From positions 3,392,001 through 3,456,000 of the forward strand of contig OZ244561.1 of assembly GCA_965217585.1 (NCBI GenBank): a stretch of DNA of 64,000 nucleotides. The letters are read 5' to 3'. A program made the position numbers and the translations under genes. The stretch's first letter is position 1; every line of letters begins with the position of its first letter. This document shows positions 1 to 64,000 of this stretch, piece by piece. Below the pieces are notes generated by a model. That model had not been told where the DNA came from and made no database searches. It saw only the letters and a program-made list of their open reading frames with translations. The stretch comes from Candidatus Latescibacterota bacterium. GTDB lineage: Bacteria; Latescibacterota; UBA2968; UBA8231.

Positions 1-140
1 ATTTCGGCAGTGTCTTGGCCGTGGTCAGTCAGCGCATAGGGATGGAGTGCGGCGATCCCCGGCGGCCGTTGCGACCCGTGCAACCCGACGAGCGCGAGAC
101 GCTGTTGGCGCAGGTGGAGGCTCTTGGGATTACGACCTGA
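1..140 (+). CDS. 3' end of a probable DapA/N-acetylneuraminate lyase-family protein (partial)
   Basis: Open frame from nt 3 reads FGSVLAVVSQRIGMECGDPRRPLRPVQPDERETLLAQVEALGITT*. The G-x-P-R-x-P-L-x-P C-terminal signature is typical of the DHDPS family. Confidence 0.5.
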   Translation, partial: FGSVLAVVSQRIGMECGDPRRPLRPVQPDERETLLAQVEALGITT

Positions 141-255
141 GCTAGCGGCTAAGGCGCTCTGGACGAAAAGGTGTAATTCCCCTGAATTTCGGGCTGGTTG
201 GGGTTCGGAAACAGGATTAGTGGGGTTGGGGGATGGACAGGATTGAACGATATGG

Positions 256-293
256 AAAGGGGACGAGGTGTGTTGAACCTCGTCCCCTTTTTT
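256..293. terminator. Bidirectional intrinsic terminator
   Basis: AAAGGGGACGAGGT-gtgttga-ACCTCGTCCCCTTTTTT hairpin between convergent genes. Confidence 0.85.
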
Positions 294-319
294 AAGCTGC
301 CTTGCAGATGTGCAGAGCG

Positions 320-1240
320 CTAGCGGCTGATGTGGTTTTTGATGCGGCCCCAGGTGGTGTGCTCGACGGCCGTGGATACGGTCGGGTAGTTGGCCAAATC
401 GACGGTTTCGATGATCACGTAGTCGCACAGATGGTCGCCGTTTGCAGCGGTGTTGAAGCCGCTGCCCGTGCGCCCGAAGATGCTCTGCTGACCATTGACT
501 TCCTTGTCGCGATCCATCCACAGGGTGTGCAGACCTATCACCTGATCGGGTGCGAACACATGCGGGATGCTGGCGTCTGGGCCGAGGATGTCGTAGCGCA
601 CGAACGGGGACGAGATCTTCATCTCGTACGTGTATTCGACGTTGGATGATAGGTGACCGGCGTCCGCCGGCAGGAGGGTGGCCGCGGTGGTGCAATACGG
701 CGGCAGTGCCCCCCAGTCCTCTAGGCCAGGCTCCTGCAAGTCGATGGAAATGGTGCCGCCGAGCTGGGAGTCGAACAGCGGGTGGATGTTGATGCGATAC
801 CCGTTGTACACCTCCTCGGTGCTCGTCCAGGACATCGGCCCGCCCGAGTGGTCCATGTCCATGTTGAACTCAATGGAGTCGTCGTTCCACCAATTGCGCT
901 TTACCTCGGACTCGGCTGCGCCGAGGGTGTCGTCGGTGACGCGGGCGAATAAATAGAGGGAATTGTCCGGCGGTGGACTCCAACCCATGCGATAGCTGGC
1001 CGACCAGTCTTCCGGGATGCCGTTGCCGCCGAGGCCAGTGCCGTCGCCGCTTTGGGCCTCGATATCCTCGGGAGCGATGATAAAGTCTGGATCGATCCAG
1101 GCCCAGTCATCCTCAGAGCCGTCGATGACCATAGAGTTGGGGTCTGGAATCGTAGGGATAAAACCAGTTACGCCGTTGTGGGCCGAGGCCACACCAGAGA
1201 CGGCGAGCACTAGGATCAGGGCGAGATGAGAGCGTTTCAT
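320..1240 (-). CDS. Secreted CBM9/DOMON-like sugar-binding-fold protein with C-terminal TAVEHTTWGRIK tail (paralog 1)
   Basis: Start re-set to MKRSHL, which follows the RBS-like AAAGAAAGGGG. Sec signal ending ASA|H. IDGSEDDW, LYLFARVTDD and WWNDDSIEF motifs resemble CBM9_1-like domains. Confidence 0.75.
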   Translation of the reverse strand: MKRSHLALILVLAVSGVASAHNGVTGFIPTIPDPNSMVIDGSEDDWAWIDPDFIIAPEDIEAQSGDGTGLGGNGIPEDWSASYRMGWSPPPDNSLYLFARVTDDTLGAAESEVKRNWWNDDSIEFNMDMDHSGGPMSWTSTEEVYNGYRINIHPLFDSQLGGTISIDLQEPGLEDWGALPPYCTTAATLLPADAGHLSSNVEYTYEMKISSPFVRYDILGPDASIPHVFAPDQVIGLHTLWMDRDKEVNGQQSIFGRTGSGFNTAANGDHLCDYVIIETVDLANYPTVSTAVEHTTWGRIKNHISR

Positions 1241-1291
1241 CTTGAAGCCCCTTTCTTTAAATGGGATGAGGTGGGAGGGCTGAATTTTGTT

Positions 1292-1320
1292 GATATACAA
1301 GCCTATATTGTACTTGTCAA
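1292..1320 (-). promoter_or_regulatory. Putative sigma70 promoter for paralog 1
   Basis: On the minus strand: perfect TTGACA, 17-nt spacer, then TATATC. Confidence 0.5.
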
Positions 1321-1340
1321 CAAGAAAATAGGCATTCGTC

Positions 1341-2672
1341 TCATGGTTGCGCCTGCAAATGCCGGTAGGCCGCCATGGCCGCTTCGCCTCGGGCCGTTTG
1401 CCCCTGTTTGAGGTAAATCAGCCCCAAGTTGTAGTGGGCATCCGCGAAATTGGGGTCTATTTTGAGGGCCTTTTGCAAGGCTTGGGTCGCGGCGTCCATC
1501 TGGCTTCTCCGCATGTACGTGATGCCTAAGTTGTTGTAAGCGCGGACGTAGCGCGGGTGGTAGCGGAGGATGGTCTCGTACTCTTGGGTGGCCTCGGCCA
1601 GCCGCCCTTGCTTTAGGAGGATGTTGGCCAAGTTGTTGTGCGCACTGAGGTCGGCCGGGTTGATGGATAGTGCTTTGTGATATTCAGCGATCGCGGCTTG
1701 GGGGTGCCCTTGATCGGCGTAGAGTACGCCGAGATTGTAGTGGGCGTGCGCGTCCTCTGGGTAGAGCTGCAGTAGATAGCGGTAGTGCCCGATTTCCTCG
1801 CTCGCGGTTTGGAGCCGCGCGAAAGCCGCGAGCAGTTTTTCTCCTTTGGTCTTCTTCCCTTGCCTGAGATAGAGCGAGCCGAGCCGGTGAAAGGCCTCGG
1901 GTTCAAAGGGGTCGGACGCAATGGCTTGCTGCCAAGCAGCCTCGGCGGCGGCGTGCCGTTCCTGTTGCAGCAACACCTGCCCCAGCGCAATGCGCGCCTT
2001 GGCGTGGTCTGGCTGCTGGCGCAGGGCCGCGCGCAAGCTGGCCTCTGCTTCTTGGCCGCGTCCGATTTTGGCGAAGATCTGCCCTAGCTGGTAGTGAGCT
2101 TGGGCATAGCTGGAATCGAGCTGCGCGGCCTGCTGCCAGTGGACAATGGCCGCTTCGTACTGACCCTGACGCTCGTAGATCATGCCCAAGCTGTACTGCA
2201 TGACCGCACTCTCTGGCTGAAGCGCTAGGGCTTTTTTGAGTGCGTCGCCCGCAGCCGCATAGCGATCGTCGTCGATGAGGACGACCGCGAGTTGGTGGTA
2301 GGTTGCGGCGCGATTGGGGTCTAGCTGGATGGCCTGCCGATACGCGGCTTCGGCCTCGTCGTTGCGGCGCTGGCGCGCAAACGCCCTGCCGAGCGCGAAA
2401 TAGCCCTCGGCCCGCTGCGGCTCGAGTTCGATCACCTGCTGGCAGTGTTGTGTCGCCAATGCGGGCTGGCCGTACTTGAGCAGCAGGCGCGCGAGGAGCA
2501 GGTGAGCCTCCGCGTAAGAGGAATCGGCTGCCAAAGCGCGGCGACACTCCGCAATGGCCTCTACATAGCGCCCTGCTTCGGCGTGGAGATTGCAGTCGTC
2601 GTAATGGACTTCTGCCGCGTTCCCACACGCCCACACCAGCGCCCCCCAAATGAAGAATGGGATCCTTTGCAC
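1341..2672 (-). CDS. TPR-repeat protein, probable lipoprotein (paralog of 20623..21972)
   Basis: About 11-12 tandem TPRs (AHYNLG..Y..G...A). N-terminal hydrophobic stretch ending VWAC. GTG start inferred. Confidence 0.85.
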   Translation of the reverse strand: MQRIPFFIWGALVWACGNAAEVHYDDCNLHAEAGRYVEAIAECRRALAADSSYAEAHLLLARLLLKYGQPALATQHCQQVIELEPQRAEGYFALGRAFARQRRNDEAEAAYRQAIQLDPNRAATYHQLAVVLIDDDRYAAAGDALKKALALQPESAVMQYSLGMIYERQGQYEAAIVHWQQAAQLDSSYAQAHYQLGQIFAKIGRGQEAEASLRAALRQQPDHAKARIALGQVLLQQERHAAAEAAWQQAIASDPFEPEAFHRLGSLYLRQGKKTKGEKLLAAFARLQTASEEIGHYRYLLQLYPEDAHAHYNLGVLYADQGHPQAAIAEYHKALSINPADLSAHNNLANILLKQGRLAEATQEYETILRYHPRYVRAYNNLGITYMRRSQMDAATQALQKALKIDPNFADAHYNLGLIYLKQGQTARGEAAMAAYRHLQAQP

Positions 2673-2779
2673 TTGCGTACCTCGACTAGGCGACCTTATC
2701 TCACGTAACAACGACCGGAACGTATAAGCTATCTTATAAACGGACGTTCCGTAGGGACCATATAGTGTGGTTGCTTTTT

Positions 2780-4381
2780 ATGAAAAAACCAATGCAAATC
2801 CTCCTAGCCGGCCTAGCCCTAGTCGCGCTCGCTTTTGCGGTAATGAAAGCCGGTCTCTGGGATGCTCTGCACGCGCCCGCGATCTATCCGCCCATGCCGG
2901 CGCACCCGCCCCTAGTCGCAGCCCCCGACTCTCTCCCACCCCCTGTTTTGACCTATTGCGGCATGTGCCATGCCGTGCCCCACCCACAAGTCCTGACGCG
3001 GGAACTGTGGCCACAAAAAATGCAGTTGATGTTTGATTTGATGGAGCAACAAGAGATTGCCATATCCGAGGAACACAAAAGGGAATGCTTGGATTTCTAC
3101 GTCGCAAATAGCCCCGAGGCCTTTGCGGTCTTGCCATCGGACCCTGAAGAACCCGCGCCGCCCTTTCGGAAGTACGTCCTCGGCCAGCCCGTGCGGAATT
3201 TCGACCCCGAGGAATGGACCTCGTGGCCCAAGATCGCCAATGTCAACGTCGTGGATCTAAACCGCGATAGCAAACCAGATGTCTTGGTCTGCGACGCCCA
3301 ATATCACTTGCTGTCTTGGATCCACCAGCAAGAGGGCCGCTGGGTAGAAACCGTCCTCGCGGGAATGCGCACTCCCCTGCCGGGCTTTAAGGCACCGGCT
3401 CGCTCTGCCGTGTTTGACTTTGAAGGCGATGGCGACTTGGACATCGTCGTCGCGCTGCTGGGCCAATTGATGCCCACGGACGAGCTACTCGGACAAGTGG
3501 TCCTGCTGGTCAACGATGGCCGCCAGTCCTTCAGGCCCATCACTGTATTAAAGGACATGCCCCGCATCGCGGACGTGCGGCCCGCCGACTTGGACGGCGA
3601 CGGCGACTGGGACTTTGCGCTCGCCATGTTTGGCTGGTATCGCACGGGCGAAGTCGCTTGGCTGGAGCAAGTGACGGGCAGTCCGCACAACAAGGTCCAC
3701 ACCTTGTCGAGCAAAAGCGGCTGTACGCACGTGCCCATCGGCGACCTCAATGGCGACGGCAAGCCCGACATCGTCGCCCTGATCACCCAGGAATTTGAGC
3801 AGATCGTCGCGTTTATCAACCAGGGCGGTGGCGCGTTTGCCGAGCATGTCTTGTTCGAAGCGCGCAACCCGGCGTTTGGTTCGTCGGGCATTGAGTTGGT
3901 CGATCTGGATCAGGACGCCGACCTCGACATTTTATTCACCAACGGCGATGGCTTCGACGGCACGGATGCCAAGCCGTATCACGGGGTGCAGTGGCTGGAG
4001 AATGTGGGCGAGTTGCACTTTGTGTACCACGACCTCACCCGGTTCTACGGAGCGTACTCGGCCAACGCCGCCGACGTGGACCTGGACGGCGACTTGGACA
4101 TTGTGGCGGCCAATTGTTTTATGAGCAGCACGGCCAACTACTGGGAGCACTTGCCCCGCCAGGGTTTGATCTGGCTGGAAAACGATGGCCAGCAGCGCTT
4201 CACGCGCCACGCCATTACCCGCGACCCCTCCCACTTCATCACCACGGATTTGGGCGATCTAGACGGCGATGGCCGGCCCGACATCGTCGCCGGCGGCATG
4301 CACGTCTTTCCGCCCTTTCCCCCGCCCGCCCGCCTCGGCCGCGTGAGCCTGTGGGTGAACCGCATCCCCGCCGCTCCATAG
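2780..4381 (+). CDS. Monoheme cytochrome c (CGMCH) fused to FG-GAP/VCBS beta-propeller (paralog 1)
   Basis: N-terminal anchor, CxxCH, then multiple DLDGDGDxD repeats. Confidence 0.85.
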   Translation: MKKPMQILLAGLALVALAFAVMKAGLWDALHAPAIYPPMPAHPPLVAAPDSLPPPVLTYCGMCHAVPHPQVLTRELWPQKMQLMFDLMEQQEIAISEEHKRECLDFYVANSPEAFAVLPSDPEEPAPPFRKYVLGQPVRNFDPEEWTSWPKIANVNVVDLNRDSKPDVLVCDAQYHLLSWIHQQEGRWVETVLAGMRTPLPGFKAPARSAVFDFEGDGDLDIVVALLGQLMPTDELLGQVVLLVNDGRQSFRPITVLKDMPRIADVRPADLDGDGDWDFALAMFGWYRTGEVAWLEQVTGSPHNKVHTLSSKSGCTHVPIGDLNGDGKPDIVALITQEFEQIVAFINQGGGAFAEHVLFEARNPAFGSSGIELVDLDQDADLDILFTNGDGFDGTDAKPYHGVQWLENVGELHFVYHDLTRFYGAYSANAADVDLDGDLDIVAANCFMSSTANYWEHLPRQGLIWLENDGQQRFTRHAITRDPSHFITTDLGDLDGDGRPDIVAGGMHVFPPFPPPARLGRVSLWVNRIPAAP

Positions 4382-4383
4382 CA

Positions 4384-6330
4384 CTAGAGGAACAGGCCGT
4401 TGCCGATCATGCCGGTCAGGCCGTCTATCACCCAGAACACGCCGTAGATGGTGAATTGCCCGAGCACTAGCCCGAGGAAGAACGGCCGCACCGTCCGGTA
4501 TGTGCTCACTCCGCCGTAGCGCAGGATGGGCGTTTTGAACAGCCAAGCCAAAAAGGCGTTGAAAGCCATCCAGCGGAAGGTGGAGCTGATGGGAAAGCCG
4601 ATGGGATGCAGGGGCCACCAGCCCCAGTAGCGCCGCGCCATCATCAAGAGCACCATGACCGTGCTGCCGATCCCGGCGTGGAACCAGCCCAGCCAGTGCG
4701 GCCCCGAGGGGTTGGCGATGCGCGCGGCTGTATAATCCCCTAGATAGGTCGGCAGCCATATAAAATGCACCGGCCGCAGGTTGATTGCCCCGTGGGTGTA
4801 AGCCAAGTGCAGCAGCATCCACAGCGCCCCGGCCATGCCCAGCAGGATGGCCGCCAACATGCCCCAGAACAGCCGTCGTCGCCGCCCCTCGATCTGCTCG
4901 CTCAGCTTCAGTCCGTTGGCCACGTGCGGCATGGCGAAATTGAGCAGGTCGTTGCCCAAGATGCGAGTGAACGCGAGGCCGACCAGCCCCGCTGGCCCAA
5001 AAAAAGCCGACGTGCCAACGGCCGACACGGCCGCGTCGGCCACGACCATGGGGGTGTAAATCACGGCGACCCCCCCTTCGGCGATCACCCGGGTCAGCGC
5101 GACGAAGATCACCAGCGCGAAAAACAAGAAGACCGCGACGCCCCACAGCGGTATGCCCAAATTCCACAACCACAGCACCATGACCCCGGTGCTGCCCAGC
5201 AGTCCCAAGACCGCGGCTCGATAGGACAGCACCTCGTCGCTGTCATCGACATCCGGCGCGCGGCCCAAGGCCTTGCGGCAGACGTTCCACAGGTGCTCGC
5301 GGCCCACCCAGAAGCCGCCGATTACCAGCGCGATCATCGCCCCCATGCCCTGATGCACGAGGCTGGGCAGGCCGTAGCTCCACACACTCACGGCGGGCGC
5401 GGCACTCACCCCCCAGCCGATTTCTCGATAGATGAACTCCTGCAAGTTGTTGAGCAGGGTGAATACCCACAGCCCGAGGGCCACCTCGCGCTGGATCAAA
5501 AAGAAAAAGCCCAGCGTGGCAAAGCTCAGCCGGACGCCGCCGAAAATCGGGAGGTTCGCGTGCAACTGCACCGTTGGGATAAAGGAAAAGTACGCGTGCA
5601 GGCCGGCCACGGCTCCGGTAATTGCAGACACGGCAAAGCCGACCCACATCACTGGGTTGCGGAAAAACGGCTTGATGAGCGACCCTCGCTCGTCGTCCTG
5701 CACCATGGCGAGGGGCACCTGCATCACCGGATAGATCAGTCGCTCGTGCTCTACCCAGCGCCGTCGCAGGATCACCATCAAGCACAGGGTGGCCACGTGC
5801 ATGGCCACCAGCATGGGCAGCCAGCCTGCTATCGGCTCGAACCAGACCTGCCAAGGAATGCCCGCGGCTTCCCCTTCGCTGCCCTCAAAAAAGGCGCGGA
5901 TGGCCTCGGGATCGCGCGGCGCGAGCCAGGGGGGAATGTGGGGGTTAATCAGTTCCAGCCAGTTGTTTTCGGAACGGGCATAGTAAAATGGACTGGCCAC
6001 CACGGGCACCCACTGGTGCACCAAGACGTGGGTCGAATTGGCCAAGCTGGTCAGGATGAAGACGACGAGTAACTCGCCCTTTTGCAAGACCCAAGCGCGC
6101 CGCACGGCCCCCAGCACCCCGTTGCAGCAGACGATGAGGACGAACAAGAGGCAAAGGGCTATCTGGCTGGTGAAATAGCTGCTGGCGTTGGCACCCTGTA
6201 TGTACAGCGAAAGATAGGGCCCGACCGCGCCGACCAGTAACGCTAGGACCAAGCCGATGCCCAAGGCCCGCAAGGTCAGCCCGGAGGATAGGTATGAGCG
6301 CGTGTTAATTTCTTGCTGATCGGCGGTCAC
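4384..6330 (-). CDS. Polytopic membrane protein, DUF6785/DUF6784 family (putative transporter)
   Basis: Many TM segments, W.E.ERL.YP motif, and C-terminal WWPLHPIG..GG...YR..RPFFLGL motif. Confidence 0.75.
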   Translation of the reverse strand: MTADQQEINTRSYLSSGLTLRALGIGLVLALLVGAVGPYLSLYIQGANASSYFTSQIALCLLFVLIVCCNGVLGAVRRAWVLQKGELLVVFILTSLANSTHVLVHQWVPVVASPFYYARSENNWLELINPHIPPWLAPRDPEAIRAFFEGSEGEAAGIPWQVWFEPIAGWLPMLVAMHVATLCLMVILRRRWVEHERLIYPVMQVPLAMVQDDERGSLIKPFFRNPVMWVGFAVSAITGAVAGLHAYFSFIPTVQLHANLPIFGGVRLSFATLGFFFLIQREVALGLWVFTLLNNLQEFIYREIGWGVSAAPAVSVWSYGLPSLVHQGMGAMIALVIGGFWVGREHLWNVCRKALGRAPDVDDSDEVLSYRAAVLGLLGSTGVMVLWLWNLGIPLWGVAVFLFFALVIFVALTRVIAEGGVAVIYTPMVVADAAVSAVGTSAFFGPAGLVGLAFTRILGNDLLNFAMPHVANGLKLSEQIEGRRRRLFWGMLAAILLGMAGALWMLLHLAYTHGAINLRPVHFIWLPTYLGDYTAARIANPSGPHWLGWFHAGIGSTVMVLLMMARRYWGWWPLHPIGFPISSTFRWMAFNAFLAWLFKTPILRYGGVSTYRTVRPFFLGLVLGQFTIYGVFWVIDGLTGMIGNGLFL

Positions 6331-6356
6331 TCGGCGGTTCCTCGCGTTAATTTTTC

Positions 6357-6385
6357 TTGACAAGTCCTTGCACCACACTTAGATA
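6357..6385 (+). promoter_or_regulatory. Putative sigma70 promoter for paralog 2
   Basis: Perfect TTGACA, 17-nt spacer, weak -10 (TAGATA). Confidence 0.4.
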
Positions 6386-6440
6386 TTTACGCGGTATCTC
6401 GTGCAAGCAGCAAGCCGTTGTTTGCAGAAAGGAGCGCAGG

Positions 6441-7367
6441 ATGAAAACATCCGCCTTTGCAGTGCTTTTAGCGCTGGCCCTCGCTGGCGCAGCCGCGGCT
6501 CACACCGGGGCAATTTTTTTCCTCCCCTCGGTCCCCGATCCTTCGGCCATGAACATAGATGGTTCGGAAGACGACTGGGGTTGGTTCGACCGAGACTTTG
6601 CCGTAAGGCCCGACGGTATTGAGGCTTGGGCTGGGCAATTCGTTGGTCAGGGGCCGGGAGCCCAGGGCGACGACTACCAAGCGAGCTATTTCATGGCTTG
6701 GAGCTTGCCCCCAGACAATGCCCTCTACTTCTTCGCTCGGGTGGCCGACGATACTCTCAAGAGTAGCTGGGGAGACAACCTGCGGAACTGGTGGGACGAC
6801 GACACCATGATGATCGGAGTCGATGCCGACCACTCTGGAGGGTCGATCTTGGTGAACGAAAATATCGACGAGGCGCAGAACGGCTATCGCATTGTAGCCA
6901 ACTCGTTGGCCACCAATGAATTCGGCATCGACTACGGCGGCATCCTAGGCGGGGGCGACTTCCCCGAGGGCGACTGGGGAGGGCAGCCGCCTTGGGGCTT
7001 GGGTGCCACGCAAGTCACCCCGCCAGACGCCACTCACGGGTCGACGAATGTCGAGTACACCTATGAGCTGAAGCTGGCTTTGTGGGCCTCGTACGATCCG
7101 GCCGGTCCGGACGGTGATTTGAACCAGCGCTACATGTTCGCGCCCGACCAGGTCACCCACACGACGCCGCGCCTCAACGACGTCGATAACCCGGAAGGCG
7201 GCGGTGGTGCCGGCATGTACGGGTACGTAGGCGGCGCGTTCGACGGACAGGCCGATGGCGACTTGGCCGCCGACTTCCAGACCCTTCTGACGCACGAGCC
7301 TGCTACGGCAGTGGAAAACGTCACTTGGGGGCGGATCAAGAGCCACACGCATAGCCTGCTCGATTGA
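6441..7367 (+). CDS. Secreted CBM9-like protein with C-terminal TAVENVTWGRIK tail (paralog 2)
   Basis: RBS AGAAAGGAG before MKTSAF. Signal peptide AAA|H. Same IDGSEDDW, WSxPPDN.LYFFARV.DD, NWWDDD and NVEYTYE motifs as paralog 1. Confidence 0.8.
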   Translation: MKTSAFAVLLALALAGAAAAHTGAIFFLPSVPDPSAMNIDGSEDDWGWFDRDFAVRPDGIEAWAGQFVGQGPGAQGDDYQASYFMAWSLPPDNALYFFARVADDTLKSSWGDNLRNWWDDDTMMIGVDADHSGGSILVNENIDEAQNGYRIVANSLATNEFGIDYGGILGGGDFPEGDWGGQPPWGLGATQVTPPDATHGSTNVEYTYELKLALWASYDPAGPDGDLNQRYMFAPDQVTHTTPRLNDVDNPEGGGGAGMYGYVGGAFDGQADGDLAADFQTLLTHEPATAVENVTWGRIKSHTHSLLD

Positions 7368-7389
7368 GCGTTACTGGCAGGTTGCTTGC

Positions 7390-7422
7390 AGGGGACGGGG
7401 CGCACGCCTCGTCCCCTTTTTT
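7390..7422. terminator. Intrinsic terminator
   Basis: AGGGGACGGGGCG-ca-CGCCTCGTCCCCTTTTTT hairpin. Confidence 0.85.
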
Positions 7423-7423
7423 G

Positions 7424-8905
7424 TCAGGGACGGTGGACGGTCACAGCTCTTTTGAAGCAGTCGTGACGCCACAAAAGCACCTCGACAGTCCGCTCGGCCG
7501 CCGGGTACAGCAGGGTCTTTTCTTCGGCGAAGTAGATGCTAAAGTTCTTCAGCCGCTCGTCGCCGTGGCGGCCGGCATTCCACTGCTGGCACAGGTAGCG
7601 GCCGTAGTAAAATCGGTAGCTCTCGTGCTGCTTGTGCGCCAGCGTCAGCAGAAACTTTCTCCACCGATAATTGACAAAATAAGCCGAGCCGTCTCGGGGC
7701 TTCTTCCTCTCAGGCGGTGTTATGGTCCGGCGGTACACATCCACGGCCGTCCCGTCCGCCAAGAGGCCGGGCATGATGAACCAGCCATTGGATTGCGAGG
7801 GCCTTGGCGCGAACATGTCCCAAGTCTGCTCTAGCTGAACTAGCTCGCCGATCCACTTGAGCGAGGCGGGCATGGAAAAGGGCGTTTGCGGCAGGGACGT
7901 TGCGTTCCAAGCTGCGGTGTAGAGCAGAAAGAATGCGCATGCCACCGAGCCAATGCGGCCGGCCCGCTGGGACGGGGGTCGCAAGGGCAGAAACGCGCGG
8001 ACAAACTCGCTGAGCTTTGCACCCTTGGCGGCGATGCGCCGGCCCAGCCAGTCCCACGCCAGGGCCGGAATAAAGGGAATCAAGGCCACCGCGCCGATCC
8101 AAGGGAAGAGGCCGATTTTTAGGCACAGGCCAAAAGCCAAGTGCATGAGGGCGAAAGCCGGCAGGAGCAACCCGCGCAGCGCGGTGGAAAATACGGGGCA
8201 GAAGAGGAAGAAAGGGGCCACGAGTTCAAAGTGATAGACGAGGCGAGTCAGCACCGGCAGTAGATCGCTCCACTGCCGCAGCCACGCGCCGACGGGAGTC
8301 ACCATATAGTCGAGTTGGAGCGCGTAGTGAATGGCCGTGCCATCGACTCGCCACTCGTCGCCGGTTTTGAACAGGGCACTGCACACGTACACCATGGCCA
8401 CTTGGATGAGCAGCGCGGCACTGCCCACGGAAAGGTGCCGGTTTGGGGGGCTAGGACGCGGGTTGAGCACGGCGTCTAGCGAGCAGCGAGCGCCCAGCGG
8501 CAGAAAGAGGGACCAAAAAAACAGCACCCGCAATAAGGTGTCCCCGGCTTGCAGCAGAGGCGGGGTGCGCACGTGGATGGACGCCAACAAGACAAACGCC
8601 CAAAACGCGGCCAACCGAGTGCGATAACCCAACAGCAAGGCTACTAGTGATGCACCTGCGACGAGGAAGAGTGCGGCCTGAATGGCACTGTCGCCGCTCA
8701 GCATATGCAGCGAGACGACCGTCTTGGTGCGGTAGTACTCGAGGGCCGCTTGGCGCGGAAAGGTCCCTTGGTCCGTGTAGAACGCTACCAAGTCGCCTGC
8801 TCTGATGACGAGGTCAGCGAGGCCCAAGGTGGCCAAGGCCACGCGCCAGAGCGCGAGGGAGCGCAGATCGACGGCGAAGACGTTGTGGATGCTATCCCGT
8901 GTCAT
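7424..8905 (-). CDS. HTTM (horizontally transferred transmembrane) domain protein
   Basis: DLRSLALWR start, LLLGYRTR, R.P....GD..LR...FW..FLP.G, K.G..W..G.A, and Q.W.MFAP motifs. Confidence 0.8.
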   Translation of the reverse strand: MTRDSIHNVFAVDLRSLALWRVALATLGLADLVIRAGDLVAFYTDQGTFPRQAALEYYRTKTVVSLHMLSGDSAIQAALFLVAGASLVALLLGYRTRLAAFWAFVLLASIHVRTPPLLQAGDTLLRVLFFWSLFLPLGARCSLDAVLNPRPSPPNRHLSVGSAALLIQVAMVYVCSALFKTGDEWRVDGTAIHYALQLDYMVTPVGAWLRQWSDLLPVLTRLVYHFELVAPFFLFCPVFSTALRGLLLPAFALMHLAFGLCLKIGLFPWIGAVALIPFIPALAWDWLGRRIAAKGAKLSEFVRAFLPLRPPSQRAGRIGSVACAFFLLYTAAWNATSLPQTPFSMPASLKWIGELVQLEQTWDMFAPRPSQSNGWFIMPGLLADGTAVDVYRRTITPPERKKPRDGSAYFVNYRWRKFLLTLAHKQHESYRFYYGRYLCQQWNAGRHGDERLKNFSIYFAEEKTLLYPAAERTVEVLLWRHDCFKRAVTVHRP

Positions 8906-8947
8906 TCTAATTTGTTACCTAGCAAAAGTTGAATTAAATTCCGTCAA

Positions 8948-10948
8948 TTGAGGAAGCAATACAATCCCAGAGGAGCACACGCCTTGCGAGCACCCAGATG
9001 GCGACCCCTAGCCAGCGCCGCGCTGCTGGCCGTGATCTTTTGGAGCAACGCCGATGCCGAGTTGCGGACATGGGGGATCAACGAGGGCGATCGGAGTTGG
9101 CAATCGGCGTCGCGGGCCACTACGGCCATTGATTTCAGCGTACCTGGCGCGATCCAGATAGCCGGATTCGAGCCGACGGACAACATCATCCAAGCCCTCA
9201 CGTGGGTTTCGGCCTTCCCCATAGAAGGGTACATCCCCGAGCGCCCTCAAGCCCATATCTGGAATAACTACCCGCTCAAGGAATCGGATATTCCCCTCGT
9301 GGATGGCGACCCTAACACCTCCACCGGGGACCGCTTCAAACGCTTTGGCTCCAATCAAGCGGGTCGACGTTTTTCCCTCGATTTAGGGAGCCGCTTCCCA
9401 GTCAACCGCATCATTTTTTTTCCGCGTCTCACCGGCGTTGACGACGAGGGCATTCCCTATTGGGAGGATTACGTCCGGGGCTACGAGCTATACGTCAACA
9501 ACGGCCTCGAATTCGGCGAAGACAACCAGCCCATCTACCAGCTTATGAAGCGGGTGGAATTCTCCCGCGACAGCATCGCCGTAGTCGAATTCCCCAACCA
9601 ATTCATCCGCTATGTCGGGCTGCGGGTGCTGTCGAAAAACCCCTTTGAGATCGCCGAGATCGAAATCTACGGCTCGGGTTTCGTGCCCAAGGGGGAGTAC
9701 CTGTCCAAGGTCATCGACCTCGGCGAACCCACCAACTTCGGCATCCTGAACTGGAGCGCGGTCTCGCTGCGGGTTGATGCAGCCACTGGTGACTTAGTTG
9801 AGACGCCCCAAGCAGATGTTTCCCTCAGTTTTCAGATGCGCTCGGGACTGGACGATTCGCCAGAGGTCTATTACGAGATTACCAACAAGTTCCTCAACGA
9901 GCTAACCGTAGTTACCGAGGACGCCTATAAGTCCCTGACCGCTGATGTCAAAGGCGGCATTGAGGCCGATCAAGTAAACTGGAGCACTTGGTCGGAGCCG
10001 TTCACCGTTTCGGGTCAGGCAGTCATGCTGCCTAGTCCGCGACGATTCGTCCAGTTCCGCGTCATCATGGAAAGCGGCCGGATCTCAGATGGCCTGCGCG
10101 TTGGCGACCTGACCTTGGAAATTGCCTCCCCCCCCTTGGCGCGGAGGTTGTTCGGCGAAATTTCCCTGCTGGCCGACCCCGCGCCCCAAGACGGTTTTGC
10201 CATGGTGCCCGTGGGTGTGCCCTCCCGATTTGCGTACGACCTGTTGGCCGATGTCCGCGACGCGGATGTGGGGATTGACGCGCTGCGGATTACCACGCCA
10301 ACGCGCCCGACCTTTGTCGAGCTTTTGATGGGTGCCGACGAGAGCAACCTGACTCCGGTCGTCCCCAGTGCCGTCGAAGAGGGGTCTGACGGCCTGACCT
10401 TGTATTTCCCGGAAAATCGGATCGCCGCCCCGACCTCGCTGCGGGTGATTTTCGACGCCGAGTTGCTCGTACAGTCCACGTTTTTCAATGCCCAAGCCCT
10501 AGACACCGAGAGCGAGGAATTGCCCCAGCCGGTCTTGCCTCCGCCCCGTCCTTTACGCCCCATTGACGATCCCAACTCGCAGGTTACGACCAATAAGCTG
10601 CAAGTCCTCACGTCGCCCGATTCGCGGAACGATGTGCTGCGCATCGCGGCATTTGGCACCCGGGTGATAACCCCCAACGGCGATGGAGTAAACGATCAAA
10701 TCGCCATTCAATACAGCCTGCTACAGCTCCTCGAAGACGCCCCCAACACGCTGGAGATTTTCGACTTAGCGGGCCGACGCGTGTACGCCTTCCGCGAGGA
10801 TCGGGGCCGAGGCCCACATACCGCCACTTGGGATGGCCGCGACGCGGATGGCCGCTTGGTTCCCGTGGGGCTGTATCTGCTCAGGGTCGCAGTCGAAGGA
10901 GCCGTGGAATCCTTCGCCGAGACCCGCACCATAGGGGTTGTGTACTAA
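8948..10948 (+). CDS. Secreted discoidin(F5/8)-like protein with C-terminal FlgD-Ig/CHU_C-type domain (paralog A)
   Basis: Signal peptide; LVDGDPNT..LDLG..FPVNRI...EIAEIEIYG; C-terminal ITPNGDGVND..IFDLAGRRV..WDGRD..G.LVPVGLY. Start position uncertain. Confidence 0.8.
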   Translation: MRKQYNPRGAHALRAPRWRPLASAALLAVIFWSNADAELRTWGINEGDRSWQSASRATTAIDFSVPGAIQIAGFEPTDNIIQALTWVSAFPIEGYIPERPQAHIWNNYPLKESDIPLVDGDPNTSTGDRFKRFGSNQAGRRFSLDLGSRFPVNRIIFFPRLTGVDDEGIPYWEDYVRGYELYVNNGLEFGEDNQPIYQLMKRVEFSRDSIAVVEFPNQFIRYVGLRVLSKNPFEIAEIEIYGSGFVPKGEYLSKVIDLGEPTNFGILNWSAVSLRVDAATGDLVETPQADVSLSFQMRSGLDDSPEVYYEITNKFLNELTVVTEDAYKSLTADVKGGIEADQVNWSTWSEPFTVSGQAVMLPSPRRFVQFRVIMESGRISDGLRVGDLTLEIASPPLARRLFGEISLLADPAPQDGFAMVPVGVPSRFAYDLLADVRDADVGIDALRITTPTRPTFVELLMGADESNLTPVVPSAVEEGSDGLTLYFPENRIAAPTSLRVIFDAELLVQSTFFNAQALDTESEELPQPVLPPPRPLRPIDDPNSQVTTNKLQVLTSPDSRNDVLRIAAFGTRVITPNGDGVNDQIAIQYSLLQLLEDAPNTLEIFDLAGRRVYAFREDRGRGPHTATWDGRDADGRLVPVGLYLLRVAVEGAVESFAETRTIGVVY

Positions 10949-13050
10949 TGTTGCGGCGAATCGCACTGTTGGCCGCCCTCTGGGCTTGGCAGACGCAGCC
11001 AGCGTGGGCGCAGGAGCTGTGGAAGCTAGGGGGGCAAGGCGGCCGTTCCTGGGCCGAGACCGCCGACCTCAACGTGATGGGCGACGCAACTAGCGTGCCC
11101 GGCGCGCTGCAGCCGTGGGAGCTGCGGCCCGACGTCAGCTTCCTCCCGCTAGTGTCTCAGCGCTTTACTTGGGATCGCTGGCAGTTTCCGCTCAATCCGT
11201 TCTGGACGGAGGGTATTCCTCGGCTCTGGCGGGGGCCTGGCAACCAGCAGTTCGCCCAGCAGTTCCAGCCCATCGCCGCGTACGTTGACGGCAATTATCA
11301 GACCTTCAATTGGAACACCAACTTCGGCCCCGGCGGCAACAAGACCAATAGCGAATTTTACACGATTGACCCAGGTGCTCCCGTGCCGCTAGAGCGCTTT
11401 GAGATCCACCTGCCGCCCGAATTCGAGCCCGCAACCGGCGTGGCCAACCCAGACTGCTGCGATCAGTTTGGCAAGCCCTGGACCCACTACATCCCCCATC
11501 AAGGCGAGTTGACGGGCAGCCTCATTGAGACCACGGATATGCTGCTCGAAGGCCGCGGCGAAAACCGCTACGGCGAGTCCTATAAGCCCCTGCCGATCCC
11601 TTTAGGCAGCGTGGAGCAGCACTTAGTCGCCCCCATCATCATCGACTTTCCGCTGCAATACCTGCGCTTCGTGCGTTGGCGCACCTTCCCGGACAACCCG
11701 GATGCTCCCGGGGTGAAGATCAACTTTGCCCTCGCGTATGGCGAGTTCGAGCTGTACGGCCGCGGCTTCGCTGGCCAGACTCGCTACGTAAGCCACATCC
11801 AAGACTTGGGGCAGCCGGCGACGCTAGGGAGGGTGTTCATGGCGGTCAGCAAGTGGCGGCGACAAGGCGCTGGGTGGAGCGAAACCGCAGACGGCGAGCG
11901 CCGCTGGCAAGTAGGCGAATTGGTCGAAGCACCGGACGCCGAGGTGGACGTCGTCTTCCGCCTCAAGAACGGCACGGACGCCGATCCCCTGATGTATTTC
12001 ACTTGGAATGACCAAGGCGAATTTCACGAGGTCGAGCGGACTGCGTGGGACGGACTCAAGTCGCGGGCCAACGACAGCGACCCGAACTTCGTCGGCTGGC
12101 GGGGGCCTGTCACCGAGGATCGAGAAGAGTGGGCACCTTGGTCTGGCCCGGTGAATCAATCCGGCACGCGCCTCGACCTGCCCAGCCGTCGGTTCTTCCG
12201 GCTAGAGCTGCAAATGACGACTGCCAGCCCGGTAGAAATGGCGCGGGTGGATTCGCTGTCCATTGAATTATTTCCCTTGCTAGTTCCCACCTTGGTGGGC
12301 GAGGTCGGCCTGCCCGGCGACTCCCTCGCAATACTGGCCCAAGTGCCCATAGGCGAGCCGACCGAGTTCGCATACGCCATCCGCGCCGGCTTTGGCGGCG
12401 AGACAGTAGCTGGCTTCGACGCCTTGCACATCGCCACGCCGGCCGAGCCAGAGTTCCTATATCTAAGGGATGCTGCCGACGAGGCCGTCCAGCCCGATTC
12501 CTCGTGGAGCGATGCCGAGGGCTTGACCTTGTATCTGCCAGAGCCGATCCGCGCCGACGAGACCCTGCGAATCGGCTTCAAGACCGCGGTCTATACGGTC
12601 TCGGCCCAGTTGCGCGGCGAGGTCTTCAACCGCGCCAATAGCGTCTTGCGCCAGCAGGTTGAAGAAGGCGATGCAGTCGCCGCGATCGGCACCCAACAGC
12701 TACAAGTGGTTGCAGCGGGGGGCGCCGTCGAGCAGGTCGTCGGCGGGCTGGAAATAGTGCCCCGCACGTTCACGCCCAACGGAGACGGCCACAACGACCT
12801 GCTGGAAATTAAGTACACCTTGTTCGGGGTTTTGGACGCGGCCGTGGAGATCACGTTTTTCACGCTCGCGGGCGAACCCGTAGATCGCATTATCGCCGAG
12901 CACCAAGGCGGTGGTGTCCACACCGCATTGTGGGCTGGTCGCAACGCGGCCGGCCGCCCATTTAGACCAGGGTTGTACTTGTGCCAAGTGCAGGCCCAGA
13001 CCGGCCGGGGGCGCTTTGAACGCACCCAGTCGGTGGCTTTGGTCTATTAA
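10948..13050 (+). CDS. Secreted protein with FlgD-Ig/CHU_C-type CTD (paralog B)
   Basis: ATG overlaps the upstream TAA. Signal peptide AWA|Q. C-terminal FTPNGDGHND..WAGRN..G...PGLY; ends in ALVY. Confidence 0.8.
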   Translation: MLRRIALLAALWAWQTQPAWAQELWKLGGQGGRSWAETADLNVMGDATSVPGALQPWELRPDVSFLPLVSQRFTWDRWQFPLNPFWTEGIPRLWRGPGNQQFAQQFQPIAAYVDGNYQTFNWNTNFGPGGNKTNSEFYTIDPGAPVPLERFEIHLPPEFEPATGVANPDCCDQFGKPWTHYIPHQGELTGSLIETTDMLLEGRGENRYGESYKPLPIPLGSVEQHLVAPIIIDFPLQYLRFVRWRTFPDNPDAPGVKINFALAYGEFELYGRGFAGQTRYVSHIQDLGQPATLGRVFMAVSKWRRQGAGWSETADGERRWQVGELVEAPDAEVDVVFRLKNGTDADPLMYFTWNDQGEFHEVERTAWDGLKSRANDSDPNFVGWRGPVTEDREEWAPWSGPVNQSGTRLDLPSRRFFRLELQMTTASPVEMARVDSLSIELFPLLVPTLVGEVGLPGDSLAILAQVPIGEPTEFAYAIRAGFGGETVAGFDALHIATPAEPEFLYLRDAADEAVQPDSSWSDAEGLTLYLPEPIRADETLRIGFKTAVYTVSAQLRGEVFNRANSVLRQQVEEGDAVAAIGTQQLQVVAAGGAVEQVVGGLEIVPRTFTPNGDGHNDLLEIKYTLFGVLDAAVEITFFTLAGEPVDRIIAEHQGGGVHTALWAGRNAAGRPFRPGLYLCQVQAQTGRGRFERTQSVALVY

Positions 13051-13153
13051 ATTCACCGCACCGCTTCACCCTGCCTGTCCTGCCGACGTCACCGCGCCTT
13101 TAGGCGTGACAAGGCAGGGTAAGCAGGCAGGACAAGCGAGACAACGAGCAAGC

Positions 13154-15478
13154 ATGAACCGGATCGCCGTGTTTCCTCTGCTGATGGCTCTGCTGGCGGG
13201 TAGTGCCGCTTGGGGCCAGCACCAAGCCTATCGCCTAGATCGTCAGGCTCAATGGGAGGAATGGACCTTCCCCCCAGGTCTCCTCCAATTCGACCCGGAC
13301 GGTGCCTTCACGCTTGTCGCGTTCCCAGATACGGTCAATGCCGCACTGGATTCTCCCGAGTACACGCATTCAGGAGCGGGCAACAAAGAAATCCAAGGCG
13401 GCGTGTGGCGGGCAGGCTCTACGGCCCGCGCGGCCGGGATCGCCGCTGGCAACATCATTGACGGCGACTACCAAACCCTGTGGAAACCCGACCCGGACGC
13501 CCCGCTTGAGGACTGGTGGATTGAGGTCGATCTAGGGCGCGTGGTGCCGCTAACTAAGATCCGGCTCGTTTTCCCCGACGAGGAGGGCGCGCGGCCCCTG
13601 CGCGACTTCCGGGTCTTTGGGACGCGGGGCTACCGCGAAGCCATTAGCCAGGATCTGTTTGCGTACAGCGTGTTGGGCGGGACCACCCGCTACAACGACC
13701 AGACGGTCGTGGAATACGAACTCAGCCCTTGGCGGGAATTGACCACGCGCATCTTGTACACGGGCTTGGAAAGCGCCACGGATGTAGCGCCCTCGCCTTT
13801 CCAGCCCGTGCAGTACATCCGCATCCGGGCCGATTCCAAGAGCGAGGACGCCGCCCTCGCCGAGGTAGAAGCCCACACCTTCGGCGAGAACGTGGCCTTA
13901 CAGGCCATCCGGCGGGGTGGCCAAGTGGAGGAACAGTCCGGCCGCGGTGTGGTGTTGATAGACGGCGATCAAAACACGAGTTGGGCACAATCCGTCACTG
14001 GGGGCCGCGATGTAATCTGGATGCTGGACCTCGGCGCGCGCTATTGGGTCAAGAACATCCTCATGCTGGGGGCGGAAAAGCGCGGCTATGCGGTCGGCGA
14101 CATGGTTGAGGATCACCTGCTGCTAGGCTCGGCCGAAGAGAGCAAGCTGGAGGTCGGCGACATAGATTTTGCCGTGATCCACGAGTTTCTCACGCCCCTC
14201 GGCGGGGGCCGCTACGATCTCCAGTACTTCCTGCCCACGCCGCGCGCCTTCCGCTATTTGGCCGGGGTTTACAAAAACCGCAACGGGGATATGTCTGAGA
14301 TCATGGTCGTTCCCACCGGACACGTGGCTGGGGTGGCCTTAGAATCCGGCTTCATTGACCTCGGGGAATTCACTGGAGACAGGCGCTCCAAGCAGATCTT
14401 GGGGATCCACTGGGATGCCGATCAACCCGAAGGCACTCGCGTATTGGTGCGGAGCCGCACCGGCCACCGGCTAACCGATAAAATTGCTTACTACAAAAAG
14501 GACGGGACCCTGCTGCCCGACAAAGCAGCCTACGAGAGCACGAACAAATTCCTGCGCGGCGAGACCGACACCAGCATTGTCGCCGGCCCCGACTGGAGTG
14601 CTTGGAGCACGGAGTACCTCGAACCGGGCATTTTCCTCTCGTCGAGTCCGCGGCGACTGTTGCAACTCCAACTCCTGCTCACTTCGGATCGCCCCGAAGC
14701 GGCCCCGACCGTGAGGCACCTCGAAGTGCGATTCACCGACGCCTTAATAAGGGGCATTGAAGGCCGCATCGCGCCCCAATCAGCTACCCCGGGTGTGCCC
14801 ACAACCTTTACCTACGAGCTGTGGGGCGACTTCACAGAGGGCGGCGGCTTTGACCAGCTCCTCTTTGCAACCCCGTCCCGAATCGATCCCGACAGCCTCC
14901 AAGTGTGGGTGGGTGGCGTCGCACTGCCCGCAGTGGAGTGGGAGCAGGCCGCGGCCGACTCCCTGTTGATTCAGCTACCGCAGGTCGTGGAGCAAGCCGC
15001 GGATACCGTGCGGGTGCAGTTGCGCGTGCAGATAGAGCAAAACCCCACGCTGTTCCGAACCTTTGTGGCCCGCACCGAGGTGCCCGATCTGTGGCAGGAG
15101 GTGCTGCCCACTAACAGCGTGCCACGCGCGACCCAAGTTTTCTTCCCAGACGTCCCCCAGCCCGACCGCTTGCTTGCCAATCTCTCGGTTGCGCCTCGCA
15201 TTGCCACTCCCAACGGAGACGGGATTGGCGACCAAGTCCAGATACGCTTTTTGGTCCTGAATGTGGAGGTCGAGCCAGAGGTGTGGATCTATTCGTTGGA
15301 TGGACGGCGCGTCCGCCGCCTCGACGGGGGCCGCGCAGCCGCGGGCTACTCGTACACTTGGTCGGGCCGCGACGAGGCGAACCGCCTGAGTCCACCCGGC
15401 CTCTACGTGTGCCACATTCGCCTTAAAACTCAACTCGGGGAACAACAAATCAGCCGGACTATTGGCCTCGCGTACTAA
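13154..15478 (+). CDS. Secreted protein with two discoidin-like units and FlgD-Ig/CHU_C-type CTD (paralog C)
   Basis: MNRIAV signal peptide; IIDGDYQTLW..WWIEVDLG and LIDGDQNTSW..LDLG; ATPNGDGIGD..WSGRDE..PGLY; ends in GLAY. Confidence 0.8.
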   Translation: MNRIAVFPLLMALLAGSAAWGQHQAYRLDRQAQWEEWTFPPGLLQFDPDGAFTLVAFPDTVNAALDSPEYTHSGAGNKEIQGGVWRAGSTARAAGIAAGNIIDGDYQTLWKPDPDAPLEDWWIEVDLGRVVPLTKIRLVFPDEEGARPLRDFRVFGTRGYREAISQDLFAYSVLGGTTRYNDQTVVEYELSPWRELTTRILYTGLESATDVAPSPFQPVQYIRIRADSKSEDAALAEVEAHTFGENVALQAIRRGGQVEEQSGRGVVLIDGDQNTSWAQSVTGGRDVIWMLDLGARYWVKNILMLGAEKRGYAVGDMVEDHLLLGSAEESKLEVGDIDFAVIHEFLTPLGGGRYDLQYFLPTPRAFRYLAGVYKNRNGDMSEIMVVPTGHVAGVALESGFIDLGEFTGDRRSKQILGIHWDADQPEGTRVLVRSRTGHRLTDKIAYYKKDGTLLPDKAAYESTNKFLRGETDTSIVAGPDWSAWSTEYLEPGIFLSSSPRRLLQLQLLLTSDRPEAAPTVRHLEVRFTDALIRGIEGRIAPQSATPGVPTTFTYELWGDFTEGGGFDQLLFATPSRIDPDSLQVWVGGVALPAVEWEQAAADSLLIQLPQVVEQAADTVRVQLRVQIEQNPTLFRTFVARTEVPDLWQEVLPTNSVPRATQVFFPDVPQPDRLLANLSVAPRIATPNGDGIGDQVQIRFLVLNVEVEPEVWIYSLDGRRVRRLDGGRAAAGYSYTWSGRDEANRLSPPGLYVCHIRLKTQLGEQQISRTIGLAY

Positions 15479-15500
15479 GTTCCAGACCTCAGGAGGCACT

Positions 15501-18173
15501 ATGTACAACAAGAGATGGGATGCACTCATCTTGTTGAGCGCGATTTTAGGCGTTTCCTCTGTGGTAGCCCAGCCGCCCAAAGCCTTCAGGGAAATATCCG
15601 AACCCGGGGTGTATGGCACTCGCATCCAACCGGGCGCGCTGGCCCCCACGCTGAGGAAGTGGTACCTACCTCAGCAGCTTTACTACGAGTACCGCTGGCG
15701 CGGCTGGGAGTACAGCAACTACGCCCGCGAACACTACCAGCGCTACGTGAGCATTCTGCTCGAAGGCACGCGCCAATACGATCCCTTGGGCAACTACATC
15801 GCCCGCGGGTGGCGGATATACGATTGGACCGAGAATAACCCCCAGTCCTTTGGTAGCGAGATATTCAAAAGCCCGCGCTTTGGCCGCTTTTTCAGCAGCT
15901 TGGTCATCTCCTCGGCCAGCAAGGGCCAGTTTCACTCGACGCTCACGGTGGGCGACGCCATCCGCACCACCCTGACGCCCCTGACGTTTTCCAAGCCCTC
16001 TTTTAACGGTTTGCAATGGGACTTCCTGTCCGACAAGTACGCGGCGACCTTGATCGCGTCGCGGGTTAGCTCGCCTGGCTTTGGCGCGATAACCCAGAGT
16101 TCCACCGGCAATACAGCCGTGAGTTCCACGCGGCTGTTGGGGGGGAGAGGACTGGCGCAGGTGGGGGACTTCGGCGAGATCGGCTTTACTTGGGTGAATG
16201 CCCATAACGCGGACAGCGAGTTCAACCTGGGCCAGAATTCGCTCAAAGGCGTGCTGACGCGGCCGCAGAACTTGGGCAACGTGGAAGAGGTCATCATCCG
16301 CATCTCCGACGATTCGCCCGAGTCTCCGGCCGAAGGGGCGGTTATCTTCTTGGAGCGAATCCTGATTGACGGCCAAGTGCAAGAGGGCATCGTGCCGCTG
16401 GTGGAAGGAGGCATACGGGAAGACGGGGTGCTCAAGGCCAAGGGCACAGACGCCATCCTGCTGACCTACGACATCCGCAATGACTTTCAGCCCACCGAAG
16501 CGACCCCCAGCTTCAAGGACGTCGAGAAGATGGAATTTGAGCTGATCATGGCCAACGACTACCGGGTGGAAATCAGCTCCAACAAACAGCTCGACCGGCT
16601 CGGCAACGAGGTCTTTCTACCGGTCTTTCAGGCTGAGCACAACATCACGGACGGGTCGAATCAGCGCTTTCTCCGCTTCGAGTACGGCCTACCCACAGCT
16701 ACGGAACTGATCGGCCTCGACTTCAATATCAAAAACTTCAAGGGCTTTGACCTGAGAACCGAGTACGTGGTCAATCGGCGCTTTCAGCGATTCCCCAACC
16801 AGAACTTCCAGCGCATAATAGATGGCAGATTCCGCAAGCTACCTCCCACGCGGGAAACTGCCCAAGCCTTTTACCTGACTTCGTCCTATTCGCGGTATCC
16901 GTTCTTTGCCTACGGCGAGTCGTTCTATTTGGATCCCGACTACAGCACTACGGCCTTTATGTCCGACGCCGGCGGCAACATCGACTACGGCAATGCCACC
17001 CGGCATTTGTTTGAGTTCGTCGATGACAACGACGACCAAGACATAAACCCGGATTGGATGCGCCAATCTCAAGGCGTCACCGTAACGCTGACCGAGGAAC
17101 TGGGCACTGGCTCTGGAGGGGATCGCCAGGTCTTTCCCGGTCTCGACGAAAACAACGATTTCATTTCGGACTTCAACCAGAACCAAAACAACAAACCCGA
17201 CTACGCCGAACCCTTCCTGCGCTACGCGGTTGATACGCCCGAGTTTCTCTTCGGCATGGACATGAACAACAACACCATCATCGACCGCTACGAAGACGAC
17301 TTGGTGGCCGACTTGCCGTATGAGCGCGACCGCACTGGGTACAACGCATACGCCGGCTTGGCCCTCAGCGAGGACATCAACTTGGTCTTGGGCCAACTGC
17401 GCCAGCGCCAGATCAGCAGCGGCAACCGCAACCACACCAGCTACGGGCTGTTGACCGCTGAGTGGGATTTCCCCGGCCTGCAAATCGCCGTTTTTGAACA
17501 GGCCCGCCGCACCCAAGACACCATCCGCGAAGATCGGCTTATATGGAAGGACCCCGAGGGCCAGCTACCTTTCAACGACCCGCTCGATGCCCAAGACACG
17601 TTCATCAACAGCTTCTACACACACGCCAAGTACACGCCGCTGCCCAACCTCCACGTGACGTCCAAGCTGAAGTTTGAAAAGTTTTTCCAGCAAGGCAAAG
17701 AGGCCGAGCGCAAGCGCGACCGCTCCTTTTTCGGCTTGATCAACAAGGCCGATTACGAACTCAAGCCCTTTGCCACCCTGACCCTGTGGCCCAAGTTCAA
17801 GAGCATCTACCGGCGTCAGCTTCCCTCCATCCGAGCCGTGCCCAAGGAACTGAGCATTTCCCGCGACCGCGAGGAGATCCTCTTTTTGGTCACCCGCTAC
17901 AACTTTCTACCGCAGACTTGGGTCGATATTGGGCTGGAGTTCAGCAATTTCGACAACCTGAAGGAGCAGCAGAACTTGCGCTCGGGCGAGGAGGACGACT
18001 TCAACAGCTTCGTCTTTGCCTTTGTATTTTCCAATACCTCGGCGTACATAGGCTACAAACTCACCCTGAACGCCGGGTTTCAACGCGAACAAAAAAACTT
18101 CGACAAAGGCGACCTCAACATAACGGAGACCGTGGCCTTTGTCCGCCTATTTGCCGCTACCGGAGACCTCTAA
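15501..18173 (+). CDS. Large secreted, probably outer-membrane beta-rich protein with Ca-binding-like loops
   Basis: RBS AGGAGG and signal peptide. Many amphipathic beta-like segments. DDNDDQD, DENNDFISD, NQNQNNKPD and DMNNNTIID loops. Confidence 0.65.
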   Translation: MYNKRWDALILLSAILGVSSVVAQPPKAFREISEPGVYGTRIQPGALAPTLRKWYLPQQLYYEYRWRGWEYSNYAREHYQRYVSILLEGTRQYDPLGNYIARGWRIYDWTENNPQSFGSEIFKSPRFGRFFSSLVISSASKGQFHSTLTVGDAIRTTLTPLTFSKPSFNGLQWDFLSDKYAATLIASRVSSPGFGAITQSSTGNTAVSSTRLLGGRGLAQVGDFGEIGFTWVNAHNADSEFNLGQNSLKGVLTRPQNLGNVEEVIIRISDDSPESPAEGAVIFLERILIDGQVQEGIVPLVEGGIREDGVLKAKGTDAILLTYDIRNDFQPTEATPSFKDVEKMEFELIMANDYRVEISSNKQLDRLGNEVFLPVFQAEHNITDGSNQRFLRFEYGLPTATELIGLDFNIKNFKGFDLRTEYVVNRRFQRFPNQNFQRIIDGRFRKLPPTRETAQAFYLTSSYSRYPFFAYGESFYLDPDYSTTAFMSDAGGNIDYGNATRHLFEFVDDNDDQDINPDWMRQSQGVTVTLTEELGTGSGGDRQVFPGLDENNDFISDFNQNQNNKPDYAEPFLRYAVDTPEFLFGMDMNNNTIIDRYEDDLVADLPYERDRTGYNAYAGLALSEDINLVLGQLRQRQISSGNRNHTSYGLLTAEWDFPGLQIAVFEQARRTQDTIREDRLIWKDPEGQLPFNDPLDAQDTFINSFYTHAKYTPLPNLHVTSKLKFEKFFQQGKEAERKRDRSFFGLINKADYELKPFATLTLWPKFKSIYRRQLPSIRAVPKELSISRDREEILFLVTRYNFLPQTWVDIGLEFSNFDNLKEQQNLRSGEEDDFNSFVFAFVFSNTSAYIGYKLTLNAGFQREQKNFDKGDLNITETVAFVRLFAATGDL

Positions 18174-19840
18174 TGCGCAGAAAGATCTCGACCCTCGCTG
18201 CGCTCGCCTTGATTCAGTGCGGCGGTCCTAGCGATGTTGCCGACAATGTGGCCGCCCGAATCGGCGACAAAGAAATTACCCGCGAGGACCTAACCCTTTT
18301 CGCTGCGGAGACCCCGGCCCTGCTGAGATCGGAAGCTACCGGCATGGACGCGGCCAAAGATTATCTCCAGACCCTGATCGACATGGAATTGATGCTCGTG
18401 GCCGCCCGCGCCAAAGGCTTGGATAAGGAGGCGCAATTCACCGCGCAATGGGAGCAGGAGCAGCAAAACAGGATCGTCAAGGATTATATAGAGCGACACG
18501 TACTGCCCGAGAGCCAGCCCTCAGAGCAAGAAGTCCGGGAGCAATTCGCCAAGAGCAAGTGGAGCCGCCTGCTCAAGCTAGCGCACATTCGGGTAGAGAC
18601 TCAACAACAAGCTCAACAAGTCGTCCAAGAACTGGAGCAGGGACGCCCCTTCGCAGCAGTGGCTGCGGAACGCTCGGCGAATCGAACCACGGCGGCCAAC
18701 GGCGGCCTTCTGAGCGAGAACTTTATAGGTCGAGAAAACTTGCGGGACGTGCAGCTCCCGTTGTCCATCGCCCACGTCCTGTACGAGGTGCCGGAGGGCG
18801 AGGTCAGCCAGCCCTTTAAGGTGCGAGGCGCGTACGAGATTTTCAAGGTGCTGGACGAAGCCCCCGCGCCCGACTACTACCTCCAAGTATTCGCCCAGTG
18901 GCTCTTCCGGCAGAATTACGAGCGCACCCAGCAGGAGCGGGTGGCCGAACTCAAGCCCAAGTACAAGGTTGAGGTGGATACGGCCGCCGTCGCGTTTCTC
19001 ATCGCCGAGGGCTCCAAGGGCAGTACCGCCTTGTGGGACATTGCACCTGCAGACCGAGAGCGGATTCTGGGGCGCTATGACCGCGGGCACTTCACCATCG
19101 AGGATTTGATGAATGCGTACTGGAAGGCCCGCTTCCAGTCCCGGCTCGAATTCAGCCGCGAGGGCATCGCCGATTTCATCGATACGCACATCCTGTCGGT
19201 CCAACTGTTTTACCTCGAAGCCCTTGAGGAGGGCTTGGACGAGGACCCGGCGGTCGTGGCTTGGCTGCACAACAAGAGAGAGGCCCTGCTACTCGAAGCG
19301 CTCAAAGAGCGCGAAGTTCAAGCCCTCATCGATACGACCGACGCTTCGGCGCGCCGCTATTACGAGAACAACCTGCACAAGTTCATGGAGCCACGCGCGA
19401 CCGTGATTTTGGAGATTTTGGTGCCCACCCGGGCCGTGGCCGATTCGCTGCTGAAGGAAATCGAGGGCGGAGCGGATATGGAGACGCTCGCCGTGCGCCA
19501 CACCACGCGGCAGTTTGCCAAACAGCAACAAGGGCGGCTCCACCTGCATGCGTACGAACGGACCCTATTCGGCCCACTCCACGACGAGGCCATGGAAAAG
19601 GCCCCCATTGGCGAGTTGCAAGGACCCTTAGCGCTAGAGGAAGGCTTTTCCATCTTCAAGGTCGAGGAGCGCATCCCCGACCGGCCCGAGCCTTTTCCGC
19701 AGACGGTGCGGCGGGCCAAGTACTGGCTGAGAAAGTCCGAGGAGAACAAGTACTTCGAGGAATTGATCGTCAGGCTACGGGAGCAATACGCGGCACAAGT
19801 GGAGGTGTTTGAGGAGCATATCGCGGATCTGGAATTGTGA
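18173..19840 (+). CDS. Parvulin-type peptidyl-prolyl isomerase/chaperone (two PpiC domains, SurA/PrsA-like), probable lipoprotein
   Basis: ATG overlaps the upstream TAA. VAARIGDKEIT, AHIRV..F.AVA.ERS..GG, and EILV..GADMETLA..GF.IFKV motifs. Confidence 0.85.
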   Translation: MRRKISTLAALALIQCGGPSDVADNVAARIGDKEITREDLTLFAAETPALLRSEATGMDAAKDYLQTLIDMELMLVAARAKGLDKEAQFTAQWEQEQQNRIVKDYIERHVLPESQPSEQEVREQFAKSKWSRLLKLAHIRVETQQQAQQVVQELEQGRPFAAVAAERSANRTTAANGGLLSENFIGRENLRDVQLPLSIAHVLYEVPEGEVSQPFKVRGAYEIFKVLDEAPAPDYYLQVFAQWLFRQNYERTQQERVAELKPKYKVEVDTAAVAFLIAEGSKGSTALWDIAPADRERILGRYDRGHFTIEDLMNAYWKARFQSRLEFSREGIADFIDTHILSVQLFYLEALEEGLDEDPAVVAWLHNKREALLLEALKEREVQALIDTTDASARRYYENNLHKFMEPRATVILEILVPTRAVADSLLKEIEGGADMETLAVRHTTRQFAKQQQGRLHLHAYERTLFGPLHDEAMEKAPIGELQGPLALEEGFSIFKVEERIPDRPEPFPQTVRRAKYWLRKSEENKYFEELIVRLREQYAAQVEVFEEHIADLEL

Positions 19841-19853
19841 TAGGAGCAGCGTT

Positions 19854-20621
19854 ATGAAAAGAACGGGCTATATCCTCGTCTTAGCAGCCATCGCGCTACC
19901 CCTCCTTAGCTGCGGCCACCGGCTCGGCATGCGGCATTTTGCCGGTCCCATCCAACCGGCCGCCGAGCAGCAGGGCGCCGAGTTGTCAATTGGCGACGAC
20001 CGCAGCATTACCTATACGCAGGGCCGGCTGGAGGTCAATCTGCGCCCCCTGACCGACGAAATCCTCAACCGGCAGTTCGCCGCCCACAGTCCGGATAAGT
20101 CGAGTTTTTATCTCAATCCATACGAAATGGAGCTCAACCCCTATACGTATTCGGACTGGAATCCACCGGAGCATTCGTGGGTTCCCGCCCGCTTTACGGT
20201 CTTCAGCTTAAAGGTGAAAAACTACGAATTTCCCAAGGTGTGGTTGGACCCAGAGAAAATCTCGCTGACGGCCGCCAACGGTCGCCAATATCAGGCGCTG
20301 AGTTTGGCCGCCATGGTCGAGTACTATTGGCCTTATGCCGTCGGCTATGGCGGCAACGTCTATTTGAATACCGAAGAGCGGAAGGACATCCTCCAGGAGA
20401 CCATGTACAAGACCGACGAGTTCGTCTTCAGCGGCCAGGAATCCACCGGCTTCATCGTGTTTCCGCCCTTGCACAGAGATGTGTCCTCGTTTGTGGTGGA
20501 GATCGAAGATCTGGCCCTGCGCTTCGACTTCCGGGACGAACCCATAGAAACCGTGAACATCGCCTATTTGTTTGACCGAGACGTCTATAAGGCCCGCAAG
20601 CCGCGTCCAGCCGAGCAGTAA
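19854..20621 (+). CDS. Conserved hypothetical lipoprotein
   Basis: MKR..LPLLSC lipobox. Ig-like beta pattern (FTVFSLKVKN..VFSGQESTGFIVFP). Confidence 0.7.
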   Translation: MKRTGYILVLAAIALPLLSCGHRLGMRHFAGPIQPAAEQQGAELSIGDDRSITYTQGRLEVNLRPLTDEILNRQFAAHSPDKSSFYLNPYEMELNPYTYSDWNPPEHSWVPARFTVFSLKVKNYEFPKVWLDPEKISLTAANGRQYQALSLAAMVEYYWPYAVGYGGNVYLNTEERKDILQETMYKTDEFVFSGQESTGFIVFPPLHRDVSSFVVEIEDLALRFDFRDEPIETVNIAYLFDRDVYKARKPRPAEQ

Positions 20622-20622
20622 G

Positions 20623-21972
20623 TCATTTTTCTTTCGTTAAAGAGTGATACTTGTCGAGGGCGGCTTGGCCCTCGACCTGTCGCCCCTGCCTGAAGTACAG
20701 CATACTCAAGTTGTAGTGGGCATCCGCGTACTCTGGATCGGCCGACAGGGCCTTTTGGAACATGCGGGTTGCCGCTTCCTCGTTGCCTAGCCGCAGATAG
20801 GCCACCCCCAAGTTGTTGTAGCCTTGGGCATAGCGCGGGTACAGGGCCAAGAGCTGTTCGTATTGCTGGATGGCCGCGCCGATCTGCTCGGTGTTCAGCA
20901 GGATGTTGGCGAGGTTGTTGCGCGCCCCGAGGTCGGCTGGATTGATGGCCAAGGCGCGGCGATACTCGCTGGCCGCGGCGTCGCGGTGCCCCAACCCCCC
21001 GTAGAGTACCCCCAAGTTGTAGTAAGCGTCCGCGTCCTCTGGGTAGAGCGTCAGCAGGTAGCGGTAGTGCTCGATTTGTTCGCGCACCGGCTGCAAACGC
21101 GCAAAAGCCGCCAGCAGCTTGCGCCCTTCTTCGGTCCGCCCCTCCCGCAAATAGAGCGTTCCCAGCCGGTGCAGGGCTTCGGGTTCAAACGGATCGGTCG
21201 CTACGGCTTGTACCAGCGCGGTTTCGGCTGCGCGCGGCCGCCCTTGTTGCAGCAGGACATGCCCGAGCGCAGCGAGGGCCAAGGCGTGATTGGCCCCCGC
21301 GTACGCGGGGGTCAACGCCGCTCGCAGGCTGGCCTCGGCTGCCGAGTACTGACCCAACTGGGCCTCGATCTGCCCTAGCCGGTAGTGAGCCTCCGCGCTC
21401 GTGGAATCTAGCCGGACGGCCTGCTGTAGTTGCGCCCGCGCCTCTGCGTAGCGGGCTTGCCGCTGATAGACTAGCCCCAAGTTGTAGTGGGTGGCCACGT
21501 GCTGTGGCTCCAACTCTAAGGCTTTATGCAGCACTTCAACGGCATCGGCGTAGCGGTTTTGATCGCCGTAAACGAGGGCCAGCTTGCGGTAAAAAGCGGG
21601 CTGGGCTGGCGCGTGCTGAAGGGCCGTTTGGTACGCGGCGATGGCTTGGTCGTTGCGCCGCTGCCGCACGTACAAGTCGCCGAGGGCCTCGTAGGCTGCT
21701 AGGTGCTGTGGGTCGCGTTGGATGATGTACTCGAAGTGCTGGATGGCCACGTCGAGCTGGCCGTGCTTGAGCAGCAGCCTCCCCAACAGCAGCCGCGCCT
21801 GCACGTGCTCTGGCTCGCTGTCGAGGGCCTGCTGACAGGACTGGATGGCCGGCAGGTAATTTTTGGCGTCGGCTTGGCGTTGGCACTCGTCGTAGTGGAG
21901 TTGGCCAGGGCCGTCGGCACAGGCGGCCACAAGCCATAGAGCGAGCGCTAGCGCCAATTTTTTATCTTCCAT
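20623..21972 (-). CDS. TPR-repeat lipoprotein (paralog of 1341..2672)
   Basis: MEDKKLALALALWLVAAC lipobox and tandem TPRs. Shares DPFEPEA.HRLG.LYLR and IxHYRYLL.LYPEDA with the paralog. Confidence 0.85.
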   Translation of the reverse strand: MEDKKLALALALWLVAACADGPGQLHYDECQRQADAKNYLPAIQSCQQALDSEPEHVQARLLLGRLLLKHGQLDVAIQHFEYIIQRDPQHLAAYEALGDLYVRQRRNDQAIAAYQTALQHAPAQPAFYRKLALVYGDQNRYADAVEVLHKALELEPQHVATHYNLGLVYQRQARYAEARAQLQQAVRLDSTSAEAHYRLGQIEAQLGQYSAAEASLRAALTPAYAGANHALALAALGHVLLQQGRPRAAETALVQAVATDPFEPEALHRLGTLYLREGRTEEGRKLLAAFARLQPVREQIEHYRYLLTLYPEDADAYYNLGVLYGGLGHRDAAASEYRRALAINPADLGARNNLANILLNTEQIGAAIQQYEQLLALYPRYAQGYNNLGVAYLRLGNEEAATRMFQKALSADPEYADAHYNLSMLYFRQGRQVEGQAALDKYHSLTKEK

Positions 21973-23282
21973 TTGACAAACATGGCCCAGTAGGCGGGAC
22001 GGCAATAGTAGCGGATATAGGCTTTTTCGAGCAGGCGTCTGACTTGGGGGGCCGACAAGTTTTCGTGCTCAAACACGAGGTGAAATTGCGTGTATTTTTC
22101 GTAGTCGTAGGTCGATATTCTGCCCGCGCGGTCGAGCCGGTCGTAAAAGGCCGTCCCGGGGTACGGAGTGGCAACGGAAAAGCGGGCCAGATAGGTGTTG
22201 AGCTTGATGGCGTATTGTACGACTTCCCTGATGGTTTCTTCGCTGTCGCCCTCTAGGGCCAAAATGTAGAAAGCGGCGACCTTGATGCCGCGCTTTTTAC
22301 AGAACGCGATGATGCGCTCTTGGTGCTGCTCCTCGACCAGCGGCCTTTTGTTGATTTTTGCGATGGCCGCGTTGGGGGTCTCTATGCCGACGTTGATGTT
22401 GCGCAACCCTACGGCGAACATCTGTTGCAAGTTTTCTTCGTCGAGCAAGTCGAGGCGGGTTTCCATACCCCATTCAATCTGGACGTTTCTCCGGTCTAGT
22501 TCTTCGCATAATTCGCGGACGAACGGCTTGTGGAGGCCGAAGAGGGGGTCCCTGAACTGAATGGCTTTTATGTGGTGTTGCTCCTTTAGCCGGACGATGT
22601 CATCGACGACTTTGTGCGCGGGCCGCAATCTGATTTTTGCTCCTTGGTACTCGCCATACGCGCAATAGGCGCGGCAGCTAAAGGGACATCCGCGGCTTGC
22701 TTGCAATGCGACAAATGGCCGCTTGGCAATGGCGGGGAGATAGCGGTATTGCTCTATGGGGAAGTTGTCAAATGAAGGTGCGGGCAGCGCCGCCATGTCG
22801 GTAGACGAGGCGATGGCCACGTGCCCCTTGAGCTGGTCGAGGTGCGCGAATTGGTGCGCGAAGAAGGCTTCTGGCTCGCCTTGAAGGACGAAGTCACCGC
22901 TGTCAAATAGCTGGGGAAATCGCGAGGGGAAAGGCCCCCAAAAACCTACTTTGGCTTGCGGCAGCTTCTCTTTGAGCGATTGACACACTTGGTTTTCGCG
23001 CCGGTAATCGACGAGCGAGCCGTATAGCAACACCAAGTCCACATCGCCTTGCGGCAGGGAACCTTCAAAATAGGATACCGCGTGGCCCTGTTCCTTGAGG
23101 ACACTTTGCAAGAACGCGAATTCGACGATGGGGATGCGGACCCACTTGCGCCGGAGTCGCTTTAGTATGCCAAACGCAAAGGAGTCGCCAAAGTCGTCGG
23201 CCGTGCCGAGGCCGCCGTTTAGGTCCTTATTGAGGCCGTACTTTTTGCTTTTGTTCAGGATGTGGACGAGTGCTATGTTCAT
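21948..23282 (-). CDS. Cobalamin-binding radical SAM protein
   Basis: SRGCPFSCRAYC cluster motif; F.DP.F, ETR.D, G....VG.E and TPYPGT motifs; N-terminal B12-binding-like region (G.FP..FP, GEPE). Confidence 0.85.
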   Translation of the reverse strand: MNIALVHILNKSKKYGLNKDLNGGLGTADDFGDSFAFGILKRLRRKWVRIPIVEFAFLQSVLKEQGHAVSYFEGSLPQGDVDLVLLYGSLVDYRRENQVCQSLKEKLPQAKVGFWGPFPSRFPQLFDSGDFVLQGEPEAFFAHQFAHLDQLKGHVAIASSTDMAALPAPSFDNFPIEQYRYLPAIAKRPFVALQASRGCPFSCRAYCAYGEYQGAKIRLRPAHKVVDDIVRLKEQHHIKAIQFRDPLFGLHKPFVRELCEELDRRNVQIEWGMETRLDLLDEENLQQMFAVGLRNINVGIETPNAAIAKINKRPLVEEQHQERIIAFCKKRGIKVAAFYILALEGDSEETIREVVQYAIKLNTYLARFSVATPYPGTAFYDRLDRAGRISTYDYEKYTQFHLVFEHENLSAPQVRRLLEKAYIRYYCRPAYWAMFVKWKIKNWR

Positions 23283-23306
23283 CGGCGCAATCAGGACTGA
23301 GACGAG

Positions 23307-24194
23307 ATGGCGGATTCTCCGCGTTTATTGATTACGGGCGCAAGCGGTTACGTGGGTCACCAACTAATGGCGGCAGCGGCTTGGGAGCAAGCCGTGTGGT
23401 TGGGGCGCAAAGATGTTTCGACTGCTAACTACACCCGCATCCGCTGCTACGACGAAGAGCACTTGGCGGAATACGTGCGGTCGGCCGATGTGGTCATCCA
23501 TTTGGCCGCGGTTGTGCGCGGGCGCGACCAAGACGCCATGACCGCTGCCAACGTCGAGCTGACGAGCCGTCTGCTTGGCGTGATGGAAAAGTACAGCCCC
23601 GATGCGCGGCTGATTTTCTTTAGTACGGACTTGGCCACCTCTGAGTATTCGCTCTATGGCCGTTCGAAGAACCGCGCTGAACAACTCATTGGCGCAAGTG
23701 CCTTAGACGCGGTTTGCCTGCGGGCGAGCATGATCGTCGGCGAGGAGGAGGGGGCACTGGTGGCGACCTTTGACGCGCTGACCAAACTGTCGCGGCTGAA
23801 GGTACTGCCCGTTCCCAATGGGGGCCGGTTCTTGGTGCGACCGCTGTGGATAGGCGACATCATTCAAGTTTTGCACGCTTTAATCCGCCGTCGGGGACAG
23901 GATGCGGATCGAGGCGTTTGGTCCATGTATGGAGCGTCTATCCGCTTTGTGGACTTGATGCGCCAATTGGCCCGCGCACAAGGCAACAAGCCCCTGTTGG
24001 TGCCGTTCCCCGTTCAGTGCATTACGTGGCCGGGTAGGGTCTTGTTGCGGCTCAGACCCCGAACCCAAGTGCCGATTGATTTCCTCGTCGCTCTGACGGA
24101 AGCAGCAAAAAAAGAAGCGCCGGATGTATTTCAACACTTGGGGATTGAACGCACGCCGATTGATCGCATCGTGCAGCGGCGGTCTTGCGTTTAG
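23307..24194 (+). CDS. NAD-dependent epimerase/dehydratase (extended SDR)
   Basis: ITGASGYVG, VIHLAA and YGRSK motifs. Confidence 0.85.
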   Translation: MADSPRLLITGASGYVGHQLMAAAAWEQAVWLGRKDVSTANYTRIRCYDEEHLAEYVRSADVVIHLAAVVRGRDQDAMTAANVELTSRLLGVMEKYSPDARLIFFSTDLATSEYSLYGRSKNRAEQLIGASALDAVCLRASMIVGEEEGALVATFDALTKLSRLKVLPVPNGGRFLVRPLWIGDIIQVLHALIRRRGQDADRGVWSMYGASIRFVDLMRQLARAQGNKPLLVPFPVQCITWPGRVLLRLRPRTQVPIDFLVALTEAAKKEAPDVFQHLGIERTPIDRIVQRRSCV

Positions 24195-24216
24195 CAGGGC
24201 GAGCTAGCCGTCCTAT

Positions 24217-24292
24217 AGATGCTTCGACTGCTCAACATGACGCCGACAAGCAGCGTACCAGCACCTGTCATGCTGAGCGGAGCGCAGCATCT
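24217..24292. repeat. REP-like imperfect inverted-repeat pair
   Basis: AGATGCTTCGACTGCTCAACATGAC (24217-24241) is the near reverse complement of GTCATGCTGAGCGGAGCGCAGCATCT (24267-24292). Confidence 0.65.
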
Positions 24293-24320
24293 CACACCGC
24301 CTGCGTATGGTTGAAGTAAT

Positions 24321-25952
24321 ATGCGCCGCTTGACCATCCCGGCCCTATTTGTCGCCGTTGCTCTCGTCCAGACTGCGCCGCTAGTACTGCATCTGACCAC
24401 GCACGTTCCCTTTGGGAATTACCCGGCCGCGACCACGGTGCGCTGGGAGATATGGACGCTGTGGTGGAACAGCGACCGGCTAACGCACGGATACCTCGAC
24501 TACTGGCACGCGCCAATTTTCCACCCCAATCCCGCAGCGTTTGCCTATTCGGAACCCCAATGGCTGACCGGCTTGGCCTTTGGCACCGCGTTGCTGCTTG
24601 CCGACTCCCCGCCCCTAGCTTACAACGCAATTTTGCTGGCGATTCTGGCGTTGAATGGCTGGAGCGGCTTTTTCTTGTTGCGTCAATTGGGTCTTTCACT
24701 GGGGACGGCCTTGGCCGGGGGCGTCCTCGTGGAGATGCTGCCCTTGGCCGCCGATCAACTCGGCGTCGTCCAGACAGTCGTGCTATTCCCTTGCATCATG
24801 GTACTGGCCTGCTTGGTCCAGTTCCGGCGCGACGGGGGAGCCGGCCCGCTGCTAAGGTGTGGCGTTTGGATGGCCGTGTGCTTTCACACGGCGTCGCACA
24901 CGGCCCTGTTGTTCGGGCCGGTGGCGGTGGCGGGTTATTTCGTCCTGTGTTGGCCGCCTCGGCGGCTCCTCGTACCTATTGCGGCGCTCGGCTTGTGCGG
25001 CGCATTGGTCGCGCCCATAGCCGTTGGGCAACTGCGCGTGCTGAGCGAATTGGATATGGAGCGGTATCGCTCGGCAGAGACGATTCGCCGCACCAGTGCT
25101 CGCGTTGACGACTACTTGCAGATGCCGGCCACCAACTGGCTGCGGCAACGCCCGCCCGATTGGCGGGGCCATGCGCTGGGGTTTGGGGTGGCTGTGTGGC
25201 CTTTGGCTTTGGTCGGGATTTGGTTTGGCCTAGCAGGCCGCTGCTATCGCCGCTGGACGTTATGCTGCCTCGGCGCGGCGCTGAGTTGCGTATTGCTGTC
25301 TTTCGGGCCTAGCCTCGACGCGCCGTGGCGCGCTCCTTACGAGTTGCTCCGGACGTGTTATCCGGGGTTTGAGTCCGCGCGCAATTTGTGGCGTTTTGCC
25401 GGGCTGGCGCAGCTTTTTGTCGCGTTGCTCGCGGCTTTGGGACTGGCTTGGTTGGGCCGCCGACGGTGGGCGCAGTGCTTGGTCGTTTTGGTTGTGGCCG
25501 TCGATTGGCTGTCTGCACCGGTGCCGCTGCTCAAGTGGGAAGTGCCGGCGCAGGAATGGGTCCAGTGGTTGCGAGAGTCGCCGCTGGATACGCGCATCAT
25601 CCACGTGCCCATGGTCGCCAGTGGCCGCGCCGACCGCTTTGATCGGACGACGTATTGGATGAACTGCCAGATGTATCACGAGCGGCCTATGGCCAATGGG
25701 TTTGCCAGCTTTGTGCCGCAGCATGTTCACGCCCTGTCACACATCATGGCGGGGTTTCCGAGCGCGAACAGCATTTCGGCGCTGCGCCGCCTCCAGATCA
25801 GTCACGTGCTAGTGGAAAGCGATTGGTTTGCGGAGCGCACCGAGCAGTTTGAGGTGTGGGACGAGCATCTCGCGCTGGAAAAGGTGACGGCGGATGTGAG
25901 GATTTACCGCGTGGTGTCTTCTGGGGACGCTAAAGAAGCGGTCGCAAATTAG
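24321..25952 (+). CDS. Polytopic membrane protein, GT-C/YfhO-like glycosyltransferase
   Basis: W.LWW, YW.APIFHP....AYSE, P..AYN, PGF...R...RF and M.NG.AS motifs; many TM helices. Confidence 0.65.
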   Translation: MRRLTIPALFVAVALVQTAPLVLHLTTHVPFGNYPAATTVRWEIWTLWWNSDRLTHGYLDYWHAPIFHPNPAAFAYSEPQWLTGLAFGTALLLADSPPLAYNAILLAILALNGWSGFFLLRQLGLSLGTALAGGVLVEMLPLAADQLGVVQTVVLFPCIMVLACLVQFRRDGGAGPLLRCGVWMAVCFHTASHTALLFGPVAVAGYFVLCWPPRRLLVPIAALGLCGALVAPIAVGQLRVLSELDMERYRSAETIRRTSARVDDYLQMPATNWLRQRPPDWRGHALGFGVAVWPLALVGIWFGLAGRCYRRWTLCCLGAALSCVLLSFGPSLDAPWRAPYELLRTCYPGFESARNLWRFAGLAQLFVALLAALGLAWLGRRRWAQCLVVLVVAVDWLSAPVPLLKWEVPAQEWVQWLRESPLDTRIIHVPMVASGRADRFDRTTYWMNCQMYHERPMANGFASFVPQHVHALSHIMAGFPSANSISALRRLQISHVLVESDWFAERTEQFEVWDEHLALEKVTADVRIYRVVSSGDAKEAVAN

Positions 25953-26734
25953 TTTGCTCCCCGAGGCAGACTGCGCCAGCGGTCGTAGTAAAGTTGCGCT
26001 TTCTCCGGCAGCGCTGCTCGCACTCGGTCGGACAGGCGCCATTCCCAGTCGCTACCTACATAGTCCATTGGCTCTTGGGGATCGTAGCGCCGCAGGCCGC
26101 CGGTGACGCTCAGCCGCCGTTCCAAGTCGTCGGGTTTGTGGCCGCGGTGGATGATTTTGCCGTTCCAAAACACGGTTTGTCCCCGCCGCAAGTCCACCTG
26201 CACCCCGCCGGGAATTGGCTGACGCGTATTGCTGAATAGCACCTCGGCTTCCGGCTCGGTGCGATAGCGCCGCTGACTGCCCGTAACCACCCATAGGCAC
26301 GGGTCGTCGAGCAGGGCCGTCTGCCATTTGAGGCTGACGAAAGGCTGGTTGAGAATGGCCATTTCCTCAGCTTCGCTGTAATTGACCGGCGGCTGGCCAA
26401 TGTCGCGATGCCATCCGGTGTCGTAGGAACGTTCTGTACACCACAGATGCACGTGTCCGAGCCGCAGCTCCGACCCTAAGAAGGCTTCGGCGTAGCGGGT
26501 GATTGGAGCGGAGATCAGGTATTCGGCGAATGCGGGCTCGGCGAATTCCGGGGCGATCACGCCCAAGACGCCTGTAGAATCGGGACCTTGACCAGAGACA
26601 TCGACTTGTCCCGAGCGCACCTTATCGACCACCCGCCGGCCCGCTGCCTCCAAGCGATCGAGCAGGTCCGGTGCTACGGCGTCATCGACGACGACGAAGC
26701 CGTCGTTGAAATAGGTCGTTTTGAAGTCGGTCAT
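25949..26734 (-). CDS. Phytanoyl-CoA dioxygenase (PhyH)-family Fe(II)/2OG oxygenase
   Basis: DGFVVV, WHRD, L.V..GS and IIHRG motifs (HxD...H triad). Confidence 0.85.
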   Translation of the reverse strand: MTDFKTTYFNDGFVVVDDAVAPDLLDRLEAAGRRVVDKVRSGQVDVSGQGPDSTGVLGVIAPEFAEPAFAEYLISAPITRYAEAFLGSELRLGHVHLWCTERSYDTGWHRDIGQPPVNYSEAEEMAILNQPFVSLKWQTALLDDPCLWVVTGSQRRYRTEPEAEVLFSNTRQPIPGGVQVDLRRGQTVFWNGKIIHRGHKPDDLERRLSVTGGLRRYDPQEPMDYVGSDWEWRLSDRVRAALPEKAQLYYDRWRSLPRGAN

Positions 26735-26773
26735 TGCGGGTTCCTTTTGTCGGGAATGTGATGGGTGTTCGCG

Positions 26774-29461
26774 CTATCTCTTTTGGCTTTGGGCGCGAGC
26801 TTGGCGAATCCAGCGGTGGGCATTGGGATGGTCGGGGACTTGCAGCAGCAGTTGTTCCCATGTCGCAATGGCCTCGCGCAAGCGCCCTCGCGCCGCATAG
26901 GCATATCCCAAGTCTTGGTAGGCTTCCACCAAATCTGGCTGCACCCGGCACGCTTGTTCATACGACAATATAGCTCGATCCGGCTGCCCCATGCGAAAGA
27001 GCACCGTGCCCATGCCCAAATGCGCTAGGCCGTGCTGCGGGTTCAATTCGACGGCCCGCTGAAAAGACGCCAGTGCCTCTGCGAGACGCCCCTGCCGGCC
27101 GTACGCAGTGCCCAACTCGCCGTGTGTCGAGGCGTCTTGCGGCATTACTGCGAGCCGCTGTTGAAGATTTTTGACCTTCTTGTGCAGGGGAAAGAACCGC
27201 TCGAAAAGCCGCTGCTCTTTTTGCGCGTCTGCCGCACGCCCCAGCTTGTTGTACACACGGACCAGTTGCAGGTGAGGGTTGGGTTCCCAAGGAGCTTGCT
27301 CTGCGGCCTGCGCAAAGGCGGCGGCCGCGGCTCGCAAGCTATCGGCCCGCATGTTCGCCAGCCCCAACCAAGTGTGGTACTCCCAAGACGAGGGCACCAA
27401 GGCAACCGCCTGTTCAAACGACTGAATGGCTTCGGCGAGGCGGTTCAGGCCGAGATACGCCCGACCTAGGTAGAAGTGAGAATCGACGGAGGTGGGATAG
27501 TCACGCACGGCGTCTTTTAGCACCTGAGCACCCTCTTCGTAATGCCCTAGGCCGGTGACGAGCAACAGCCCCAAATGGAATCGCAGGGGTAGCGAATCCG
27601 GCGTCTGCCGCAGCCCCTGTTCGAGCACGGCTCGCACCTCGCCGTAGCGCGCCGCAGCGAACAGGGCCTTACTGGTCTTGAGGTAATCGTCGGCCTCCCA
27701 GTGCGGCTCGCCGACCGCAGGTAAGGGCTCGGTGGTTGGCTGTCCTTGGACCGCGGCTGGCGGTTCTGTTAAAACCTCCTCTTCGCGCTCCTGCGCATCG
27801 CTTGGTGAATCAACTACGACTTCGCCGCGTCCCTCGTGAATTTCTAGGTAGCGACGCAAGGGTGGCGACTTCAACACCTGCCGTCGGCCGGCCGGCCAGC
27901 GAATCTCCACCTCGTCGATCTGCTCGTGCGCTCCCAAGCCGATCAGCAGCCGTCGGTCGTGCCCGGCTTGAAAGCCATAACCGCGATGCACCTCGCGCAC
28001 GAGGTCTAAGCCAGCGGCCCGCACGCGCACTTGGGCACCAATCGCATCCCGATTGCTCTCGGAGCCGATTAGCTTTAGGCCCAGCCAATTGTTGCGGTTG
28101 CCCCCGTCGTTGCGCAGCAGGGTTGGGGTGTCGTTGAGATTGACGATTAACAGATCGACATCCCCATCGTTGTCCATATCCCCGAGGGAGGCGGCCCGGC
28201 TGACCTTTGCAACGGCCCACCCCGCCCCCATTTGGTCCCCGACTTCGACAAAGCGCCCTCCGCGATTTTGGTACAGCAAGTTGCGCTGGGCGTAGCGCAG
28301 GCCGGAAGCATAGCTGTTTAACTGGGGATAGAGGTGCCCATTGGCCACGAACAGATCCAGCCAGCCGTCGTTGTCAAAGTCGAAAAACCCCGTGCCCCAT
28401 CCCAAGTAGGGCAGCGCGATTCCTCCGAGGCCGGCTTCGTACGTGGCGTCGATAAAGCGCAAGTCGCCCTCGTTGCGGTAGAGCGTGTTGACATCGTTGG
28501 AAAAGTTGGTCACGAACAGGTCGAGCCGCCCGTCGCGGTCATAGTCGCCGCTGTGTACCCCCATGCCAGCTTGGTCTTTGCCATAGCCGCTAAAGGCCAC
28601 GCCCGCTTCGATGCCAACTTCGGTTAGCTGCCAAGGGCCGTCGTTGCGCAGCAGCAGGTTGGGCGCGGTGTCATTGGCCACGTAGATATCGAGATCGCCG
28701 TCCGCATCGAGATCGCCGAAAACCACGCCGAGGCCCGGATAGGCGTATTGGTCCAGCCCGGTGGTCGCGCTTTTGTCGATAAAGCGGCCCGCGCCGGCAT
28801 TGGCGTACACTCGGTCGGGCTGACGGGTGAAGCCGCCGGGGCCGCAAAATACGTCCAGCCCTTTATAGGGACATTTGGCGTCTATACTTGGGGGATTTTC
28901 CACGTCGAAGGCCACGTAGTTGGCAACGTATAGGTCCAAGAGGCCATCGCCGTCCAGATCGCCAAAGGCCGCGCTGGTGCCCCAACTTTCGTCCGCCACG
29001 CCAGCCGCTTGTGCCCCTGCGGGGAAAGCCTGCCCATCGTTGCGGTAGAGCCGGTTGGGGCCTAAATAGGTCGCGTACACATCGGGATCGCCGTCGTTGT
29101 CAAAATCGCCCACGGCACAGCCCATGCCCCAACCGCTCGGCCCCAAATCCACCTGTACCTCGCGAAAGCTCCCGCCTTCGTTGCGGAAAAGTCGGTTCCG
29201 CGCTGCAGCCGATGGCTGCTCCAGCCGGGTTCCATTGACGAAGAAGAGGTCCAGATACCCGTCGCCATCGTAATCGAGAAATGCGCTGCCAGCCGACGCG
29301 GACTCGGCGATATAGTGTTGATCGGTGCTGCCGGAGACGTTGGTGAACTGTAAGCCGGTTTGTGCGCCGACCTCGACGAATTGTGGGAGCGGACTTTGAG
29401 GGGGGGAGTTGCATCCCAAAAGCGAGATCAATGCGGCGCTGGCTACGTTTAGGTGGTACAT
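26774..29461 (-). CDS. CRTAC1/ASPIC-UnbV family FG-GAP protein with C-terminal TPRs, lipoprotein
   Basis: LLGC lipobox; DYDGDGYLDL repeats; AGMGV, GWG..F.DFDNDG and SNRDAIGA.V..VEIRWP (UnbV) motifs; TPR tail. Confidence 0.9.
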   Translation of the reverse strand: MYHLNVASAALISLLGCNSPPQSPLPQFVEVGAQTGLQFTNVSGSTDQHYIAESASAGSAFLDYDGDGYLDLFFVNGTRLEQPSAAARNRLFRNEGGSFREVQVDLGPSGWGMGCAVGDFDNDGDPDVYATYLGPNRLYRNDGQAFPAGAQAAGVADESWGTSAAFGDLDGDGLLDLYVANYVAFDVENPPSIDAKCPYKGLDVFCGPGGFTRQPDRVYANAGAGRFIDKSATTGLDQYAYPGLGVVFGDLDADGDLDIYVANDTAPNLLLRNDGPWQLTEVGIEAGVAFSGYGKDQAGMGVHSGDYDRDGRLDLFVTNFSNDVNTLYRNEGDLRFIDATYEAGLGGIALPYLGWGTGFFDFDNDGWLDLFVANGHLYPQLNSYASGLRYAQRNLLYQNRGGRFVEVGDQMGAGWAVAKVSRAASLGDMDNDGDVDLLIVNLNDTPTLLRNDGGNRNNWLGLKLIGSESNRDAIGAQVRVRAAGLDLVREVHRGYGFQAGHDRRLLIGLGAHEQIDEVEIRWPAGRRQVLKSPPLRRYLEIHEGRGEVVVDSPSDAQEREEEVLTEPPAAVQGQPTTEPLPAVGEPHWEADDYLKTSKALFAAARYGEVRAVLEQGLRQTPDSLPLRFHLGLLLVTGLGHYEEGAQVLKDAVRDYPTSVDSHFYLGRAYLGLNRLAEAIQSFEQAVALVPSSWEYHTWLGLANMRADSLRAAAAAFAQAAEQAPWEPNPHLQLVRVYNKLGRAADAQKEQRLFERFFPLHKKVKNLQQRLAVMPQDASTHGELGTAYGRQGRLAEALASFQRAVELNPQHGLAHLGMGTVLFRMGQPDRAILSYEQACRVQPDLVEAYQDLGYAYAARGRLREAIATWEQLLLQVPDHPNAHRWIRQARAQSQKR

Positions 29462-29516
29462 TGTCTAGACTGTGATTATGGGATTTTTGGATTGCCTTGA
29501 TTAAGGGCGGCCGCTC

Positions 29517-31025
29517 GTGAAAAACTTTGTTCGATTGCTGCTTGTATTCGTCGTTGCTTGCGCTGGCGAGCAGGCGACCGAAACCCGCACCGAGCCTGTG
29601 TATCCCCCTGTGGTGCAGGCCTATTGCGGCATGTGCCACGCCACGCCTGCGCCGAGCGTGTTGACGCGCCGGGTGTGGCCCGAGAAGATGTCGCTGATGT
29701 TCGACTTGCTGTGGCAGCAGAGGAATATACGGCTATCCGCAGAGGAACGCCGGATATGCTTGGAGTTTTACGAGGAGAACGCGCCCGAAGCGTTTGCTGC
29801 CCTGCCCCCGGATACGAGCGATGTGGCGAAATTTTTCAGGAAAATTCCCCTGGGGCAGCCGGTGCAGGATTCCGCGTCGCGTCCCATGATTTGCAACGTC
29901 GCCGTCGGCGATTTAGACCAGGATCGCCAGCCCGACATTCTGGTCTGCGACGCCCAGTACGATGTCCTGTCGTGGATTCACCAGGAGGGCAATCGGGGCG
30001 TGGAAACGCCGCTCGCGGAATTGAAGGCACCGGCGCGGTCGGAAGTTTTCGACCTGGAGGGCGACGGCGACTTGGACATCGTCGTCGCGCTGTTGGGCCA
30101 ATTGATGCCCACGGACGAGCTACTCGGACAAGTGGTCCTGCTGGTCAACGACGGCCGCCAGTCCTTTACGCCTTTCGTGCTGGCAACGGGCGTTCCTCGG
30201 GTAGCGGACGTGCGACCCGCAGACTTGGACGGCGACGGCGACTGGGACTTTGCGCTCGCCATGTTCGGCTGGCGTCGCACGGGCGAAGTCGCGTGGCTAG
30301 AATACAAATCCGGCGATCAATACAACGAGCTTCACACCTTGTCGAGCAAAAGCGGCTGTACGCACGTGCCCATCGGCGATCTCAATGGCGACGACCAGCC
30401 CGACATCATCGCCCTGATCACCCAGGAATTTGAACAGATCGTCGCGTTTATCAACCAGGGCGGTGGCGCGTTTGCCGAGCACGTCTTGTTCGAAGCGCGC
30501 AACCCGGCGTTTGGTTCGTCGGGCATTGAGTTGGTCGATCTGGATCAGGACGCCGACCTCGACATTTTGTTTACCAACGGCGATGGTTTCGACGGCACGG
30601 ATGCCAAGCCGTATCACGGGGTGCAGTGGCTGGAGAACATGGGCGAGTTGCGCTTTGAGTACCGGGATCTCACCCGGTTCTACGGAGCGTACGCAGCCAA
30701 TGCCGGCGACCTCGACTTAGACGGCGACTTGGATATTGTCGTGGCCAGTTGCATCGCCGACCAATCGGCCCGTTGGGAAGACTTGCCCCGCCAGGGTTTG
30801 ATCTGGTTGGAAAACGACGGCCAGCAGCGCTTCACGCGCCATTCAATTACCAGCGATCCCGCTAATTTCGTGACCGCTGATCTTGGTGATTTAGATGGCG
30901 ATGGGCGGCTAGATATTATCACCGGGGGGATGCACATTTTTCCGCCGGTGCCGCCGCTGGACCACTTGGGACGGGTGAGTTTGTGGTTGAATCGCCTAGA
31001 CGTGGATGGGCAGGATGGGGGATAG
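29517..31025 (+). CDS. Monoheme cytochrome c (CGMCH) plus FG-GAP propeller lipoprotein (paralog 2)
   Basis: VVAC lipobox, CxxCH and FG-GAP repeats. Long blocks are near-identical to 2780..4381. Confidence 0.85.
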   Translation: MKNFVRLLLVFVVACAGEQATETRTEPVYPPVVQAYCGMCHATPAPSVLTRRVWPEKMSLMFDLLWQQRNIRLSAEERRICLEFYEENAPEAFAALPPDTSDVAKFFRKIPLGQPVQDSASRPMICNVAVGDLDQDRQPDILVCDAQYDVLSWIHQEGNRGVETPLAELKAPARSEVFDLEGDGDLDIVVALLGQLMPTDELLGQVVLLVNDGRQSFTPFVLATGVPRVADVRPADLDGDGDWDFALAMFGWRRTGEVAWLEYKSGDQYNELHTLSSKSGCTHVPIGDLNGDDQPDIIALITQEFEQIVAFINQGGGAFAEHVLFEARNPAFGSSGIELVDLDQDADLDILFTNGDGFDGTDAKPYHGVQWLENMGELRFEYRDLTRFYGAYAANAGDLDLDGDLDIVVASCIADQSARWEDLPRQGLIWLENDGQQRFTRHSITSDPANFVTADLGDLDGDGRLDIITGGMHIFPPVPPLDHLGRVSLWLNRLDVDGQDGG

Positions 31026-31045
31026 GGGAAACGGGATTAGGACGC

Positions 31046-31081
31046 AAAAGGGACGGGCCAATCGACCCGTCCCCTTTTTTT
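31046..31081. terminator. Bidirectional intrinsic terminator
   Basis: AAAAGGGACGGGCC-aat-CGACCCGTCCCCTTTTTTT hairpin between convergent genes. Confidence 0.85.
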
Positions 31082-31098
31082 GCGTATTGCTGCGGAGC

Positions 31099-32037
31099 TT
31101 ATTCGCTGAAGTGGTTTTTGATGCGCGCCCAGGTGACGTGCTCGACAGCGGTCCCTACGTCGGTAAAGGAGTCTGGGTAGTTCTCTATGTCTGCGGTCAG
31201 CAGGCATAGGGCGTCGGCGGCTTGGTCCGCATCGACCATGCCGTTGACTTCGGGAACACCAGCTTGTCCCCAGAAATCCGACTCGCCGTGCGGGCCTTCG
31301 TCGCCTTCCTCAAACTGGACGACAATATGCAATACTTGGTCGGGGGCAAAGACGTGTTGGATGCTCGCTGCTTCCCCGGAGACATCGTATATGTCCCACA
31401 GTTTTGCCTTCAGCTCAAAGGTGTACTCCACATTGGGCGTGAGGTGCCCGGCATCCGCCGGCGCAACCGTGGTGCGATAGCGCATGTTGTGGGGCTGGAT
31501 GCTAAAGGGCTGGAAGTCGTCGTTCTCGCCCGGGCCAGCTAGACCACCGGCGTGGGGGCCGACTTCGTTGGTATGGAGCGGACTGAGATGATAGCGATAT
31601 CCGTTGGAGATTTCGTTGATGTCCTCATTGCCCGTAACAGGCCCGCCGCCGTGATCGGCGTCGAACAGGAGGTTGAGGTTGTCGTCGTCCCACCAGTTGG
31701 CCTTTTCGTTCCCCCACCCGGCGCGGAGGGTATCGTCCTTTACGCGGGCGAAGAAATAGAAGGCGTTGTCCGGGGGCGGACTCCAAGCCATAAACCACGC
31801 CATACTGAAATCGTCTGGTGCCGGATTGACCCCTTGGCCTTTCTTCTGGCCCAGAATGGAGATGATGTCGGTATTGGCGAAATCGCGGTCATACCAATCC
31901 CAATCGTCTTCCATGCCGTCTATGTTGATGGCGAGCGGGTCGGGAACGGTGGGCAAGAAGTTGGTCAGGCCGTTGTGGCCAAAGGCAGTGCCGGTAAAGG
32001 CAACTGCGAGGATGAGTAACAGCGTTGCGTGTTTCAT
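31099..32037 (-). CDS. Secreted CBM9-like protein with C-terminal TAVEHVTWARIK tail (paralog 3)
   Basis: RBS AAAGGAG, signal peptide AFG|H, and the same conserved motifs as paralogs 1 and 2. Confidence 0.8.
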   Translation of the reverse strand: MKHATLLLILAVAFTGTAFGHNGLTNFLPTVPDPLAINIDGMEDDWDWYDRDFANTDIISILGQKKGQGVNPAPDDFSMAWFMAWSPPPDNAFYFFARVKDDTLRAGWGNEKANWWDDDNLNLLFDADHGGGPVTGNEDINEISNGYRYHLSPLHTNEVGPHAGGLAGPGENDDFQPFSIQPHNMRYRTTVAPADAGHLTPNVEYTFELKAKLWDIYDVSGEAASIQHVFAPDQVLHIVVQFEEGDEGPHGESDFWGQAGVPEVNGMVDADQAADALCLLTADIENYPDSFTDVGTAVEHVTWARIKNHFSE

Positions 32038-32119
32038 CCTGTCTCCTTTGTAGTGTGAAAGGGGTGACGCCCATAGGGGGCTGGCGTTGTCGCTTCTTTT
32101 GTTAGGGCCGTCTATGGCA

Positions 32120-32149
32120 ATGATAGGAAATAAAAGGATTCGCTGTCAA
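32120..32149 (-). promoter_or_regulatory. Putative sigma70 promoter for paralog 3
   Basis: On the minus strand: TTGACA, 18-nt spacer, TATCAT. Confidence 0.65.
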
Positions 32150-32312
32150 GCGTTGGCGAATTTCTACCGACAAAAAGGAGGTGAAGCGGGCATTCTCGTC
32201 TGCCATTGGCGTCCTCTAGGAGCATTGGAAGGAGAGAAATCCAAACCTATATTGAGTCTAATTCGCCTCGGCGCACTGCTGCCGAGCATACATTTTACAG
32301 AGAGGAACGCCG

Positions 32313-33242
32313 ATGTTTAAGACGAGGATTGTTGCGCTTGCCGGCGCGCTACTGGCCTTGAGTGCGCCCTTGGCCGAGGCCAAGACCTTTTACTGGATTT
32401 CGCACGGCTCGCCCGCCGATCCGGTATGGACGTATTTCCTAGCTGGGGCGCAACAGTGGGGTCAGGATACCGGTCATCAAGTCAACACGTCCTTCCACAA
32501 CGGCGATGTGGCCTCGCACCAAGAGGCTGTGCGCGCTGCCATTGCCGCTGGGGCCGACGGCATTGTCACCAGCAGCCCCGACCCGGGCAGCTTGGTGCAA
32601 GTGGCCAAGGAAGCCAACGACGCCAACATTCCCATCATCAACATGAATACGCCCGACCCCACTGCTAGTTTTGACGCCTATGTCGGGGGCGACTTGGTGA
32701 CGACCGGCCGGCAGTGGGCGCAGTATCTGGTCGATAAAGGCCACGTCAAATCCGGCGATTTCGTCTGGATGCCGGTGGAAGTGCCAGGTGCGACCTATGG
32801 CGTCCAAGAGGAACAAGGCGTCGCCAGTGTCTTTGAGCCGTTGGGCATCACTTGGGAAGTCACCGACGCTACCCTCGATCAGGCCGAAGTCATCGCCCGC
32901 ATGGTTGACTACATGACGGCCAACGGCGACAACATCGACGCGATCATCGGCCTTGGAGATCTGGTCACCGGCAGCATCAAGCGCGTCTTTGACCAAGCCG
33001 GTTTCGCCCCCGGCGATATTCCCGTCGTCGGCTGGGGCAACTCGCTCGACACCACCCAAGAAGTCCTCAGCGGCTACGTCAACGCGGCCATGTGGCAAGA
33101 TCCGCTGGCGATCAGTTACATGGCGCTGTCGTTGGCCTCCATGGCTGCCAGCGGCATTCCGCCTGGTTTCGACGTCACTACTGGCGCGCTCTACGAGGCC
33201 GATAAGGCCCAGCTCTACGACGATATCCTGTCGGGCGAATAG
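32313..33242 (+). CDS. Sugar ABC transporter substrate-binding protein (RbsB-like)
   Basis: Signal peptide; AAIAAGADGIV, IPII.N and YVG motifs; first gene of the ABC triad. Confidence 0.9.
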   Translation: MFKTRIVALAGALLALSAPLAEAKTFYWISHGSPADPVWTYFLAGAQQWGQDTGHQVNTSFHNGDVASHQEAVRAAIAAGADGIVTSSPDPGSLVQVAKEANDANIPIINMNTPDPTASFDAYVGGDLVTTGRQWAQYLVDKGHVKSGDFVWMPVEVPGATYGVQEEQGVASVFEPLGITWEVTDATLDQAEVIARMVDYMTANGDNIDAIIGLGDLVTGSIKRVFDQAGFAPGDIPVVGWGNSLDTTQEVLSGYVNAAMWQDPLAISYMALSLASMAASGIPPGFDVTTGALYEADKAQLYDDILSGE

Positions 33243-34223
33243 ATGAACGCGGTTGTACAGCGCATGATGTCGAGGCCGGAATTCGGCCCGTTCGTTCTGC
33301 TGGTCGCCATGATTTTCGTCTTCTGGCAGATCAATCCGGCGTTTCTATCGCCGCGCAACATCGGCAACATGCTGGCCTTCACGGTGGAGTTAGGGCTGAT
33401 CGCGCTGGCCATGACCCTGCTGATGACGGCCGGCGAATTCGACCTTTCAGTCGGCTCGTTGTTCGGATTCTGCCCAGTGCTCATGTGGACCCTGTACAAC
33501 ACCGGGGCTACGTCCATTGAGGTCGGCTTTGTCCTCGCCTTGGGCATGGCTGCGGCTATCGGCCTGTGCAGCGGCTTGTTCGTCACGCGCTTGCGGATTC
33601 CCTCGTTTTTGGTGACGCTCGGCATGTTGCTGGTCGTGCGGGGCAGTGCGTTGGTGGTGACCAGAGGGTTCCCGCAGCGAACTTGGGACGCCGAGGATCT
33701 CTTCCTCGCCGAGGTACTGGTCGGGGATTTCAACGTGGCTAGCCTACGCGTGTACATGTCGTTGTTTTGGTTTGTGGCGGCGGCGCTGTTGCTCGGCTAT
33801 CTGCTGACGCAGACCAAGATGGGGAACTGGCTCCAAGCTGCAGGCGGCAATGCCGAGGTCGCCCGCGCCCGCGGGGTGGCCGTAGAGCGCACCAAAGTCA
33901 AGCTGTTTGTCCTCTCAGCCGTCATGGCGGGTTTCGCTGGCATCATTAGCTCCATTCGCACGGCTGCGGCCAATCCCAACAGCGGCACTGGCTACGAACT
34001 GGAGGTCATCGCCATGGTCGTGATTGGGGGGACGGCCCTGACGGGCGGGCGCGGCACGATCATCGGCACGGTGCTCGGCGTGTTCATCTTGCGCCTGATG
34101 CGCAACGGTATCGTGCTCATTGGCGTGCCTGGACTGGCGTACAACATTTTCATCGGCGCGATCATCTTGGCCATGATGGCCCTGCATTCGTGGGTGGACC
34201 GCCGCCGACAGAGGGAGGCATAA
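33243..34223 (+). CDS. Sugar ABC transporter permease (RbsC-like)
   Basis: GEFDLSVGS, IPSFLVTLG and GYELEVIAMVVIGGT.L.GG.G motifs. Confidence 0.95.
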   Translation: MNAVVQRMMSRPEFGPFVLLVAMIFVFWQINPAFLSPRNIGNMLAFTVELGLIALAMTLLMTAGEFDLSVGSLFGFCPVLMWTLYNTGATSIEVGFVLALGMAAAIGLCSGLFVTRLRIPSFLVTLGMLLVVRGSALVVTRGFPQRTWDAEDLFLAEVLVGDFNVASLRVYMSLFWFVAAALLLGYLLTQTKMGNWLQAAGGNAEVARARGVAVERTKVKLFVLSAVMAGFAGIISSIRTAAANPNSGTGYELEVIAMVVIGGTALTGGRGTIIGTVLGVFILRLMRNGIVLIGVPGLAYNIFIGAIILAMMALHSWVDRRRQREA

Positions 34224-34226
34224 CCC

Positions 34227-35018
34227 ATGGCCGCACCCCTAGTCAAAATGCACGACATCAGCAAGTCCTACGGACGGGTGCGCGCCCTCGAAAACGTCCA
34301 CTTGACGGTCAACGAGCGCGAGATCGTCGGCTTGCTCGGCGACAATGGGGCCGGTAAATCCACGCTGATCAAAATTCTCTCTGGGGCCGTTCCCGCCAGC
34401 AGCGGCGACATCTTCATTCGCGGCGAACGAGCCGACATCAAGAGCACCGCCGACGCGATTGGCTACGGCATTGAAACCATCTATCAGGACTCCGCCCTCG
34501 TAGCGGAATTGTCCATTGCGCGGAATTTTTTCTTGGGCCGCGAACCCCTGAAAGGTCCTGCGTTTTTAGGGCGCATGGACCAAGAGACGATGGCGAATGT
34601 GGCCCGTGCCTTGCTCAAGCAGGTGGGCATTGAAAAGGACATTCCCCCGACGACGCCCATCGGCGCGCTGTCGGGCGGCGAGCGCCAATCCGTGGCCATT
34701 GCGCGAGCCATGCACTTCGATAGCGAGCTAATCATTCTCGACGAGCCGACCAACAATCTAGGAGTCGCGGAGACGCAAGGCGTCTTGCGCTTTGTCCGCA
34801 ACGCCCGCGACTCGGGCCACTCCTGCATCTTCATCGCGCACAACATCCACCACGTCTTCCAGGTCGTGGACCGGATTGTGGTGCTGCGCCAAGGCCGCGT
34901 CGTCGCCGACGACATCGATCCCAAGGAGACGACCGTTGCCGAGGTGGAGCAGGTTATTACGGGGATGGCTAGGGGCGACCGGCCGGTCGCCCCTACATCG
35001 GGGATTGGCGGTGGTTAA
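34227..35018 (+). CDS. Sugar ABC transporter ATP-binding protein
   Basis: GDNGAGKST, LSGGERQ and IILDEPT motifs. Confidence 0.95.
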   Translation: MAAPLVKMHDISKSYGRVRALENVHLTVNEREIVGLLGDNGAGKSTLIKILSGAVPASSGDIFIRGERADIKSTADAIGYGIETIYQDSALVAELSIARNFFLGREPLKGPAFLGRMDQETMANVARALLKQVGIEKDIPPTTPIGALSGGERQSVAIARAMHFDSELIILDEPTNNLGVAETQGVLRFVRNARDSGHSCIFIAHNIHHVFQVVDRIVVLRQGRVVADDIDPKETTVAEVEQVITGMARGDRPVAPTSGIGGG

Positions 35019-36097
35019 TCCGCGTTGTCGGCGATGGATACCTCGCCCGTCGCTGCCCGATCGGCCAAAGCTTGGGCCTCGCTCGTCGGTAAGTTGCCGT
35101 TTTCAACGATGAGCACGTTGCCCCCGATGTCGACGAGGTTGGCTAGCCCCGCGAGGCTAGTCAGTTTTTCGTTGTTGTAGATGTTGCAGTCTTGGGCGAC
35201 CTGCGCAAGGCTTTCCAACCCCGCCAACGTAGTCAGCTTTTCGTTGTTGTAAATGTTGAGGTCGCCACCGACGCGGCTGAGACTTGCTAGCCCGGCGATG
35301 CTCGTCAGCCGCGGGTTGCTGTAAACGCTCAGATCTTGGCCGACGCGCGTTAGACTGGATACGTCCTCGACGATGTCCAACGCGGCATTGCGTCCAATGC
35401 GCAAGCTGCCGCCAATCTCCTTTAGAGACGATACATCTTCTATCGTGGCGAGGGCTAGGTTGTCCTCGACGACGAGGTCGCCGCCGACGCGGCTGAGATT
35501 CGAAAGGTCCTCTATGAGCGCAAGAGAGGGGTTGAACGCGATGATGAAGCTGCCGCCGACCGCGGTGAGGCCGAACAGGCCATCGACATTGGCCAATTGG
35601 TTGTTGTTGTCGATGCGCACGTTGCCGGCGACCGCGTTGAGTTTGATTAGGCCGTCCACAGCGATCAGCTTGTCGTTGTGGGAGACGCTGAAGTGCCCGC
35701 CGATTGTGTGGAGGAAGGACAGCCCCTTGAGATCGACGAGTTCGTCGTTGTCGTGGATGGCGACGTTTCCACCCACGGAGACGAGCTCGTTTAGCCCCTC
35801 GAAGTTTTTGAGTTCGTCGTTGTCGTGGATGGTGAGGTTGCCATCCACGGAGACGAGCTGGCTCAAGCCCTCAAAAAGGGCGAGGTTCAGGCGCGTAATT
35901 TCGAGGTCGCCAGCAATGGTGTAATTGCACCGTCCCTCCTTATCGAGGGCATCCGCGTCTTCGCGCGAGCGCACGATGTGGTTGCCCGGCAGGACGTTAT
36001 CTTCACAGTCGCCGTTTGCGATGCTATCCACGCCCGCGTCCTCGCCGCACCCGGCCAAGACGAGTAACAAGACGAATAGGTTCGCTGCGGCGATCAA
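35015..36097 (-). CDS. Receptor L-domain-like leucine-rich repeat lipoprotein
   Basis: TTG start overlaps the upstream TGA. LVLAGC lipobox. About 11 tandem 24-aa repeats L..VgG.l.I..N..L..l.gL. Confidence 0.8.
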   Translation of the reverse strand: MIAAANLFVLLLVLAGCGEDAGVDSIANGDCEDNVLPGNHIVRSREDADALDKEGRCNYTIAGDLEITRLNLALFEGLSQLVSVDGNLTIHDNDELKNFEGLNELVSVGGNVAIHDNDELVDLKGLSFLHTIGGHFSVSHNDKLIAVDGLIKLNAVAGNVRIDNNNQLANVDGLFGLTAVGGSFIIAFNPSLALIEDLSNLSRVGGDLVVEDNLALATIEDVSSLKEIGGSLRIGRNAALDIVEDVSSLTRVGQDLSVYSNPRLTSIAGLASLSRVGGDLNIYNNEKLTTLAGLESLAQVAQDCNIYNNEKLTSLAGLANLVDIGGNVLIVENGNLPTSEAQALADRAATGEVSIADNAD

Positions 36098-37353
36098 TCT
36101 AGATACCCGAGGGCGCGCAGACGTTCTTGGAGGATCTCGGCCTCGCCAGCCGTTGCTCCTTGAGCCTGCATCTGTTGATACGCAGAGCGATCCCGCAAGG
36201 CGCGATATTGCTCGCGGTAGTGCGAGGGCTCCGCGCAAACCAGATCGTCGTCACCGTGGCGCAGGTCGCGCAGGACGTATGCGCCCGTCTGTTCGTTCTC
36301 GCGGTAGAAATGCCGCCCATCGCACAGGCACCACTCGCGGATGCCCTCGGTATAGCGCGCTATTTCCTCGCCGTCGATAGCCGTAGGCGAGGTGACGCGC
36401 TCCTCGGGCAGGCGCAGATTGTCGGCGCTGAGAAAACCCACTCCGTACAGGCTATCCAGCTCAGATAATACCCAACGCTCGGCCGACGCCGCGCTCGGCT
36501 CCAGCCAGTTCTGCCCAAACCCCCGGTAGTCAACGGGTAGGTCGGCCAACGCCGCGATGGTCGGAAAGAGGTCGATGGCGGAGACGGCCCCATCGCGCGG
36601 AAAGGAGAAGCCGCCCGGCACGTGTGCCAGCATGGGCACGTGGACCACGTTGGGATGCAGCCGGTCGCCATGCGCCATAACCTCCCGACAAAACCCCTCG
36701 CCGTGATCGCCGCAGATAAAGACCGTCCACTCGTCGAGGTCGATTCGCTTGAGTAGCTCGACGAGGGAAAACTCCAGCACGTGGGTCACCGCCGCTTCGT
36801 AGTAGCGCAGAGCTTCTTCTACCTGACCAGCCGCCACTAGCTGACCCAGATTGGGCGGATGGGGTATGCCGCCCAAGCCGTAGCCGCCATGCGTGTACCA
36901 AAAGTGGAGGAACTTAAACTGCGGTCCGCTCGGCTCGACCAGTTCGGTACACAAGCGTTCGAGCGATCCCAAGTGCTGCTGGGTGGCTGATGGATCGACT
37001 GGCCCGATAAAAGGCGCGAAGTCGAGGAAGCGGAATACGTCCGGCCGCTCGGAAAAACCCCGGACGCTGTACCCGGCCGCAGCAAAAACGTCGAACAGGT
37101 TGACTACGTCCGCGAACATCTTCAGGTAGGTCTGCCCAAAAAGCCCGTGCTCAAAAGGATATAGCCCGGTGAACAGCGAGGTGTGCGAAGGGCGAGTCGC
37201 CGGCGCGGTGACAAAGTAGCGCTCAGCAAAGGCGTAATCCCGAGTCAGCAGATCGAATTTGGGCGTGTTCATCCTCGGGTTCGTCCGGCTCAGCGCATCG
37301 CGACGCCAGCAGTCGATGGATACGATCAGGAATTTGTCAATCTTTTCCGGCAT
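36094..37353 (-). CDS. Sulfatase-like/alkaline phosphatase superfamily hydrolase (Thr at the nucleophile position)
   Basis: VSIDCWRRD, TRPSHTSLFTG, GDHGE, HG..L....HVP and ERLRALGYL motifs. Confidence 0.85.
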   Translation of the reverse strand: MPEKIDKFLIVSIDCWRRDALSRTNPRMNTPKFDLLTRDYAFAERYFVTAPATRPSHTSLFTGLYPFEHGLFGQTYLKMFADVVNLFDVFAAAGYSVRGFSERPDVFRFLDFAPFIGPVDPSATQQHLGSLERLCTELVEPSGPQFKFLHFWYTHGGYGLGGIPHPPNLGQLVAAGQVEEALRYYEAAVTHVLEFSLVELLKRIDLDEWTVFICGDHGEGFCREVMAHGDRLHPNVVHVPMLAHVPGGFSFPRDGAVSAIDLFPTIAALADLPVDYRGFGQNWLEPSAASAERWVLSELDSLYGVGFLSADNLRLPEERVTSPTAIDGEEIARYTEGIREWCLCDGRHFYRENEQTGAYVLRDLRHGDDDLVCAEPSHYREQYRALRDRSAYQQMQAQGATAGEAEILQERLRALGYLD

Positions 37354-37365
37354 CCTCTCTCCCCG

Positions 37366-38739
37366 TCAATCGAGCAGCCGTGCGTTGTACTGGCGTGGCG
37401 TATGTCGATAGCCGCCAAACCGCCCTTCGTCGAGCGGCGCGGGCGTATAGATGTACACGGCATCGCTGTATGGATCGTAGAGCACCACTTCCTCGCGCTC
37501 GTCGCCACACACATCGGCTGGAAAACAGTGATACCAGCCCATCTTGCCGCCGGTCGGCGTGGGTAGCTCTGGGAAGGTTGCGACCTTGTGGCCATGGCCG
37601 TTGAAGAGGGCCGCCGGACTGTACAGCAAATCTCCTTGCTCCGGCTCGTTCCAGCGCACGATTTCCATTCCCGTGTTATTTGGCGACTCATCTACCCGGA
37701 AGCGGCTGAGCACAACACCGTCTTGCGCGACGATCATCACGTCCGCATGGTGCCCATTGTAGCGGATGGCCAATTCGCGGCCCGGTAGCTCGGGCCGCAA
37801 GTTGCCGTAGCGCACCTCTTGCCCGTGTGGCACCACGTCCGCCCCCAAGTGCAGTAGGCGTCGTCCGCTGCCGTCGAGCACTTGGCCGCCGCCCGAGACA
37901 ATGGCCGCTGGTTCCGTTCCCCACTGATCGACCAACACGCTGTCTGCGTGGTCGCCTAAAAAGGTTTCCCACAACACGCGCCCGTCGTGGTCGAGGCCGA
38001 AGTGCCCGCCGTTGACCTCGTCGCGCCCATCGCCGTCCAAGTCGCCAACGGCCGGAATGTACGCCGCATGCCCCGGATAGCGATGCCACTTGCTGCGATA
38101 GTGCCACAGCACTTCGAGCTGGTCGTTGAACGCGAGCATATCGCTGCCTAGCTTGACGACAAAATCGCGCGGCTGGTCGTGCCCGGAGAAGTTGGCGATC
38201 AGCAGCCGCTGATGCACGTAGTTGGGGACGTGCATTTCCCCGTCCGCGTAGGCGTTGCAGCGCGCCAGTTCCTCGGGCGCGGCGCAGCGTTTGACCGCAC
38301 CCGTGCGCCCGTCGAGGATGGCGATATGCACGTCTGCGAGGTTCCATTTGCTGGTGCGTTTCACATGGGGATCAACGAGGAAGCAGAGGACTTCTTGCCG
38401 CCCGTCTTGGTCGATGTCGCAGATGGCCACCGGCCCCGGGCGGTCGGGAGAAATCGTCGCGAGGCGTCCCGGCTCGTCCGCGTCGAGCGCGGTGAAATCC
38501 CGATTCCCCACCGCCCAAAGCGGCTCTCCAGCAAGCGAAAAGGCCCCTAGAAAGCAGGGTTTGATGCCCCCTAGGGCATTGTACACGAGGAAATCGACCT
38601 GCCCGTCTCCAGTCAGGTCGCCGATGCGAATGTCCCCGCCGGTGCGCTCGCGGACGAACTCGTCGGGCAGGGGAATTTTTTTGTAGAGTACGGCCGCGGC
38701 GTCTTGCAAGGATCGCAACTCATGGCTTGGCGTGAGCAA
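37366..38739 (-). CDS. Beta-propeller protein with DxDGDG Ca loops, rhamnogalacturonan lyase family 11-like
   Basis: GDLTGDG, DIDQDG..E, GH....GDLDGDGRDE, H.D, HGQ and ADVCGDEREEVV motifs. Confidence 0.6.
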   Translation of the reverse strand: MLTPSHELRSLQDAAAVLYKKIPLPDEFVRERTGGDIRIGDLTGDGQVDFLVYNALGGIKPCFLGAFSLAGEPLWAVGNRDFTALDADEPGRLATISPDRPGPVAICDIDQDGRQEVLCFLVDPHVKRTSKWNLADVHIAILDGRTGAVKRCAAPEELARCNAYADGEMHVPNYVHQRLLIANFSGHDQPRDFVVKLGSDMLAFNDQLEVLWHYRSKWHRYPGHAAYIPAVGDLDGDGRDEVNGGHFGLDHDGRVLWETFLGDHADSVLVDQWGTEPAAIVSGGGQVLDGSGRRLLHLGADVVPHGQEVRYGNLRPELPGRELAIRYNGHHADVMIVAQDGVVLSRFRVDESPNNTGMEIVRWNEPEQGDLLYSPAALFNGHGHKVATFPELPTPTGGKMGWYHCFPADVCGDEREEVVLYDPYSDAVYIYTPAPLDEGRFGGYRHTPRQYNARLLD

Positions 38740-38821
38740 AATGTTGCGAGAATATACGCATAGAGGCGTCCGATGCGAAGATTAGCTAGATTGTAGTCAA
38801 CATACCAACGAAAGGAGCCAC

Positions 38822-39778
38822 ATGTCTTTCAAGTTCGTCTTTCTGTCACCCGCCAGCGAACTAGCCGCTGCGATGTCCGAAGCGGTCCCCACGATGGAGA
38901 TCGTCCACTGCGAAAGCCGCGCCGAAGCTCTAGCCGCTCTTCCCACGGCGCAAGCCTGTTTCGGCACCTTGGACCCTGAGCTGTTGGCCGCGGCCGCTCA
39001 GCTCAAGTGGTTGGCCGCCCCAGCCGCCGGCCCGCCCAAGGGGTATTACTTCCCGGAACTCATCGATAGCGACGTGGTGGTGACCAATTTCCGCGGCATC
39101 TTCAACGATCACATCTCGGCCCATATCATGGCCTTTGTGCTGGCGCTTTCGCGCGGTATGCACTACTACTTCCGCAACCAGTTCGCCGGCCATTGGCGCA
39201 GCGGAGGGGAATCGAGTCCCGCGACCTACCTACCCGAAGCTACCGCGCTGATCGTCGGCGTCGGCGGGATTGGTGCAGAGACCGCGCGCCAGTGCAAGAA
39301 CTGGGACATGACGACCATTGGCATCGACCCCCGCGTTGAGTCGCCGCCGCCGGGCGTTGACGAGTTATACCGCCCAGACGCGCTCAACCAGCTCCTGCCG
39401 AGGGCGGATTTCGTGCTAGTCACTGCGCCGCAGACGCCGCAGACCGAGGGCTTTTTCACCAGCGCCCAGTTCGAGCAGATGAAGACCAGCGCGTACTTCG
39501 TCAACATCGGTCGCGGCGCGAACGTCAAGTTGGCCGACCTCGATCAAGCCCTGCGCGAAGGCCAGATCGCCGGTGCCGCCCTAGATGTGTTTGAGGAGGA
39601 GCCGCTGCCGCCGGAGCACCCGCTGTGGACGGCCCCGAACTTCCTGATGACCCCGCACGTGGCCGCGGCCGGCCCTTATCTGAACGAGCGCCGACGCGAC
39701 CTGTTGGTGGAGAATTGCAAACGCTTTGCCTGCGGCGAGGCGTTGGTGAATGTGGTGGATAAAGGAAACTGGTTCTGA
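38822..39778 (+). CDS. D-2-hydroxyacid dehydrogenase family protein
   Basis: GVGGIG, VNIGRG, ALDVFEEEPL and TPHVA motifs. Confidence 0.95.
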   Translation: MSFKFVFLSPASELAAAMSEAVPTMEIVHCESRAEALAALPTAQACFGTLDPELLAAAAQLKWLAAPAAGPPKGYYFPELIDSDVVVTNFRGIFNDHISAHIMAFVLALSRGMHYYFRNQFAGHWRSGGESSPATYLPEATALIVGVGGIGAETARQCKNWDMTTIGIDPRVESPPPGVDELYRPDALNQLLPRADFVLVTAPQTPQTEGFFTSAQFEQMKTSAYFVNIGRGANVKLADLDQALREGQIAGAALDVFEEEPLPPEHPLWTAPNFLMTPHVAAAGPYLNERRRDLLVENCKRFACGEALVNVVDKGNWF

Positions 39779-39781
39779 GTG

Positions 39782-40405
39782 CTAAGGCAGCGTGCCCGCG
39801 ATGAGCAGGTACGAGTCGGCTGTGACCTCGCCGTCAATTTCCCACTCTTTGAGCTCGCCGCCGAGCTTCTCGACGACCTTCTCGCTCAGCGAGTGAAAGG
39901 GCGGGCGGCCCGGATCGGCGATGATGATCTGCCCGACCCCGACCCCGATCGCCTTTTTGATCAGCTTGTAGAGCGGCGAGACCATTTCGTCCCAGAAGCA
40001 AATATCGGCCCCGATGATCAGGTTGGTTTGGCGCAGGTCTTTCCTTTTTACTTTCTCAAACTTGCAGCACCAGGTCTCTATCTCGACTTCGTTGATCTCG
40101 GCGTGTAGCTGCAAGTAGGGAAAGACCGCCGCATCCGCGTCCATTCCCGTGACGTTGGAACCGTGGTTTTTGGCGCAGTATATCCCGGCGAGACCCCAAC
40201 CGCAGCCGATATCCAAAACCTGCGTCTTTGGCGGCAGACCCTGGTGCGAGAGGAAGTCCATTACGCACCAACTCACATTCCAGAATTTGTTGCCGTAGAT
40301 GCAGGGTTCGTGCTTCTTTTTTTCTGCGAGCACCCGGGGGTCAGCAGCTTTGAGTACCGTGATGCCATACGCCTGACGCGAGGTTTTCTTTTTTTCTTTA
40401 GCCAT
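39782..40405 (-). CDS. Class I SAM-dependent methyltransferase (Methyltransf_16-like)
   Basis: G.K.W..S, VLDIGCGWGL, IIGADIC and IIADPGR motifs. Confidence 0.85.
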   Translation of the reverse strand: MAKEKKKTSRQAYGITVLKAADPRVLAEKKKHEPCIYGNKFWNVSWCVMDFLSHQGLPPKTQVLDIGCGWGLAGIYCAKNHGSNVTGMDADAAVFPYLQLHAEINEVEIETWCCKFEKVKRKDLRQTNLIIGADICFWDEMVSPLYKLIKKAIGVGVGQIIIADPGRPPFHSLSEKVVEKLGGELKEWEIDGEVTADSYLLIAGTLP

Positions 40406-40459
40406 TTCGCTCTGTTATTTCCTACAGGGAAGTTGGATTTTCTCGCAGTACCCCAATCC

Positions 40460-41239
40460 TTAGAATCCCCACACGCGCGCCGCGGTTTTACCCATGACCC
40501 ACTCGATATCGTCGCCGTCGGCAAAGGCCGGATGTTTGAGGACGCCGCGCAGCGCATTGGTGTAGCCCTCTCTGCCAGCACTGGGCGGGAAGTCGCTGCC
40601 CCACATCATGCGTTGCACGCCGAATGCGTCCTTGGCCATCTCGAAAAGTGGCGGTACGTGGTCGAATTCGAGTTCGGGCAGCAGGCGCGGTGGGCGGGCG
40701 CAGATTTCGCCTAAGCCGGGGACTTTGATGCTGGTGTTGTCGCGCTCGCCCTGTTGGAGGGCTTTGGCGTACTCGGCGTAGGGCGGCTCGGCAATGCCCA
40801 CGCCTGCGAGATGTTCGATAGTGACGTGCGTGTCGGGGCACGCATCGAGCACGCGCGAGAAGTCATCGGCAGCGAACTGGGGTGCCATGCCGATGCTTGA
40901 GACTACGAGGCCGAGTTCGCCGGCTCTGCACCACATGTCGTAAGGGCCTGCGTTGGCGAACTGGCCATTCGGGGCAATGCGCACACCGGCGGCCCCTTGC
41001 GCTGCGAGCCGTGCAAGATCGCCGAGTGGATCGCGCGACTCGGGATCCACTAGGACCGCAACTTTGAATCGGCCCGATCGTTTGGCGGCTTCTTGGAGGA
41101 GATAGGCGTTGTCGTATGTGCCGCCGTGTTGGATGAGTACGGCCTTGTCAACGCCGTTGCGATCCATTTCAAACTCAAGTGTCTCGATAGGCTCGAACCA
41201 GTTGTTCCCGGCGTGGCAGTGCGTGTCGATTATCAGCAT
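40460..41239 (-). CDS. Amidohydrolase_2 family metallohydrolase (sugar lactonase-like)
   Basis: IIDTHCH, IEHLA and RMMWGSDFP motifs. Confidence 0.9.
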   Translation of the reverse strand: MLIIDTHCHAGNNWFEPIETLEFEMDRNGVDKAVLIQHGGTYDNAYLLQEAAKRSGRFKVAVLVDPESRDPLGDLARLAAQGAAGVRIAPNGQFANAGPYDMWCRAGELGLVVSSIGMAPQFAADDFSRVLDACPDTHVTIEHLAGVGIAEPPYAEYAKALQQGERDNTSIKVPGLGEICARPPRLLPELEFDHVPPLFEMAKDAFGVQRMMWGSDFPPSAGREGYTNALRGVLKHPAFADGDDIEWVMGKTAARVWGF

Positions 41240-41354
41240 TTGAAGTTGTCTTTCAATCGGAGATATTTGTCAATCGCGCAGCTTTTGAAATGATTCAACT
41301 TGCTTCTAATACTTGACCATGTCAAAGGCATGCCGTTGTTCGGTCACTCATCCA

Positions 41355-42719
41355 CTATCTGCCCAGACGGTCCAAGACATTGCGTGTGATCTGTGCCACC
41401 GGACCGCCGTTCCGGTAAAGACCGTGCGCCCACTCGATGGTTGCCGCGGTGAAGACAATCCCCTTGAACTCCGTTTCGTTGACCGCGACGGTGGCGTAGA
41501 ACCGGTCCTGGTGGATCCCCAGGTCCGCGTTGAAACCGTGGTCCTCCGCGTCCCCGATCGCGATGATCTGGTAATGCGGGCTGATTCCGTCATGGCCTGT
41601 AAATCGCGGTTTCCCATCCTTGAATTCGATGTCACCGCCGTCGCATTCGACCCCAACGATCGAGTCTGCCCGGCCAAACTCGTCCCCTTTTCCCAGCCCG
41701 GTTCCTGCGAACGCCCAGTGGTCGGGCTGGGTCACGCGGAAGAATCCGTATTCCCCGGACGTCGGGGCAACAATCTCGCCGGGAACCTTGCTCTTGGCGT
41801 TGACAGCAGCCGTATAGGAAACGCCAATGGTGCGCTGACGCAGAGTATCGATTGCGCGGAGAAAGGATGTTTCGGGGTCCTCTGGCGTCCCGAGCGGATG
41901 CTTTTTGTACCGGCTCTTAGCACAGTAAAGCTGGCGTCCGTCGGCCCTGGTCTCCACCAAGTGCGAGAAAGAGTTACCGGCGAACACCATCAGGTTGCCG
42001 CCACGTGCTACAAACCGCTGAAGCTGCTCGCATTCTTCGCGGCTGGAGTACTCGCCATGACAGATCCTGAGGTGTGCAGGGTAGTCATCTAGGAGATCCG
42101 GCTGCCGATCGTGGTCGGCGTTGACGCAGTAGTCTACCTGGTACCCCTCGGCGTCGAGCCATGATGTGAAGAACTGATCCCAGGCATAGAACCCGCCCAT
42201 GATGTCCGGCTGCAGGGGTCGCTCAAAGGTCACTAGGTCGCTGTGAGATCGGTCGGTAGACAGATAGGGGAAGAGGCATTTGCCGCCCACGGTGTTATAG
42301 GCGGCATAGGTATTGGTCTCGATCGTCAGGAGAATCGGCGCGCTGGGAACACACGGGCGAACGACGAAGAGGATTTCCCGGGTCCCCTGTGCGGTGGGGA
42401 AACTGGCGATGTAAACGCCGCTCTTCCAGTCGCGAGGCACCCGGAACGAGACCGTCGCGGGCCAGGCGAATCCGTCCCGATAGCCAAACTCGGGGACCGG
42501 GGGAAGCCCGCCACGCAGGTCGTTTATCTCCTTTACCAGACGCCGTTTTGCCCCTTCGTGGAACACAAATACATCGTAGTACGATCTGGAATTCGATATA
42601 TGGAACGTTACCTCATCTCCCTGACACACACTTAGCGGGCTGGCATAGCCGCCTTCTCTCAGCTTCCAGTACCGGGTTGCGTCCTGTTCGTAATGGGCAA
42701 AAATGTGTTCGCGTTTCAT
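41355..42719 (-). CDS. N,N-dimethylformamidase beta-subunit-like protein
   Basis: GYA...SV..GD.V.FH.S, W.SGVY, TY.AYN..GG, V.F.RP, H.EY, GG.L..F.GN, HW.F.GTGL and VG.E.D motifs. Confidence 0.8.
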   Translation of the reverse strand: MKREHIFAHYEQDATRYWKLREGGYASPLSVCQGDEVTFHISNSRSYYDVFVFHEGAKRRLVKEINDLRGGLPPVPEFGYRDGFAWPATVSFRVPRDWKSGVYIASFPTAQGTREILFVVRPCVPSAPILLTIETNTYAAYNTVGGKCLFPYLSTDRSHSDLVTFERPLQPDIMGGFYAWDQFFTSWLDAEGYQVDYCVNADHDRQPDLLDDYPAHLRICHGEYSSREECEQLQRFVARGGNLMVFAGNSFSHLVETRADGRQLYCAKSRYKKHPLGTPEDPETSFLRAIDTLRQRTIGVSYTAAVNAKSKVPGEIVAPTSGEYGFFRVTQPDHWAFAGTGLGKGDEFGRADSIVGVECDGGDIEFKDGKPRFTGHDGISPHYQIIAIGDAEDHGFNADLGIHQDRFYATVAVNETEFKGIVFTAATIEWAHGLYRNGGPVAQITRNVLDRLGR

Positions 42720-42744
42720 TTGAAATCCAGCATGAGGGACGTTC

Positions 42745-43155
42745 TCACCGTAGCCAGTGGAGAAAGTCCTTTGGGTTTATCTGCACGTTGTCGCATGGCT
42801 CAACGGGATCATATGATACCCACTGCTCATCGTCGAGTTGCTCGAAAGAAGCCGACGGTACGGTGTACAAGAATCCAGGCTTAGACGTGTCGAGGGAGCC
42901 TGCTTCTAAGTGAATCTCAGGCTCGTCCGCTTGAAATGATACTCGAAAGCTAAGGTTATTATTCTCGTTCGGGATGAACGGCAGGGAAAATACTATGGCG
43001 AGATTTTGAATATGGGTAGCATAGACGGCGTGCAAACGGTCTTTTTCTGGTCCCACTCCTCTCGCCGGACTAGGTTCGATACGATCAAGTTTTTCAGGAC
43101 TTCCGTGATAGAGGTAACGTGGTTTGGCGATCTGCATTCCGGTTTCTGCTAACAA
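42745..43155 (-). CDS. Hypothetical protein (YLYHGS..VYAT motif, possible ADP-ribosyltransferase-like fold)
   Basis: Clean ORF with lower GC; YHGS, VYAT and G.LY motifs. Confidence 0.55.
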   Translation of the reverse strand: MLAETGMQIAKPRYLYHGSPEKLDRIEPSPARGVGPEKDRLHAVYATHIQNLAIVFSLPFIPNENNNLSFRVSFQADEPEIHLEAGSLDTSKPGFLYTVPSASFEQLDDEQWVSYDPVEPCDNVQINPKDFLHWLR

Positions 43156-43261
43156 TCACACCCACAAGGGATCGAGGAAGCTCGGCATCGATGATAAAAC
43201 GCACAGCGATCAGGACAGGATAGCCTCTTTGCTGACAAAAAAGATACGAAAGATGCAATAG

Positions 43262-43621
43262 CTACTCCAGGAAGAACAAGGCATTCGCCGGGTTCGCATG
43301 TGGAGCCGGGGCGTCGATACTCAGCGCTTCCACCCCCGCCACCGCGATCTGCAGATGCGGACTCGCCTTAGCGGCGACCAGCCCGAGAAAAATCTGCTGC
43401 TCTACGCCGGCCGTCTAGCACCTGAGAAACAGGTGGAGACGCTCCTGCCCGTGCTCCAAAGCCGCCCCCACCTTCGCCTCGCGTTGGTGGGCGACGGTCC
43501 GGCTCGAGGCAAATTGGAAAGTCTATTCGCTGACACTGGGCCCGTGTTCACTGGCTACCTGCGCGGCACGGACCTTTCGCAAGCGTATGCCTCGGCCGAT
43601 TGCTTTGTTTTTCCCTCTACC
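43262..43621 (+). pseudogene. Internal fragment of a GT4 glycosyltransferase (SqdX/MgtA-like)
   Basis: WSRGVD..RFHP, LLYAGRLAPEK, LVGDGP and AYASADCFVFPST motifs. No N-terminal domain, and homology stops before the E-x7-E motif. Confidence 0.8.
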
Positions 43622-43809
43622 GTAGCTGGGGTACGGCGCGATCCAAATGGTCGCGGTCATGCCGGACAATCTCGATTGGCAGAGATCCACCGCTGCGGTG
43701 GGGTTGAGTAGTCGCCGGTTGGGTGTGGAGCTACGTCTAGGCGACTCCCTGTAGATGAATGCTTGTTTCTCGCTCAGTAGCCCATCGGACCGCTGTCGGC
43801 TAGCGGAGG

Positions 43810-44290
43810 CAAAGTCGACGAACCAGGGAAAGCCCTTGCGCCGCACCTGCCGCCCTACACTGCATAGTAAAAAAGCCTCGGACGGTAAAGATCGCCCGCC
43901 CAAAAACACTTGGTCTCGCCCCGGGCGCGGATGGCTCGCAAAGCGCTCGAGGTCAATGCCGTTGGGTATGATGTGCAGCTTGGCCGAGTCTAGCCCTCGG
44001 TCTAGGCACGCCTGACCGGTAGCCGCACTCACCGCCACTACGGCGTCCAGCCGCGTAAAGGCCTGCTCCAAAGTCCACTGGTAAGGAGGGAAAGACCACA
44101 AGGCGTCCAAGCCGTGGGCAATGGCCACCGTTTTGACTCCCGAATCGCGCAACAGCCGCTCTAGTGGCACCGCTAAAACGCCGCAGATGAGCGAAGAGAA
44201 CAGCACCACATCCACGGCCTTCTGCTCTATGTTCTCGGATGGGATTCTCTGGTCGGAGCAGTCAGGCTGGAACCACTCGGGCCGCTTCAC
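43810..44290 (-). pseudogene. Internal fragment of a second GT4 glycosyltransferase
   Basis: AHGLD, VAVS..T, IIPNGID and SVGRQVRRKG motifs, after which homology is lost; N-terminus missing. Confidence 0.75.
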
Positions 44291-44322
44291 TTCTCCCGCT
44301 TGGCCCCTTTAACTCCCGACGC

Positions 44323-44972
44323 CTAGAAGCCAAAGTTGAGCAAGCCAGCCATCCACAGACTAGCGCCTAGAACGGCCCCGGCCATAGTCTGAGCCGGCGA
44401 TCCCAGATAAATCCGCGCCCATGCCACCACCGGTACGATCGCTAACAACCAAGAGGAAGTCAGCCCTAATAAGTAGAACCCCAATACGGCCAAACTTGCT
44501 ACTGCGGTGCAGTGGGCGCTGATCTTCCAGCGCAGGGTTATGCCGAGAAACAAGACGAGTTGGATCAGATTGAGAGCCGCTAAAAGTACCAGCAGACGCG
44601 GGGCCGATGCACTGTAGAGCAGCCCTAGGGAAAGAGGGCTGGTCAGCAAGGCGGCTACCAAGGGGCGGAAACGCTCGGATCGCACATTGAGATGGGGATC
44701 GCTCACCCACCCCCGGTGGTAGAGATAGACGATGTAGAGGGTGGGTAGTGCAGCCGTCAGCAGGATGTGGATTCCTCCCCACAGCCAAGCGTCGGGCCGG
44801 TTCAGACAGGATGAGGCCAATAGAATGCAGACCGCCGATACCAGAGGGGGGCTAAGGATTTGGGACAGAATCTGGGCGATGTGATAAGGCAGCGGTAGGG
44901 CCGCGCCTTTGGACAGGACAGTCGGCTGAGAAATGGCCTTAGATCTTCGTTCTTGGATCAGAATACACTCAT
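44323..44972 (-). pseudogene. PAP2-like membrane protein, probably frameshifted near its start
   Basis: WKISAH and WAR..L motifs. The RBS-linked ATG at 44972 is out of frame with the body (ATG AGT GTA TTC TGA), and the body frame is open up to it. Confidence 0.55.
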
Positions 44973-45065
44973 GGGAATGTCCTCATTAATAAAAGTAGTG
45001 CTTATCTGTGGGTGTTTGGTGACACGACTTGAAGATCTGATGACCATCTTGTTAAGAATTAGACA

Positions 45066-45096
45066 GTCCTCGGTTTGAGTCCGGGAGGCGACTCCA
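45066..45096 (+). other. Degenerate tRNA-like 3' remnant (T-arm, acceptor strand, CCA)
   Basis: CTCGG-TTTGAGT-CCGGG T-arm followed by AGGCGAC-T-CCA. No matching 5' acceptor strand upstream. Confidence 0.45.
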
Positions 45097-45250
45097 ATAA
45101 AAACAAGGAGTTATGACAAACATACCATAGCGGCGAAAAAGTCGTGTCAGCAATATGTCAGCAATAAGTAGAAGGAATCCAATGCTACGTATGCTGTTCA
45201 AGCTGTTGTCGCTATTCGGTCGTGAGCCTCTTTGAAATCTGAGAGAACCG

Positions 45251-45289
45251 AAAAAACCCCGTGCCGGGAGATTTGGCACGGGGGTTTTT
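45251..45289. terminator. Bidirectional intrinsic terminator
   Basis: AAAAAACCCCGTGCC-gggagattt-GGCACGGGGGTTTTT. Confidence 0.9.
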
Positions 45290-45315
45290 AATAGCCCTCG
45301 TCAAAAAAATTATTT

Positions 45316-45391
45316 GTCGGGTAGGCGGAGCCTGTCACCAGTTCCCGCCCCCCTCAGAACCGTGCGTGCGACTTTCACCGCACACTGGGTC
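45316..45391 (-). mobile_element. Group II intron 3' remnant (domains V and VI)
   Basis: Minus strand reads GACCCAGTGTGCGGTGAAAGTCGCACGCACGGTTC-TGAGG-GGGGCGGGAACTGGTGACAGGCTCCGCCTACCCGAC: DV with GAAA tetraloop, DVI with bulged A, and an ..AC 3' end. No RT ORF. Confidence 0.85.
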
Positions 45392-45427
45392 CCGTGTGGC
45401 CAGGTTTCGCCTCAGCCGCAAGAAAAA

Positions 45428-45955
45428 TCAAAAATCGGAATTATTCTGTTTTAAGGTTTTGATTTGTCCCCACGAGGTCTCGTCCACAACCGTAGCCTGA
45501 TTGGTTTCTGAACAAGGAGCCGACGAACACAAACAACTTTCCTGCGTCTTGTCGTTGATATGGTAGCTGGTGCATAACCGGTATGGCTCGTCCGGGTTAA
45601 AATCCTCGCACAGTCTGGAGCGGCCGCAGCTAAAATTCTGATCCGTTGCATTGTCTGGCGTGACCAACGAACAGGGAGTAGAAGAATATTGCCTGTCCGC
45701 TATATACAGATTGCACTCCCAATCTAAGGCAAACGTGATCCAAGCATATTTCGGATATGGTGTATTTCTATCTATATATTCCCAAGAACAAAAACGATGA
45801 TCGGGATTTAAGCCACAATCGAAGCATTGATCCCAGAACATCTCGCCACAATAGACCCTGTCGTGTTCGGCTTGGCCCAAGTTGATCGAAAGCAGGAGCA
45901 CAAGCACCGTGAGGATCGTTGCAGCTTGCAACGTGCGTAGTATTGATTTGTTCAT
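45428..45955 (-). CDS. Secreted Cys-rich (12 Cys) protein with C-terminal TVVDETSWGQIK tail
   Basis: RBS AAGGAGG, signal peptide GQA|E, lower GC. Confidence 0.75.
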   Translation of the reverse strand: MNKSILRTLQAATILTVLVLLLSINLGQAEHDRVYCGEMFWDQCFDCGLNPDHRFCSWEYIDRNTPYPKYAWITFALDWECNLYIADRQYSSTPCSLVTPDNATDQNFSCGRSRLCEDFNPDEPYRLCTSYHINDKTQESCLCSSAPCSETNQATVVDETSWGQIKTLKQNNSDF

Positions 45956-46038
45956 TTGTGTCCTCCTTCGTTTAGGTTGAGGTGGGAAGGCCAAGCATGG
46001 GACGGGAGTGCGCGGGTCGTTGCCCGGGCACGTGGTCG

Positions 46039-46130
46039 CTATTCTTCCTCCACCGTCGTTTCTTCGACCGGCTCCGGGTATTGGGGTACGAGTTGACCTC
46101 GCGGATCTCGCAGCCGACTACCAGAGGCAA
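46039..46130 (-). repeat. Repeat B copy 1: frameshifted relic of the small GCEIR lipoprotein
   Basis: Reads LPLVVGCEIREVNSYP / 1-nt shift / YPEPVEETTVEEE*. Homologous to 48551-48620 and 51449-51610. Confidence 0.75.
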
Positions 46131-46193
46131 AAACGTCCGTCCGCGTGGTTAGTCGATAGGGTCGGGTTCCTAGTCGTCACGTACTAACCGGTT

Positions 46194-46702
46194 CTACTCT
46201 ACGCGGTAGCGAAAAAACTCGCCGTTTCCCCAAGGGAGCAATCCATAGATAAAGCAGTCAGCCTCGTCGGCCGCTACTGTCGGGTAGTTGCTTTGCAAGC
46301 GATGTACTAGGTGGCGCTCCACCCATTCAAACCTGAAAATAAACACCGTCTCATCTACCAGTCCGGTTCGATAGGTCTCTATGAGGATGATGTCGGACTG
46401 CTCGCCGGCATCGGGGAATCGTCCGTAGAGCGGGTCATTCCTGTACAGATACCCTTTATGCTCCTTGCCCCATTGTATCGGAGCCGAAAACTGTGCGATA
46501 GGTTCTTCGCCGATCTTGCCGAACAAATAGGTGAGCTTATCGGCAATCATGCACAGAGACGTAGTTCTCCCGTCTGAGGTCTGCCGGTTGAACCACGTAG
46601 GACCTATGCACCTGTGCTGCACGAGCGATCGGGCTCGTGAGCTAGCGGAGGATCCGCTGAGCAGGACGCCAGCAGGAGAAGGGCAACGGATAGGTAGCGC
46701 AT
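46194..46702 (-). pseudogene. Frameshifted hypothetical lipoprotein
   Basis: MRYLSVALLLLASC signal (ATG 46702) stops after 32 codons; the body continues in the 46194..46622 frame. Confidence 0.55.
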
Positions 46703-46747
46703 GTCGGGGCCGCGCGACCGCGGATCCTTTCTGAATACACCGTTGAT

Positions 46748-47320
46748 TTAAAACCCCACCAGCACAATAAGCCGAGGAGAGGGTATCTGCACCCTCAGAG
46801 TCCTTATCTCATTAGTTGCGACATTATGAGGGTCGTCCCCGTCTGGCAAGTTCTGGCTCTGGTATTCAATGTCGAGCTCGAGCCCTTGTCGCAAGGCTAT
46901 GCCCACTCGGTTGACCGGACGCCAGAGGACGCCGAAGCCGAGGCCGAGGCCGAAGTCCCATTGTCCCGTCCCAAACTCGCGCTCATCTCCCCAGCGTCTT
47001 TCGTGTCCGTCGAAGAAAGCCGACTGGTATCCGAACCATGAGACTTTTTTGCTCAAGGAGGCCAGCTTCTTGCGCGTCAGCGAGATCCGAGCCGACAGCG
47101 TGTTTTCCTCTATCTCGCCGCTGTATGATCCGAAGTCGATAACCTCATTGGTCCCCCTCAACCGTTCCAGTTCGACGCCCCACATAGTTCGGGTCATAGG
47201 ATTAACATGCCACAGGCTGATCCCTCTTTCAAGGATACCTAGGCCGACGGCTCCGTCAGCGGACGACGCGCTCGGGGATAGGGTAATGAGCAGGAACGAT
47301 AAGTGCTTCAACATCACCAT
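46748..47320 (-). CDS. Small outer-membrane beta-barrel-like protein
   Basis: RBS GAGGAGG, signal peptide, amphipathic strands (WDFGLGLGFGVLWRP, VGIALRQ), C-terminal Phe. Confidence 0.65.
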   Translation of the reverse strand: MVMLKHLSFLLITLSPSASSADGAVGLGILERGISLWHVNPMTRTMWGVELERLRGTNEVIDFGSYSGEIEENTLSARISLTRKKLASLSKKVSWFGYQSAFFDGHERRWGDEREFGTGQWDFGLGLGFGVLWRPVNRVGIALRQGLELDIEYQSQNLPDGDDPHNVATNEIRTLRVQIPSPRLIVLVGF

Positions 47321-47428
47321 CCTCCTCTCTTGTAGTGATTCACCGCCTCACAGTAATACCATCTGGCGGTGTATTACTTAAACACCTCCAGCGGGGCGGG
47401 GCGTTACCTGTGCGGTGGATTTTTGTCG
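47321..47428 (-). repeat. Repeat C copy 1 (about 108-bp leader ending in an RBS)
   Basis: Near-identical to 52097-52226, which carries an extra ~22-bp insert. Confidence 0.9.
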
Positions 47429-47443
47429 CCAATCCCTTCCGAT

Positions 47444-47472
47444 ACCGGCGGCCAGCAGCCGTCGAGAAGGCA
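47444..47472 (-). repeat. Repeat A copy 1 (~30-bp imperfect palindrome)
   Basis: ACCGGCGGCCAGCAGCCGTCGAGAAGGCA immediately after the stop of 47474..48550. Confidence 0.8.
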
Positions 47473-47473
47473 G

Positions 47474-48550
47474 TCACAGCAGCTTTCCGATCTCCTCGAT
47501 GCGTTCGACCACGGCCTCGAGTACCGCGTCCGCCGCGACGCCGACCGGCAGATAGATCGGGATCACCAACTCATTGTCCGCAAATTCATCAAATAGTTCA
47601 GGAGGAGTCTTCAGACCGAGCGGCTTGAGATTGTCGCGTATTTCACTGAAGGGCTTCACGCCCTGCCAACGATCGCCCTCACCATATAAGTAAAGCCAGA
47701 GGGGGGTATCCCGGACCGTGGCCCACTTGTCGTGGTCGATCCCAAACCATGCACCTGCTCCGGAAAGTTTGAAAGCGTACCCGTATTCAGTACGCAAGGA
47801 GTACAGATTTCCGCTGTCTGCTGCCAATTCTTCCCTTTCCAAGCGTTCGATAACATGGTTGACGAGATTCTCTAGACTGATTAGGCGGCGCGGGATTTCC
47901 GAGCCGAGTTCCCCCGGCCGCAGTGGCAGGAAGGCGTCTTCGTCCATCTGCTCGGCAAGTCCTCGCAACTGCTGGATATTACACTCCGTGTGCGATTCTC
48001 CGGCGATGCTTACTTGGGAGTCCATACGATCAAGCAGTTCCGCCCAACTGGTCAGCATCAAACGGCGTTTGCCGCCAGCAGTGGCACTCCGAAGTCCTTC
48101 CGCCTCGTTACGGTCTGGGCCCAACTCGATACCTGATTCCGACTCCGATACTTTCCGGCATAACTCAGCCCATAGCGCATCCAGCCGCGCGGACGGCGCA
48201 ACGAACAAAAGCGCCGATGCTTGATTTTCCGGTAGTCGTTTGAGATAGGCGACCGGCTGGTTATCGGTAAGCCCAGCCCAGAACTTCGCCTCGATCAGTA
48301 CGCGCTCTTGGGTATGCTGGTCGAAACCGGCGAGATCCGGCCGCGTCCCCTCTTCGCCGCTGACCTGCGTTTTTACCCGAGCGATTTTCCCAACCTCCTC
48401 GCCATCGGTTCGCAGCACGTCCGAAAGGGCGCGCCGAGCCGCTTCGGACTCCGACAGGATGTGGCCAAGGGCCTCGACCGCGATGTTTTCGGTCTGATGG
48501 CCGAATATTGGCGCGAGCTTCGCGAGCAGCGTCTGGTTTTGTCGTTGCAT
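47474..48550 (-). CDS. PD-(D/E)xK nuclease-superfamily protein
   Basis: Start re-set to MQRQNQ. ENIA.E.L..IL, RPDLAG and VLIEAKFWAGLTDNQP..YL motifs. Confidence 0.75.
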   Translation of the reverse strand: MQRQNQTLLAKLAPIFGHQTENIAVEALGHILSESEAARRALSDVLRTDGEEVGKIARVKTQVSGEEGTRPDLAGFDQHTQERVLIEAKFWAGLTDNQPVAYLKRLPENQASALLFVAPSARLDALWAELCRKVSESESGIELGPDRNEAEGLRSATAGGKRRLMLTSWAELLDRMDSQVSIAGESHTECNIQQLRGLAEQMDEDAFLPLRPGELGSEIPRRLISLENLVNHVIERLEREELAADSGNLYSLRTEYGYAFKLSGAGAWFGIDHDKWATVRDTPLWLYLYGEGDRWQGVKPFSEIRDNLKPLGLKTPPELFDEFADNELVIPIYLPVGVAADAVLEAVVERIEEIGKLL

Positions 48551-48620
48551 TCTTCTTTCTCCATCGTCGTTTCTTCGACCGGCTCCGGGCAGGCGGATCT
48601 CGCAGCCGGTGGCTAGTAGC
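48551..48620 (-). repeat. Repeat B copy 2 (internally deleted)
   Basis: Reads LLATGCEIR / deletion / CPEPVEETTMEKE. Its GGAG end abuts the ATG of the nuclease gene. Confidence 0.75.
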
Positions 48621-48703
48621 TCAGCGGAGGGGTATAGGCGGTTAAATCGCAGAGCCAGTCCATGTCTTGCAGGGAGCTGGTTACGCCGGCGGCTGCGATC
48701 GCG

Positions 48704-48738
48704 GCGACCGGGGGCCAGCAGCCGTCGATAAGGCGCAG
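48704..48738 (-). repeat. Repeat A copy 2
   Basis: GCGACCGGGGGCCAGCAGCCGTCGATAAGGCGCAG downstream of the Mrr-like gene. Confidence 0.8.
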
Positions 48739-48807
48739 GCGAAAAAGCCGCGGTGCGGGGGCGATTCCAAGCTCGGCGACTCGACGCGCACGAAGTACAC
48801 GCCGAGG

Positions 48808-49737
48808 TCATAGCGACGTGAACCAATCCTTGTCCACCTCTACCACCTCTACCTCGACCCTTTTCGTTTTTGTGCTCACGCCAAGGTCGAGTTGTTTTAT
48901 TTTGTCGATCAGTAATTCGCCGTCGATCAAGTCTATCGGCGTAGTTCCTGGCTTTTGGGCTTCTACTTGCGCATTTTCCGAGAAGCGGCCTGTTGTAAAG
49001 ATGATGCCCTTTTCCGCCGATCCTCCTATCGCCCCACGAAAGTCTCTGACGATTCTTGGGCTGATGCTGCCAGCGTATCGCTTGCACTGAAACAGCACAG
49101 TAACGTTAGCAAGTCCCGCGAGGCTGATTACTGCACGCCCGTCAATTCCCTCGTCTCCCGGTCCGTCTGTTAGCTCAACTGGGGTAAACCCCGATTTCTC
49201 TAGAAGTCTTTTGCATAGCCGTTCAAATGCCAACGGTGTAATTTCGAGGAGGGTATTCAGCAAGTGCTTGCGCCAGTCCGCGGATTCTCCCATTGGGCTT
49301 TCGTCTCTCTCGGCTGGGGATGCGTCGGCCTTGGCTTCTGCTTGCTGTTTTTGCTCGGCAGCACTCGTTTGGCTCTTAAGTTTTGGTTCCTCCTTTTCCC
49401 GTTTGGTTGAATCAGCCGCACTACAGTCGCATTTATCTATCGTCTCTTGGAGTTTCGAGAAAGTTGTAGAGGAGAACGAATCCCGGTGGCGTTTTGCGAA
49501 ACCTTTAAGACCGCGTCCGCACGCCTTAGCAGAGCCCTCTGAAGTAGGCACAAACCCATCCACAATTGCCTTTATGTCTCTCCGAGCATTATAGACGAAT
49601 CCGTGTGTCTTAACGTTCAACTTTTCCGCTATTTTCTTTGCATTTAACCCCTTCTCACTGAGCCGCCATACTTGTCCGAGTCGTTTTTCGTCCTTATTAA
49701 GTGCGCTTTTCACTTCCTCCAGATACGTATCGCTCAT
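48808..49737 (-). CDS. mrr: Mrr-family (type IV) restriction endonuclease with atypical HTH-like N-terminus
   Basis: FERLC..LL...GF, GDEGIDG, FQCKRY, VRDFRGA, GI..TTG.FS..A and IDLIDG motifs. Confidence 0.8.
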   Translation of the reverse strand: MSDTYLEEVKSALNKDEKRLGQVWRLSEKGLNAKKIAEKLNVKTHGFVYNARRDIKAIVDGFVPTSEGSAKACGRGLKGFAKRHRDSFSSTTFSKLQETIDKCDCSAADSTKREKEEPKLKSQTSAAEQKQQAEAKADASPAERDESPMGESADWRKHLLNTLLEITPLAFERLCKRLLEKSGFTPVELTDGPGDEGIDGRAVISLAGLANVTVLFQCKRYAGSISPRIVRDFRGAIGGSAEKGIIFTTGRFSENAQVEAQKPGTTPIDLIDGELLIDKIKQLDLGVSTKTKRVEVEVVEVDKDWFTSL

Positions 49738-49771
49738 GGTAGTGTCTCCCTTTGATTTCAGCGCCAGCAAC

Positions 49772-49795
49772 CGCGGCGACCGACAGCCAGCAGCC
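49772..49795 (-). repeat. Repeat A copy 3 (partial)
   Basis: CGCGGCGACCGACAGCCAGCAGCC. Confidence 0.6.
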
Positions 49796-49894
49796 TTTGT
49801 TCTAACGCGCGGGATTGTACTGAACAGAGGCAGGCGGTCAAGATGCCCACCTGTTCACTTTTATTTTTTTATCCCTCGCTCATGGTATAGCCCG

Positions 49895-50725
49895 CTACCG
49901 CCCTTCTGAGAACACAAGAAGTTCTGCGCCAAGCAGAATACGCGCTATCGCTTGGGCCTTTCCCACAGGGTCGAGGTCAAGTTCACTGAAATAATCCCGC
50001 GGCCCTTCCAAGACGTGTATCACCTGCTCAGTAAAGTGCGTTAGCTGTGCCTCAATCGACGTCCCTGCTTCGATGTTTAAGGGCTGGGCAGGCGGCTCTT
50101 TCAAAATTAATCCCTCTACTCCATCTAAGTCCGGTTCCTGTAATTGCCGATGAGGAGGCTCAAACCCATGCTCGGTTATCTCTCCCCAATTAGACGGACT
50201 GCCGATTTTAATAGGATCCGAGAACAATACTTCTCCAGTACCATCTTTGTTGAATACAAAGTTATGGTTGTCCCGGTCGGGAAGTTCGATCTCAGAGGGC
50301 TTTACACGCTGGACTCGACTATGTAAGGTGCGCATTTTGAAGCAATCATCGAGGGTTTTTCGCCGATAAAACCGAGGGGCGACATACTCGACGCGCGTGT
50401 TGTAGCGCATCTCAAGATCACACAGCAGATTGTGTTGCTCGCTCTTCTTTTCCCCGTAGATCAGGAACCTGTAATATGGCAAGGGGTACCCTCGTACCGC
50501 CTCCCGGGCATTGGGCCTTTCCATATACTCCGATAGTTTGAATTGTGCGCAGTAGATGAAGCCCCCGACCCTGTCCAAGCGGACATCGTAGCCGACACCT
50601 TCCTTTCCTCCTTCCTCGGCCAGACTCGGTAGCCTGGGAGACTGTATGAGGTTTCTCTTCCACTTAGTTGCAACTTCAAACGTGTATGCGAATCCAAAGC
50701 TGAACTCCGAAAATTGTGCCTTCAT
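49895..50725 (-). CDS. Hypothetical protein with PD-(D/E)xK-like motif
   Basis: SEFSF, PSL.EE, GYDV.LD, AQFK.S and QH.LL..LE..YVAP.F motifs; lower GC. Confidence 0.6.
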   Translation of the reverse strand: MKAQFSEFSFGFAYTFEVATKWKRNLIQSPRLPSLAEEGGKEGVGYDVRLDRVGGFIYCAQFKLSEYMERPNAREAVRGYPLPYYRFLIYGEKKSEQHNLLCDLEMRYNTRVEYVAPRFYRRKTLDDCFKMRTLHSRVQRVKPSEIELPDRDNHNFVFNKDGTGEVLFSDPIKIGSPSNWGEITEHGFEPPHRQLQEPDLDGVEGLILKEPPAQPLNIEAGTSIEAQLTHFTEQVIHVLEGPRDYFSELDLDPVGKAQAIARILLGAELLVFSEGR

Positions 50726-50839
50726 CCGTTTTCTCCTTCAGTTGTAATGGGCAAAGGGCGCATTATTGGCAGGAGTTGACGGCCACGCCGCCGGTATCGT
50801 ATCTTCGCGGTACATGGAGGATTGAGAGGATGATTGAAC

Positions 50840-51016
50840 ATGACCGAATTAAGTGACCGTGTCTCGCGGCTAGAAGGGGCATACGAACACCTAGCCACCA
50901 AAGCCGATATAGGCGAAGTCAAAACCGAGATTGCCAGCCAAATAAACAAGGCTATCGGCATACTAATCGCCGCTATTGTCGCGGTGGCGGCGCTTTTCAA
51001 ATACCTCCCCGGCTAG
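50840..51016 (+). CDS. Small coiled-coil protein with C-terminal membrane anchor (DUF1640/CCDC90-like)
   Basis: RVSRLEG..LATKADI..K.E followed by a hydrophobic C-terminal helix; RBS GAGAGGA. Confidence 0.65.
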   Translation: MTELSDRVSRLEGAYEHLATKADIGEVKTEIASQINKAIGILIAAIVAVAALFKYLPG

Positions 51017-51205
51017 GATCTCGGCGGTCGTTTATCACACGCCATACTCCCGATAACGCCGTGTATCGCTAGTAAGTCGGCCTATTTTTGGCGGCGATCG
51101 CCGCGGCCGTGTTTGGTTTTCGGCCATTTCGGAACTGCGAAAAGGGCAGATTTAGGCCAAATCAGCCGATCCCGTCTTAAGCTACAACGGGCTGTTGATT
51201 TAGAC

Positions 51206-51241
51206 GCGACCAGCGGCCAGCAGCCGTCGAGACGGCACAGG
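51206..51241 (-). repeat. Repeat A copy 4
   Basis: GCGACCAGCGGCCAGCAGCCGTCGAGACGGCACAGG just downstream of 51258..51446. Confidence 0.8.
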
Positions 51242-51257
51242 TTGGTCTCGGTCATGG

Positions 51258-51446
51258 TCAGAAGTGAATGATCGTCAACAGTCGAGGACTTGGCATACGG
51301 AGCAAGAGGGTCTTGGTTGTCTTCGGCCACGCGACATCCGGCCTCGAATCCCGATCCCGCACCTTGTGCTGATACTCAAGGGCTACCCCCTGTCTCAAGG
51401 ACACGCTCACGTTCTTCAGCGGTCGCCAGAGTGCGCCCACGCCCAT
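51258..51446 (-). pseudogene. C-terminal fragment of a paralog of the 46748..47320 beta-barrel
   Basis: GVGALWRP..V...LRQG..LEYQ...PSPRL....F aligns with GFGVLWRP..V...LRQG...IEYQ...PSPRL....F. Confidence 0.75.
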
Positions 51447-51448
51447 CG

Positions 51449-51610
51449 CTACGCCCGCATATCCTCTTCTCCGAACACAAAATCCTCTTCTTCCAGCGGC
51501 TCTTCTATCAGGTCTTCCACCAGCGGTTCCGGGCAGTTGGGATACGATTTAACGACGCGGATCTCGCAGCCGGTGGCCAAAAGCAACAAAGCTAGCAGTA
51601 TGCCTAACAT
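51449..51610 (-). CDS. 53-aa acidic lipoprotein (intact repeat B copy; absent from the ORF track)
   Basis: MLGILLALLLLATGCEIRVVKSYPNCPEPLVEDLIEEPLEEEDFVFGEEDMRA*; RBS GGAGGAGG. Confidence 0.65.
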   Translation of the reverse strand: MLGILLALLLLATGCEIRVVKSYPNCPEPLVEDLIEEPLEEEDFVFGEEDMRA

Positions 51611-52089
51611 CCTCCTCCCACACGATCTATGAGTTCTCGTACCACCATTCTCACAGCCTTGCCCACCGCTTTGTCCCGCTCGTCGTCGTCATACGTTCCC
51701 CTCCCTATCGACTCGTATTGCCTCAGCAGCACCGCCCCCTCGAAGGATTTTATCTCGACGGAGACCACCATAGAGAACTGGTATTGCCCCAGTACTCTAC
51801 CCCGGGTGTGGACGCGATCATCAACGGAGAGGATGTCGAGATAGAGGATGGCGTCGGCCCCTCCCTCGTCGGCCAAGCGCAACTGCCCGTCCTCTCGGAA
51901 CGCCACGACTGTGGCTCGGATCAGGCTATCGGCAGCGGCGTATTCTGCCGTCTGGTTGCCCACAAAGGGGATGGCGATGGTGTCGATGCCGCCGCCTAAG
52001 ACGCCTCTGTAGGGCCCGTGGTAGCAGCCGATGGCCAGCAGCAAAAGGGTCAGCAGCAGTCTATAACGACTACCACTTGATTTAGCCAT
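51604..52089 (-). CDS. LptE-like lipoprotein
   Basis: LLLAIGC lipobox; IDTIAIP...NQT.EY, F..DG.L.L...ADAIL...I motifs. Confidence 0.65.
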   Translation of the reverse strand: MAKSSGSRYRLLLTLLLLAIGCYHGPYRGVLGGGIDTIAIPFVGNQTAEYAAADSLIRATVVAFREDGQLRLADEGGADAILYLDILSVDDRVHTRGRVLGQYQFSMVVSVEIKSFEGAVLLRQYESIGRGTYDDDERDKAVGKAVRMVVRELIDRVGGGC

Positions 52090-52096
52090 TTTCTCA

Positions 52097-52226
52097 CCTC
52101 CTCCCTTGTAGTGATTCACCGCCTCACAGTAATACCATACGTGCAACCAAGTATTTCTTTCTGGCGGTGTACTACTTAAACACTTCCAGCGGGGCGGGGT
52201 GTTACCTGTGCAGTGGATTTTTGTCG
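52097..52226 (-). repeat. Repeat C copy 2
   Basis: Matches 47321-47428 and supplies the stop codon of the GFA gene. Confidence 0.9.
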
Positions 52227-52618
52227 TTTCCCCCACGGGGAAATTTATGCAGGCCGTCAGGAATCTTGGACCACGGGACTGCCATTTCGGTCCAGATCTC
52301 TCGGGTGGGTCGCAGATCTTCAGAATGGTCTAGGGTGCCCGCCTTGATAAACACCAAGTCGGGGTAACGTGTGAACAATTGCGAGCCACACTCTGGACAG
52401 AATTCGCGAATCTTTGTGCGGCCTTCGTCATTCGTAGATTCGTATCCCTTGGTTTTACCGCTCAGTTGAAATGTGGACGCTGGTACGCCAACTCCAACGT
52501 TGAAAGCGCTGCCCGTAACCCTACGGCAGTCGTCACAGTGGCAATAGGTCACAGATTGGGGCTCTGAGTCGCTTGTATAGCTGACCGCCCCGCAAAGACA
52601 TCGACCTGTTAGCGGCAT
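52202..52618 (-). CDS. GFA/CENP-V family Zn-binding protein
   Basis: GRCLCGAV, CHCDDCRR and FCPECGS motifs. Confidence 0.9.
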   Translation of the reverse strand: MPLTGRCLCGAVSYTSDSEPQSVTYCHCDDCRRVTGSAFNVGVGVPASTFQLSGKTKGYESTNDEGRTKIREFCPECGSQLFTRYPDLVFIKAGTLDHSEDLRPTREIWTEMAVPWSKIPDGLHKFPRGGNDKNPLHR

Positions 52619-52697
52619 TGGTAATCCTTTCCAGATAAATGAGTGTGCCGATTGTGGCAAATGTGTTCAATTCACAACGTTTGCTGATCTACAAGCT

Positions 52698-53350
52698 TTA
52701 TCTTTTGACAGCGAAGAAAAATGGATGAACCTCCTCCGGCGCATCAACATTTCCAAATCCTCCTCCTACGATACCTCCCTGTTCAACCTGAAACCCAGTC
52801 TCGGTAAGAAATTTCTTGTAGGTCGGGGGGCCAAAGTTGCTCCAGTACATGGTCTCGCCGAAGAAGTCATCTTCAGTATATCCAGGCCCGTCGTCTTTCC
52901 TAGCAATCGTAAACAGAAGTAGACCACCGGGCCGAAGCCACTGTGCAAATCGACGAAAGAGGTTCAGATGCTCCTGTCTTGGGATATGGAAGATGGCGTA
53001 AAAGCTGACAATTGCATCAAAGCTACATGCGGGGAATTCGGTCTCCATTACGTCGGCGATGATGAATTTGGCTGTGGGGACGTTTTCCTTAGCTAGAGCT
53101 ATCATGTTTGAGGAGATGTCGATCCCGGTGGGGCTGAATGTCTCTGCAAGATGTTGGGCGACCGGGATACCAGCACCACATCCACGTCGAGAACCTTTGA
53201 ACTAGGAGCCAGACGCTCAGTTATCAAGTTGAGCTCCGCTCCAGGCGTAGTACGTTTTTGCCCCGAGTAATCCATCGCACACCGGTTATAGGCGGTTCTT
53301 ACCAACTCCCGATAATCGGCGTCCGGATCGTCAGCAATCTTGAATGGCAT
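52698..53350 (-). pseudogene. Class I SAM methyltransferase with a 1-nt frameshift in motif I
   Basis: The two ORFs join at ~53182: GAC GT GGA TGT GGT GCT GGT restores VLD(V)GCGAG, followed by GIDIS..M, FDAIVSFYAIFH and LRPGG. Confidence 0.85.
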
Positions 53351-53438
53351 GGGTTTCTATCCTAAATCACTTCACGTGTTACGGATGATTCGAAAAGCGG
53401 TGCGAACAGTGCTATTAAATGCTGGAGCCACCTAACGC

Positions 53439-53912
53439 TCATGCTCCTACGGCGACAGGCTTATCTGGCGGTCCGTTCTTGGATATACTCTCAAGCAGAC
53501 AATGAAGATTGCGAGGAGCGAACTTCTCTGCGGACCTAGCGATGGCGTCGATTGACCACCAATGAAACCCGCGGAACGCCGATGCCTCGCCAGGAGCCGC
53601 CTCCACGTCTATTACTGGATCAAATTGGTCTGCTTGTACGAGATAATAGACTTCATTTTGGCTATAGCTTCGACCGTTCCAAGAGAATTCGTGTTTTCTG
53701 GTCCATACGGGTGGTCCCAGACGAAAATTCCTAGCGCCAGTCTCTTCGGCGATTTCTCGCCGTAGTCCTTCTTCATCAGATTCACCGGGTTCCAAGCCTC
53801 CGCCGGGCGTAATCCAAACCTGAAATCCTGTGACAGGCTCTTGGAGCTTCATCAGCAGTACTCGATGATCCGGCGTCATAATGACCGCGCGTACAGCCTT
53901 GCGTTGAATCAT
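53439..53912 (-). CDS. NUDIX hydrolase
   Basis: GGGLEPGESDEEGLRREIAEETG Nudix box. Confidence 0.9.
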   Translation of the reverse strand: MIQRKAVRAVIMTPDHRVLLMKLQEPVTGFQVWITPGGGLEPGESDEEGLRREIAEETGARNFRLGPPVWTRKHEFSWNGRSYSQNEVYYLVQADQFDPVIDVEAAPGEASAFRGFHWWSIDAIARSAEKFAPRNLHCLLESISKNGPPDKPVAVGA

Positions 53913-54167
53913 AGGTGTGTCTGTTCGATGGTTAATGGCCGTTATCTGACGCGAAGGTACTTACTCGTGTGAACAGTTGCAATTGGTACCACGGGGCTGA
54001 AATATTCTGCGTTCGCCTACTCAGCAGCGAAGGCGGCACGAGCGTAGGACAGACGCCTCAGATCGCCCCGCGACCCGCCTCCGAGCGGTCTGGCGCATGG
54101 GTTCCTTTTTCCTTTTCTTGCCCATTTCACTCCGCTGTATAGAAGCTATCAACAAAGGATTCTCCCT

Positions 54168-55187
54168 ATGCCCGCAAACAATCGCCCGGTGCGCGTCGGC
54201 ATCTATGGCACCGGCCGTTTCGCCAACCAAACTCACCTGCCTAACCTGAGTAAGCTAGACGATGTCGAACTGGTCGCTGCGAGTGATCCCAATCCGGACA
54301 ATCTCGCCGACACCGCGCAAAAATACTCCATCACCCGCACCTATGCGGACCCTCACCAAATGCTCGCGGAGGAGCAACTCGACGCACTCTACTCGATCGT
54401 GCCGGCTTTTGCGCGCACCGATGTGGAAGCCACGGCCGCAGCGCAGGGCATCCACCTCTTCAGCGAGAAACCGCAAGCGACTATCATGGCTGTTGCGCGG
54501 CGCATTGCCGATGCGGTCGCCGAGGGCGGCGCGATCTCAACGGTCTGTTTCCGCGAGCGCTACCGCCCGCTCTTTCAGGAGGCTCGCCGCCTGCTCGCGG
54601 ATAAGGCCGTCACCCACATTTGCTTCCAGAGCACGGCCGGCCTGCCCCTGCTCGAAGCCGAGGTCCCCGACCCGGACAGTTGGGACTATCAGATGGACAA
54701 GGCCGGCGGCTCGGCCTTCGACTGGGGGGTTCACGCCGTTGACTATGCGCGCTTTATGAGCGGCCTCGACATTACCCAAGCCCAAGCGTTTTACTACCAT
54801 CCCCCTCGGTATAACACGCCGCTGTCGTGTTCGTTTAATTTTTTGTTGGCAAACGGGGCGACCATGACCTCGACGTTCCTCGCCACCACGCCCGCCACCC
54901 CGGGCGACGAGCCGCGCTTCACCGTTTTTTACGAGGGAGGATACTTGGCGCTGTGGCTGTACGACCGGATTGAGGTCAATGGCGAGGTCGTGTACGCGCC
55001 GGAGGAATTCGACCCGTGGTTTGAGCAAGATCGCGTCTTCATTGAGGCCGTGCGCACCGGCAACCGCGCCCTGCTGCTCAACGACTATGCCGACGGCCTC
55101 TATTCGCTAGCCCCGGTACTGGCGGGGTGGGAGTCGGCGCGGCGCGGCGGCGAATTGATTGCTGTGGCCGAAGTTATGGCGAGCTGA
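54168..55187 (+). CDS. Gfo/Idh/MocA family oxidoreductase
   Basis: VGIYGTG, EKP and GG..FD.GVH..D motifs. Confidence 0.9.
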   Translation: MPANNRPVRVGIYGTGRFANQTHLPNLSKLDDVELVAASDPNPDNLADTAQKYSITRTYADPHQMLAEEQLDALYSIVPAFARTDVEATAAAQGIHLFSEKPQATIMAVARRIADAVAEGGAISTVCFRERYRPLFQEARRLLADKAVTHICFQSTAGLPLLEAEVPDPDSWDYQMDKAGGSAFDWGVHAVDYARFMSGLDITQAQAFYYHPPRYNTPLSCSFNFLLANGATMTSTFLATTPATPGDEPRFTVFYEGGYLALWLYDRIEVNGEVVYAPEEFDPWFEQDRVFIEAVRTGNRALLLNDYADGLYSLAPVLAGWESARRGGELIAVAEVMAS

Positions 55188-55189
55188 GC

Positions 55190-56581
55190 GTGGGCCGCAT
55201 CGCTAGGCGGTGGGGGGCCGCAGGCGGGTACCGGGAGTTTTTGGGGCTTGCTCTGCCGCTGATTCTGAGCACGGCTAGCTGGAGCATCCAGCACTTTGTC
55301 GATCGGGTCTTTCTCTCTTGGTATTCGACGGAGGCGTTGGCGGCCGCGCTGCCGGCGGGCATGGCCAACTTTACCTTCATCAGCCTCTTCATGGGCACGG
55401 CCCAATACGCCAACACGTTTGTCGCCCAATACATGGGTGCGCGGCGGCTGACGCGCGTGGGGCCGGCCGTGTGGCAAGGGGCGTACGTGGCTTTGTTCGG
55501 CGGCCTCTTGGCCTTGCTGCCGGCCGCCTTTGCCGGCGAGCTCTTCGCATTCATCGGCCACGACCCGGACATCCGCGCCGCTGAAACTCAGTACTTCCGC
55601 ATCCTTTGCTACGGCACCGGGCCGCAAGTCTTGTCCACGGCCTTCTCGTGTTTTTTCAGCGGGCGGGGCCAGACGTGGGTGGTGCTGGCGGTCAACGCCG
55701 TGGCCATCAGCGTCAACATCATCTGCGACTACGCCTTGATATTCGGGCACTGGGGACTGCCTGAGCTGGGGATCGTCGGGGCGGCGTGGGCCACCAATAT
55801 CGGCTTGGTGGTCTCGGCCCTGTGTTTCGCGGTGCTGTTTTTGGGGCCGCGCTATCGCAGCGAGTACGCCACCTTGCGCGGCTGGAAGCCCGACCTCAAG
55901 TTGCTGCGGCGCCTGTTGCGCTTTGGCGGCCCCAACGGCGTCAACTTCATGCTCGACATTATGGCCTTTACGTTCTTTTTGTTTATCGTGGGCCGCTTGG
56001 GGCCGATCCCACTGGCGGCGACGAACTTGGCCTTTCACATCAATAGCCTCGCCTTTATGCCGCTCATTGGTTGCAGCATTGCCGTATCGACGATGGTCGG
56101 CCAGCGCTTGGGGCGCGATCAACCCGAAGCCGCCGAGTACTGCACGTGGACGGGCTTGCATTTGGCCATGCTGTACATGGGGACGATGTCCTTGGGTTAC
56201 ATCGTGGTGCCGGAGTTTTTCCTTGCGCCCTTTGGCGCAAACAGGGACGCCAACTTTGCGGCCGCGCATCAGATCGCCGTGGTCTTGCTGCGCTTCGTGG
56301 CCCTGTACGGCGTCTCCGACGTCGCCTATATGGTCTTCACGGCGACCCTTAAAGGCGCAGGCGACACCCGCTTCGTCATGTGGATTTCGATCTCGCTGGC
56401 TTGGGTGCTCATGGTCGTGCCGTCTTTCGTCGCCTTAACTTATTTCGACGGAGGACTGTACCTGATATGGAGCTTTGCCTGTGCGTATATATGCGTCCAA
56501 GGCGTGGCTTTCTACTTGCGCTTTCGCACGGGCCGCTGGAAGAGTATGCGGGTTATTGAGCGGGCCGATGAGCGTGGGTGA
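55190..56581 (+). CDS. MATE family efflux transporter
   Basis: LALP..., VD..F, Y.LIFG..G.PELGI.GAA.AT and LKGAGDTR motifs; GTG start inferred. Confidence 0.9.
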   Translation: MGRIARRWGAAGGYREFLGLALPLILSTASWSIQHFVDRVFLSWYSTEALAAALPAGMANFTFISLFMGTAQYANTFVAQYMGARRLTRVGPAVWQGAYVALFGGLLALLPAAFAGELFAFIGHDPDIRAAETQYFRILCYGTGPQVLSTAFSCFFSGRGQTWVVLAVNAVAISVNIICDYALIFGHWGLPELGIVGAAWATNIGLVVSALCFAVLFLGPRYRSEYATLRGWKPDLKLLRRLLRFGGPNGVNFMLDIMAFTFFLFIVGRLGPIPLAATNLAFHINSLAFMPLIGCSIAVSTMVGQRLGRDQPEAAEYCTWTGLHLAMLYMGTMSLGYIVVPEFFLAPFGANRDANFAAAHQIAVVLLRFVALYGVSDVAYMVFTATLKGAGDTRFVMWISISLAWVLMVVPSFVALTYFDGGLYLIWSFACAYICVQGVAFYLRFRTGRWKSMRVIERADERG

Positions 56582-56591
56582 GGTGGGGTGC

Positions 56592-57578
56592 CTACAGCGG
56601 CTTGGCTACGGCTAAACCCGTCCCAACTGCTGAGACGCGATTCCATCCCGATCCTCTGAGACCAGCATAGATCATGTAAAAGCTCCCATTCATCGCGAAC
56701 ACCTGTGGGGTCAGGAGGCCATCGCGATCCCAGGCATCGGCATCGGTCGCAGGCGTGAAGATTGGATTGTGTGGGTTGGGCTCGAAGGTGCGGAAGTCGC
56801 GCGTGCGGACATGTCCAATGGCCCAAACCTCACCGTCATAGCCCCCGTAGAACAGATGGAAGTAGCTCGGCCCTTTGAGGATTTCGGCTTCGCGCACTCC
56901 ATAGCGATCCCACGCCTGCCCCGATCCGCTGAACACGGGATTGGCGGGATTTTTGGTGACCTGCGCTGGGTTGCTGGTTGGTGCGGTGGCGTGACAGATG
57001 GTCGGCACGTTGTAGAGGATATCGCGCCGTGCAGGAGGCGCTGGCGATTCGCCGGTATAGACCATGTGAATGACATCGCCCGACACGGCCACCGACGGAT
57101 GGGAAGCGCCGTGTTGCTCGTGCGCGCCGCCGACGGCAACTACTGGTGCATCGCCAATCCGCGTCCACGCCCCAAAATCGCCGTCGCTGACCAGCAAGCC
57201 GGTCTGTTTGCGGCGGGGCTTGCTCTTGCCTTGGCTGCCGAGATAATAGGCGTAGTAGCGCTGGTCGGCGGGATTCCAGAACGGGAAGGGATATTCCACG
57301 CCTTGGTTGTCAAAGCCGTCTGCGGAAGGTCTCAGTATGGGATTGCGCCGGTCGTGCGTCGCCGCCGTAGGATCGGCGACTGGCGCGGAGCTGTGCATGT
57401 GTACCCAGCTACCGTCCCCTCCCTTTTTGGCCCATAGACAGTGCACGGTGTCGCCCACGACGATGGCGTGACTGGCTGCCGCCCACGCGGGCGGCTCGTA
57501 GTATAGCAGTGGCTTCTTTGCGGTGAGCCGCTCGAAGCGGGCGAATGTTGTAAATGGGATTGGGTCGTCGGTATTCAT
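56592..57578 (-). CDS. Five-bladed beta-propeller glycoside hydrolase-like protein (GH32/43/130-like)
   Basis: Repeated NP(I/V)L/F.....WD..GV..P blades, with M.Y.G segments. Confidence 0.7.
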   Translation of the reverse strand: MNTDDPIPFTTFARFERLTAKKPLLYYEPPAWAAASHAIVVGDTVHCLWAKKGGDGSWVHMHSSAPVADPTAATHDRRNPILRPSADGFDNQGVEYPFPFWNPADQRYYAYYLGSQGKSKPRRKQTGLLVSDGDFGAWTRIGDAPVVAVGGAHEQHGASHPSVAVSGDVIHMVYTGESPAPPARRDILYNVPTICHATAPTSNPAQVTKNPANPVFSGSGQAWDRYGVREAEILKGPSYFHLFYGGYDGEVWAIGHVRTRDFRTFEPNPHNPIFTPATDADAWDRDGLLTPQVFAMNGSFYMIYAGLRGSGWNRVSAVGTGLAVAKPL

Positions 57579-57619
57579 AATGCCTGTAGGTGATCCCCAA
57601 TTCGTCCTAAGCTGAATAG

Positions 57620-58150
57620 TTACCTATTCAGCACCTTCTCCTGAAACCGCTCGTACGCATCATATACGTCCTCTGGATCGGGAACAACCGGCATTGTGCG
57701 AATCCGACCGTGTGCATACCAATTCCGAAACCCGAAGTATCCTTTGGTCACCGAGCAAACCCTCCGAAACGCCTCGTCGATGTCGCTGAAACAGTCTCGT
57801 AACTTGTCGAAGATCCGCTCAAGGGGAATCCGCCTACACGCCTGAGTAGCCTGCTTGCCAACTTGACGAGTCTCACGGCGATATTCCTTACACAGATCGC
57901 GATACGCTCTGCTTACTCTATCGCGCTTTTTTCGTTTTAGAGATACGAGAAAATCCTCTCGGATACCTGCCTCCAAGAGCGTGAGGAGCTTGAACGCGTA
58001 GTCCTTGCGTATCTCCTCAAGCAGGTCGGCACGTAACTCGTCGCGCTCTGTCGGTGTGAAGGATTCGAAATGTTCGTCGCCGAGGTCGCGCACATTTTGT
58101 TGGAGCAAGACGTACCATTCGAGAAGCGAATCACAAGTGAACTCGCGCAT
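57620..58150 (-). CDS. HEPN-domain protein (putative RNase)
   Basis: Helical protein with LEAGIR and C-terminal FRNWYAHG (Rx4H). Confidence 0.65.
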   Translation of the reverse strand: MREFTCDSLLEWYVLLQQNVRDLGDEHFESFTPTERDELRADLLEEIRKDYAFKLLTLLEAGIREDFLVSLKRKKRDRVSRAYRDLCKEYRRETRQVGKQATQACRRIPLERIFDKLRDCFSDIDEAFRRVCSVTKGYFGFRNWYAHGRIRTMPVVPDPEDVYDAYERFQEKVLNR

Positions 58151-58152
58151 TT

Positions 58153-58617
58153 TTATTCTTCTAGGAACTTAACCAGAAATTCCTCTAAGGTACTTCTATT
58201 GAATTCCCACCGTACAGGTTTCCCGGATCTGCCCTCTCTTCTCGCAAAGTCCCACTCGTCATTTCCTCTATGCAGCAGCATTGCGAGAAGGGTGCTGCCC
58301 GAGACCACATCGACTCGTCCTTGAGTACCTATAATAAAACGCCCGACCGGTCTGAAGGTGAGAATCTGGCTGTCTAAAAAGACAAGTCGTAGATATCGGG
58401 TTTCGTAATCCCCAAGCTGGTCTTCCCGAATCGGAATATCCTCTGACTGGATCTCCAGCCAGTTTTTGTCTTTAAGAGGCTGCAACCACTCAGTTATCCT
58501 CGACATAAGCTTTTCGCAGTTGGCTATCCATTCCTGACGAACTGCTACATGTTCAAATTCCGACGCTTCCTGTTGCTCTTGTTTCTGCTTCAGTATCTCT
58601 TCAAGTAGTTTGGCCAT
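58153..58617 (-). CDS. Hypothetical protein, coupled upstream of the HEPN gene
   Basis: RBS AAGGAGAG and 2-nt gap to the HEPN gene. W.....L...I..WL, I.E..LG.Y and PVG..IIG..GRVD motifs. Confidence 0.7.
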   Translation of the reverse strand: MAKLLEEILKQKQEQQEASEFEHVAVRQEWIANCEKLMSRITEWLQPLKDKNWLEIQSEDIPIREDQLGDYETRYLRLVFLDSQILTFRPVGRFIIGTQGRVDVVSGSTLLAMLLHRGNDEWDFARREGRSGKPVRWEFNRSTLEEFLVKFLEE

Positions 58618-58762
58618 TTATATCTCTCCTTTGCTATAATCTGAACGAGATATGGTCTGCTGTCGAAGACCGAGACCGCACGGTCAGCGGTAAGGCAGTA
58701 CGCTCCTTCAATATCCAATCGACTGGATTGCCACGCAATGGCTAGGTCGACCGCCTGGCTCG

Positions 58763-58937
58763 GCCACCGCCATGGCGAGTTCTGGGTCAGCGCGTCCTTG
58801 AGAAAGCTAAACACGTCGAGTAGCGTTGACTTGCCCGTGCCGTTCGCGCCCACGACTACGACCATCGGGGGTAAGTCCTCAAACACGGCATGGTGGAAGG
58901 AACGGTAGTTCTTGATTGCAATCTGCTCAATCCGCAT
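58763..58937 (-). pseudogene. Truncated duplicate of the 5' end of the AAA ATPase gene
   Basis: 58763-58945 is near-identical to 63142-63325 (MRIEQI..GANGTGKSTLLDVFSFLKDAL), then frameshifts. Confidence 0.9.
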
Positions 58938-59199
58938 AAGTTGTTTGATGTTATGAGGGCAAATCATGATCTGGATTGGGTGTATCGAATGCAACAAAAA
59001 ATCATTAAAGAGTTTCCAGAAATCGAAAACAGGGCAAGAGAACGTGGAATTTCCTTTGGTAAATCGCCCCGGTTCGAGTTGCGCTTCATAGGAGAAACCT
59101 TTTGTGCAGTAGAAAGTTATAGCGGATATAACCTTCCTCTCTCTTATCCGTAGACATCAAACTAGGTGGTTTTGAGAGTACATTCGAGAATTTTCATCA

Positions 59200-62037
59200 T
59201 TAGCCATTCCTCAAGTTCAGCTCCAGTAATTCGCCCAGCGCCTCGTCCTCCGAAGTGCCCGCGTCCCACCCATACGCCTCCGCCACAGCCGCGTCGAGTG
59301 CCGCATGAGCATCGACAAGCCATTGCGGGCGGGCGTTGTAAAGGTTGGTCAGCGTGCGTTGCTTGAGTTCCTTCGCCGTTGCCTCGTCGCGGGGCACTGG
59401 GCGCTTGGGATAGCCGGGAACCGGCTCGTCCACCCATTCCACCCATTCGGACGGATTGAGCCAGCGGTCGCGCAGTTCGACTAGTCGTCGCGCTGCTTCG
59501 GCGATGGCAACAGCACGAGGATCATTCGCGTAATCCAAAGCCGGAATGTCGGGCGATAGCCCTTCGGGAAAGGGGAAGGTCTCGAAAGTGGTGGTCGGCG
59601 TGTAGCGCGGACGATCCTCTAGGCTGGTGCCGAGCCGTAGCGACCACGCCTCGTGAAAGCGGCTGTGCAGGATGCCGAAGGTGGTGTCGTCGTCGCGGGC
59701 GATGACAATTAGCTGATGATCGGGGCAGATGCGGGCGTCGAGCCAAGCGAACAGACGGTGCTTGGCGACGGTGGGCGTAGCGATGTAGCGCGACAGGCTG
59801 TCGAGTGCGTCCCACATCCCCGGTCTCGGCTCGACATGCCTCCACCAATGGATGCGGTAGGCTTCGCGGCGGTTCCGTTGCCGCATTGGATAAACGTGCT
59901 CCTTTGCATGTTGAAACGGTGCCTCGTAGAGCACTGCTTCCTCTTGCCCCATGCTCCAGCCAAAATCGACGATCCATTTGTCAGCCGGTCGGCGGGTCAA
60001 GTCCATGCCATTTACCCACGGCCTGAGAACGTCGGAATTGGGCCGTCCGTTCGGGTTCGCAGGCTCGCGAAGCCATTCCCGGGCCTGATCTCCGGGCACA
60101 TTGAAGGGGCCGCCCTTAGTGTCGCCCATGAACGCAACGCCGATGTTCCGGCATAACCGTTGCACCTTGGTCAGATCAACGTTCCCTGTCAGATCGGAAT
60201 GGACCGCATCCACAAGCTGGCCATTGAGTCGCCGTTCCAACTCCGCTCCATCATCCGGTCCTGAGAAACACACCAAGGAGACGCGTACCGCCGCCCCATC
60301 AATCACCCACGGCTCATCGCTCCACGCCTCAAAGATCGAACAGGCCCCAGTCGCGGTCTGCAACGCCCGCCGATTCGCCCCGCCGCGAATGGAGTTGGTT
60401 GAGACGAGACCGACGCGCTTCGCCTTGCCTGATCCGATGTGTTCGCCAGCCTTGACGAACCAGTAACAGACGAGATCGGCCTCCGCTGGTACGCGGCCCT
60501 CATACACCCTGAAAATGCTTGAAACGTAGTCTTCGCCAAGATTGGCCTTGAGAAGTTTTCCTCCGATAAACGGCGGATTGCCGATCACCGCATCGGCTGC
60601 CGGCCATTCCGGTTCTTCGCCGTCCGGTGTCAGGATCGCATCGCGGCATTCGATGGTATCGAGCGGCTTGAGGACTGGATTGTTCGTCCCAGGATAGCCG
60701 TTGCGTCGCATCCACTGGATGTGTCCGATCCACACCGACACGCGCGCTAATTCGGCGGCGTAGGCGTTGATTTCGATCCCCTTGACGTTGGCCGGGCTGA
60801 CTTCGGGAAACGAGCGCTGGAGGTCAAAGGCTTCGGCCTCCAGTTGCACCCGATGCTCCAAGTCCTTGAGCGCGTGCAAGGCGACGTAGAGGAAGTTGCC
60901 CGAGCCGCAAGCCGGGTCGAGGATGGTGAAAGAGCGGAGGCGCTGTAAGAAAGCGTCCTTGCGCTGCTCGGCCCGACTGCGTTGGCGCGTCCGGGCAGCA
61001 GCAGATCGGGCAGTTTCGGCTCGTTTCAGCGCGGCGGCGATTTCCCCTTTCTCCTTTTCCCATTCAGTCAGCCACGGGCGAATCACCACTGGCTCGACGA
61101 TCCGCATAATTTTATCGCGATCCGTGTAGTGCGCCCCCAATTGCGCCCGCTTATCCGGGTCGAGGCCGCGCTCGAATAGCGTGCCTAGGATGGAAGGATC
61201 AATCTCCGACCATTCTAGGGTCGCCGCTTGGAGCACCGTGTCGATCTCGGCCTTTTTTAGTGGAAGGGCGGCATTGTCGTCGAACAGCCCGCCATTAAAC
61301 CAAGCCACCGGCTCAAAGCCAACCCGCCCGCCGGTGGCCATGGCAGCGAACAGATCGCGGGCCATGGCGGCGAACTCCTCTGGCTGCTGCCGCGCCTGCT
61401 CCAACATCCGCGTGAACAGATTGTTCGGCAAAAGGCCCACGTCCTCGGCGAACATGCAGAACACCAGCCGGTTGATGAAATGCGCCACCGCCTGCGGGTC
61501 ATGGCCTCGCTCCCGCAAGGCTTGCGCCAGCAACGCAAAGGCCGTAGCTGCCCGCTCGGTGAGCGCCTGCCGGGTCTCATCCGGTCGCAGTCGCTTAGGG
61601 TCGGCGAGCGCCCACTTGAGCTTGTCGCGGACGGCGGCATCGGCTAAATCGTCGACCTCGAATTCGTGGGTCTTGCTAACGCTGTTGGTCCAATTGGTGC
61701 GGATGCGGAACTGCCGCATGTCGGAGACGATCAAAAGCGGCGGGTTTTCCAAAGCCAGCGCGTATTGCCTAAGTTGGTCGAAGGCCGCGTCTAAGTTGGC
61801 ACGCGGGCCCTTGTACTCCCAAGCGAAGCAGTGTCGCTTCCACACGTCGGCCCAACCATCGCCGCCGGTTTCCTTGCGAGCACCCTTCTCAAAGCAATAC
61901 GTCTCGCCCGTGGGGTCAGCCTCGGCCGGGGTTGGCTCGCCGAGCAGGCGGCACAGGTCGATAAAGTGCTCCTGAGCGGCCGAGCGTTCCTTGAGTTCGG
62001 CGGCACGCCACTTGGTGATGAATACCTCTGGAGTCAT
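59200..62037 (-). CDS. MmeI-like fused restriction endonuclease/N6-adenine methyltransferase (type IIL/IIG)
   Basis: N-terminal AD..EYK nuclease-like motif; LGAHYT, LDPACGSGNFL, GNPPF and ADL..YW motifs; C-terminal TRD (RYTPTTTFETFPFP, LTNLYN). Confidence 0.9.
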   Translation of the reverse strand: MTPEVFITKWRAAELKERSAAQEHFIDLCRLLGEPTPAEADPTGETYCFEKGARKETGGDGWADVWKRHCFAWEYKGPRANLDAAFDQLRQYALALENPPLLIVSDMRQFRIRTNWTNSVSKTHEFEVDDLADAAVRDKLKWALADPKRLRPDETRQALTERAATAFALLAQALRERGHDPQAVAHFINRLVFCMFAEDVGLLPNNLFTRMLEQARQQPEEFAAMARDLFAAMATGGRVGFEPVAWFNGGLFDDNAALPLKKAEIDTVLQAATLEWSEIDPSILGTLFERGLDPDKRAQLGAHYTDRDKIMRIVEPVVIRPWLTEWEKEKGEIAAALKRAETARSAAARTRQRSRAEQRKDAFLQRLRSFTILDPACGSGNFLYVALHALKDLEHRVQLEAEAFDLQRSFPEVSPANVKGIEINAYAAELARVSVWIGHIQWMRRNGYPGTNNPVLKPLDTIECRDAILTPDGEEPEWPAADAVIGNPPFIGGKLLKANLGEDYVSSIFRVYEGRVPAEADLVCYWFVKAGEHIGSGKAKRVGLVSTNSIRGGANRRALQTATGACSIFEAWSDEPWVIDGAAVRVSLVCFSGPDDGAELERRLNGQLVDAVHSDLTGNVDLTKVQRLCRNIGVAFMGDTKGGPFNVPGDQAREWLREPANPNGRPNSDVLRPWVNGMDLTRRPADKWIVDFGWSMGQEEAVLYEAPFQHAKEHVYPMRQRNRREAYRIHWWRHVEPRPGMWDALDSLSRYIATPTVAKHRLFAWLDARICPDHQLIVIARDDDTTFGILHSRFHEAWSLRLGTSLEDRPRYTPTTTFETFPFPEGLSPDIPALDYANDPRAVAIAEAARRLVELRDRWLNPSEWVEWVDEPVPGYPKRPVPRDEATAKELKQRTLTNLYNARPQWLVDAHAALDAAVAEAYGWDAGTSEDEALGELLELNLRNG

Positions 62038-62114
62038 GGTGCTACGGTCACTAGCCGCTTGAAGCGGGCGAATGCTGTAAATCGGATTGGATCGTTAGTA
62101 TTCATCGCGGCCTG

Positions 62115-63317
62115 CTAGGTGATCACCAACTCCTCGTCAAGTTGACGTAGCCCGATGCCCTCGAAAAGCCTCTGCTTCCATAGGGCACCCGGTAAGTCTC
62201 CCTCTGCGACAAGAGCGCGCAGCAGTTCGCTGTCGGACGCTCGGCGCACGGTTGTGAATCCATCTTTTTTAACCAGCCAGAAGATCTCGTCGAGTTCTGT
62301 GCCGTTCAGGAAGTCGGGAGAGTGGGTCGAGACGAACACTTGGCCGCCGCGTCGGGCGTAGTTCCGAAATTCCTCGGCCAATTCTATTAGCAATTCGGGA
62401 TAGAGCTGGTTTTCGGGTTCTTCGACTGCCAGCAACGGATGGGGTTTTGGGTCATACAGCAAGATGAGGTAGGCGAACATTTTGATCGTGCCGTCGGAGA
62501 CATAGCGGGCAATGAATGGGTCCTTGAAGCTGCCATCCTGAAAGCGCAGGACGAGACGCCCGTCTTCAGTCGGTTTGGCTTCAACGCCGCTCACGCCCGG
62601 GACGCGCTGGCTCATAGCCTTCAGCACTTGGTCGAAGCACTCGCGGTGATTCTCGTAGAGGTATTGGGCCACTTGGGCGATGTTATCGCCACGGTTAGAC
62701 AGATGCTCGGCATAGCCGGCATCACTGCTTGGTCGGGCATCGGCAATGTGGAAGTCCGAGACGTGCCAGTTCTCGATCAGGCTACGGAACTCTGAGACAA
62801 CTTGGAACTCGCGGAACTGCCCCAAGCCTTTGATCGCGAGGACGCTGGGGTCATCGAGCTTGTACTCCGCGCTCTTTTCTTTTACCTCTTCCTGACCATA
62901 GACCGATTCATTTGTGATCGCGGTTCCGATTCCGCCTGAGAAATCAACGAAATGCCAGGGGCGTCCAGACTGCCCTTTACGGTAGTGAAGTACTTCGCGT
63001 TCAACCGAGACTCGGCCACCGTTCGCTACTATTTCGAGTTCGTAGGTGGCTAGACGGCCGCCGCTCTCGCGGAATTTGATGGTGATCCCAATCGGCCCCT
63101 TTTCTCCCCGGCTAACCAACTCGCGGAACCCACCGCGTCGCGCCACTGCCATGGTGACGTTCTGGGTCAGCGCGTCCTTGAGAAAGCTAAACACGTCGAG
63201 TAGCGTTGACTTGCCCGTGCCGTTCGCGCCCACGGCTACGACCATCGGGGGTAGATCCTCAAACACGGTGTGGCGGAAGGAACGGTAGTTTTTGATTTCA
63301 ATCTGCTCAATCCGCAT
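62115..63317 (-). CDS. AAA_21/AbiEii-like ABC-type ATPase
   Basis: IKNYRS, GANGTGKST, SDGT, EEPENQLYP and STHSP motifs. Confidence 0.9.
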   Translation of the reverse strand: MRIEQIEIKNYRSFRHTVFEDLPPMVVAVGANGTGKSTLLDVFSFLKDALTQNVTMAVARRGGFRELVSRGEKGPIGITIKFRESGGRLATYELEIVANGGRVSVEREVLHYRKGQSGRPWHFVDFSGGIGTAITNESVYGQEEVKEKSAEYKLDDPSVLAIKGLGQFREFQVVSEFRSLIENWHVSDFHIADARPSSDAGYAEHLSNRGDNIAQVAQYLYENHRECFDQVLKAMSQRVPGVSGVEAKPTEDGRLVLRFQDGSFKDPFIARYVSDGTIKMFAYLILLYDPKPHPLLAVEEPENQLYPELLIELAEEFRNYARRGGQVFVSTHSPDFLNGTELDEIFWLVKKDGFTTVRRASDSELLRALVAEGDLPGALWKQRLFEGIGLRQLDEELVIT

Positions 63318-63573
63318 AGGTTGTTCCTCCGTATTGTCGAATATTACTGTTGGGCTGACTGAACCGACTGCTCCGTTGGCACTATCACGATTCATCGAGC
63401 GACCGGCGAAGGGTCGCGGTCAATTCCTGACAGAAACTCCTATAGGTCAAAATCGGCGCGCTTTTGCGCTGCCGTCCTTGAAGCGAGGCAGGCGACTGGG
63501 TAGATTGGGCCAACATATCGCTCGCGCTCATTTAAGCTACGAGACGCCCATCACAACCCCAAGGAACGCCCCA

Positions 63574-64000
63574 ATGCCTCGTCCCAATATCCTCTTCATC
63601 ATGGATGATCAGCACCGCCACGACTATCTCGGCTCAGCCGCTGCCGACTTCCTGCGAACGCCCCACCTCGACCGCCTCGCCGCCGCTGGCGTGCGCTTCA
63701 CCCAATGCACCACCAACGCACCCGTCTGCGCGCCAGCGCGGATTGGCTTGGCTTCTGGCCTGCAACCGAGCCGCCTAGGCTGCCTAGACAATTCGGGGCG
63801 GCTGCCCTTGGGCACTACCACCTACTATCAGCGGCTGCGCGACTCCGGCTACCGAGTCGGCTGCGTCGGCAAGCTCGACCTGCGCAAGTCCGACGGCTAC
63901 AATGGCCGCTACGGCGACCGGCCCTACGCCTATAGCTGGGGCTTCACCCATCCAGAGGAATGCGAGGGCAAAATGCACGCCGGCTCCTCGCCCACGCCGA
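63574..64000 (+). CDS. Cys-type sulfatase (5' partial)
   Basis: MPRPNILFIMDDQHRHD, TPHLD.LA..GV.F, CAPAR (CxPxR) and GY....VGKL motifs. Confidence 0.9.
   Translation, partial: MPRPNILFIMDDQHRHDYLGSAAADFLRTPHLDRLAAAGVRFTQCTTNAPVCAPARIGLASGLQPSRLGCLDNSGRLPLGTTTYYQRLRDSGYRVGCVGKLDLRKSDGYNGRYGDRPYAYSWGFTHPEECEGKMHAGSSPTP

Follow-up and report, generated by a model that had tools for sequence, protein, structure and literature searches.

Several C-terminal protein-sorting signals place a short terminal motif on unrelated passengers, dozens per genome. Among them are LPXTG (sortase), PEP-CTERM (exosortase) and GlyGly-CTERM (rhombosortase), all of which require a transmembrane helix and a basic end. 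In type IX secretion (T9SS), the type A CTD (TIGR04183, PF18962) likewise forms a C-terminal signal on unrelated cargo with a Sec leader, served by the shuttle PorV and the sortase PorU. It comprises 70-80 residues folded as an Ig-like sandwich with motifs B, D and E, and is read by PorM/PorN or PorV (bioRxiv 10.1101/483123). PorU cuts at T/E/D/N|G/A/S (PMC10202324), and its consensus cleavage site is PT/GI (PMC11969387). T9SS signals can shrink, as the latter source describes: the short CTDs of Prevotella intermedia span 40-55 aa and keep a PT/GI-type cleavage site, forming three-stranded sheets with motifs B, D and E that bind PorV. Cognate shuttle barrels for each signal type are established (PMC12618676). 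The type B CTD (TIGR04131/PF13585) carries TPNGDG. In the T2SS, an envelope lipoprotein, the pilotin, binds a short hydrophobic C-terminal helix, the S-domain of its secretin, and directs this client to the outer membrane (PMC6532946). BamG/BamH (PMC12611786) provides an analogy only. New C-terminal sorting signals are rare. Here we describe a 16-residue tail in uncultured bacteria that suggests a previously undescribed pathway for sorting proteins within the cell envelope.

Results

A short terminal tag on unrelated exported proteins

The window (the whole stretch of 64,000 nucleotides that was analysed, from the Latescibacterota genome G000) encodes four tailed proteins, and a check of coordinates and endings located the tails where a sequence-only reading had placed them. 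Three are CBM9-like secreted passengers: a protein of 306 aa with a Sec leader (320..1240, minus strand) ending in TAVEHTTWGRIKNHISR (tail and stop codon, 320..373), a protein of 308 aa (6441..7367, plus strand) ending in TAVENVTWGRIKSHTHSLLD (7305..7367) and a protein of 312 aa (31099..32037, minus strand) ending in TAVEHVTWARIKNHFSE (31099..31152). The Pfam model CBM9_1 matched one of these paralogs above the cut-off (E 1e-5) and the others below it (E 0.008 and 0.03). The fourth, a 12-Cys secreted passenger of 175 aa (45428..45955, minus strand), ends in TVVDETSWGQIKTLKQNNSDF (45428..45493); it belongs to no known family and had no match in a Pfam search. All four proteins start with a basic-hydrophobic-AxA leader, as read by eye, which bears out the Sec leaders proposed earlier.

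In the whole host genome 76 proteins terminate in the tail, with the 16-residue consensus x-[TS/P]-x-V-E-x-x-[ST]-W-G-x-I-K-x-x-[FY]. They fall into 18 BLAST clusters and at least 13 unrelated groups. The bearers of the tail are CBM9-like, propeller, Cache, FGE-sulfatase, Temptin_C, beta-helix, CHRD, X25 and WD40 proteins, among others; lipoproteins bear it as well. A scan of the whole genome (38,471 six-frame ORFs) placed the core [TS]W[GA]x[ILV]K within 20 aa of the stop codon 73 times, versus twice internally. A strict form of the motif gave 44 terminal versus 0 internal matches, and a looser form 85 versus 61. The terminal enrichment of the core is not due to chance. The distance from the junction to the stop codon was 14-25 aa.

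A Sec leader was scored, by our own heuristic rather than SignalP, in 67/76 tail proteins, 65/85 type A CTD proteins and 1142/4688 background proteins. Of the nine tail proteins that failed it, several have visible leaders, three look truncated and one is an anti-sigma factor. This inner-membrane anti-sigma factor bears the tail in 4/4 genomes of the host genus where it was found and cannot be secreted whole. The tail resembles LPXTG, PEP-CTERM and GlyGly-CTERM in marking unrelated passengers but differs in that a hydrophobic 17-mer was present in the last 40 aa of 0/76 tail proteins. These observations support the proposal, already made in the sequence-only reading, that Sec-exported passengers without homology to each other bear a terminal tag that is not a transmembrane helix. 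The description of the tail as amphipathic holds in part: the helix is only mildly so, and its hydrophobic moment is unremarkable (65 tails averaged 0.39, against a background with a mean of 0.31 and a 90th percentile of 0.55).

Tailed proteins of the host genome measure 151-420 aa, versus a median of 710 for type A CTD proteins. This small size is a bias and not a limit, because tailed open frames of 670-1200 aa were found in other genomes; a strict size limit on the cargo was thereby ruled out.

The tail occurs in Latescibacterota, Eisenbacteria and Krumholzibacteria, with an invariant W and K, a near-invariant G and a fixed V-to-W spacing across the three phyla. In the other genomes 126/126 pattern matches lay 3-15 aa from a stop codon, although the pattern itself holds no stop. 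A tail HMM of 21 positions gave 0 false matches in 98 negative genomes (18 + 80). No Pfam or NCBIfam model was found for the tails of the four window proteins or for 86 aligned tails; two or three single-member matches (E 0.005-0.13) were taken as chance. The type A and type B CTD models matched 0/86 tails, and nothing below E 0.6 was found among PDB sequences with the tail profile. The sequence-only reading had weighed restriction to one family, mid-protein occurrence and an earlier description as grounds for dropping its proposal; instead, many families carry the motif, it is terminal only and no library model covers it. In full-text literature, mainly outside subscription journals, we found no paper with the spellings of the tail motif and nothing on Latescibacter together with a sorting C-terminal motif or T9SS. 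In the same scope, combinations with Poribacteria and Eisenbacteria/Krumholzibacteria gave unrelated papers only, and the match for NTF2 with T9SS was a strain name only. Eleven motif loci were found on viral contigs; of the ten frames printed, three were terminal in long or cut frames, three lay in 22-aa frames and four were internal. A phage system with the tail was rejected, as these matches are mostly chance.

The tail is exchanged with type A CTDs

In all three tail-less paralogues of the 12-Cys protein elsewhere in the genome, the same junction is followed by a T9SS type A CTD. The protein P0022 is a further case of this swap, and 5/8 non-tail homologues of the WD40 passenger carry a type A CTD. 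Among 100 full-length CBM9-like representatives, 80 had the tail and 3 a type A CTD; no swap was seen in the Temptin_C family (116/120 tailed). Judged from these sequences, the tail can stand in for the standard T9SS signal on paralogues. The two signals also resemble each other in the T-[AS]-[VI] linker: T[AS][VI] was found 17-23 aa ahead of the CTD start in 53/87 type A and 4/105 type-B-like proteins and in 2.4% of random windows, and in 59/77 tails of the host genome. That TAV is common to the tails and to the linker preceding type A CTDs had been overlooked in the sequence-only reading. In other respects the signals differ: the tail, with 16-17 residues predicted as a strand and a helix, has none of motifs B, D and E, and likewise lacks the sheets and motifs described for the PorV-binding short CTDs of Prevotella (PMC11969387). 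Type-B-like proteins form a separate set of 105. Of 47 tails outside the host genome, 30 have Pro after the putative cut and only 16 have Thr before it, so cleavage by PorU fits poorly there.

Distribution of T9SS components

The host genome encodes SprA, PorU and the PorV family. SprA was found in 58/59 tail-positive genomes and PorU above the cut-off in 4/4 other tail-rich genomes; the GldM and GldN models gave 0 matches in 5 genomes, in a search run without a positive control. One PorV-family barrel, PorVa (G000:C1:3884066-3885088), forms its own clade (support 99/98). At the orthologue level it was present in 12/14 other Latescibacterota and 0/18 tail-less genomes (f2, f3 and f4), which keep PorVb in 18/18. 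Orthologue-level PorVa was found in none of 11 of the 12 pattern-scan genomes, 10 of these 11 being tail-rich. The f2, f3 and f4 genomes are also without the adjoining CTD-bearing propeller gene and the cassette of the window, and may have lost secreted cargo generally, as G007 suggests: it had 6 type A CTDs, where four other genomes had 76-150. The propeller gene had no match in 5 genomes, again without a positive control.

Two NTF2-like lipoproteins are lost together with the tail

Two paralogous NTF2-like lipoproteins, LIPO1 and LIPO2, are encoded together, adjoining PorV-like barrels. The gene for LIPO2, the candidate receptor (G000:C1:3887761-3888435), lies ~430 kb beyond the window and had been overlooked by the sequence-only reading. 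The lipobox Cys is invariant in both alignments. LIPO1 terminates in the same helix as the tail. LIPO2 is usually without it, and in the host genome's version it mostly has a tethered degenerate tail (105/120 close homologues, by regex). The LIPO1 family was present in 0/18 tail-less f2, f3 and f4 genomes, 14/14 other Latescibacterota and 11/12 pattern-scan genomes. LIPO1 and LIPO2 are both gone from the 18 tail-less relatives, which keep SprA, and at 4/6 of their loci the M50 gene abuts a deacetylase gene at the site of LIPO1/2 in other genomes. As f2, f3 and f4 are probably one clade, the co-loss of tails and lipoproteins probably counts as one event. Lipoproteins without passengers occur in f8 (4/4), f10 (3/3; 0-1 tails) and tail-negative Eisenbacteria (5/6) genomes and must therefore have another job; the Eisenbacteria were consequently rejected as a second co-loss. 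The genome G128 has two tails and neither a LIPO nor a PorV-family match. Eisenbacteria and Krumholzibacteria have tandem arrays of 2-5 NTF2 lipoproteins. Their barrel of 630-700 aa beside LIPO1 had no match in the host genome and was rejected as a homologue of the 890-aa protein of the window (hhalign 0.4%).

Fold searches assigned LIPO1 and LIPO2 to the NTF2-like fold (Z 13.9, rmsd 2.0, 123 residues aligned to 3rob), and only NTF2-like entries, with no pilotin fold, were among the matches listed; PDB sequences gave no meaningful match to LIPO2. In AF2 models the terminal helix of LIPO1 had a pLDDT of ~91, and LIPO2's own tail 73-76 after a linker below 50. LIPO2(40-200) co-folded with the last 32 aa of the 320..1240 protein scored 0.85, versus 0.03 for the best of 3 controls, on a scale whose mark was reached by 116/157 solved and 2/215 mismatched pairs. 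At least 92% of contacts were common to the runs, the partner pLDDT was at least 63, and the modelled interface covered exactly the motif (T16-N28). LIPO2's own tail had been cut off, so that what the model shows is a site able to take up a helix of this kind, not one that is vacant in the host genome. The tail is thus predicted to plug into the LIPO2 pocket. Pocket positions were more conserved than the rest (1.88 vs 1.14, p 0.03, 20 diverse LIPO2 rows), also in 11 naturally tail-less LIPO2, which may simply be conservation of the NTF2 core. The pilotin-S-domain pair would be the nearest mechanistic likeness to the modelled tail-LIPO2 pair; pilotin has one dedicated secretin client with another motif (PMC6532946), whereas the tail has dozens of unrelated soluble clients and an NTF2-like candidate receptor.

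Discussion

We consider it about 55% probable that, as a whole, the tail is a modular docking tag for the pocket of LIPO2, an adaptor that hands its cargo to T9SS outer-membrane parts. This is the best explanation of the tag, its modularity, the CTD swap and the co-loss, all read from sequence, and of the modelled binding; the hand-off, translocation and cleavage are what we infer beyond them. Tailed proteins, judging by their leaders, would first be exported by Sec. In the model the V-E-x-x-[ST] stretch adds one more beta-strand to LIPO2 by pairing, and the W-G-x-I-K helix puts its Trp and Ile into the NTF2-like pocket. At the outer membrane the lipoprotein would collect the proteins that bear the tag, most likely passing them on to SprA, a PorV-family barrel and PorU; for small cargo with a single domain the tail would thereby replace the type A CTD. 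As CTDs are, it may be clipped in Latescibacterota, at T|AV. The helix was probably a capping or pairing element of LIPO1/LIPO2, later appended to many small exported proteins. A wider proposal, with odds somewhat below even, is a new class of sorting signal in three uncultured phyla. Its receptors, NTF2-like lipoproteins, would bring up to ~100 proteins of each genome into a T9SS translocon that apparently has no PorKLMN motor, and the pathway would be monitored by the anti-sigma factor that bears the tail and by the operon's M50 protease.

In many members of the Latescibacterota, Eisenbacteria and Krumholzibacteria, polymer degraders and sponge associates that are widespread and uncultured, 1-2% of genes bear the tail, and its HMM identifies their envelope-targeted proteome. 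The tail also bears on how SprA/PorV/PorU choose cargo in phyla other than Bacteroidota, for which we did not detect recognition by PorM/PorN. A tag of 16 aa together with a small soluble receptor could be of use for display or assembly.

The same co-fold and co-loss data would also fit a mere tether, in which the tail docks non-covalently on NTF2-like lipoproteins as a dockerin-cohesin-like scaffold in the periplasm or at the surface, with no hand-off to T9SS. The tailed inner-membrane anti-sigma factor and lipoproteins, the tandem NTF2 arrays and the Pro after the putative cut agree with it, but one or two receptor genes for ~75 cargo genes in the host genome, the swap for type A CTDs at one and the same junction and the common T-A-V linker make it unlikely. 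Alternatively, PorVa and PorU might read the tail directly as a minimal T9SS signal, LIPO1 and LIPO2 being cargo whose pocket holds their own helix only. The separate PorVa clade, its distribution in Latescibacterota and the precedent of cognate barrels speak for this decidedly improbable reading; the tail-rich genomes without orthologue-level PorVa and the pocket residues retained in naturally tail-less LIPO2 speak against it, and the loss of PorVa is accounted for by that of the neighbouring CTD-bearing propeller. That the tail binds membranes as an amphipathic helix without any receptor, or is what remains of a decayed CTD, is very improbable. Trp, Ile and Phe do lie on one face with basic flanks, and the tail starts at the CTD junction, but the hydrophobic moment is ordinary, CTD models show no similarity, and the invariant W and K, near-invariant G and fixed spacing indicate a protein site.

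The docking reading also departs from the sequence-only reading, which had tentatively assigned the tail to a dedicated machine in the adjacent operon (8.9-20.6 kb), an idea that now deserves almost no credence. The operon comprises three large secreted proteins with type-B-like CTDs (TPNGDGxND; 8948..15478, plus strand; CHU_C above the cut-off in one, below in two), which are type-B-like cargo, followed by an 890-aa protein of no known family, a PpiC-type PPIase and a small lipoprotein-like protein (15501..20621, plus strand). Within Latescibacterota, genomes without tails also lack the 890-aa family (0/18 and 0/4), and a gene of this type lay within 12 kb of 38/46 CBM9-like tail genes, but only of 6/30 other tail genes (197/1500 random genes). 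When the 890-aa protein (15501..18173) was profiled against the tail, as that reading had suggested, a single-sequence query found no match in any of 10 tail-rich genomes (16-114 tails per genome); the operon as reader of the tail was thereby largely refuted and set aside. The segment 15501..20621 is a single copy of a cassette in which a CBM9-like tail gene is often included. Its products have paralogues in the host genome: 41 of the PPIase, 25 of the small lipoprotein-like protein and 80 of the 890-aa protein, the last number arguing for cassette-specific roles.

A C-terminal tail on unrelated exported proteins

A scan of the genome (7.32 Mb, single contig, C1; 38,471 six-frame ORFs) for the core [TS]W[GA]x[ILV]K yielded 73 matches no more than 20 residues from a stop, and two internal ones. 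With a position weight matrix, 72 matches scored above 12 bits, 100% of them terminal, in 13 BLAST clusters. A broader rule yielded 77 tails, or 76 after removal of a shadow frame at C1:4477171, and these formed 18 BLAST clusters under a stricter cut-off. Their consensus is T(68/76) A V(66) E x x [ST] W(76) G(70) x I K(76) x x F, where the invariance of W and K (76/76 each) is imposed by the selection rule; the W lies 7-18 residues before the C-terminal end. The four tails named by the sequence-only reading, on three CBM9-like proteins (window 320..1240(-), 6441..7367(+) and 31099..32037(-)) and a 12-Cys protein (45428..45955(-)), were all located there. CBM9-like paralogues account for 44-46 of the tail proteins, and the claim that the passengers are unrelated was borne out by Pfam analysis of 20 representatives, which revealed PD40 and WD40 propellers, Cache, FGE-sulfatase, Temptin_C and zf-HC2 besides many unassigned domains. 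Because many passenger families include tail-less members in the same genome, the tail is an add-on and not a fold component; it is very probably a genuine protein-docking or sorting tag. In the mature CBM9-like proteins of the window a histidine immediately follows the predicted cleavage site, as in 34 of 44 paralogues under a loose rule, and may possibly form an N-terminal metal site. Three leaderless tailed ORFs (C1:461551-464986 and 4918933-4919601) appear N-terminally truncated or interrupted.

The tail also ends a zf-HC2 anti-sigma factor (C1:1943198-1944019) anchored in the membrane by one transmembrane helix, and is retained in 3/3 same-genus homologues; the gene sits behind an ECF-sigma-like gene, labelled by eye. 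A tailed, membrane-anchored anti-sigma factor suggests a periplasm-facing tail reader and perhaps a means of sensing the pathway.

Cluster membership and named homologues assign this genome to Latescibacterota. Across GTDB genomes, at least 127 loci matched a nucleotide pattern that encodes [APST]VExx[ST]WGxIK and includes no stop codon. The 80 listed loci carried the labels Latescibacterota, Eisenbacteria, Krumholzibacteriia, Handelsmanbacteria, Effluviviaceae, Gemmatimonadota, unnamed bacteria and one Desulfobacterales. A stop followed 3-15 residues past the match in 79/79 distinct matches from these loci and in 47/47 of the remaining loci. Among 38 passengers outside the genome, eight had a Pfam family, adding TED/Big_1, CHRD, beta-helix, X25/CBM20, pectate lyase and NHL. 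The scan of relatives with a tail HMM, proposed in the sequence-only reading, gave matches in 59 of 121 Latescibacterota genomes (families f1 44/44, f2 0/29, f3 0/17, f4 0/2, f8 0/4, f10 1/11) and in 65/71 genomes of the Eisenbacteria phylum. In the Desulfobacterales-titled genome (L055, L310, L311), two tailed proteins and a single 890-aa barrel were found, with no match to the lipoproteins described below or to the PorV family, and 80 further genomes of its phylum were HMM-negative; its tailed proteins would reflect cassette transfer or bin contamination. No description of the tail was found in the literature searched, mostly journals open without subscription.

Relation to type IX secretion

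SprA is encoded in the genome, as are PorU and seven PorV-family barrels (the latter two above cut-off), and its type A CTDs number more than 120. The window 12-Cys protein has three paralogues (E 1e-25, 2e-11 and 7e-7), which align with it as far as the final Cys pair; beyond that, T-A-V leads into a complete type A CTD in each. At this junction the window protein carries T-V-V-D-E-T-S-W-G-Q-I-K. A public homologue, P0022, likewise has a type A CTD there, and such CTDs also occur with the WD40 passenger and the CBM9-like domain. T[AS][VI] precedes the CTD at a near-fixed distance in 53/87 type A versus 4/105 type-B-like proteins, which agrees with the published PorU site (PMC10202324; PMC11969387). 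Proline at the second position in 30/47 tails from other genomes counts against a universal cleavage site, and 16 CTD linkers inspected in other genomes varied. SprA was detected in 119/121 Latescibacterota genomes; since every tail-less family is included, T9SS may be needed for the tail yet is not sufficient. A search of five genomes for GldM and GldN, run without positive control, detected neither. In a long tandem array (C1:6791624-6853951), FG-GAP-like type A CTD proteins are interspersed with PD40/WD40 proteins that bear the tail and with the 12-Cys CTD paralogues.

A candidate receptor locus

Inspection of PorV-family loci revealed a locus (C1:3882474-3888435) encoding a CTD-bearing propeller, two PorV-family barrels (PorVa, 3884066-3885088, and PorVb), an M50 protease, two lipoproteins (LIPO1 and LIPO2, the latter at 3887761-3888435) and a deacetylase. 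Its gene order is conserved across Latescibacterota classes among the matches listed. Both lipoproteins are NTF2-like, have no family in Pfam or NCBIfam, and are homologous (99.2%) with their tails in register, ending in SWGELRALFSQ (LIPO1) and SWAALKQKIAP (LIPO2). The LIPO1 C-terminus reads [ST]WGxLRAxF in 9/10 alignment rows, the other having F for W, and LIPO2 ends right after the last strand in 13/15 rows. The capped and open lipoprotein pair was found again in Eisenbacteria. Arrays of 2-5 such genes, many tailed, lie downstream of a probable outer-membrane barrel of 630-700 aa, whose gene stands between rsmA and LIPO1 in genomes of the Eisenbacteria/Krumholzibacteria type (L232:5663-7672, L233:7039-8967, L231:9338-11440, L237:7943-9931). 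This unnamed barrel has neither a Pfam family nor a homologue in our genome and could be a functional counterpart of PorVa.

In a panel of 44 genomes of our choosing, LIPO1 was present in 0/18 f2-f4 genomes, 14/14 other Latescibacterota, some of which contributed to the search alignment, and 11/12 genomes reached via the tail pattern. A single LIPO2 query matched 68/121 Latescibacterota genomes and 0/48 of f2-f4. PorVa is lost in f2-f4 and PorVb retained; M50 immediately adjoins the deacetylase in 4/6 of their loci. The absence of LIPO and PorVa is probably one loss event. This clade may be poor in secreted cargo: one f2 genome (G007) has only 6 type A CTDs. Three of its tail-less genomes (G033, G065, G092) carry 12-15 PorV-family barrels each at E<=1e-35, and a different cargo-shuttle system may have expanded in these families. 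The lipoproteins are retained without passengers in f8, f10 and 5/6 tail-negative Eisenbacteria.

LIPO2 residues 40-200, without its own tail (57-row alignment), was co-folded with the C-terminal 32 residues of the window 320..1240 protein (86-row alignment). The score was 0.85, against 0.03 for the best of three controls; the mark applied is attained by 116/157 solved complexes and 2/215 mismatched pairs, counts only roughly valid for the alignments used. At least 92% of contacts agreed between runs and partner pLDDT was at least 63. The predicted interface is the tail motif itself (T16-N28): E19-T22 runs along LIPO2 strand 169-173, W23 packs on V171, I159, M175 and V157, and I26 and K27 on F169, I109, I97 and F76. 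PDB searches returned no similar complex. Because the site was emptied by design, the result shows that the tail fits the place of the lipoprotein's own helix, and not that it sits there in the cell. The single-chain LIPO2 model, in which its own tail is ordered behind a disordered linker, is consistent with a tethered placeholder. Proteins of this family quite probably bind the tail.

Proposed mechanism and alternatives

With a probability of about 0.55, the NTF2-like lipoprotein would read the tail as a docking tag, collect small exported tailed proteins and hand them over to T9SS outer-membrane parts, the tail standing in for the type A CTD. Such a mechanism would most resemble a pilotin binding the terminal helix of a secretin (PMC6532946), combined with the T9SS logic of one shuttle per signal type (PMC12618676). 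By the defining structural tests, the tail is distinct from CTDs of type A and of type B, the Prevotella short CTD and sortase-type signals. The tail could instead serve as a tether only, which the lipoprotein co-fold would equally accommodate and the exchange with a type A CTD in the 12-Cys family speaks against; we consider this unlikely. Direct reading by PorVa/PorU, compatible with the loss of PorVa in f2-f4, is somewhat less likely still. A membrane helix or a CTD remnant is improbable.

Least probable of all is reading by the adjacent operon (window 8.9-20.6 kb), which the sequence-only reading had put forward as the dedicated machine. Its 890-aa protein (15501..18173), against which the tail was to be profiled, had no match in 10 genomes carrying 16-114 tails each. 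CBM9-like tail genes do lie within 12 kb of the cassette in 38/46 cases; few of the others do (6/30, random 197/1500), and 10/30 of these, seven in one tandem cluster, lie within 5 kb of a type A CTD gene (random 75/1500). The operon is cargo context, not the tail reader. Each of the three large genes encodes a protein with a type-B-like CTD at its end, and the operon belongs to an amplified cassette (window 8948-20621 and about 40-80 genomic sites) of type-B-like CTD proteins, the 890-aa protein (80 paralogues), which falls in no known family, a PPIase (41), a small lipoprotein-like protein (25) and a DUF6785 membrane protein (78; window 4384-6378). Further along, a stretch of lower GC (47474-63395) includes what we take, from the look of the translations, to be restriction-modification / ATPase defence genes (48808-49770, 59200-62037, 62115-63395).

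Follow-up and report, generated by a model that had tools for sequence, protein, structure and literature searches.

A genus-specific intergenic repeat of a Latescibacterota bacterium, tentatively read as a reused promoter/5' leader module in a mosaic island

A short repeat, here called repeat A, recurs four times at 47444..51241 of the DNA studied, and it is genus-specific, intergenic and low in copy number. The reading that we tentatively prefer is that it may be a promoter/5' leader module for the gene downstream of it, reused within a recombination-prone mosaic island. The window, that is, the whole stretch that was analysed, comprises 64,000 nt from a Candidatus Latescibacterota bacterium (GCA_965217585.1 OZ244561.1:3392001-3456000), and coordinates are counted within it. 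The genome that holds it (G000, 7.3 Mb) is that of an uncultured Latescibacterota bacterium, and the comparison set consisted of 76 family genomes, including 31 of the genus. The initial annotation had seen in the same DNA a gene-capture or shuffling array, in which an imperfect palindrome of about 30 bp followed each of four minus-strand genes and served as a recombination site for stockpiling defence genes.

The four copies themselves are real. When the 25-mer of the initial annotation was searched with up to three mismatches, matches were obtained at 47441, 48704 and 51206, all on the plus strand, and in none of 100 shuffles; a profile built from 12 copies scored all four window copies with E values of 4e-12 to 3e-8. 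The remaining copy, originally placed at 49772, starts at 49776 and is diverged (67% to the reference copy). Both the 25-mer search and the alignment agree with the single orientation first described. A profile search of the 7.3-Mb genome returned five copies at E < 1e-7, four of them within 3.8 kb and the fifth at C1:918590, which is not the generic, genome-wide REP that had been named as the alternative. The unit is, however, larger than 30 bp, the aligned copies showing a core of about 40 nt inside 60 to 95 nt, and it has no match to an Rfam family. In pairwise comparisons, 201 of 422 left ends of homology (48%) fall within the same 8 nt at the core's left edge; simple decay would be expected to leave a less sharp boundary.

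It was also correctly noted that each copy stands after the stop of a minus-strand gene, the ORF stops upstream of the four copies being located at 47474, 48808, 49895 and 51258. Copy 1 (47422..47481, minus strand, as are the other three; nhmmer E 2e-11) overlaps the stop of a 358-aa gene and extends into the D2 leader belonging to the gene that follows; for the other three, the distance from the stop is about 8 to 73 nt. Copy 2 (48650..48785, core 48688-48746) is the most complete and has a weak hairpin and a T-run upstream. The diverged copy 3 (49756..49819) is of the promoter type and ends 18 nt before the start codon of an Mrr gene, and copy 4 (51191..51250) has its homology limited to the left 36-45 nt and continues into a non-coding module of about 170 nt common to G068 and G024. 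With all four window copies beginning no more than 73 nt after a stop, and with a T-run after a weak hairpin at the upstream edge of several copies, repeat A could belong to the 3' end of the upstream gene and serve there as, for instance, a terminator, an insulator or an end that stabilises the transcript. We regard this as improbable: a terminator scan gave no site at any copy, there is no stable hairpin, the T-run comes before and not after the GC-rich core, the promoter-type copies are without the T-run part, and the repeat is linked to the downstream gene.

This linkage came from the comparison of relatives. A covariance model searched against the 76 family genomes gave 22 matches at E ≤ 1.1e-6, all in seven genomes of one genus, with a best match outside the genus of 3.5e-4 and one to six copies per genome. 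Three downstream linkages are conserved, namely repeat A with the D2 leader and an LptE-like or barrel-like gene (G068, G020, G021, G024 and G000), with the 'MHKVTVAL' lipoprotein gene (G000, G001 and G013), and with a 183/186-aa gene (G001, G013 and G020), and in all three the upstream neighbour changes between genomes. Between G001 and G013, homology begins inside repeat A, and the upstream cargo measures 848 bp versus 1835 bp. The comparative data link the repeat to the downstream gene rather than to the upstream one, so that to say that it follows each gene is true of its position but probably the wrong way round as to function. The genes downstream of different copies are unrelated to each other. 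Among 34 profile matches, a same-strand ORF with a Shine-Dalgarno-like motif begins within 50 nt past the element in 11 and within 260 nt in 22. By a crude ORF measure, an upstream ORF stop lies within 100 nt in 20 of the 34, about as often as the repeat lies near a downstream gene, and this counts against the leader reading.

The imperfect palindrome, which was the starting point of the initial annotation, did not prove to be a feature of the repeat. The proposed hairpin pairs in 82.5% of cells, which 386 of 500 shuffles do as well, and the pairing of a second hairpin was reached by 312 of 500. DNA folds of the four copies on both strands had z scores of -0.78 to +1.2, no copy beating shuffled sequence, and RNAalifold on 22 copies yielded a consensus of -3.16 kcal/mol with no compensatory pairs. 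The 40-nt core is far better conserved than its flanks across species, and what is conserved in it is the sequence rather than a hairpin. Substitutions in the core show no 3-base periodicity (0.17, 0.13 and 0.17 in the three phases), which speaks against repeat A being a coding relic that was copied along with paralogous envelope genes, whether as the beginning of a gene for a secreted protein or lipoprotein or as a very small upstream ORF. One frame does look like a short arginine-rich peptide that ends at a stop whose position several copies share, another looks like a hydrophobic signal-peptide stretch, metagenome look-alikes are coding, one of them reading like a lipoprotein signal peptide, and about half of the downstream genes give exported proteins. 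However, the two resemblances demand different frames, the promoter-type copies have by reading no in-frame start codon, and apparent synonymous changes were traced to unrelated sequences, and we consider a coding origin very improbable.

Directly upstream of copy 3 lies a sigma-70-like promoter (TTGACC, 16 nt, TACAAT; 49814..49841, minus strand; 10 of 12 matches), and the same promoter with the core is found at four loci elsewhere (G010 L064, G001 L074, G024 L078 and G066 L077), a sigma-70-like -35/-10 pair thus preceding the core in five copies from five genomes. The motif alone is not significant, a promoter scan of 45000-52400 having returned three promoter-like sites versus 3.8 expected, and only its conservation in the five copies counts for it. 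The other copies have no recognisable promoter. For the leader reading we infer promoter activity, the binding of a factor and a mode of spread. At promoter-type copies, the promoter would fire into the core, which would become approximately the first 70 nt of the mRNA and end just ahead of the ribosome-binding site, while at the other copies transcription would probably enter from upstream. Because the core is conserved as sequence and not as a hairpin, it would most likely be bound by a trans-acting factor, either protein or RNA. The apparent cassette array could then result from serial insertion, replacement and deletion of genes within a recombination-prone island, in which recombination would be illegitimate, perhaps homology-assisted, with A-led expression units as building blocks and with no dedicated site-specific recombinase acting on repeat A.

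The cargo of the array (all on the minus strand) was described as three nuclease-like genes and a barrel fragment, and the support for the three differs. The 309-aa product of 48808..49737 is firmly an Mrr-type (type IV) restriction endonuclease (Pfam Mrr_cat, E 1.6e-25; PADLOC mREase_IV). The 358-aa product of 47474..48550 has neither a Pfam nor a PADLOC match and is placed in the PD-(D/E)xK family by a PD...EAK motif, found by reading, and by a 51%-identical homologue whose NCBI name is PD-(D/E)XK nuclease. The 276-aa product of 49895..50725 is only weakly PD-(D/E)xK-like: E7, E38, D47, Q61 and K63 do not vary across 38 sequences, and its structure model (pLDDT 85.7), which had no Foldseek match at E ≤ 0.001, gave Hjc resolvases as the best VIA rows (Z 4.3-4.5). 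The gene at 51258..51446 is indeed a C-terminal fragment of a barrel-like outer-membrane protein paralogue, 37% identical (E 8e-14) to the 190-aa barrel-like protein encoded at 46748-47320. A stockpile of defence genes was not borne out, since in other genomes about half of the genes that follow the repeat have secreted proteins or lipoproteins as their products and are not defence genes. Nor is the repeat a part of the cargo, as the homologues of the 358-aa gene in G002 and G065 (77-80% nucleotide identity) are without it; their homology to the G000 gene ends about five codons ahead of the stop.

The whole array lies in a 9.1-kb mosaic island specific to G000 (43143..52235), between conserved flanks. 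In all 10 of the congeners examined, the flanks stand without the island between them; G002 retains only 51507-52235 of it. Among its components are two copies of the D2/D6 leader on the minus strand, upstream of the 190-aa barrel-like gene (47321..47428) and of an LptE-like lipoprotein gene at about 51607-52069 (52097..52226), and a remnant of a small lipoprotein gene (48553..48620, minus strand, partly by sequence reading), of which an intact copy lies at about 51449-51604 and another remnant at 46042-46133. The island also holds an orphan group II intron domain V-VI (45316..45393, minus strand; RF00029, 48.8 bits, E 3.3e-7) and the 3' half of a tRNA-Thr(UGU) gene, an att-like relic (45057..45101, plus strand) whose whole gene is at C1 5,080,078-5,080,153. 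No tRNA gene was found in the 64-kb window, this half being the sole tRNA-derived piece, and the joint of a short variant in run X9 falls at 45058. As the initial annotation anticipated, the cargo varies, with gene content beside the copies differing between strains and species.

Other mobile DNA is found beside the copies as well. MITE and IS elements adjoin them in G010, G068 and G001, two copies have a true MITE of 150 nt with inverted ends next to them, and one copy in G001 is interrupted by an intron that G020 lacks at the corresponding position. This company, together with a patchy distribution (strong matches in 7 of the 31 genus genomes), fairly sharp edges, and a variable 5' extent with a more constant 3' end, would fit a decayed non-autonomous mobile element, MITE-like or retroposed, that was once inserted in intergenic DNA and whose nearness to gene starts is incidental. 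Such an origin seems unlikely to us. There are very few copies, none of them nearly identical to another, no terminal inverted repeats or target-site duplications were seen when the flanks of about 30 copies were read, and among the loci compared there is no pair of empty and filled sites that differ by repeat A alone. Furthermore, selection on the core is suggested because it is so much better conserved than its flanks.

With respect to site-specific recombination, a domain scan of ORFs from the 64-kb window detected no recombinase. The genome contains no serine recombinase and five tyrosine recombinases, the best of which scored 126.8 bits against the integron-integrase model; none reached the cut-off of 265, and an integron integrase is thus absent. 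Two accessory tyrosine recombinases are present in G000, G001, G004 and G022, a mismatch with the distribution of the repeat, and one core tyrosine recombinase occurs in 29 of the 31 genus genomes. The proposed recombinase acting in trans was therefore not found in the window, as a serine type, or as an accessory enzyme co-occurring with the repeat. Joints were examined on contigs from other samples' runs. A well-supported 933-bp Mrr deletion in contigs of runs X7 and X9 (contig depth 36.7) extends from within the promoter into the Mrr gene, with no shared letters at the joint, and its two limits are not equivalent positions of two repeats, which argues against repeat-to-repeat recombination. 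The spacings expected for two copies in register (1072, 1263, 1430, 2502 or 3765 bp) are not seen at any of the 13 listed joints. One low-depth contig (3.7x, shorter side 40 nt) joins 48689, at the right end of copy 2, to 46701. The initial statement that attC-type ends are lacking held, because no RYYYAAC...GTTRRRY pair 50-150 nt apart was found on either strand of 43001-54200 (shuffle mean 1.5) and the end motifs are not visible in the aligned copies.

These results bear on the explanation in which a non-integron cassette system recombines at repeat A and units of a gene plus repeat A are moved by a recombinase encoded elsewhere, for example one of the core tyrosine recombinases. G000, G001 and G010 have arrays of genes alternating with repeats of one orientation, which sit in variable regions, a core tyrosine recombinase is widespread in the genus, the left ends of homology are clustered, one breakpoint of the cargo replacement between G001 and G013 coincides with the core's left edge, and Mrr stands between two copies at different loci of two genomes, G000 and G010, the homologue at G010 L064 being shortened. 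We nevertheless judge it unlikely, as there is no structure signal, no attC motif and no linked or co-distributed recombinase, the junctions occur at many different positions within or beside the repeat, neither the Mrr deletion nor any listed joint has the form that it predicts, and cargo homologues elsewhere lack the repeat, with a junction that cuts into coding sequence. Of the capture array first proposed, there remain a strain-specific island, variable cargo and a repeat that is neither a REP nor bounded by attC ends, but not a hairpin site, a recombinase or a repeat-to-repeat joint. The Mrr gene flanked at two loci and the breakpoint of the G001/G013 swap fit a role in recombination equally, and, like these, the sharp left edge of the core and the low-depth joint at copy 2 count against the leader reading.

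By its sequence, repeat A belongs with the putative mobile promoters (PMPs), and its promoter activity is likewise putative. PMPs are homologous upstream regions before unrelated genes (Matus-Garcia, Nijveen and van Passel 2012, as described in PMC3575422); there, their spreading mode is given as unknown and the zone used in their definition as -150 to -50, and Correia elements and REPINs are mentioned as promoter carriers. The sequence criterion asks for about 80% identity or more across 50 nt or more ahead of genes with unrelated coding sequences, and copy 2 and C1:918570-918648 are 83.5% identical over 79 nt, with different genes downstream. Like PMPs, repeat A is a highly similar non-coding sequence ahead of unrelated genes, within and between related genomes. 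In contrast to them, it lies nearer the start codon, with its end 0-50 nt away, forms tandem gene-repeat arrays in a defence-rich island, and has a recognisable promoter in only some copies.

Integron attC arrays, including those with near-identical attC sites (the VCRs of Vibrio), and their integrase-less clusters (CALINs) share with this array a short repeat in one orientation between unrelated, mostly short same-strand genes of variable content, and, for CALINs, the absence of a nearby integrase. However, repeat A is without the RYYYAAC/GTTRRRY ends, the long imperfect dyad, the excess fold stability and the covariation of attC sites, its junction points vary, there are four units only, and G000 has no integron integrase anywhere. 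The mosaic intergenic repeats, such as the BIMEs of enterobacteria and the NIMEs or Correia elements of Neisseria, are similar in that a small set of modules (here repeat A, the promoter part, the D2/D6 leader and the 170-nt module) occurs in varied combinations, some with promoter activity (putative here), and is associated with rearrangement points, but repeat A has far fewer copies, 1-6 per genome, and no palindromic unit. REPs and REPINs are likewise short, GC-rich, intergenic and found after stop codons, but they number in the hundreds as compared to 5 copies per 7.3 Mb, and repeat A has no hairpin signal and is clustered in one island. In Xer/dif modules (pdif), 28-bp dif-like sites flank the modules in alternating orientation, whereas the window copies of repeat A all have one orientation, and in tandem islands at tRNA genes the direct repeats are the 3' part of the tRNA, to which, by reading, repeat A bears no likeness in the case of tRNA-Thr.

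Finally, a variant of the cassette explanation, which we rate as slightly less probable than the original, retains the leader. Units of an A-leader and a gene would be moved between hot spots, possibly downstream of rpoN, beside tRNA-Thr and ssrA, and in this island, by a trans-acting chromosomal recombinase or a homology-guided pathway that reads the core of about 40 nt as sequence and not as a hairpin. If this is true, every captured gene, including defence genes, would gain a ready-made promoter and leader.

All four copies of repeat A in the window (copies 1 to 4 at ~47422, 48650, 49756 and 51191, minus strand) are real. A pattern scan with the 25-mer of the initial annotation, allowing up to three mismatches, found three of them, each as a + strand match (47441, 48704 and 51206), and gave no match in any of 100 shuffled sequences. 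The fourth is a diverged copy that was detected by a repeat finder at 49776-49811 (67% identity to the reference copy), and a profile built from 12 copies recovered all four with E values between 4e-12 and 3e-8. An insert of ~97 nt splitting copy 4 was considered, and alignment gave no support for it. As had been described, all four copies lie just past the stops of four minus-strand ORFs. Three of these genes had been called nuclease-like, which holds to different degrees. The assignment of Mrr (309 aa) is firm, and the 358-aa protein, which had no Pfam or PADLOC hit, belongs to a large family of which one 51%-identical member is named a PD-(D/E)XK nuclease by NCBI. For the 276-aa protein the likeness to a nuclease is weak: E, D and QxK positions are invariant, and the predicted structure model is confident, with no match in a Foldseek search against the PDB and with Hjc-type resolvases (Z 4.3-4.5) as the best structural rows. 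The remaining ORF, of 62 aa, represents the C-terminal end of a protein that is paralogous to a 190-aa barrel-like protein.

A profile search of the whole 7.32-Mb single-contig genome found one copy of repeat A beyond those of the window (C1:918590-918653), and an exact 16-nt core of the repeat occurs three times in the genome, always inside the window. With five copies in the genome, a generic REP scattered genome-wide, the reading that the initial annotation had set against its own, is ruled out. In a search of 76 family genomes with a sequence-only covariance model, 22 hits were obtained at E<=1.1e-6, all of them in seven genomes of the window's genus (G000, which is the window's own genome, G001, G010, G013, G020, G024 and G068), and the best hit outside the genus had an E value of 3.5e-4. 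None of the 32 loci that a pattern scan picked up in a metagenome collection is a true member, the six weak profile hits among them being look-alikes that read as coding sequence. Judging from both searches, repeat A is low-copy, patchy and restricted to one genus. A scan of a genome collection returned seven loci, six in four Latescibacterota MAG records and one in a Burkholderia record. No Rfam family matched any copy at E<=1.

The conserved part of repeat A is a block of ~40 nt, which we call the core, inside a unit of 60-95 nt, and what is conserved in it is sequence. The repeat had been described as an imperfect palindrome that folds into a hairpin, a claim that gained no support: across 22 copies the proposed hairpin shows pairing in 82.5% of cells, a value matched by 386 of 500 column shuffles, and the pairing of the central 14-bp palindrome was equalled in 312 of 500. 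The RNAalifold consensus reached just -3.16 kcal/mol with no compensatory changes, leaving an RNA structure unsupported, and DNA folds of four copies on both strands gave z values of -0.78 to +1.2 against shuffles. The statement that the repeat lacks integron attC ends was borne out, since no RYYYAAC...GTTRRRY pair is present in 43001-54200. Coding by an upstream ORF or signal peptide was also rejected, the apparently synonymous variants being traced to unrelated genes; the conserved block has no 3-base periodicity, and promoter-type copies have no in-frame start. A link to the cyanobacterial HIP1 element through GCGATCGC inside the repeat was discarded as well (241 occurrences, ~214 expected).

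A linked recombinase did not come to light, as none was found among the ORFs scanned from the window. The central palindrome had suggested a serine-recombinase site, an idea that was rejected, the G000 genome having no PF00239 match and no serine recombinase. This genome encodes five tyrosine recombinases, none of which reached the integron-integrase cut-off: a XerD-like and a XerC-like protein, a third, core enzyme (C1:6415858-6416829) that is present in 29 of 31 genomes of the genus, and two accessory ones found only in G000, G001, G004 and G022, a distribution that does not match that of repeat A. A core recombinase may act on the repeat in trans.

Several comparisons across genomes indicate to which gene repeat A belongs. 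Three linkages between the repeat and a downstream gene are conserved, each with a changing upstream neighbour: in five genomes with the D2 leader and an LptE-like or barrel-like gene, in three with the "MHKVTVAL" lipoprotein gene, and in three with a gene of 183/186 aa. For the last of these, homology between G001 and G013 starts inside the repeat, and the upstream DNA differs (848 bp versus 1835 bp). Five copies, each from a different genome, have a sigma-70-like -35/-10 pair immediately before the core; one of them is the copy before Mrr (TTGACC, 16 nt, TACAAT at 49841-49814), and a transcript from such a promoter would carry the core as its first part. In 11 of 34 profile hits, the repeat is followed within 50 nt by the start of a same-strand ORF that has a Shine-Dalgarno-like motif. 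On the other hand, a crude ORF measure also places 20 of the 34 no more than 100 nt from an upstream stop, the repeat being an intergenic element between tightly packed genes. On the upstream side, no repeat accompanies the PD-(D/E)xK homologues of G002 and G065, which share 77-80% nucleotide identity with the G000 gene. Homology to them ends about five codons short of their stop; the end of the G000 gene was therefore cut and joined to repeat A.

We tentatively favor, at somewhat less than even chances, the reading that repeat A is a reused putative promoter/5' leader module and that the array arose by serial insertion, replacement and deletion in a recombination-prone island. It would then be a module of the same kind as the reused upstream elements that PMC3575422 describes under the name "putative mobile promoters". 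That the core is strongly conserved while showing neither structure nor coding signal hints that a trans-acting factor may bind it. A rather improbable alternative is that the repeat is a recombination site, as would suit Mrr being flanked by it in two genomes, the cargo swap between G001 and G013 that breaks at the left edge of the core, and the fact that in 201 of 422 pairwise comparisons the left ends of homology cluster; however, evidence for a hairpin site or a recombinase was found in none of the analyses. The initial annotation was partly right both in what it observed and in its interpretation: the repeat is not a REP and the cargo varies, but the hairpin recombination site and the recombinase gained no support, and the repeat resembles the leader of the downstream gene.

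That cargo between copies varies among strains, as had been anticipated, was seen in contigs from public sequencing runs of three studies, in which the island was found; because contigs were used, rare circles or rare variants are not visible. Nine public runs contain 55% or more of the sampled words, as against 7-8% for two RNA runs. A 2815-nt contig of run X7, which carries 3 mismatches and has a depth of 36.7, like that of its flanks, joins 48885 to 49819, and the same joint is present in run X9 at a depth of 4.6. This 933-bp deletion (48886-49818), the main form in X7, removes copy 3 and most of Mrr; as its flanks hardly differ otherwise, this defence gene was lost recently. Its ends, which have no shared letters and are out of register with two repeats, fall in the promoter and within the Mrr gene. 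Another contig of X9 skips the entire array, joining 52232 to 45058, at the edge of a tRNA-Thr relic, with 46 other letters between. None of the 13 joints listed has the spacing of in-register recombination between two copies, which would be 1072, 1263, 1430, 2502 or 3765 bp. Three joints in X7 (46701/48689, 47429/46659 and 52133/47363; 3.7x each, with short sides), whose source may be related genomes or repeats, were set aside.

Under the promoter/leader reading, the array would have been built up as genes were successively inserted, replaced and deleted in a hot spot rich in relics of mobile DNA. The array has flanks that are conserved across the genus, and in 10 of 10 congeners whose locus was fetched the left flank joins window 52228-52236 after ~0.1-1 kb unlike the island, G002 alone keeping 51507-52235. 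But for that piece in G002, the stretch 43143-52235 is thus missing between the flanks in all 10 and is an island specific to G000. The island is a patchwork. It holds a barrel-like gene and the fragment of its paralogue, an orphan group II intron domain V-VI (45316-45393, minus strand), and a small acidic lipoprotein gene (~51 aa, lipobox followed by "EIR") that is intact at 51449-51604 and broken at 48553-48620 and 46042-46133, one broken copy standing directly in front of the PD-(D/E)xK gene. The 3' half of a tRNA-Thr(UGU) gene lies beside the array (45057-45101, plus strand), and the 5' half abuts a second array, in G010 (L064 ~4701-4745, minus strand). Both are broken in the anticodon loop, the whole gene being at C1:5,080,078-5,080,153 in G000, and they look like traces left by an integrase that acts at this tRNA gene.

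The G010 array consists of an OMP gene, repeat A, a shortened Mrr, repeat A, a small membrane ORF and two further copies. Elsewhere, copies adjoin a 150-nt MITE and a DDE_5 IS (G010) or an IS630-type IS beside SNF2 and TIR genes (G001), or lie 1.2 kb from ssrA (G011) or downstream of rpoN (G068). The MITE, with inverted ends of ~20 nt (TTAGAAGCsTTTTTAAAACT) and several copies per genome, abuts the repeat on opposite sides in G010 and G068 (L073 ~4075-4232; L047 ~19122-19281). A group II intron lies inside one copy of G001, and the same place in G020 is without it; this insert (L009 10124-10875) is ~750 nt long and lacks a long ORF; its 3' end is intron-like, with 71 nt that are 86% identical to the intron relic of the window. 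A search for empty sites around three further copies found IS or MITE neighbours and no locus differing by the repeat alone, and the "MHKVTVAL" locus offers no empty site for comparison, because the 5' part of its gene is present in three genomes only.

The D2/D6 leader, 105-130 nt long, is a separate module with two copies in the island (47321-47428 and 52097-52226), and stands upstream of LptE-like lipoprotein or barrel-like genes at 8 loci in 7 genomes; other copies are at L061 4092-4198, L062 3063-3169, L067 3996-4114, L076 4095-4213, L066 1797-1913 and L056 2293-2372. Its hairpins are mutually exclusive and look like a regulatory switch; it has no Rfam match, and the copies are too alike for covariation to be seen. 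At 52202-52260, the frame of a GFA-family gene extends into the D2 leader, which supplies its stop codon, a junction shared with G002. A 60-aa ORF (50834-51016, plus strand) reads like a small membrane protein with its own promoter-like site; in G013 it lies downstream of a copy of repeat A in the same direction (L010 ~7044-7328), and in G000 it is inverted relative to the neighbouring copy. Defence genes are also present to the right of the island (58590-63395), namely an MmeI-family restriction-modification gene (59200-62037), a HEC-01-type ATPase (62115-63395, PADLOC E 1e-176) and part of another one (58590-58997).

A repeat found after every gene in a one-strand array is not necessarily an attC-like site. 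If repeat A were a recombination site, it would provide a second, sequence-guided route to gene-cassette arrays besides integrons. If it is a promoter/leader module, one such module would be reused before unrelated genes, a clear case from an uncultured phylum, and the presence of horizontally acquired defence genes among those that it leads would bear on how newly arrived genes are expressed.
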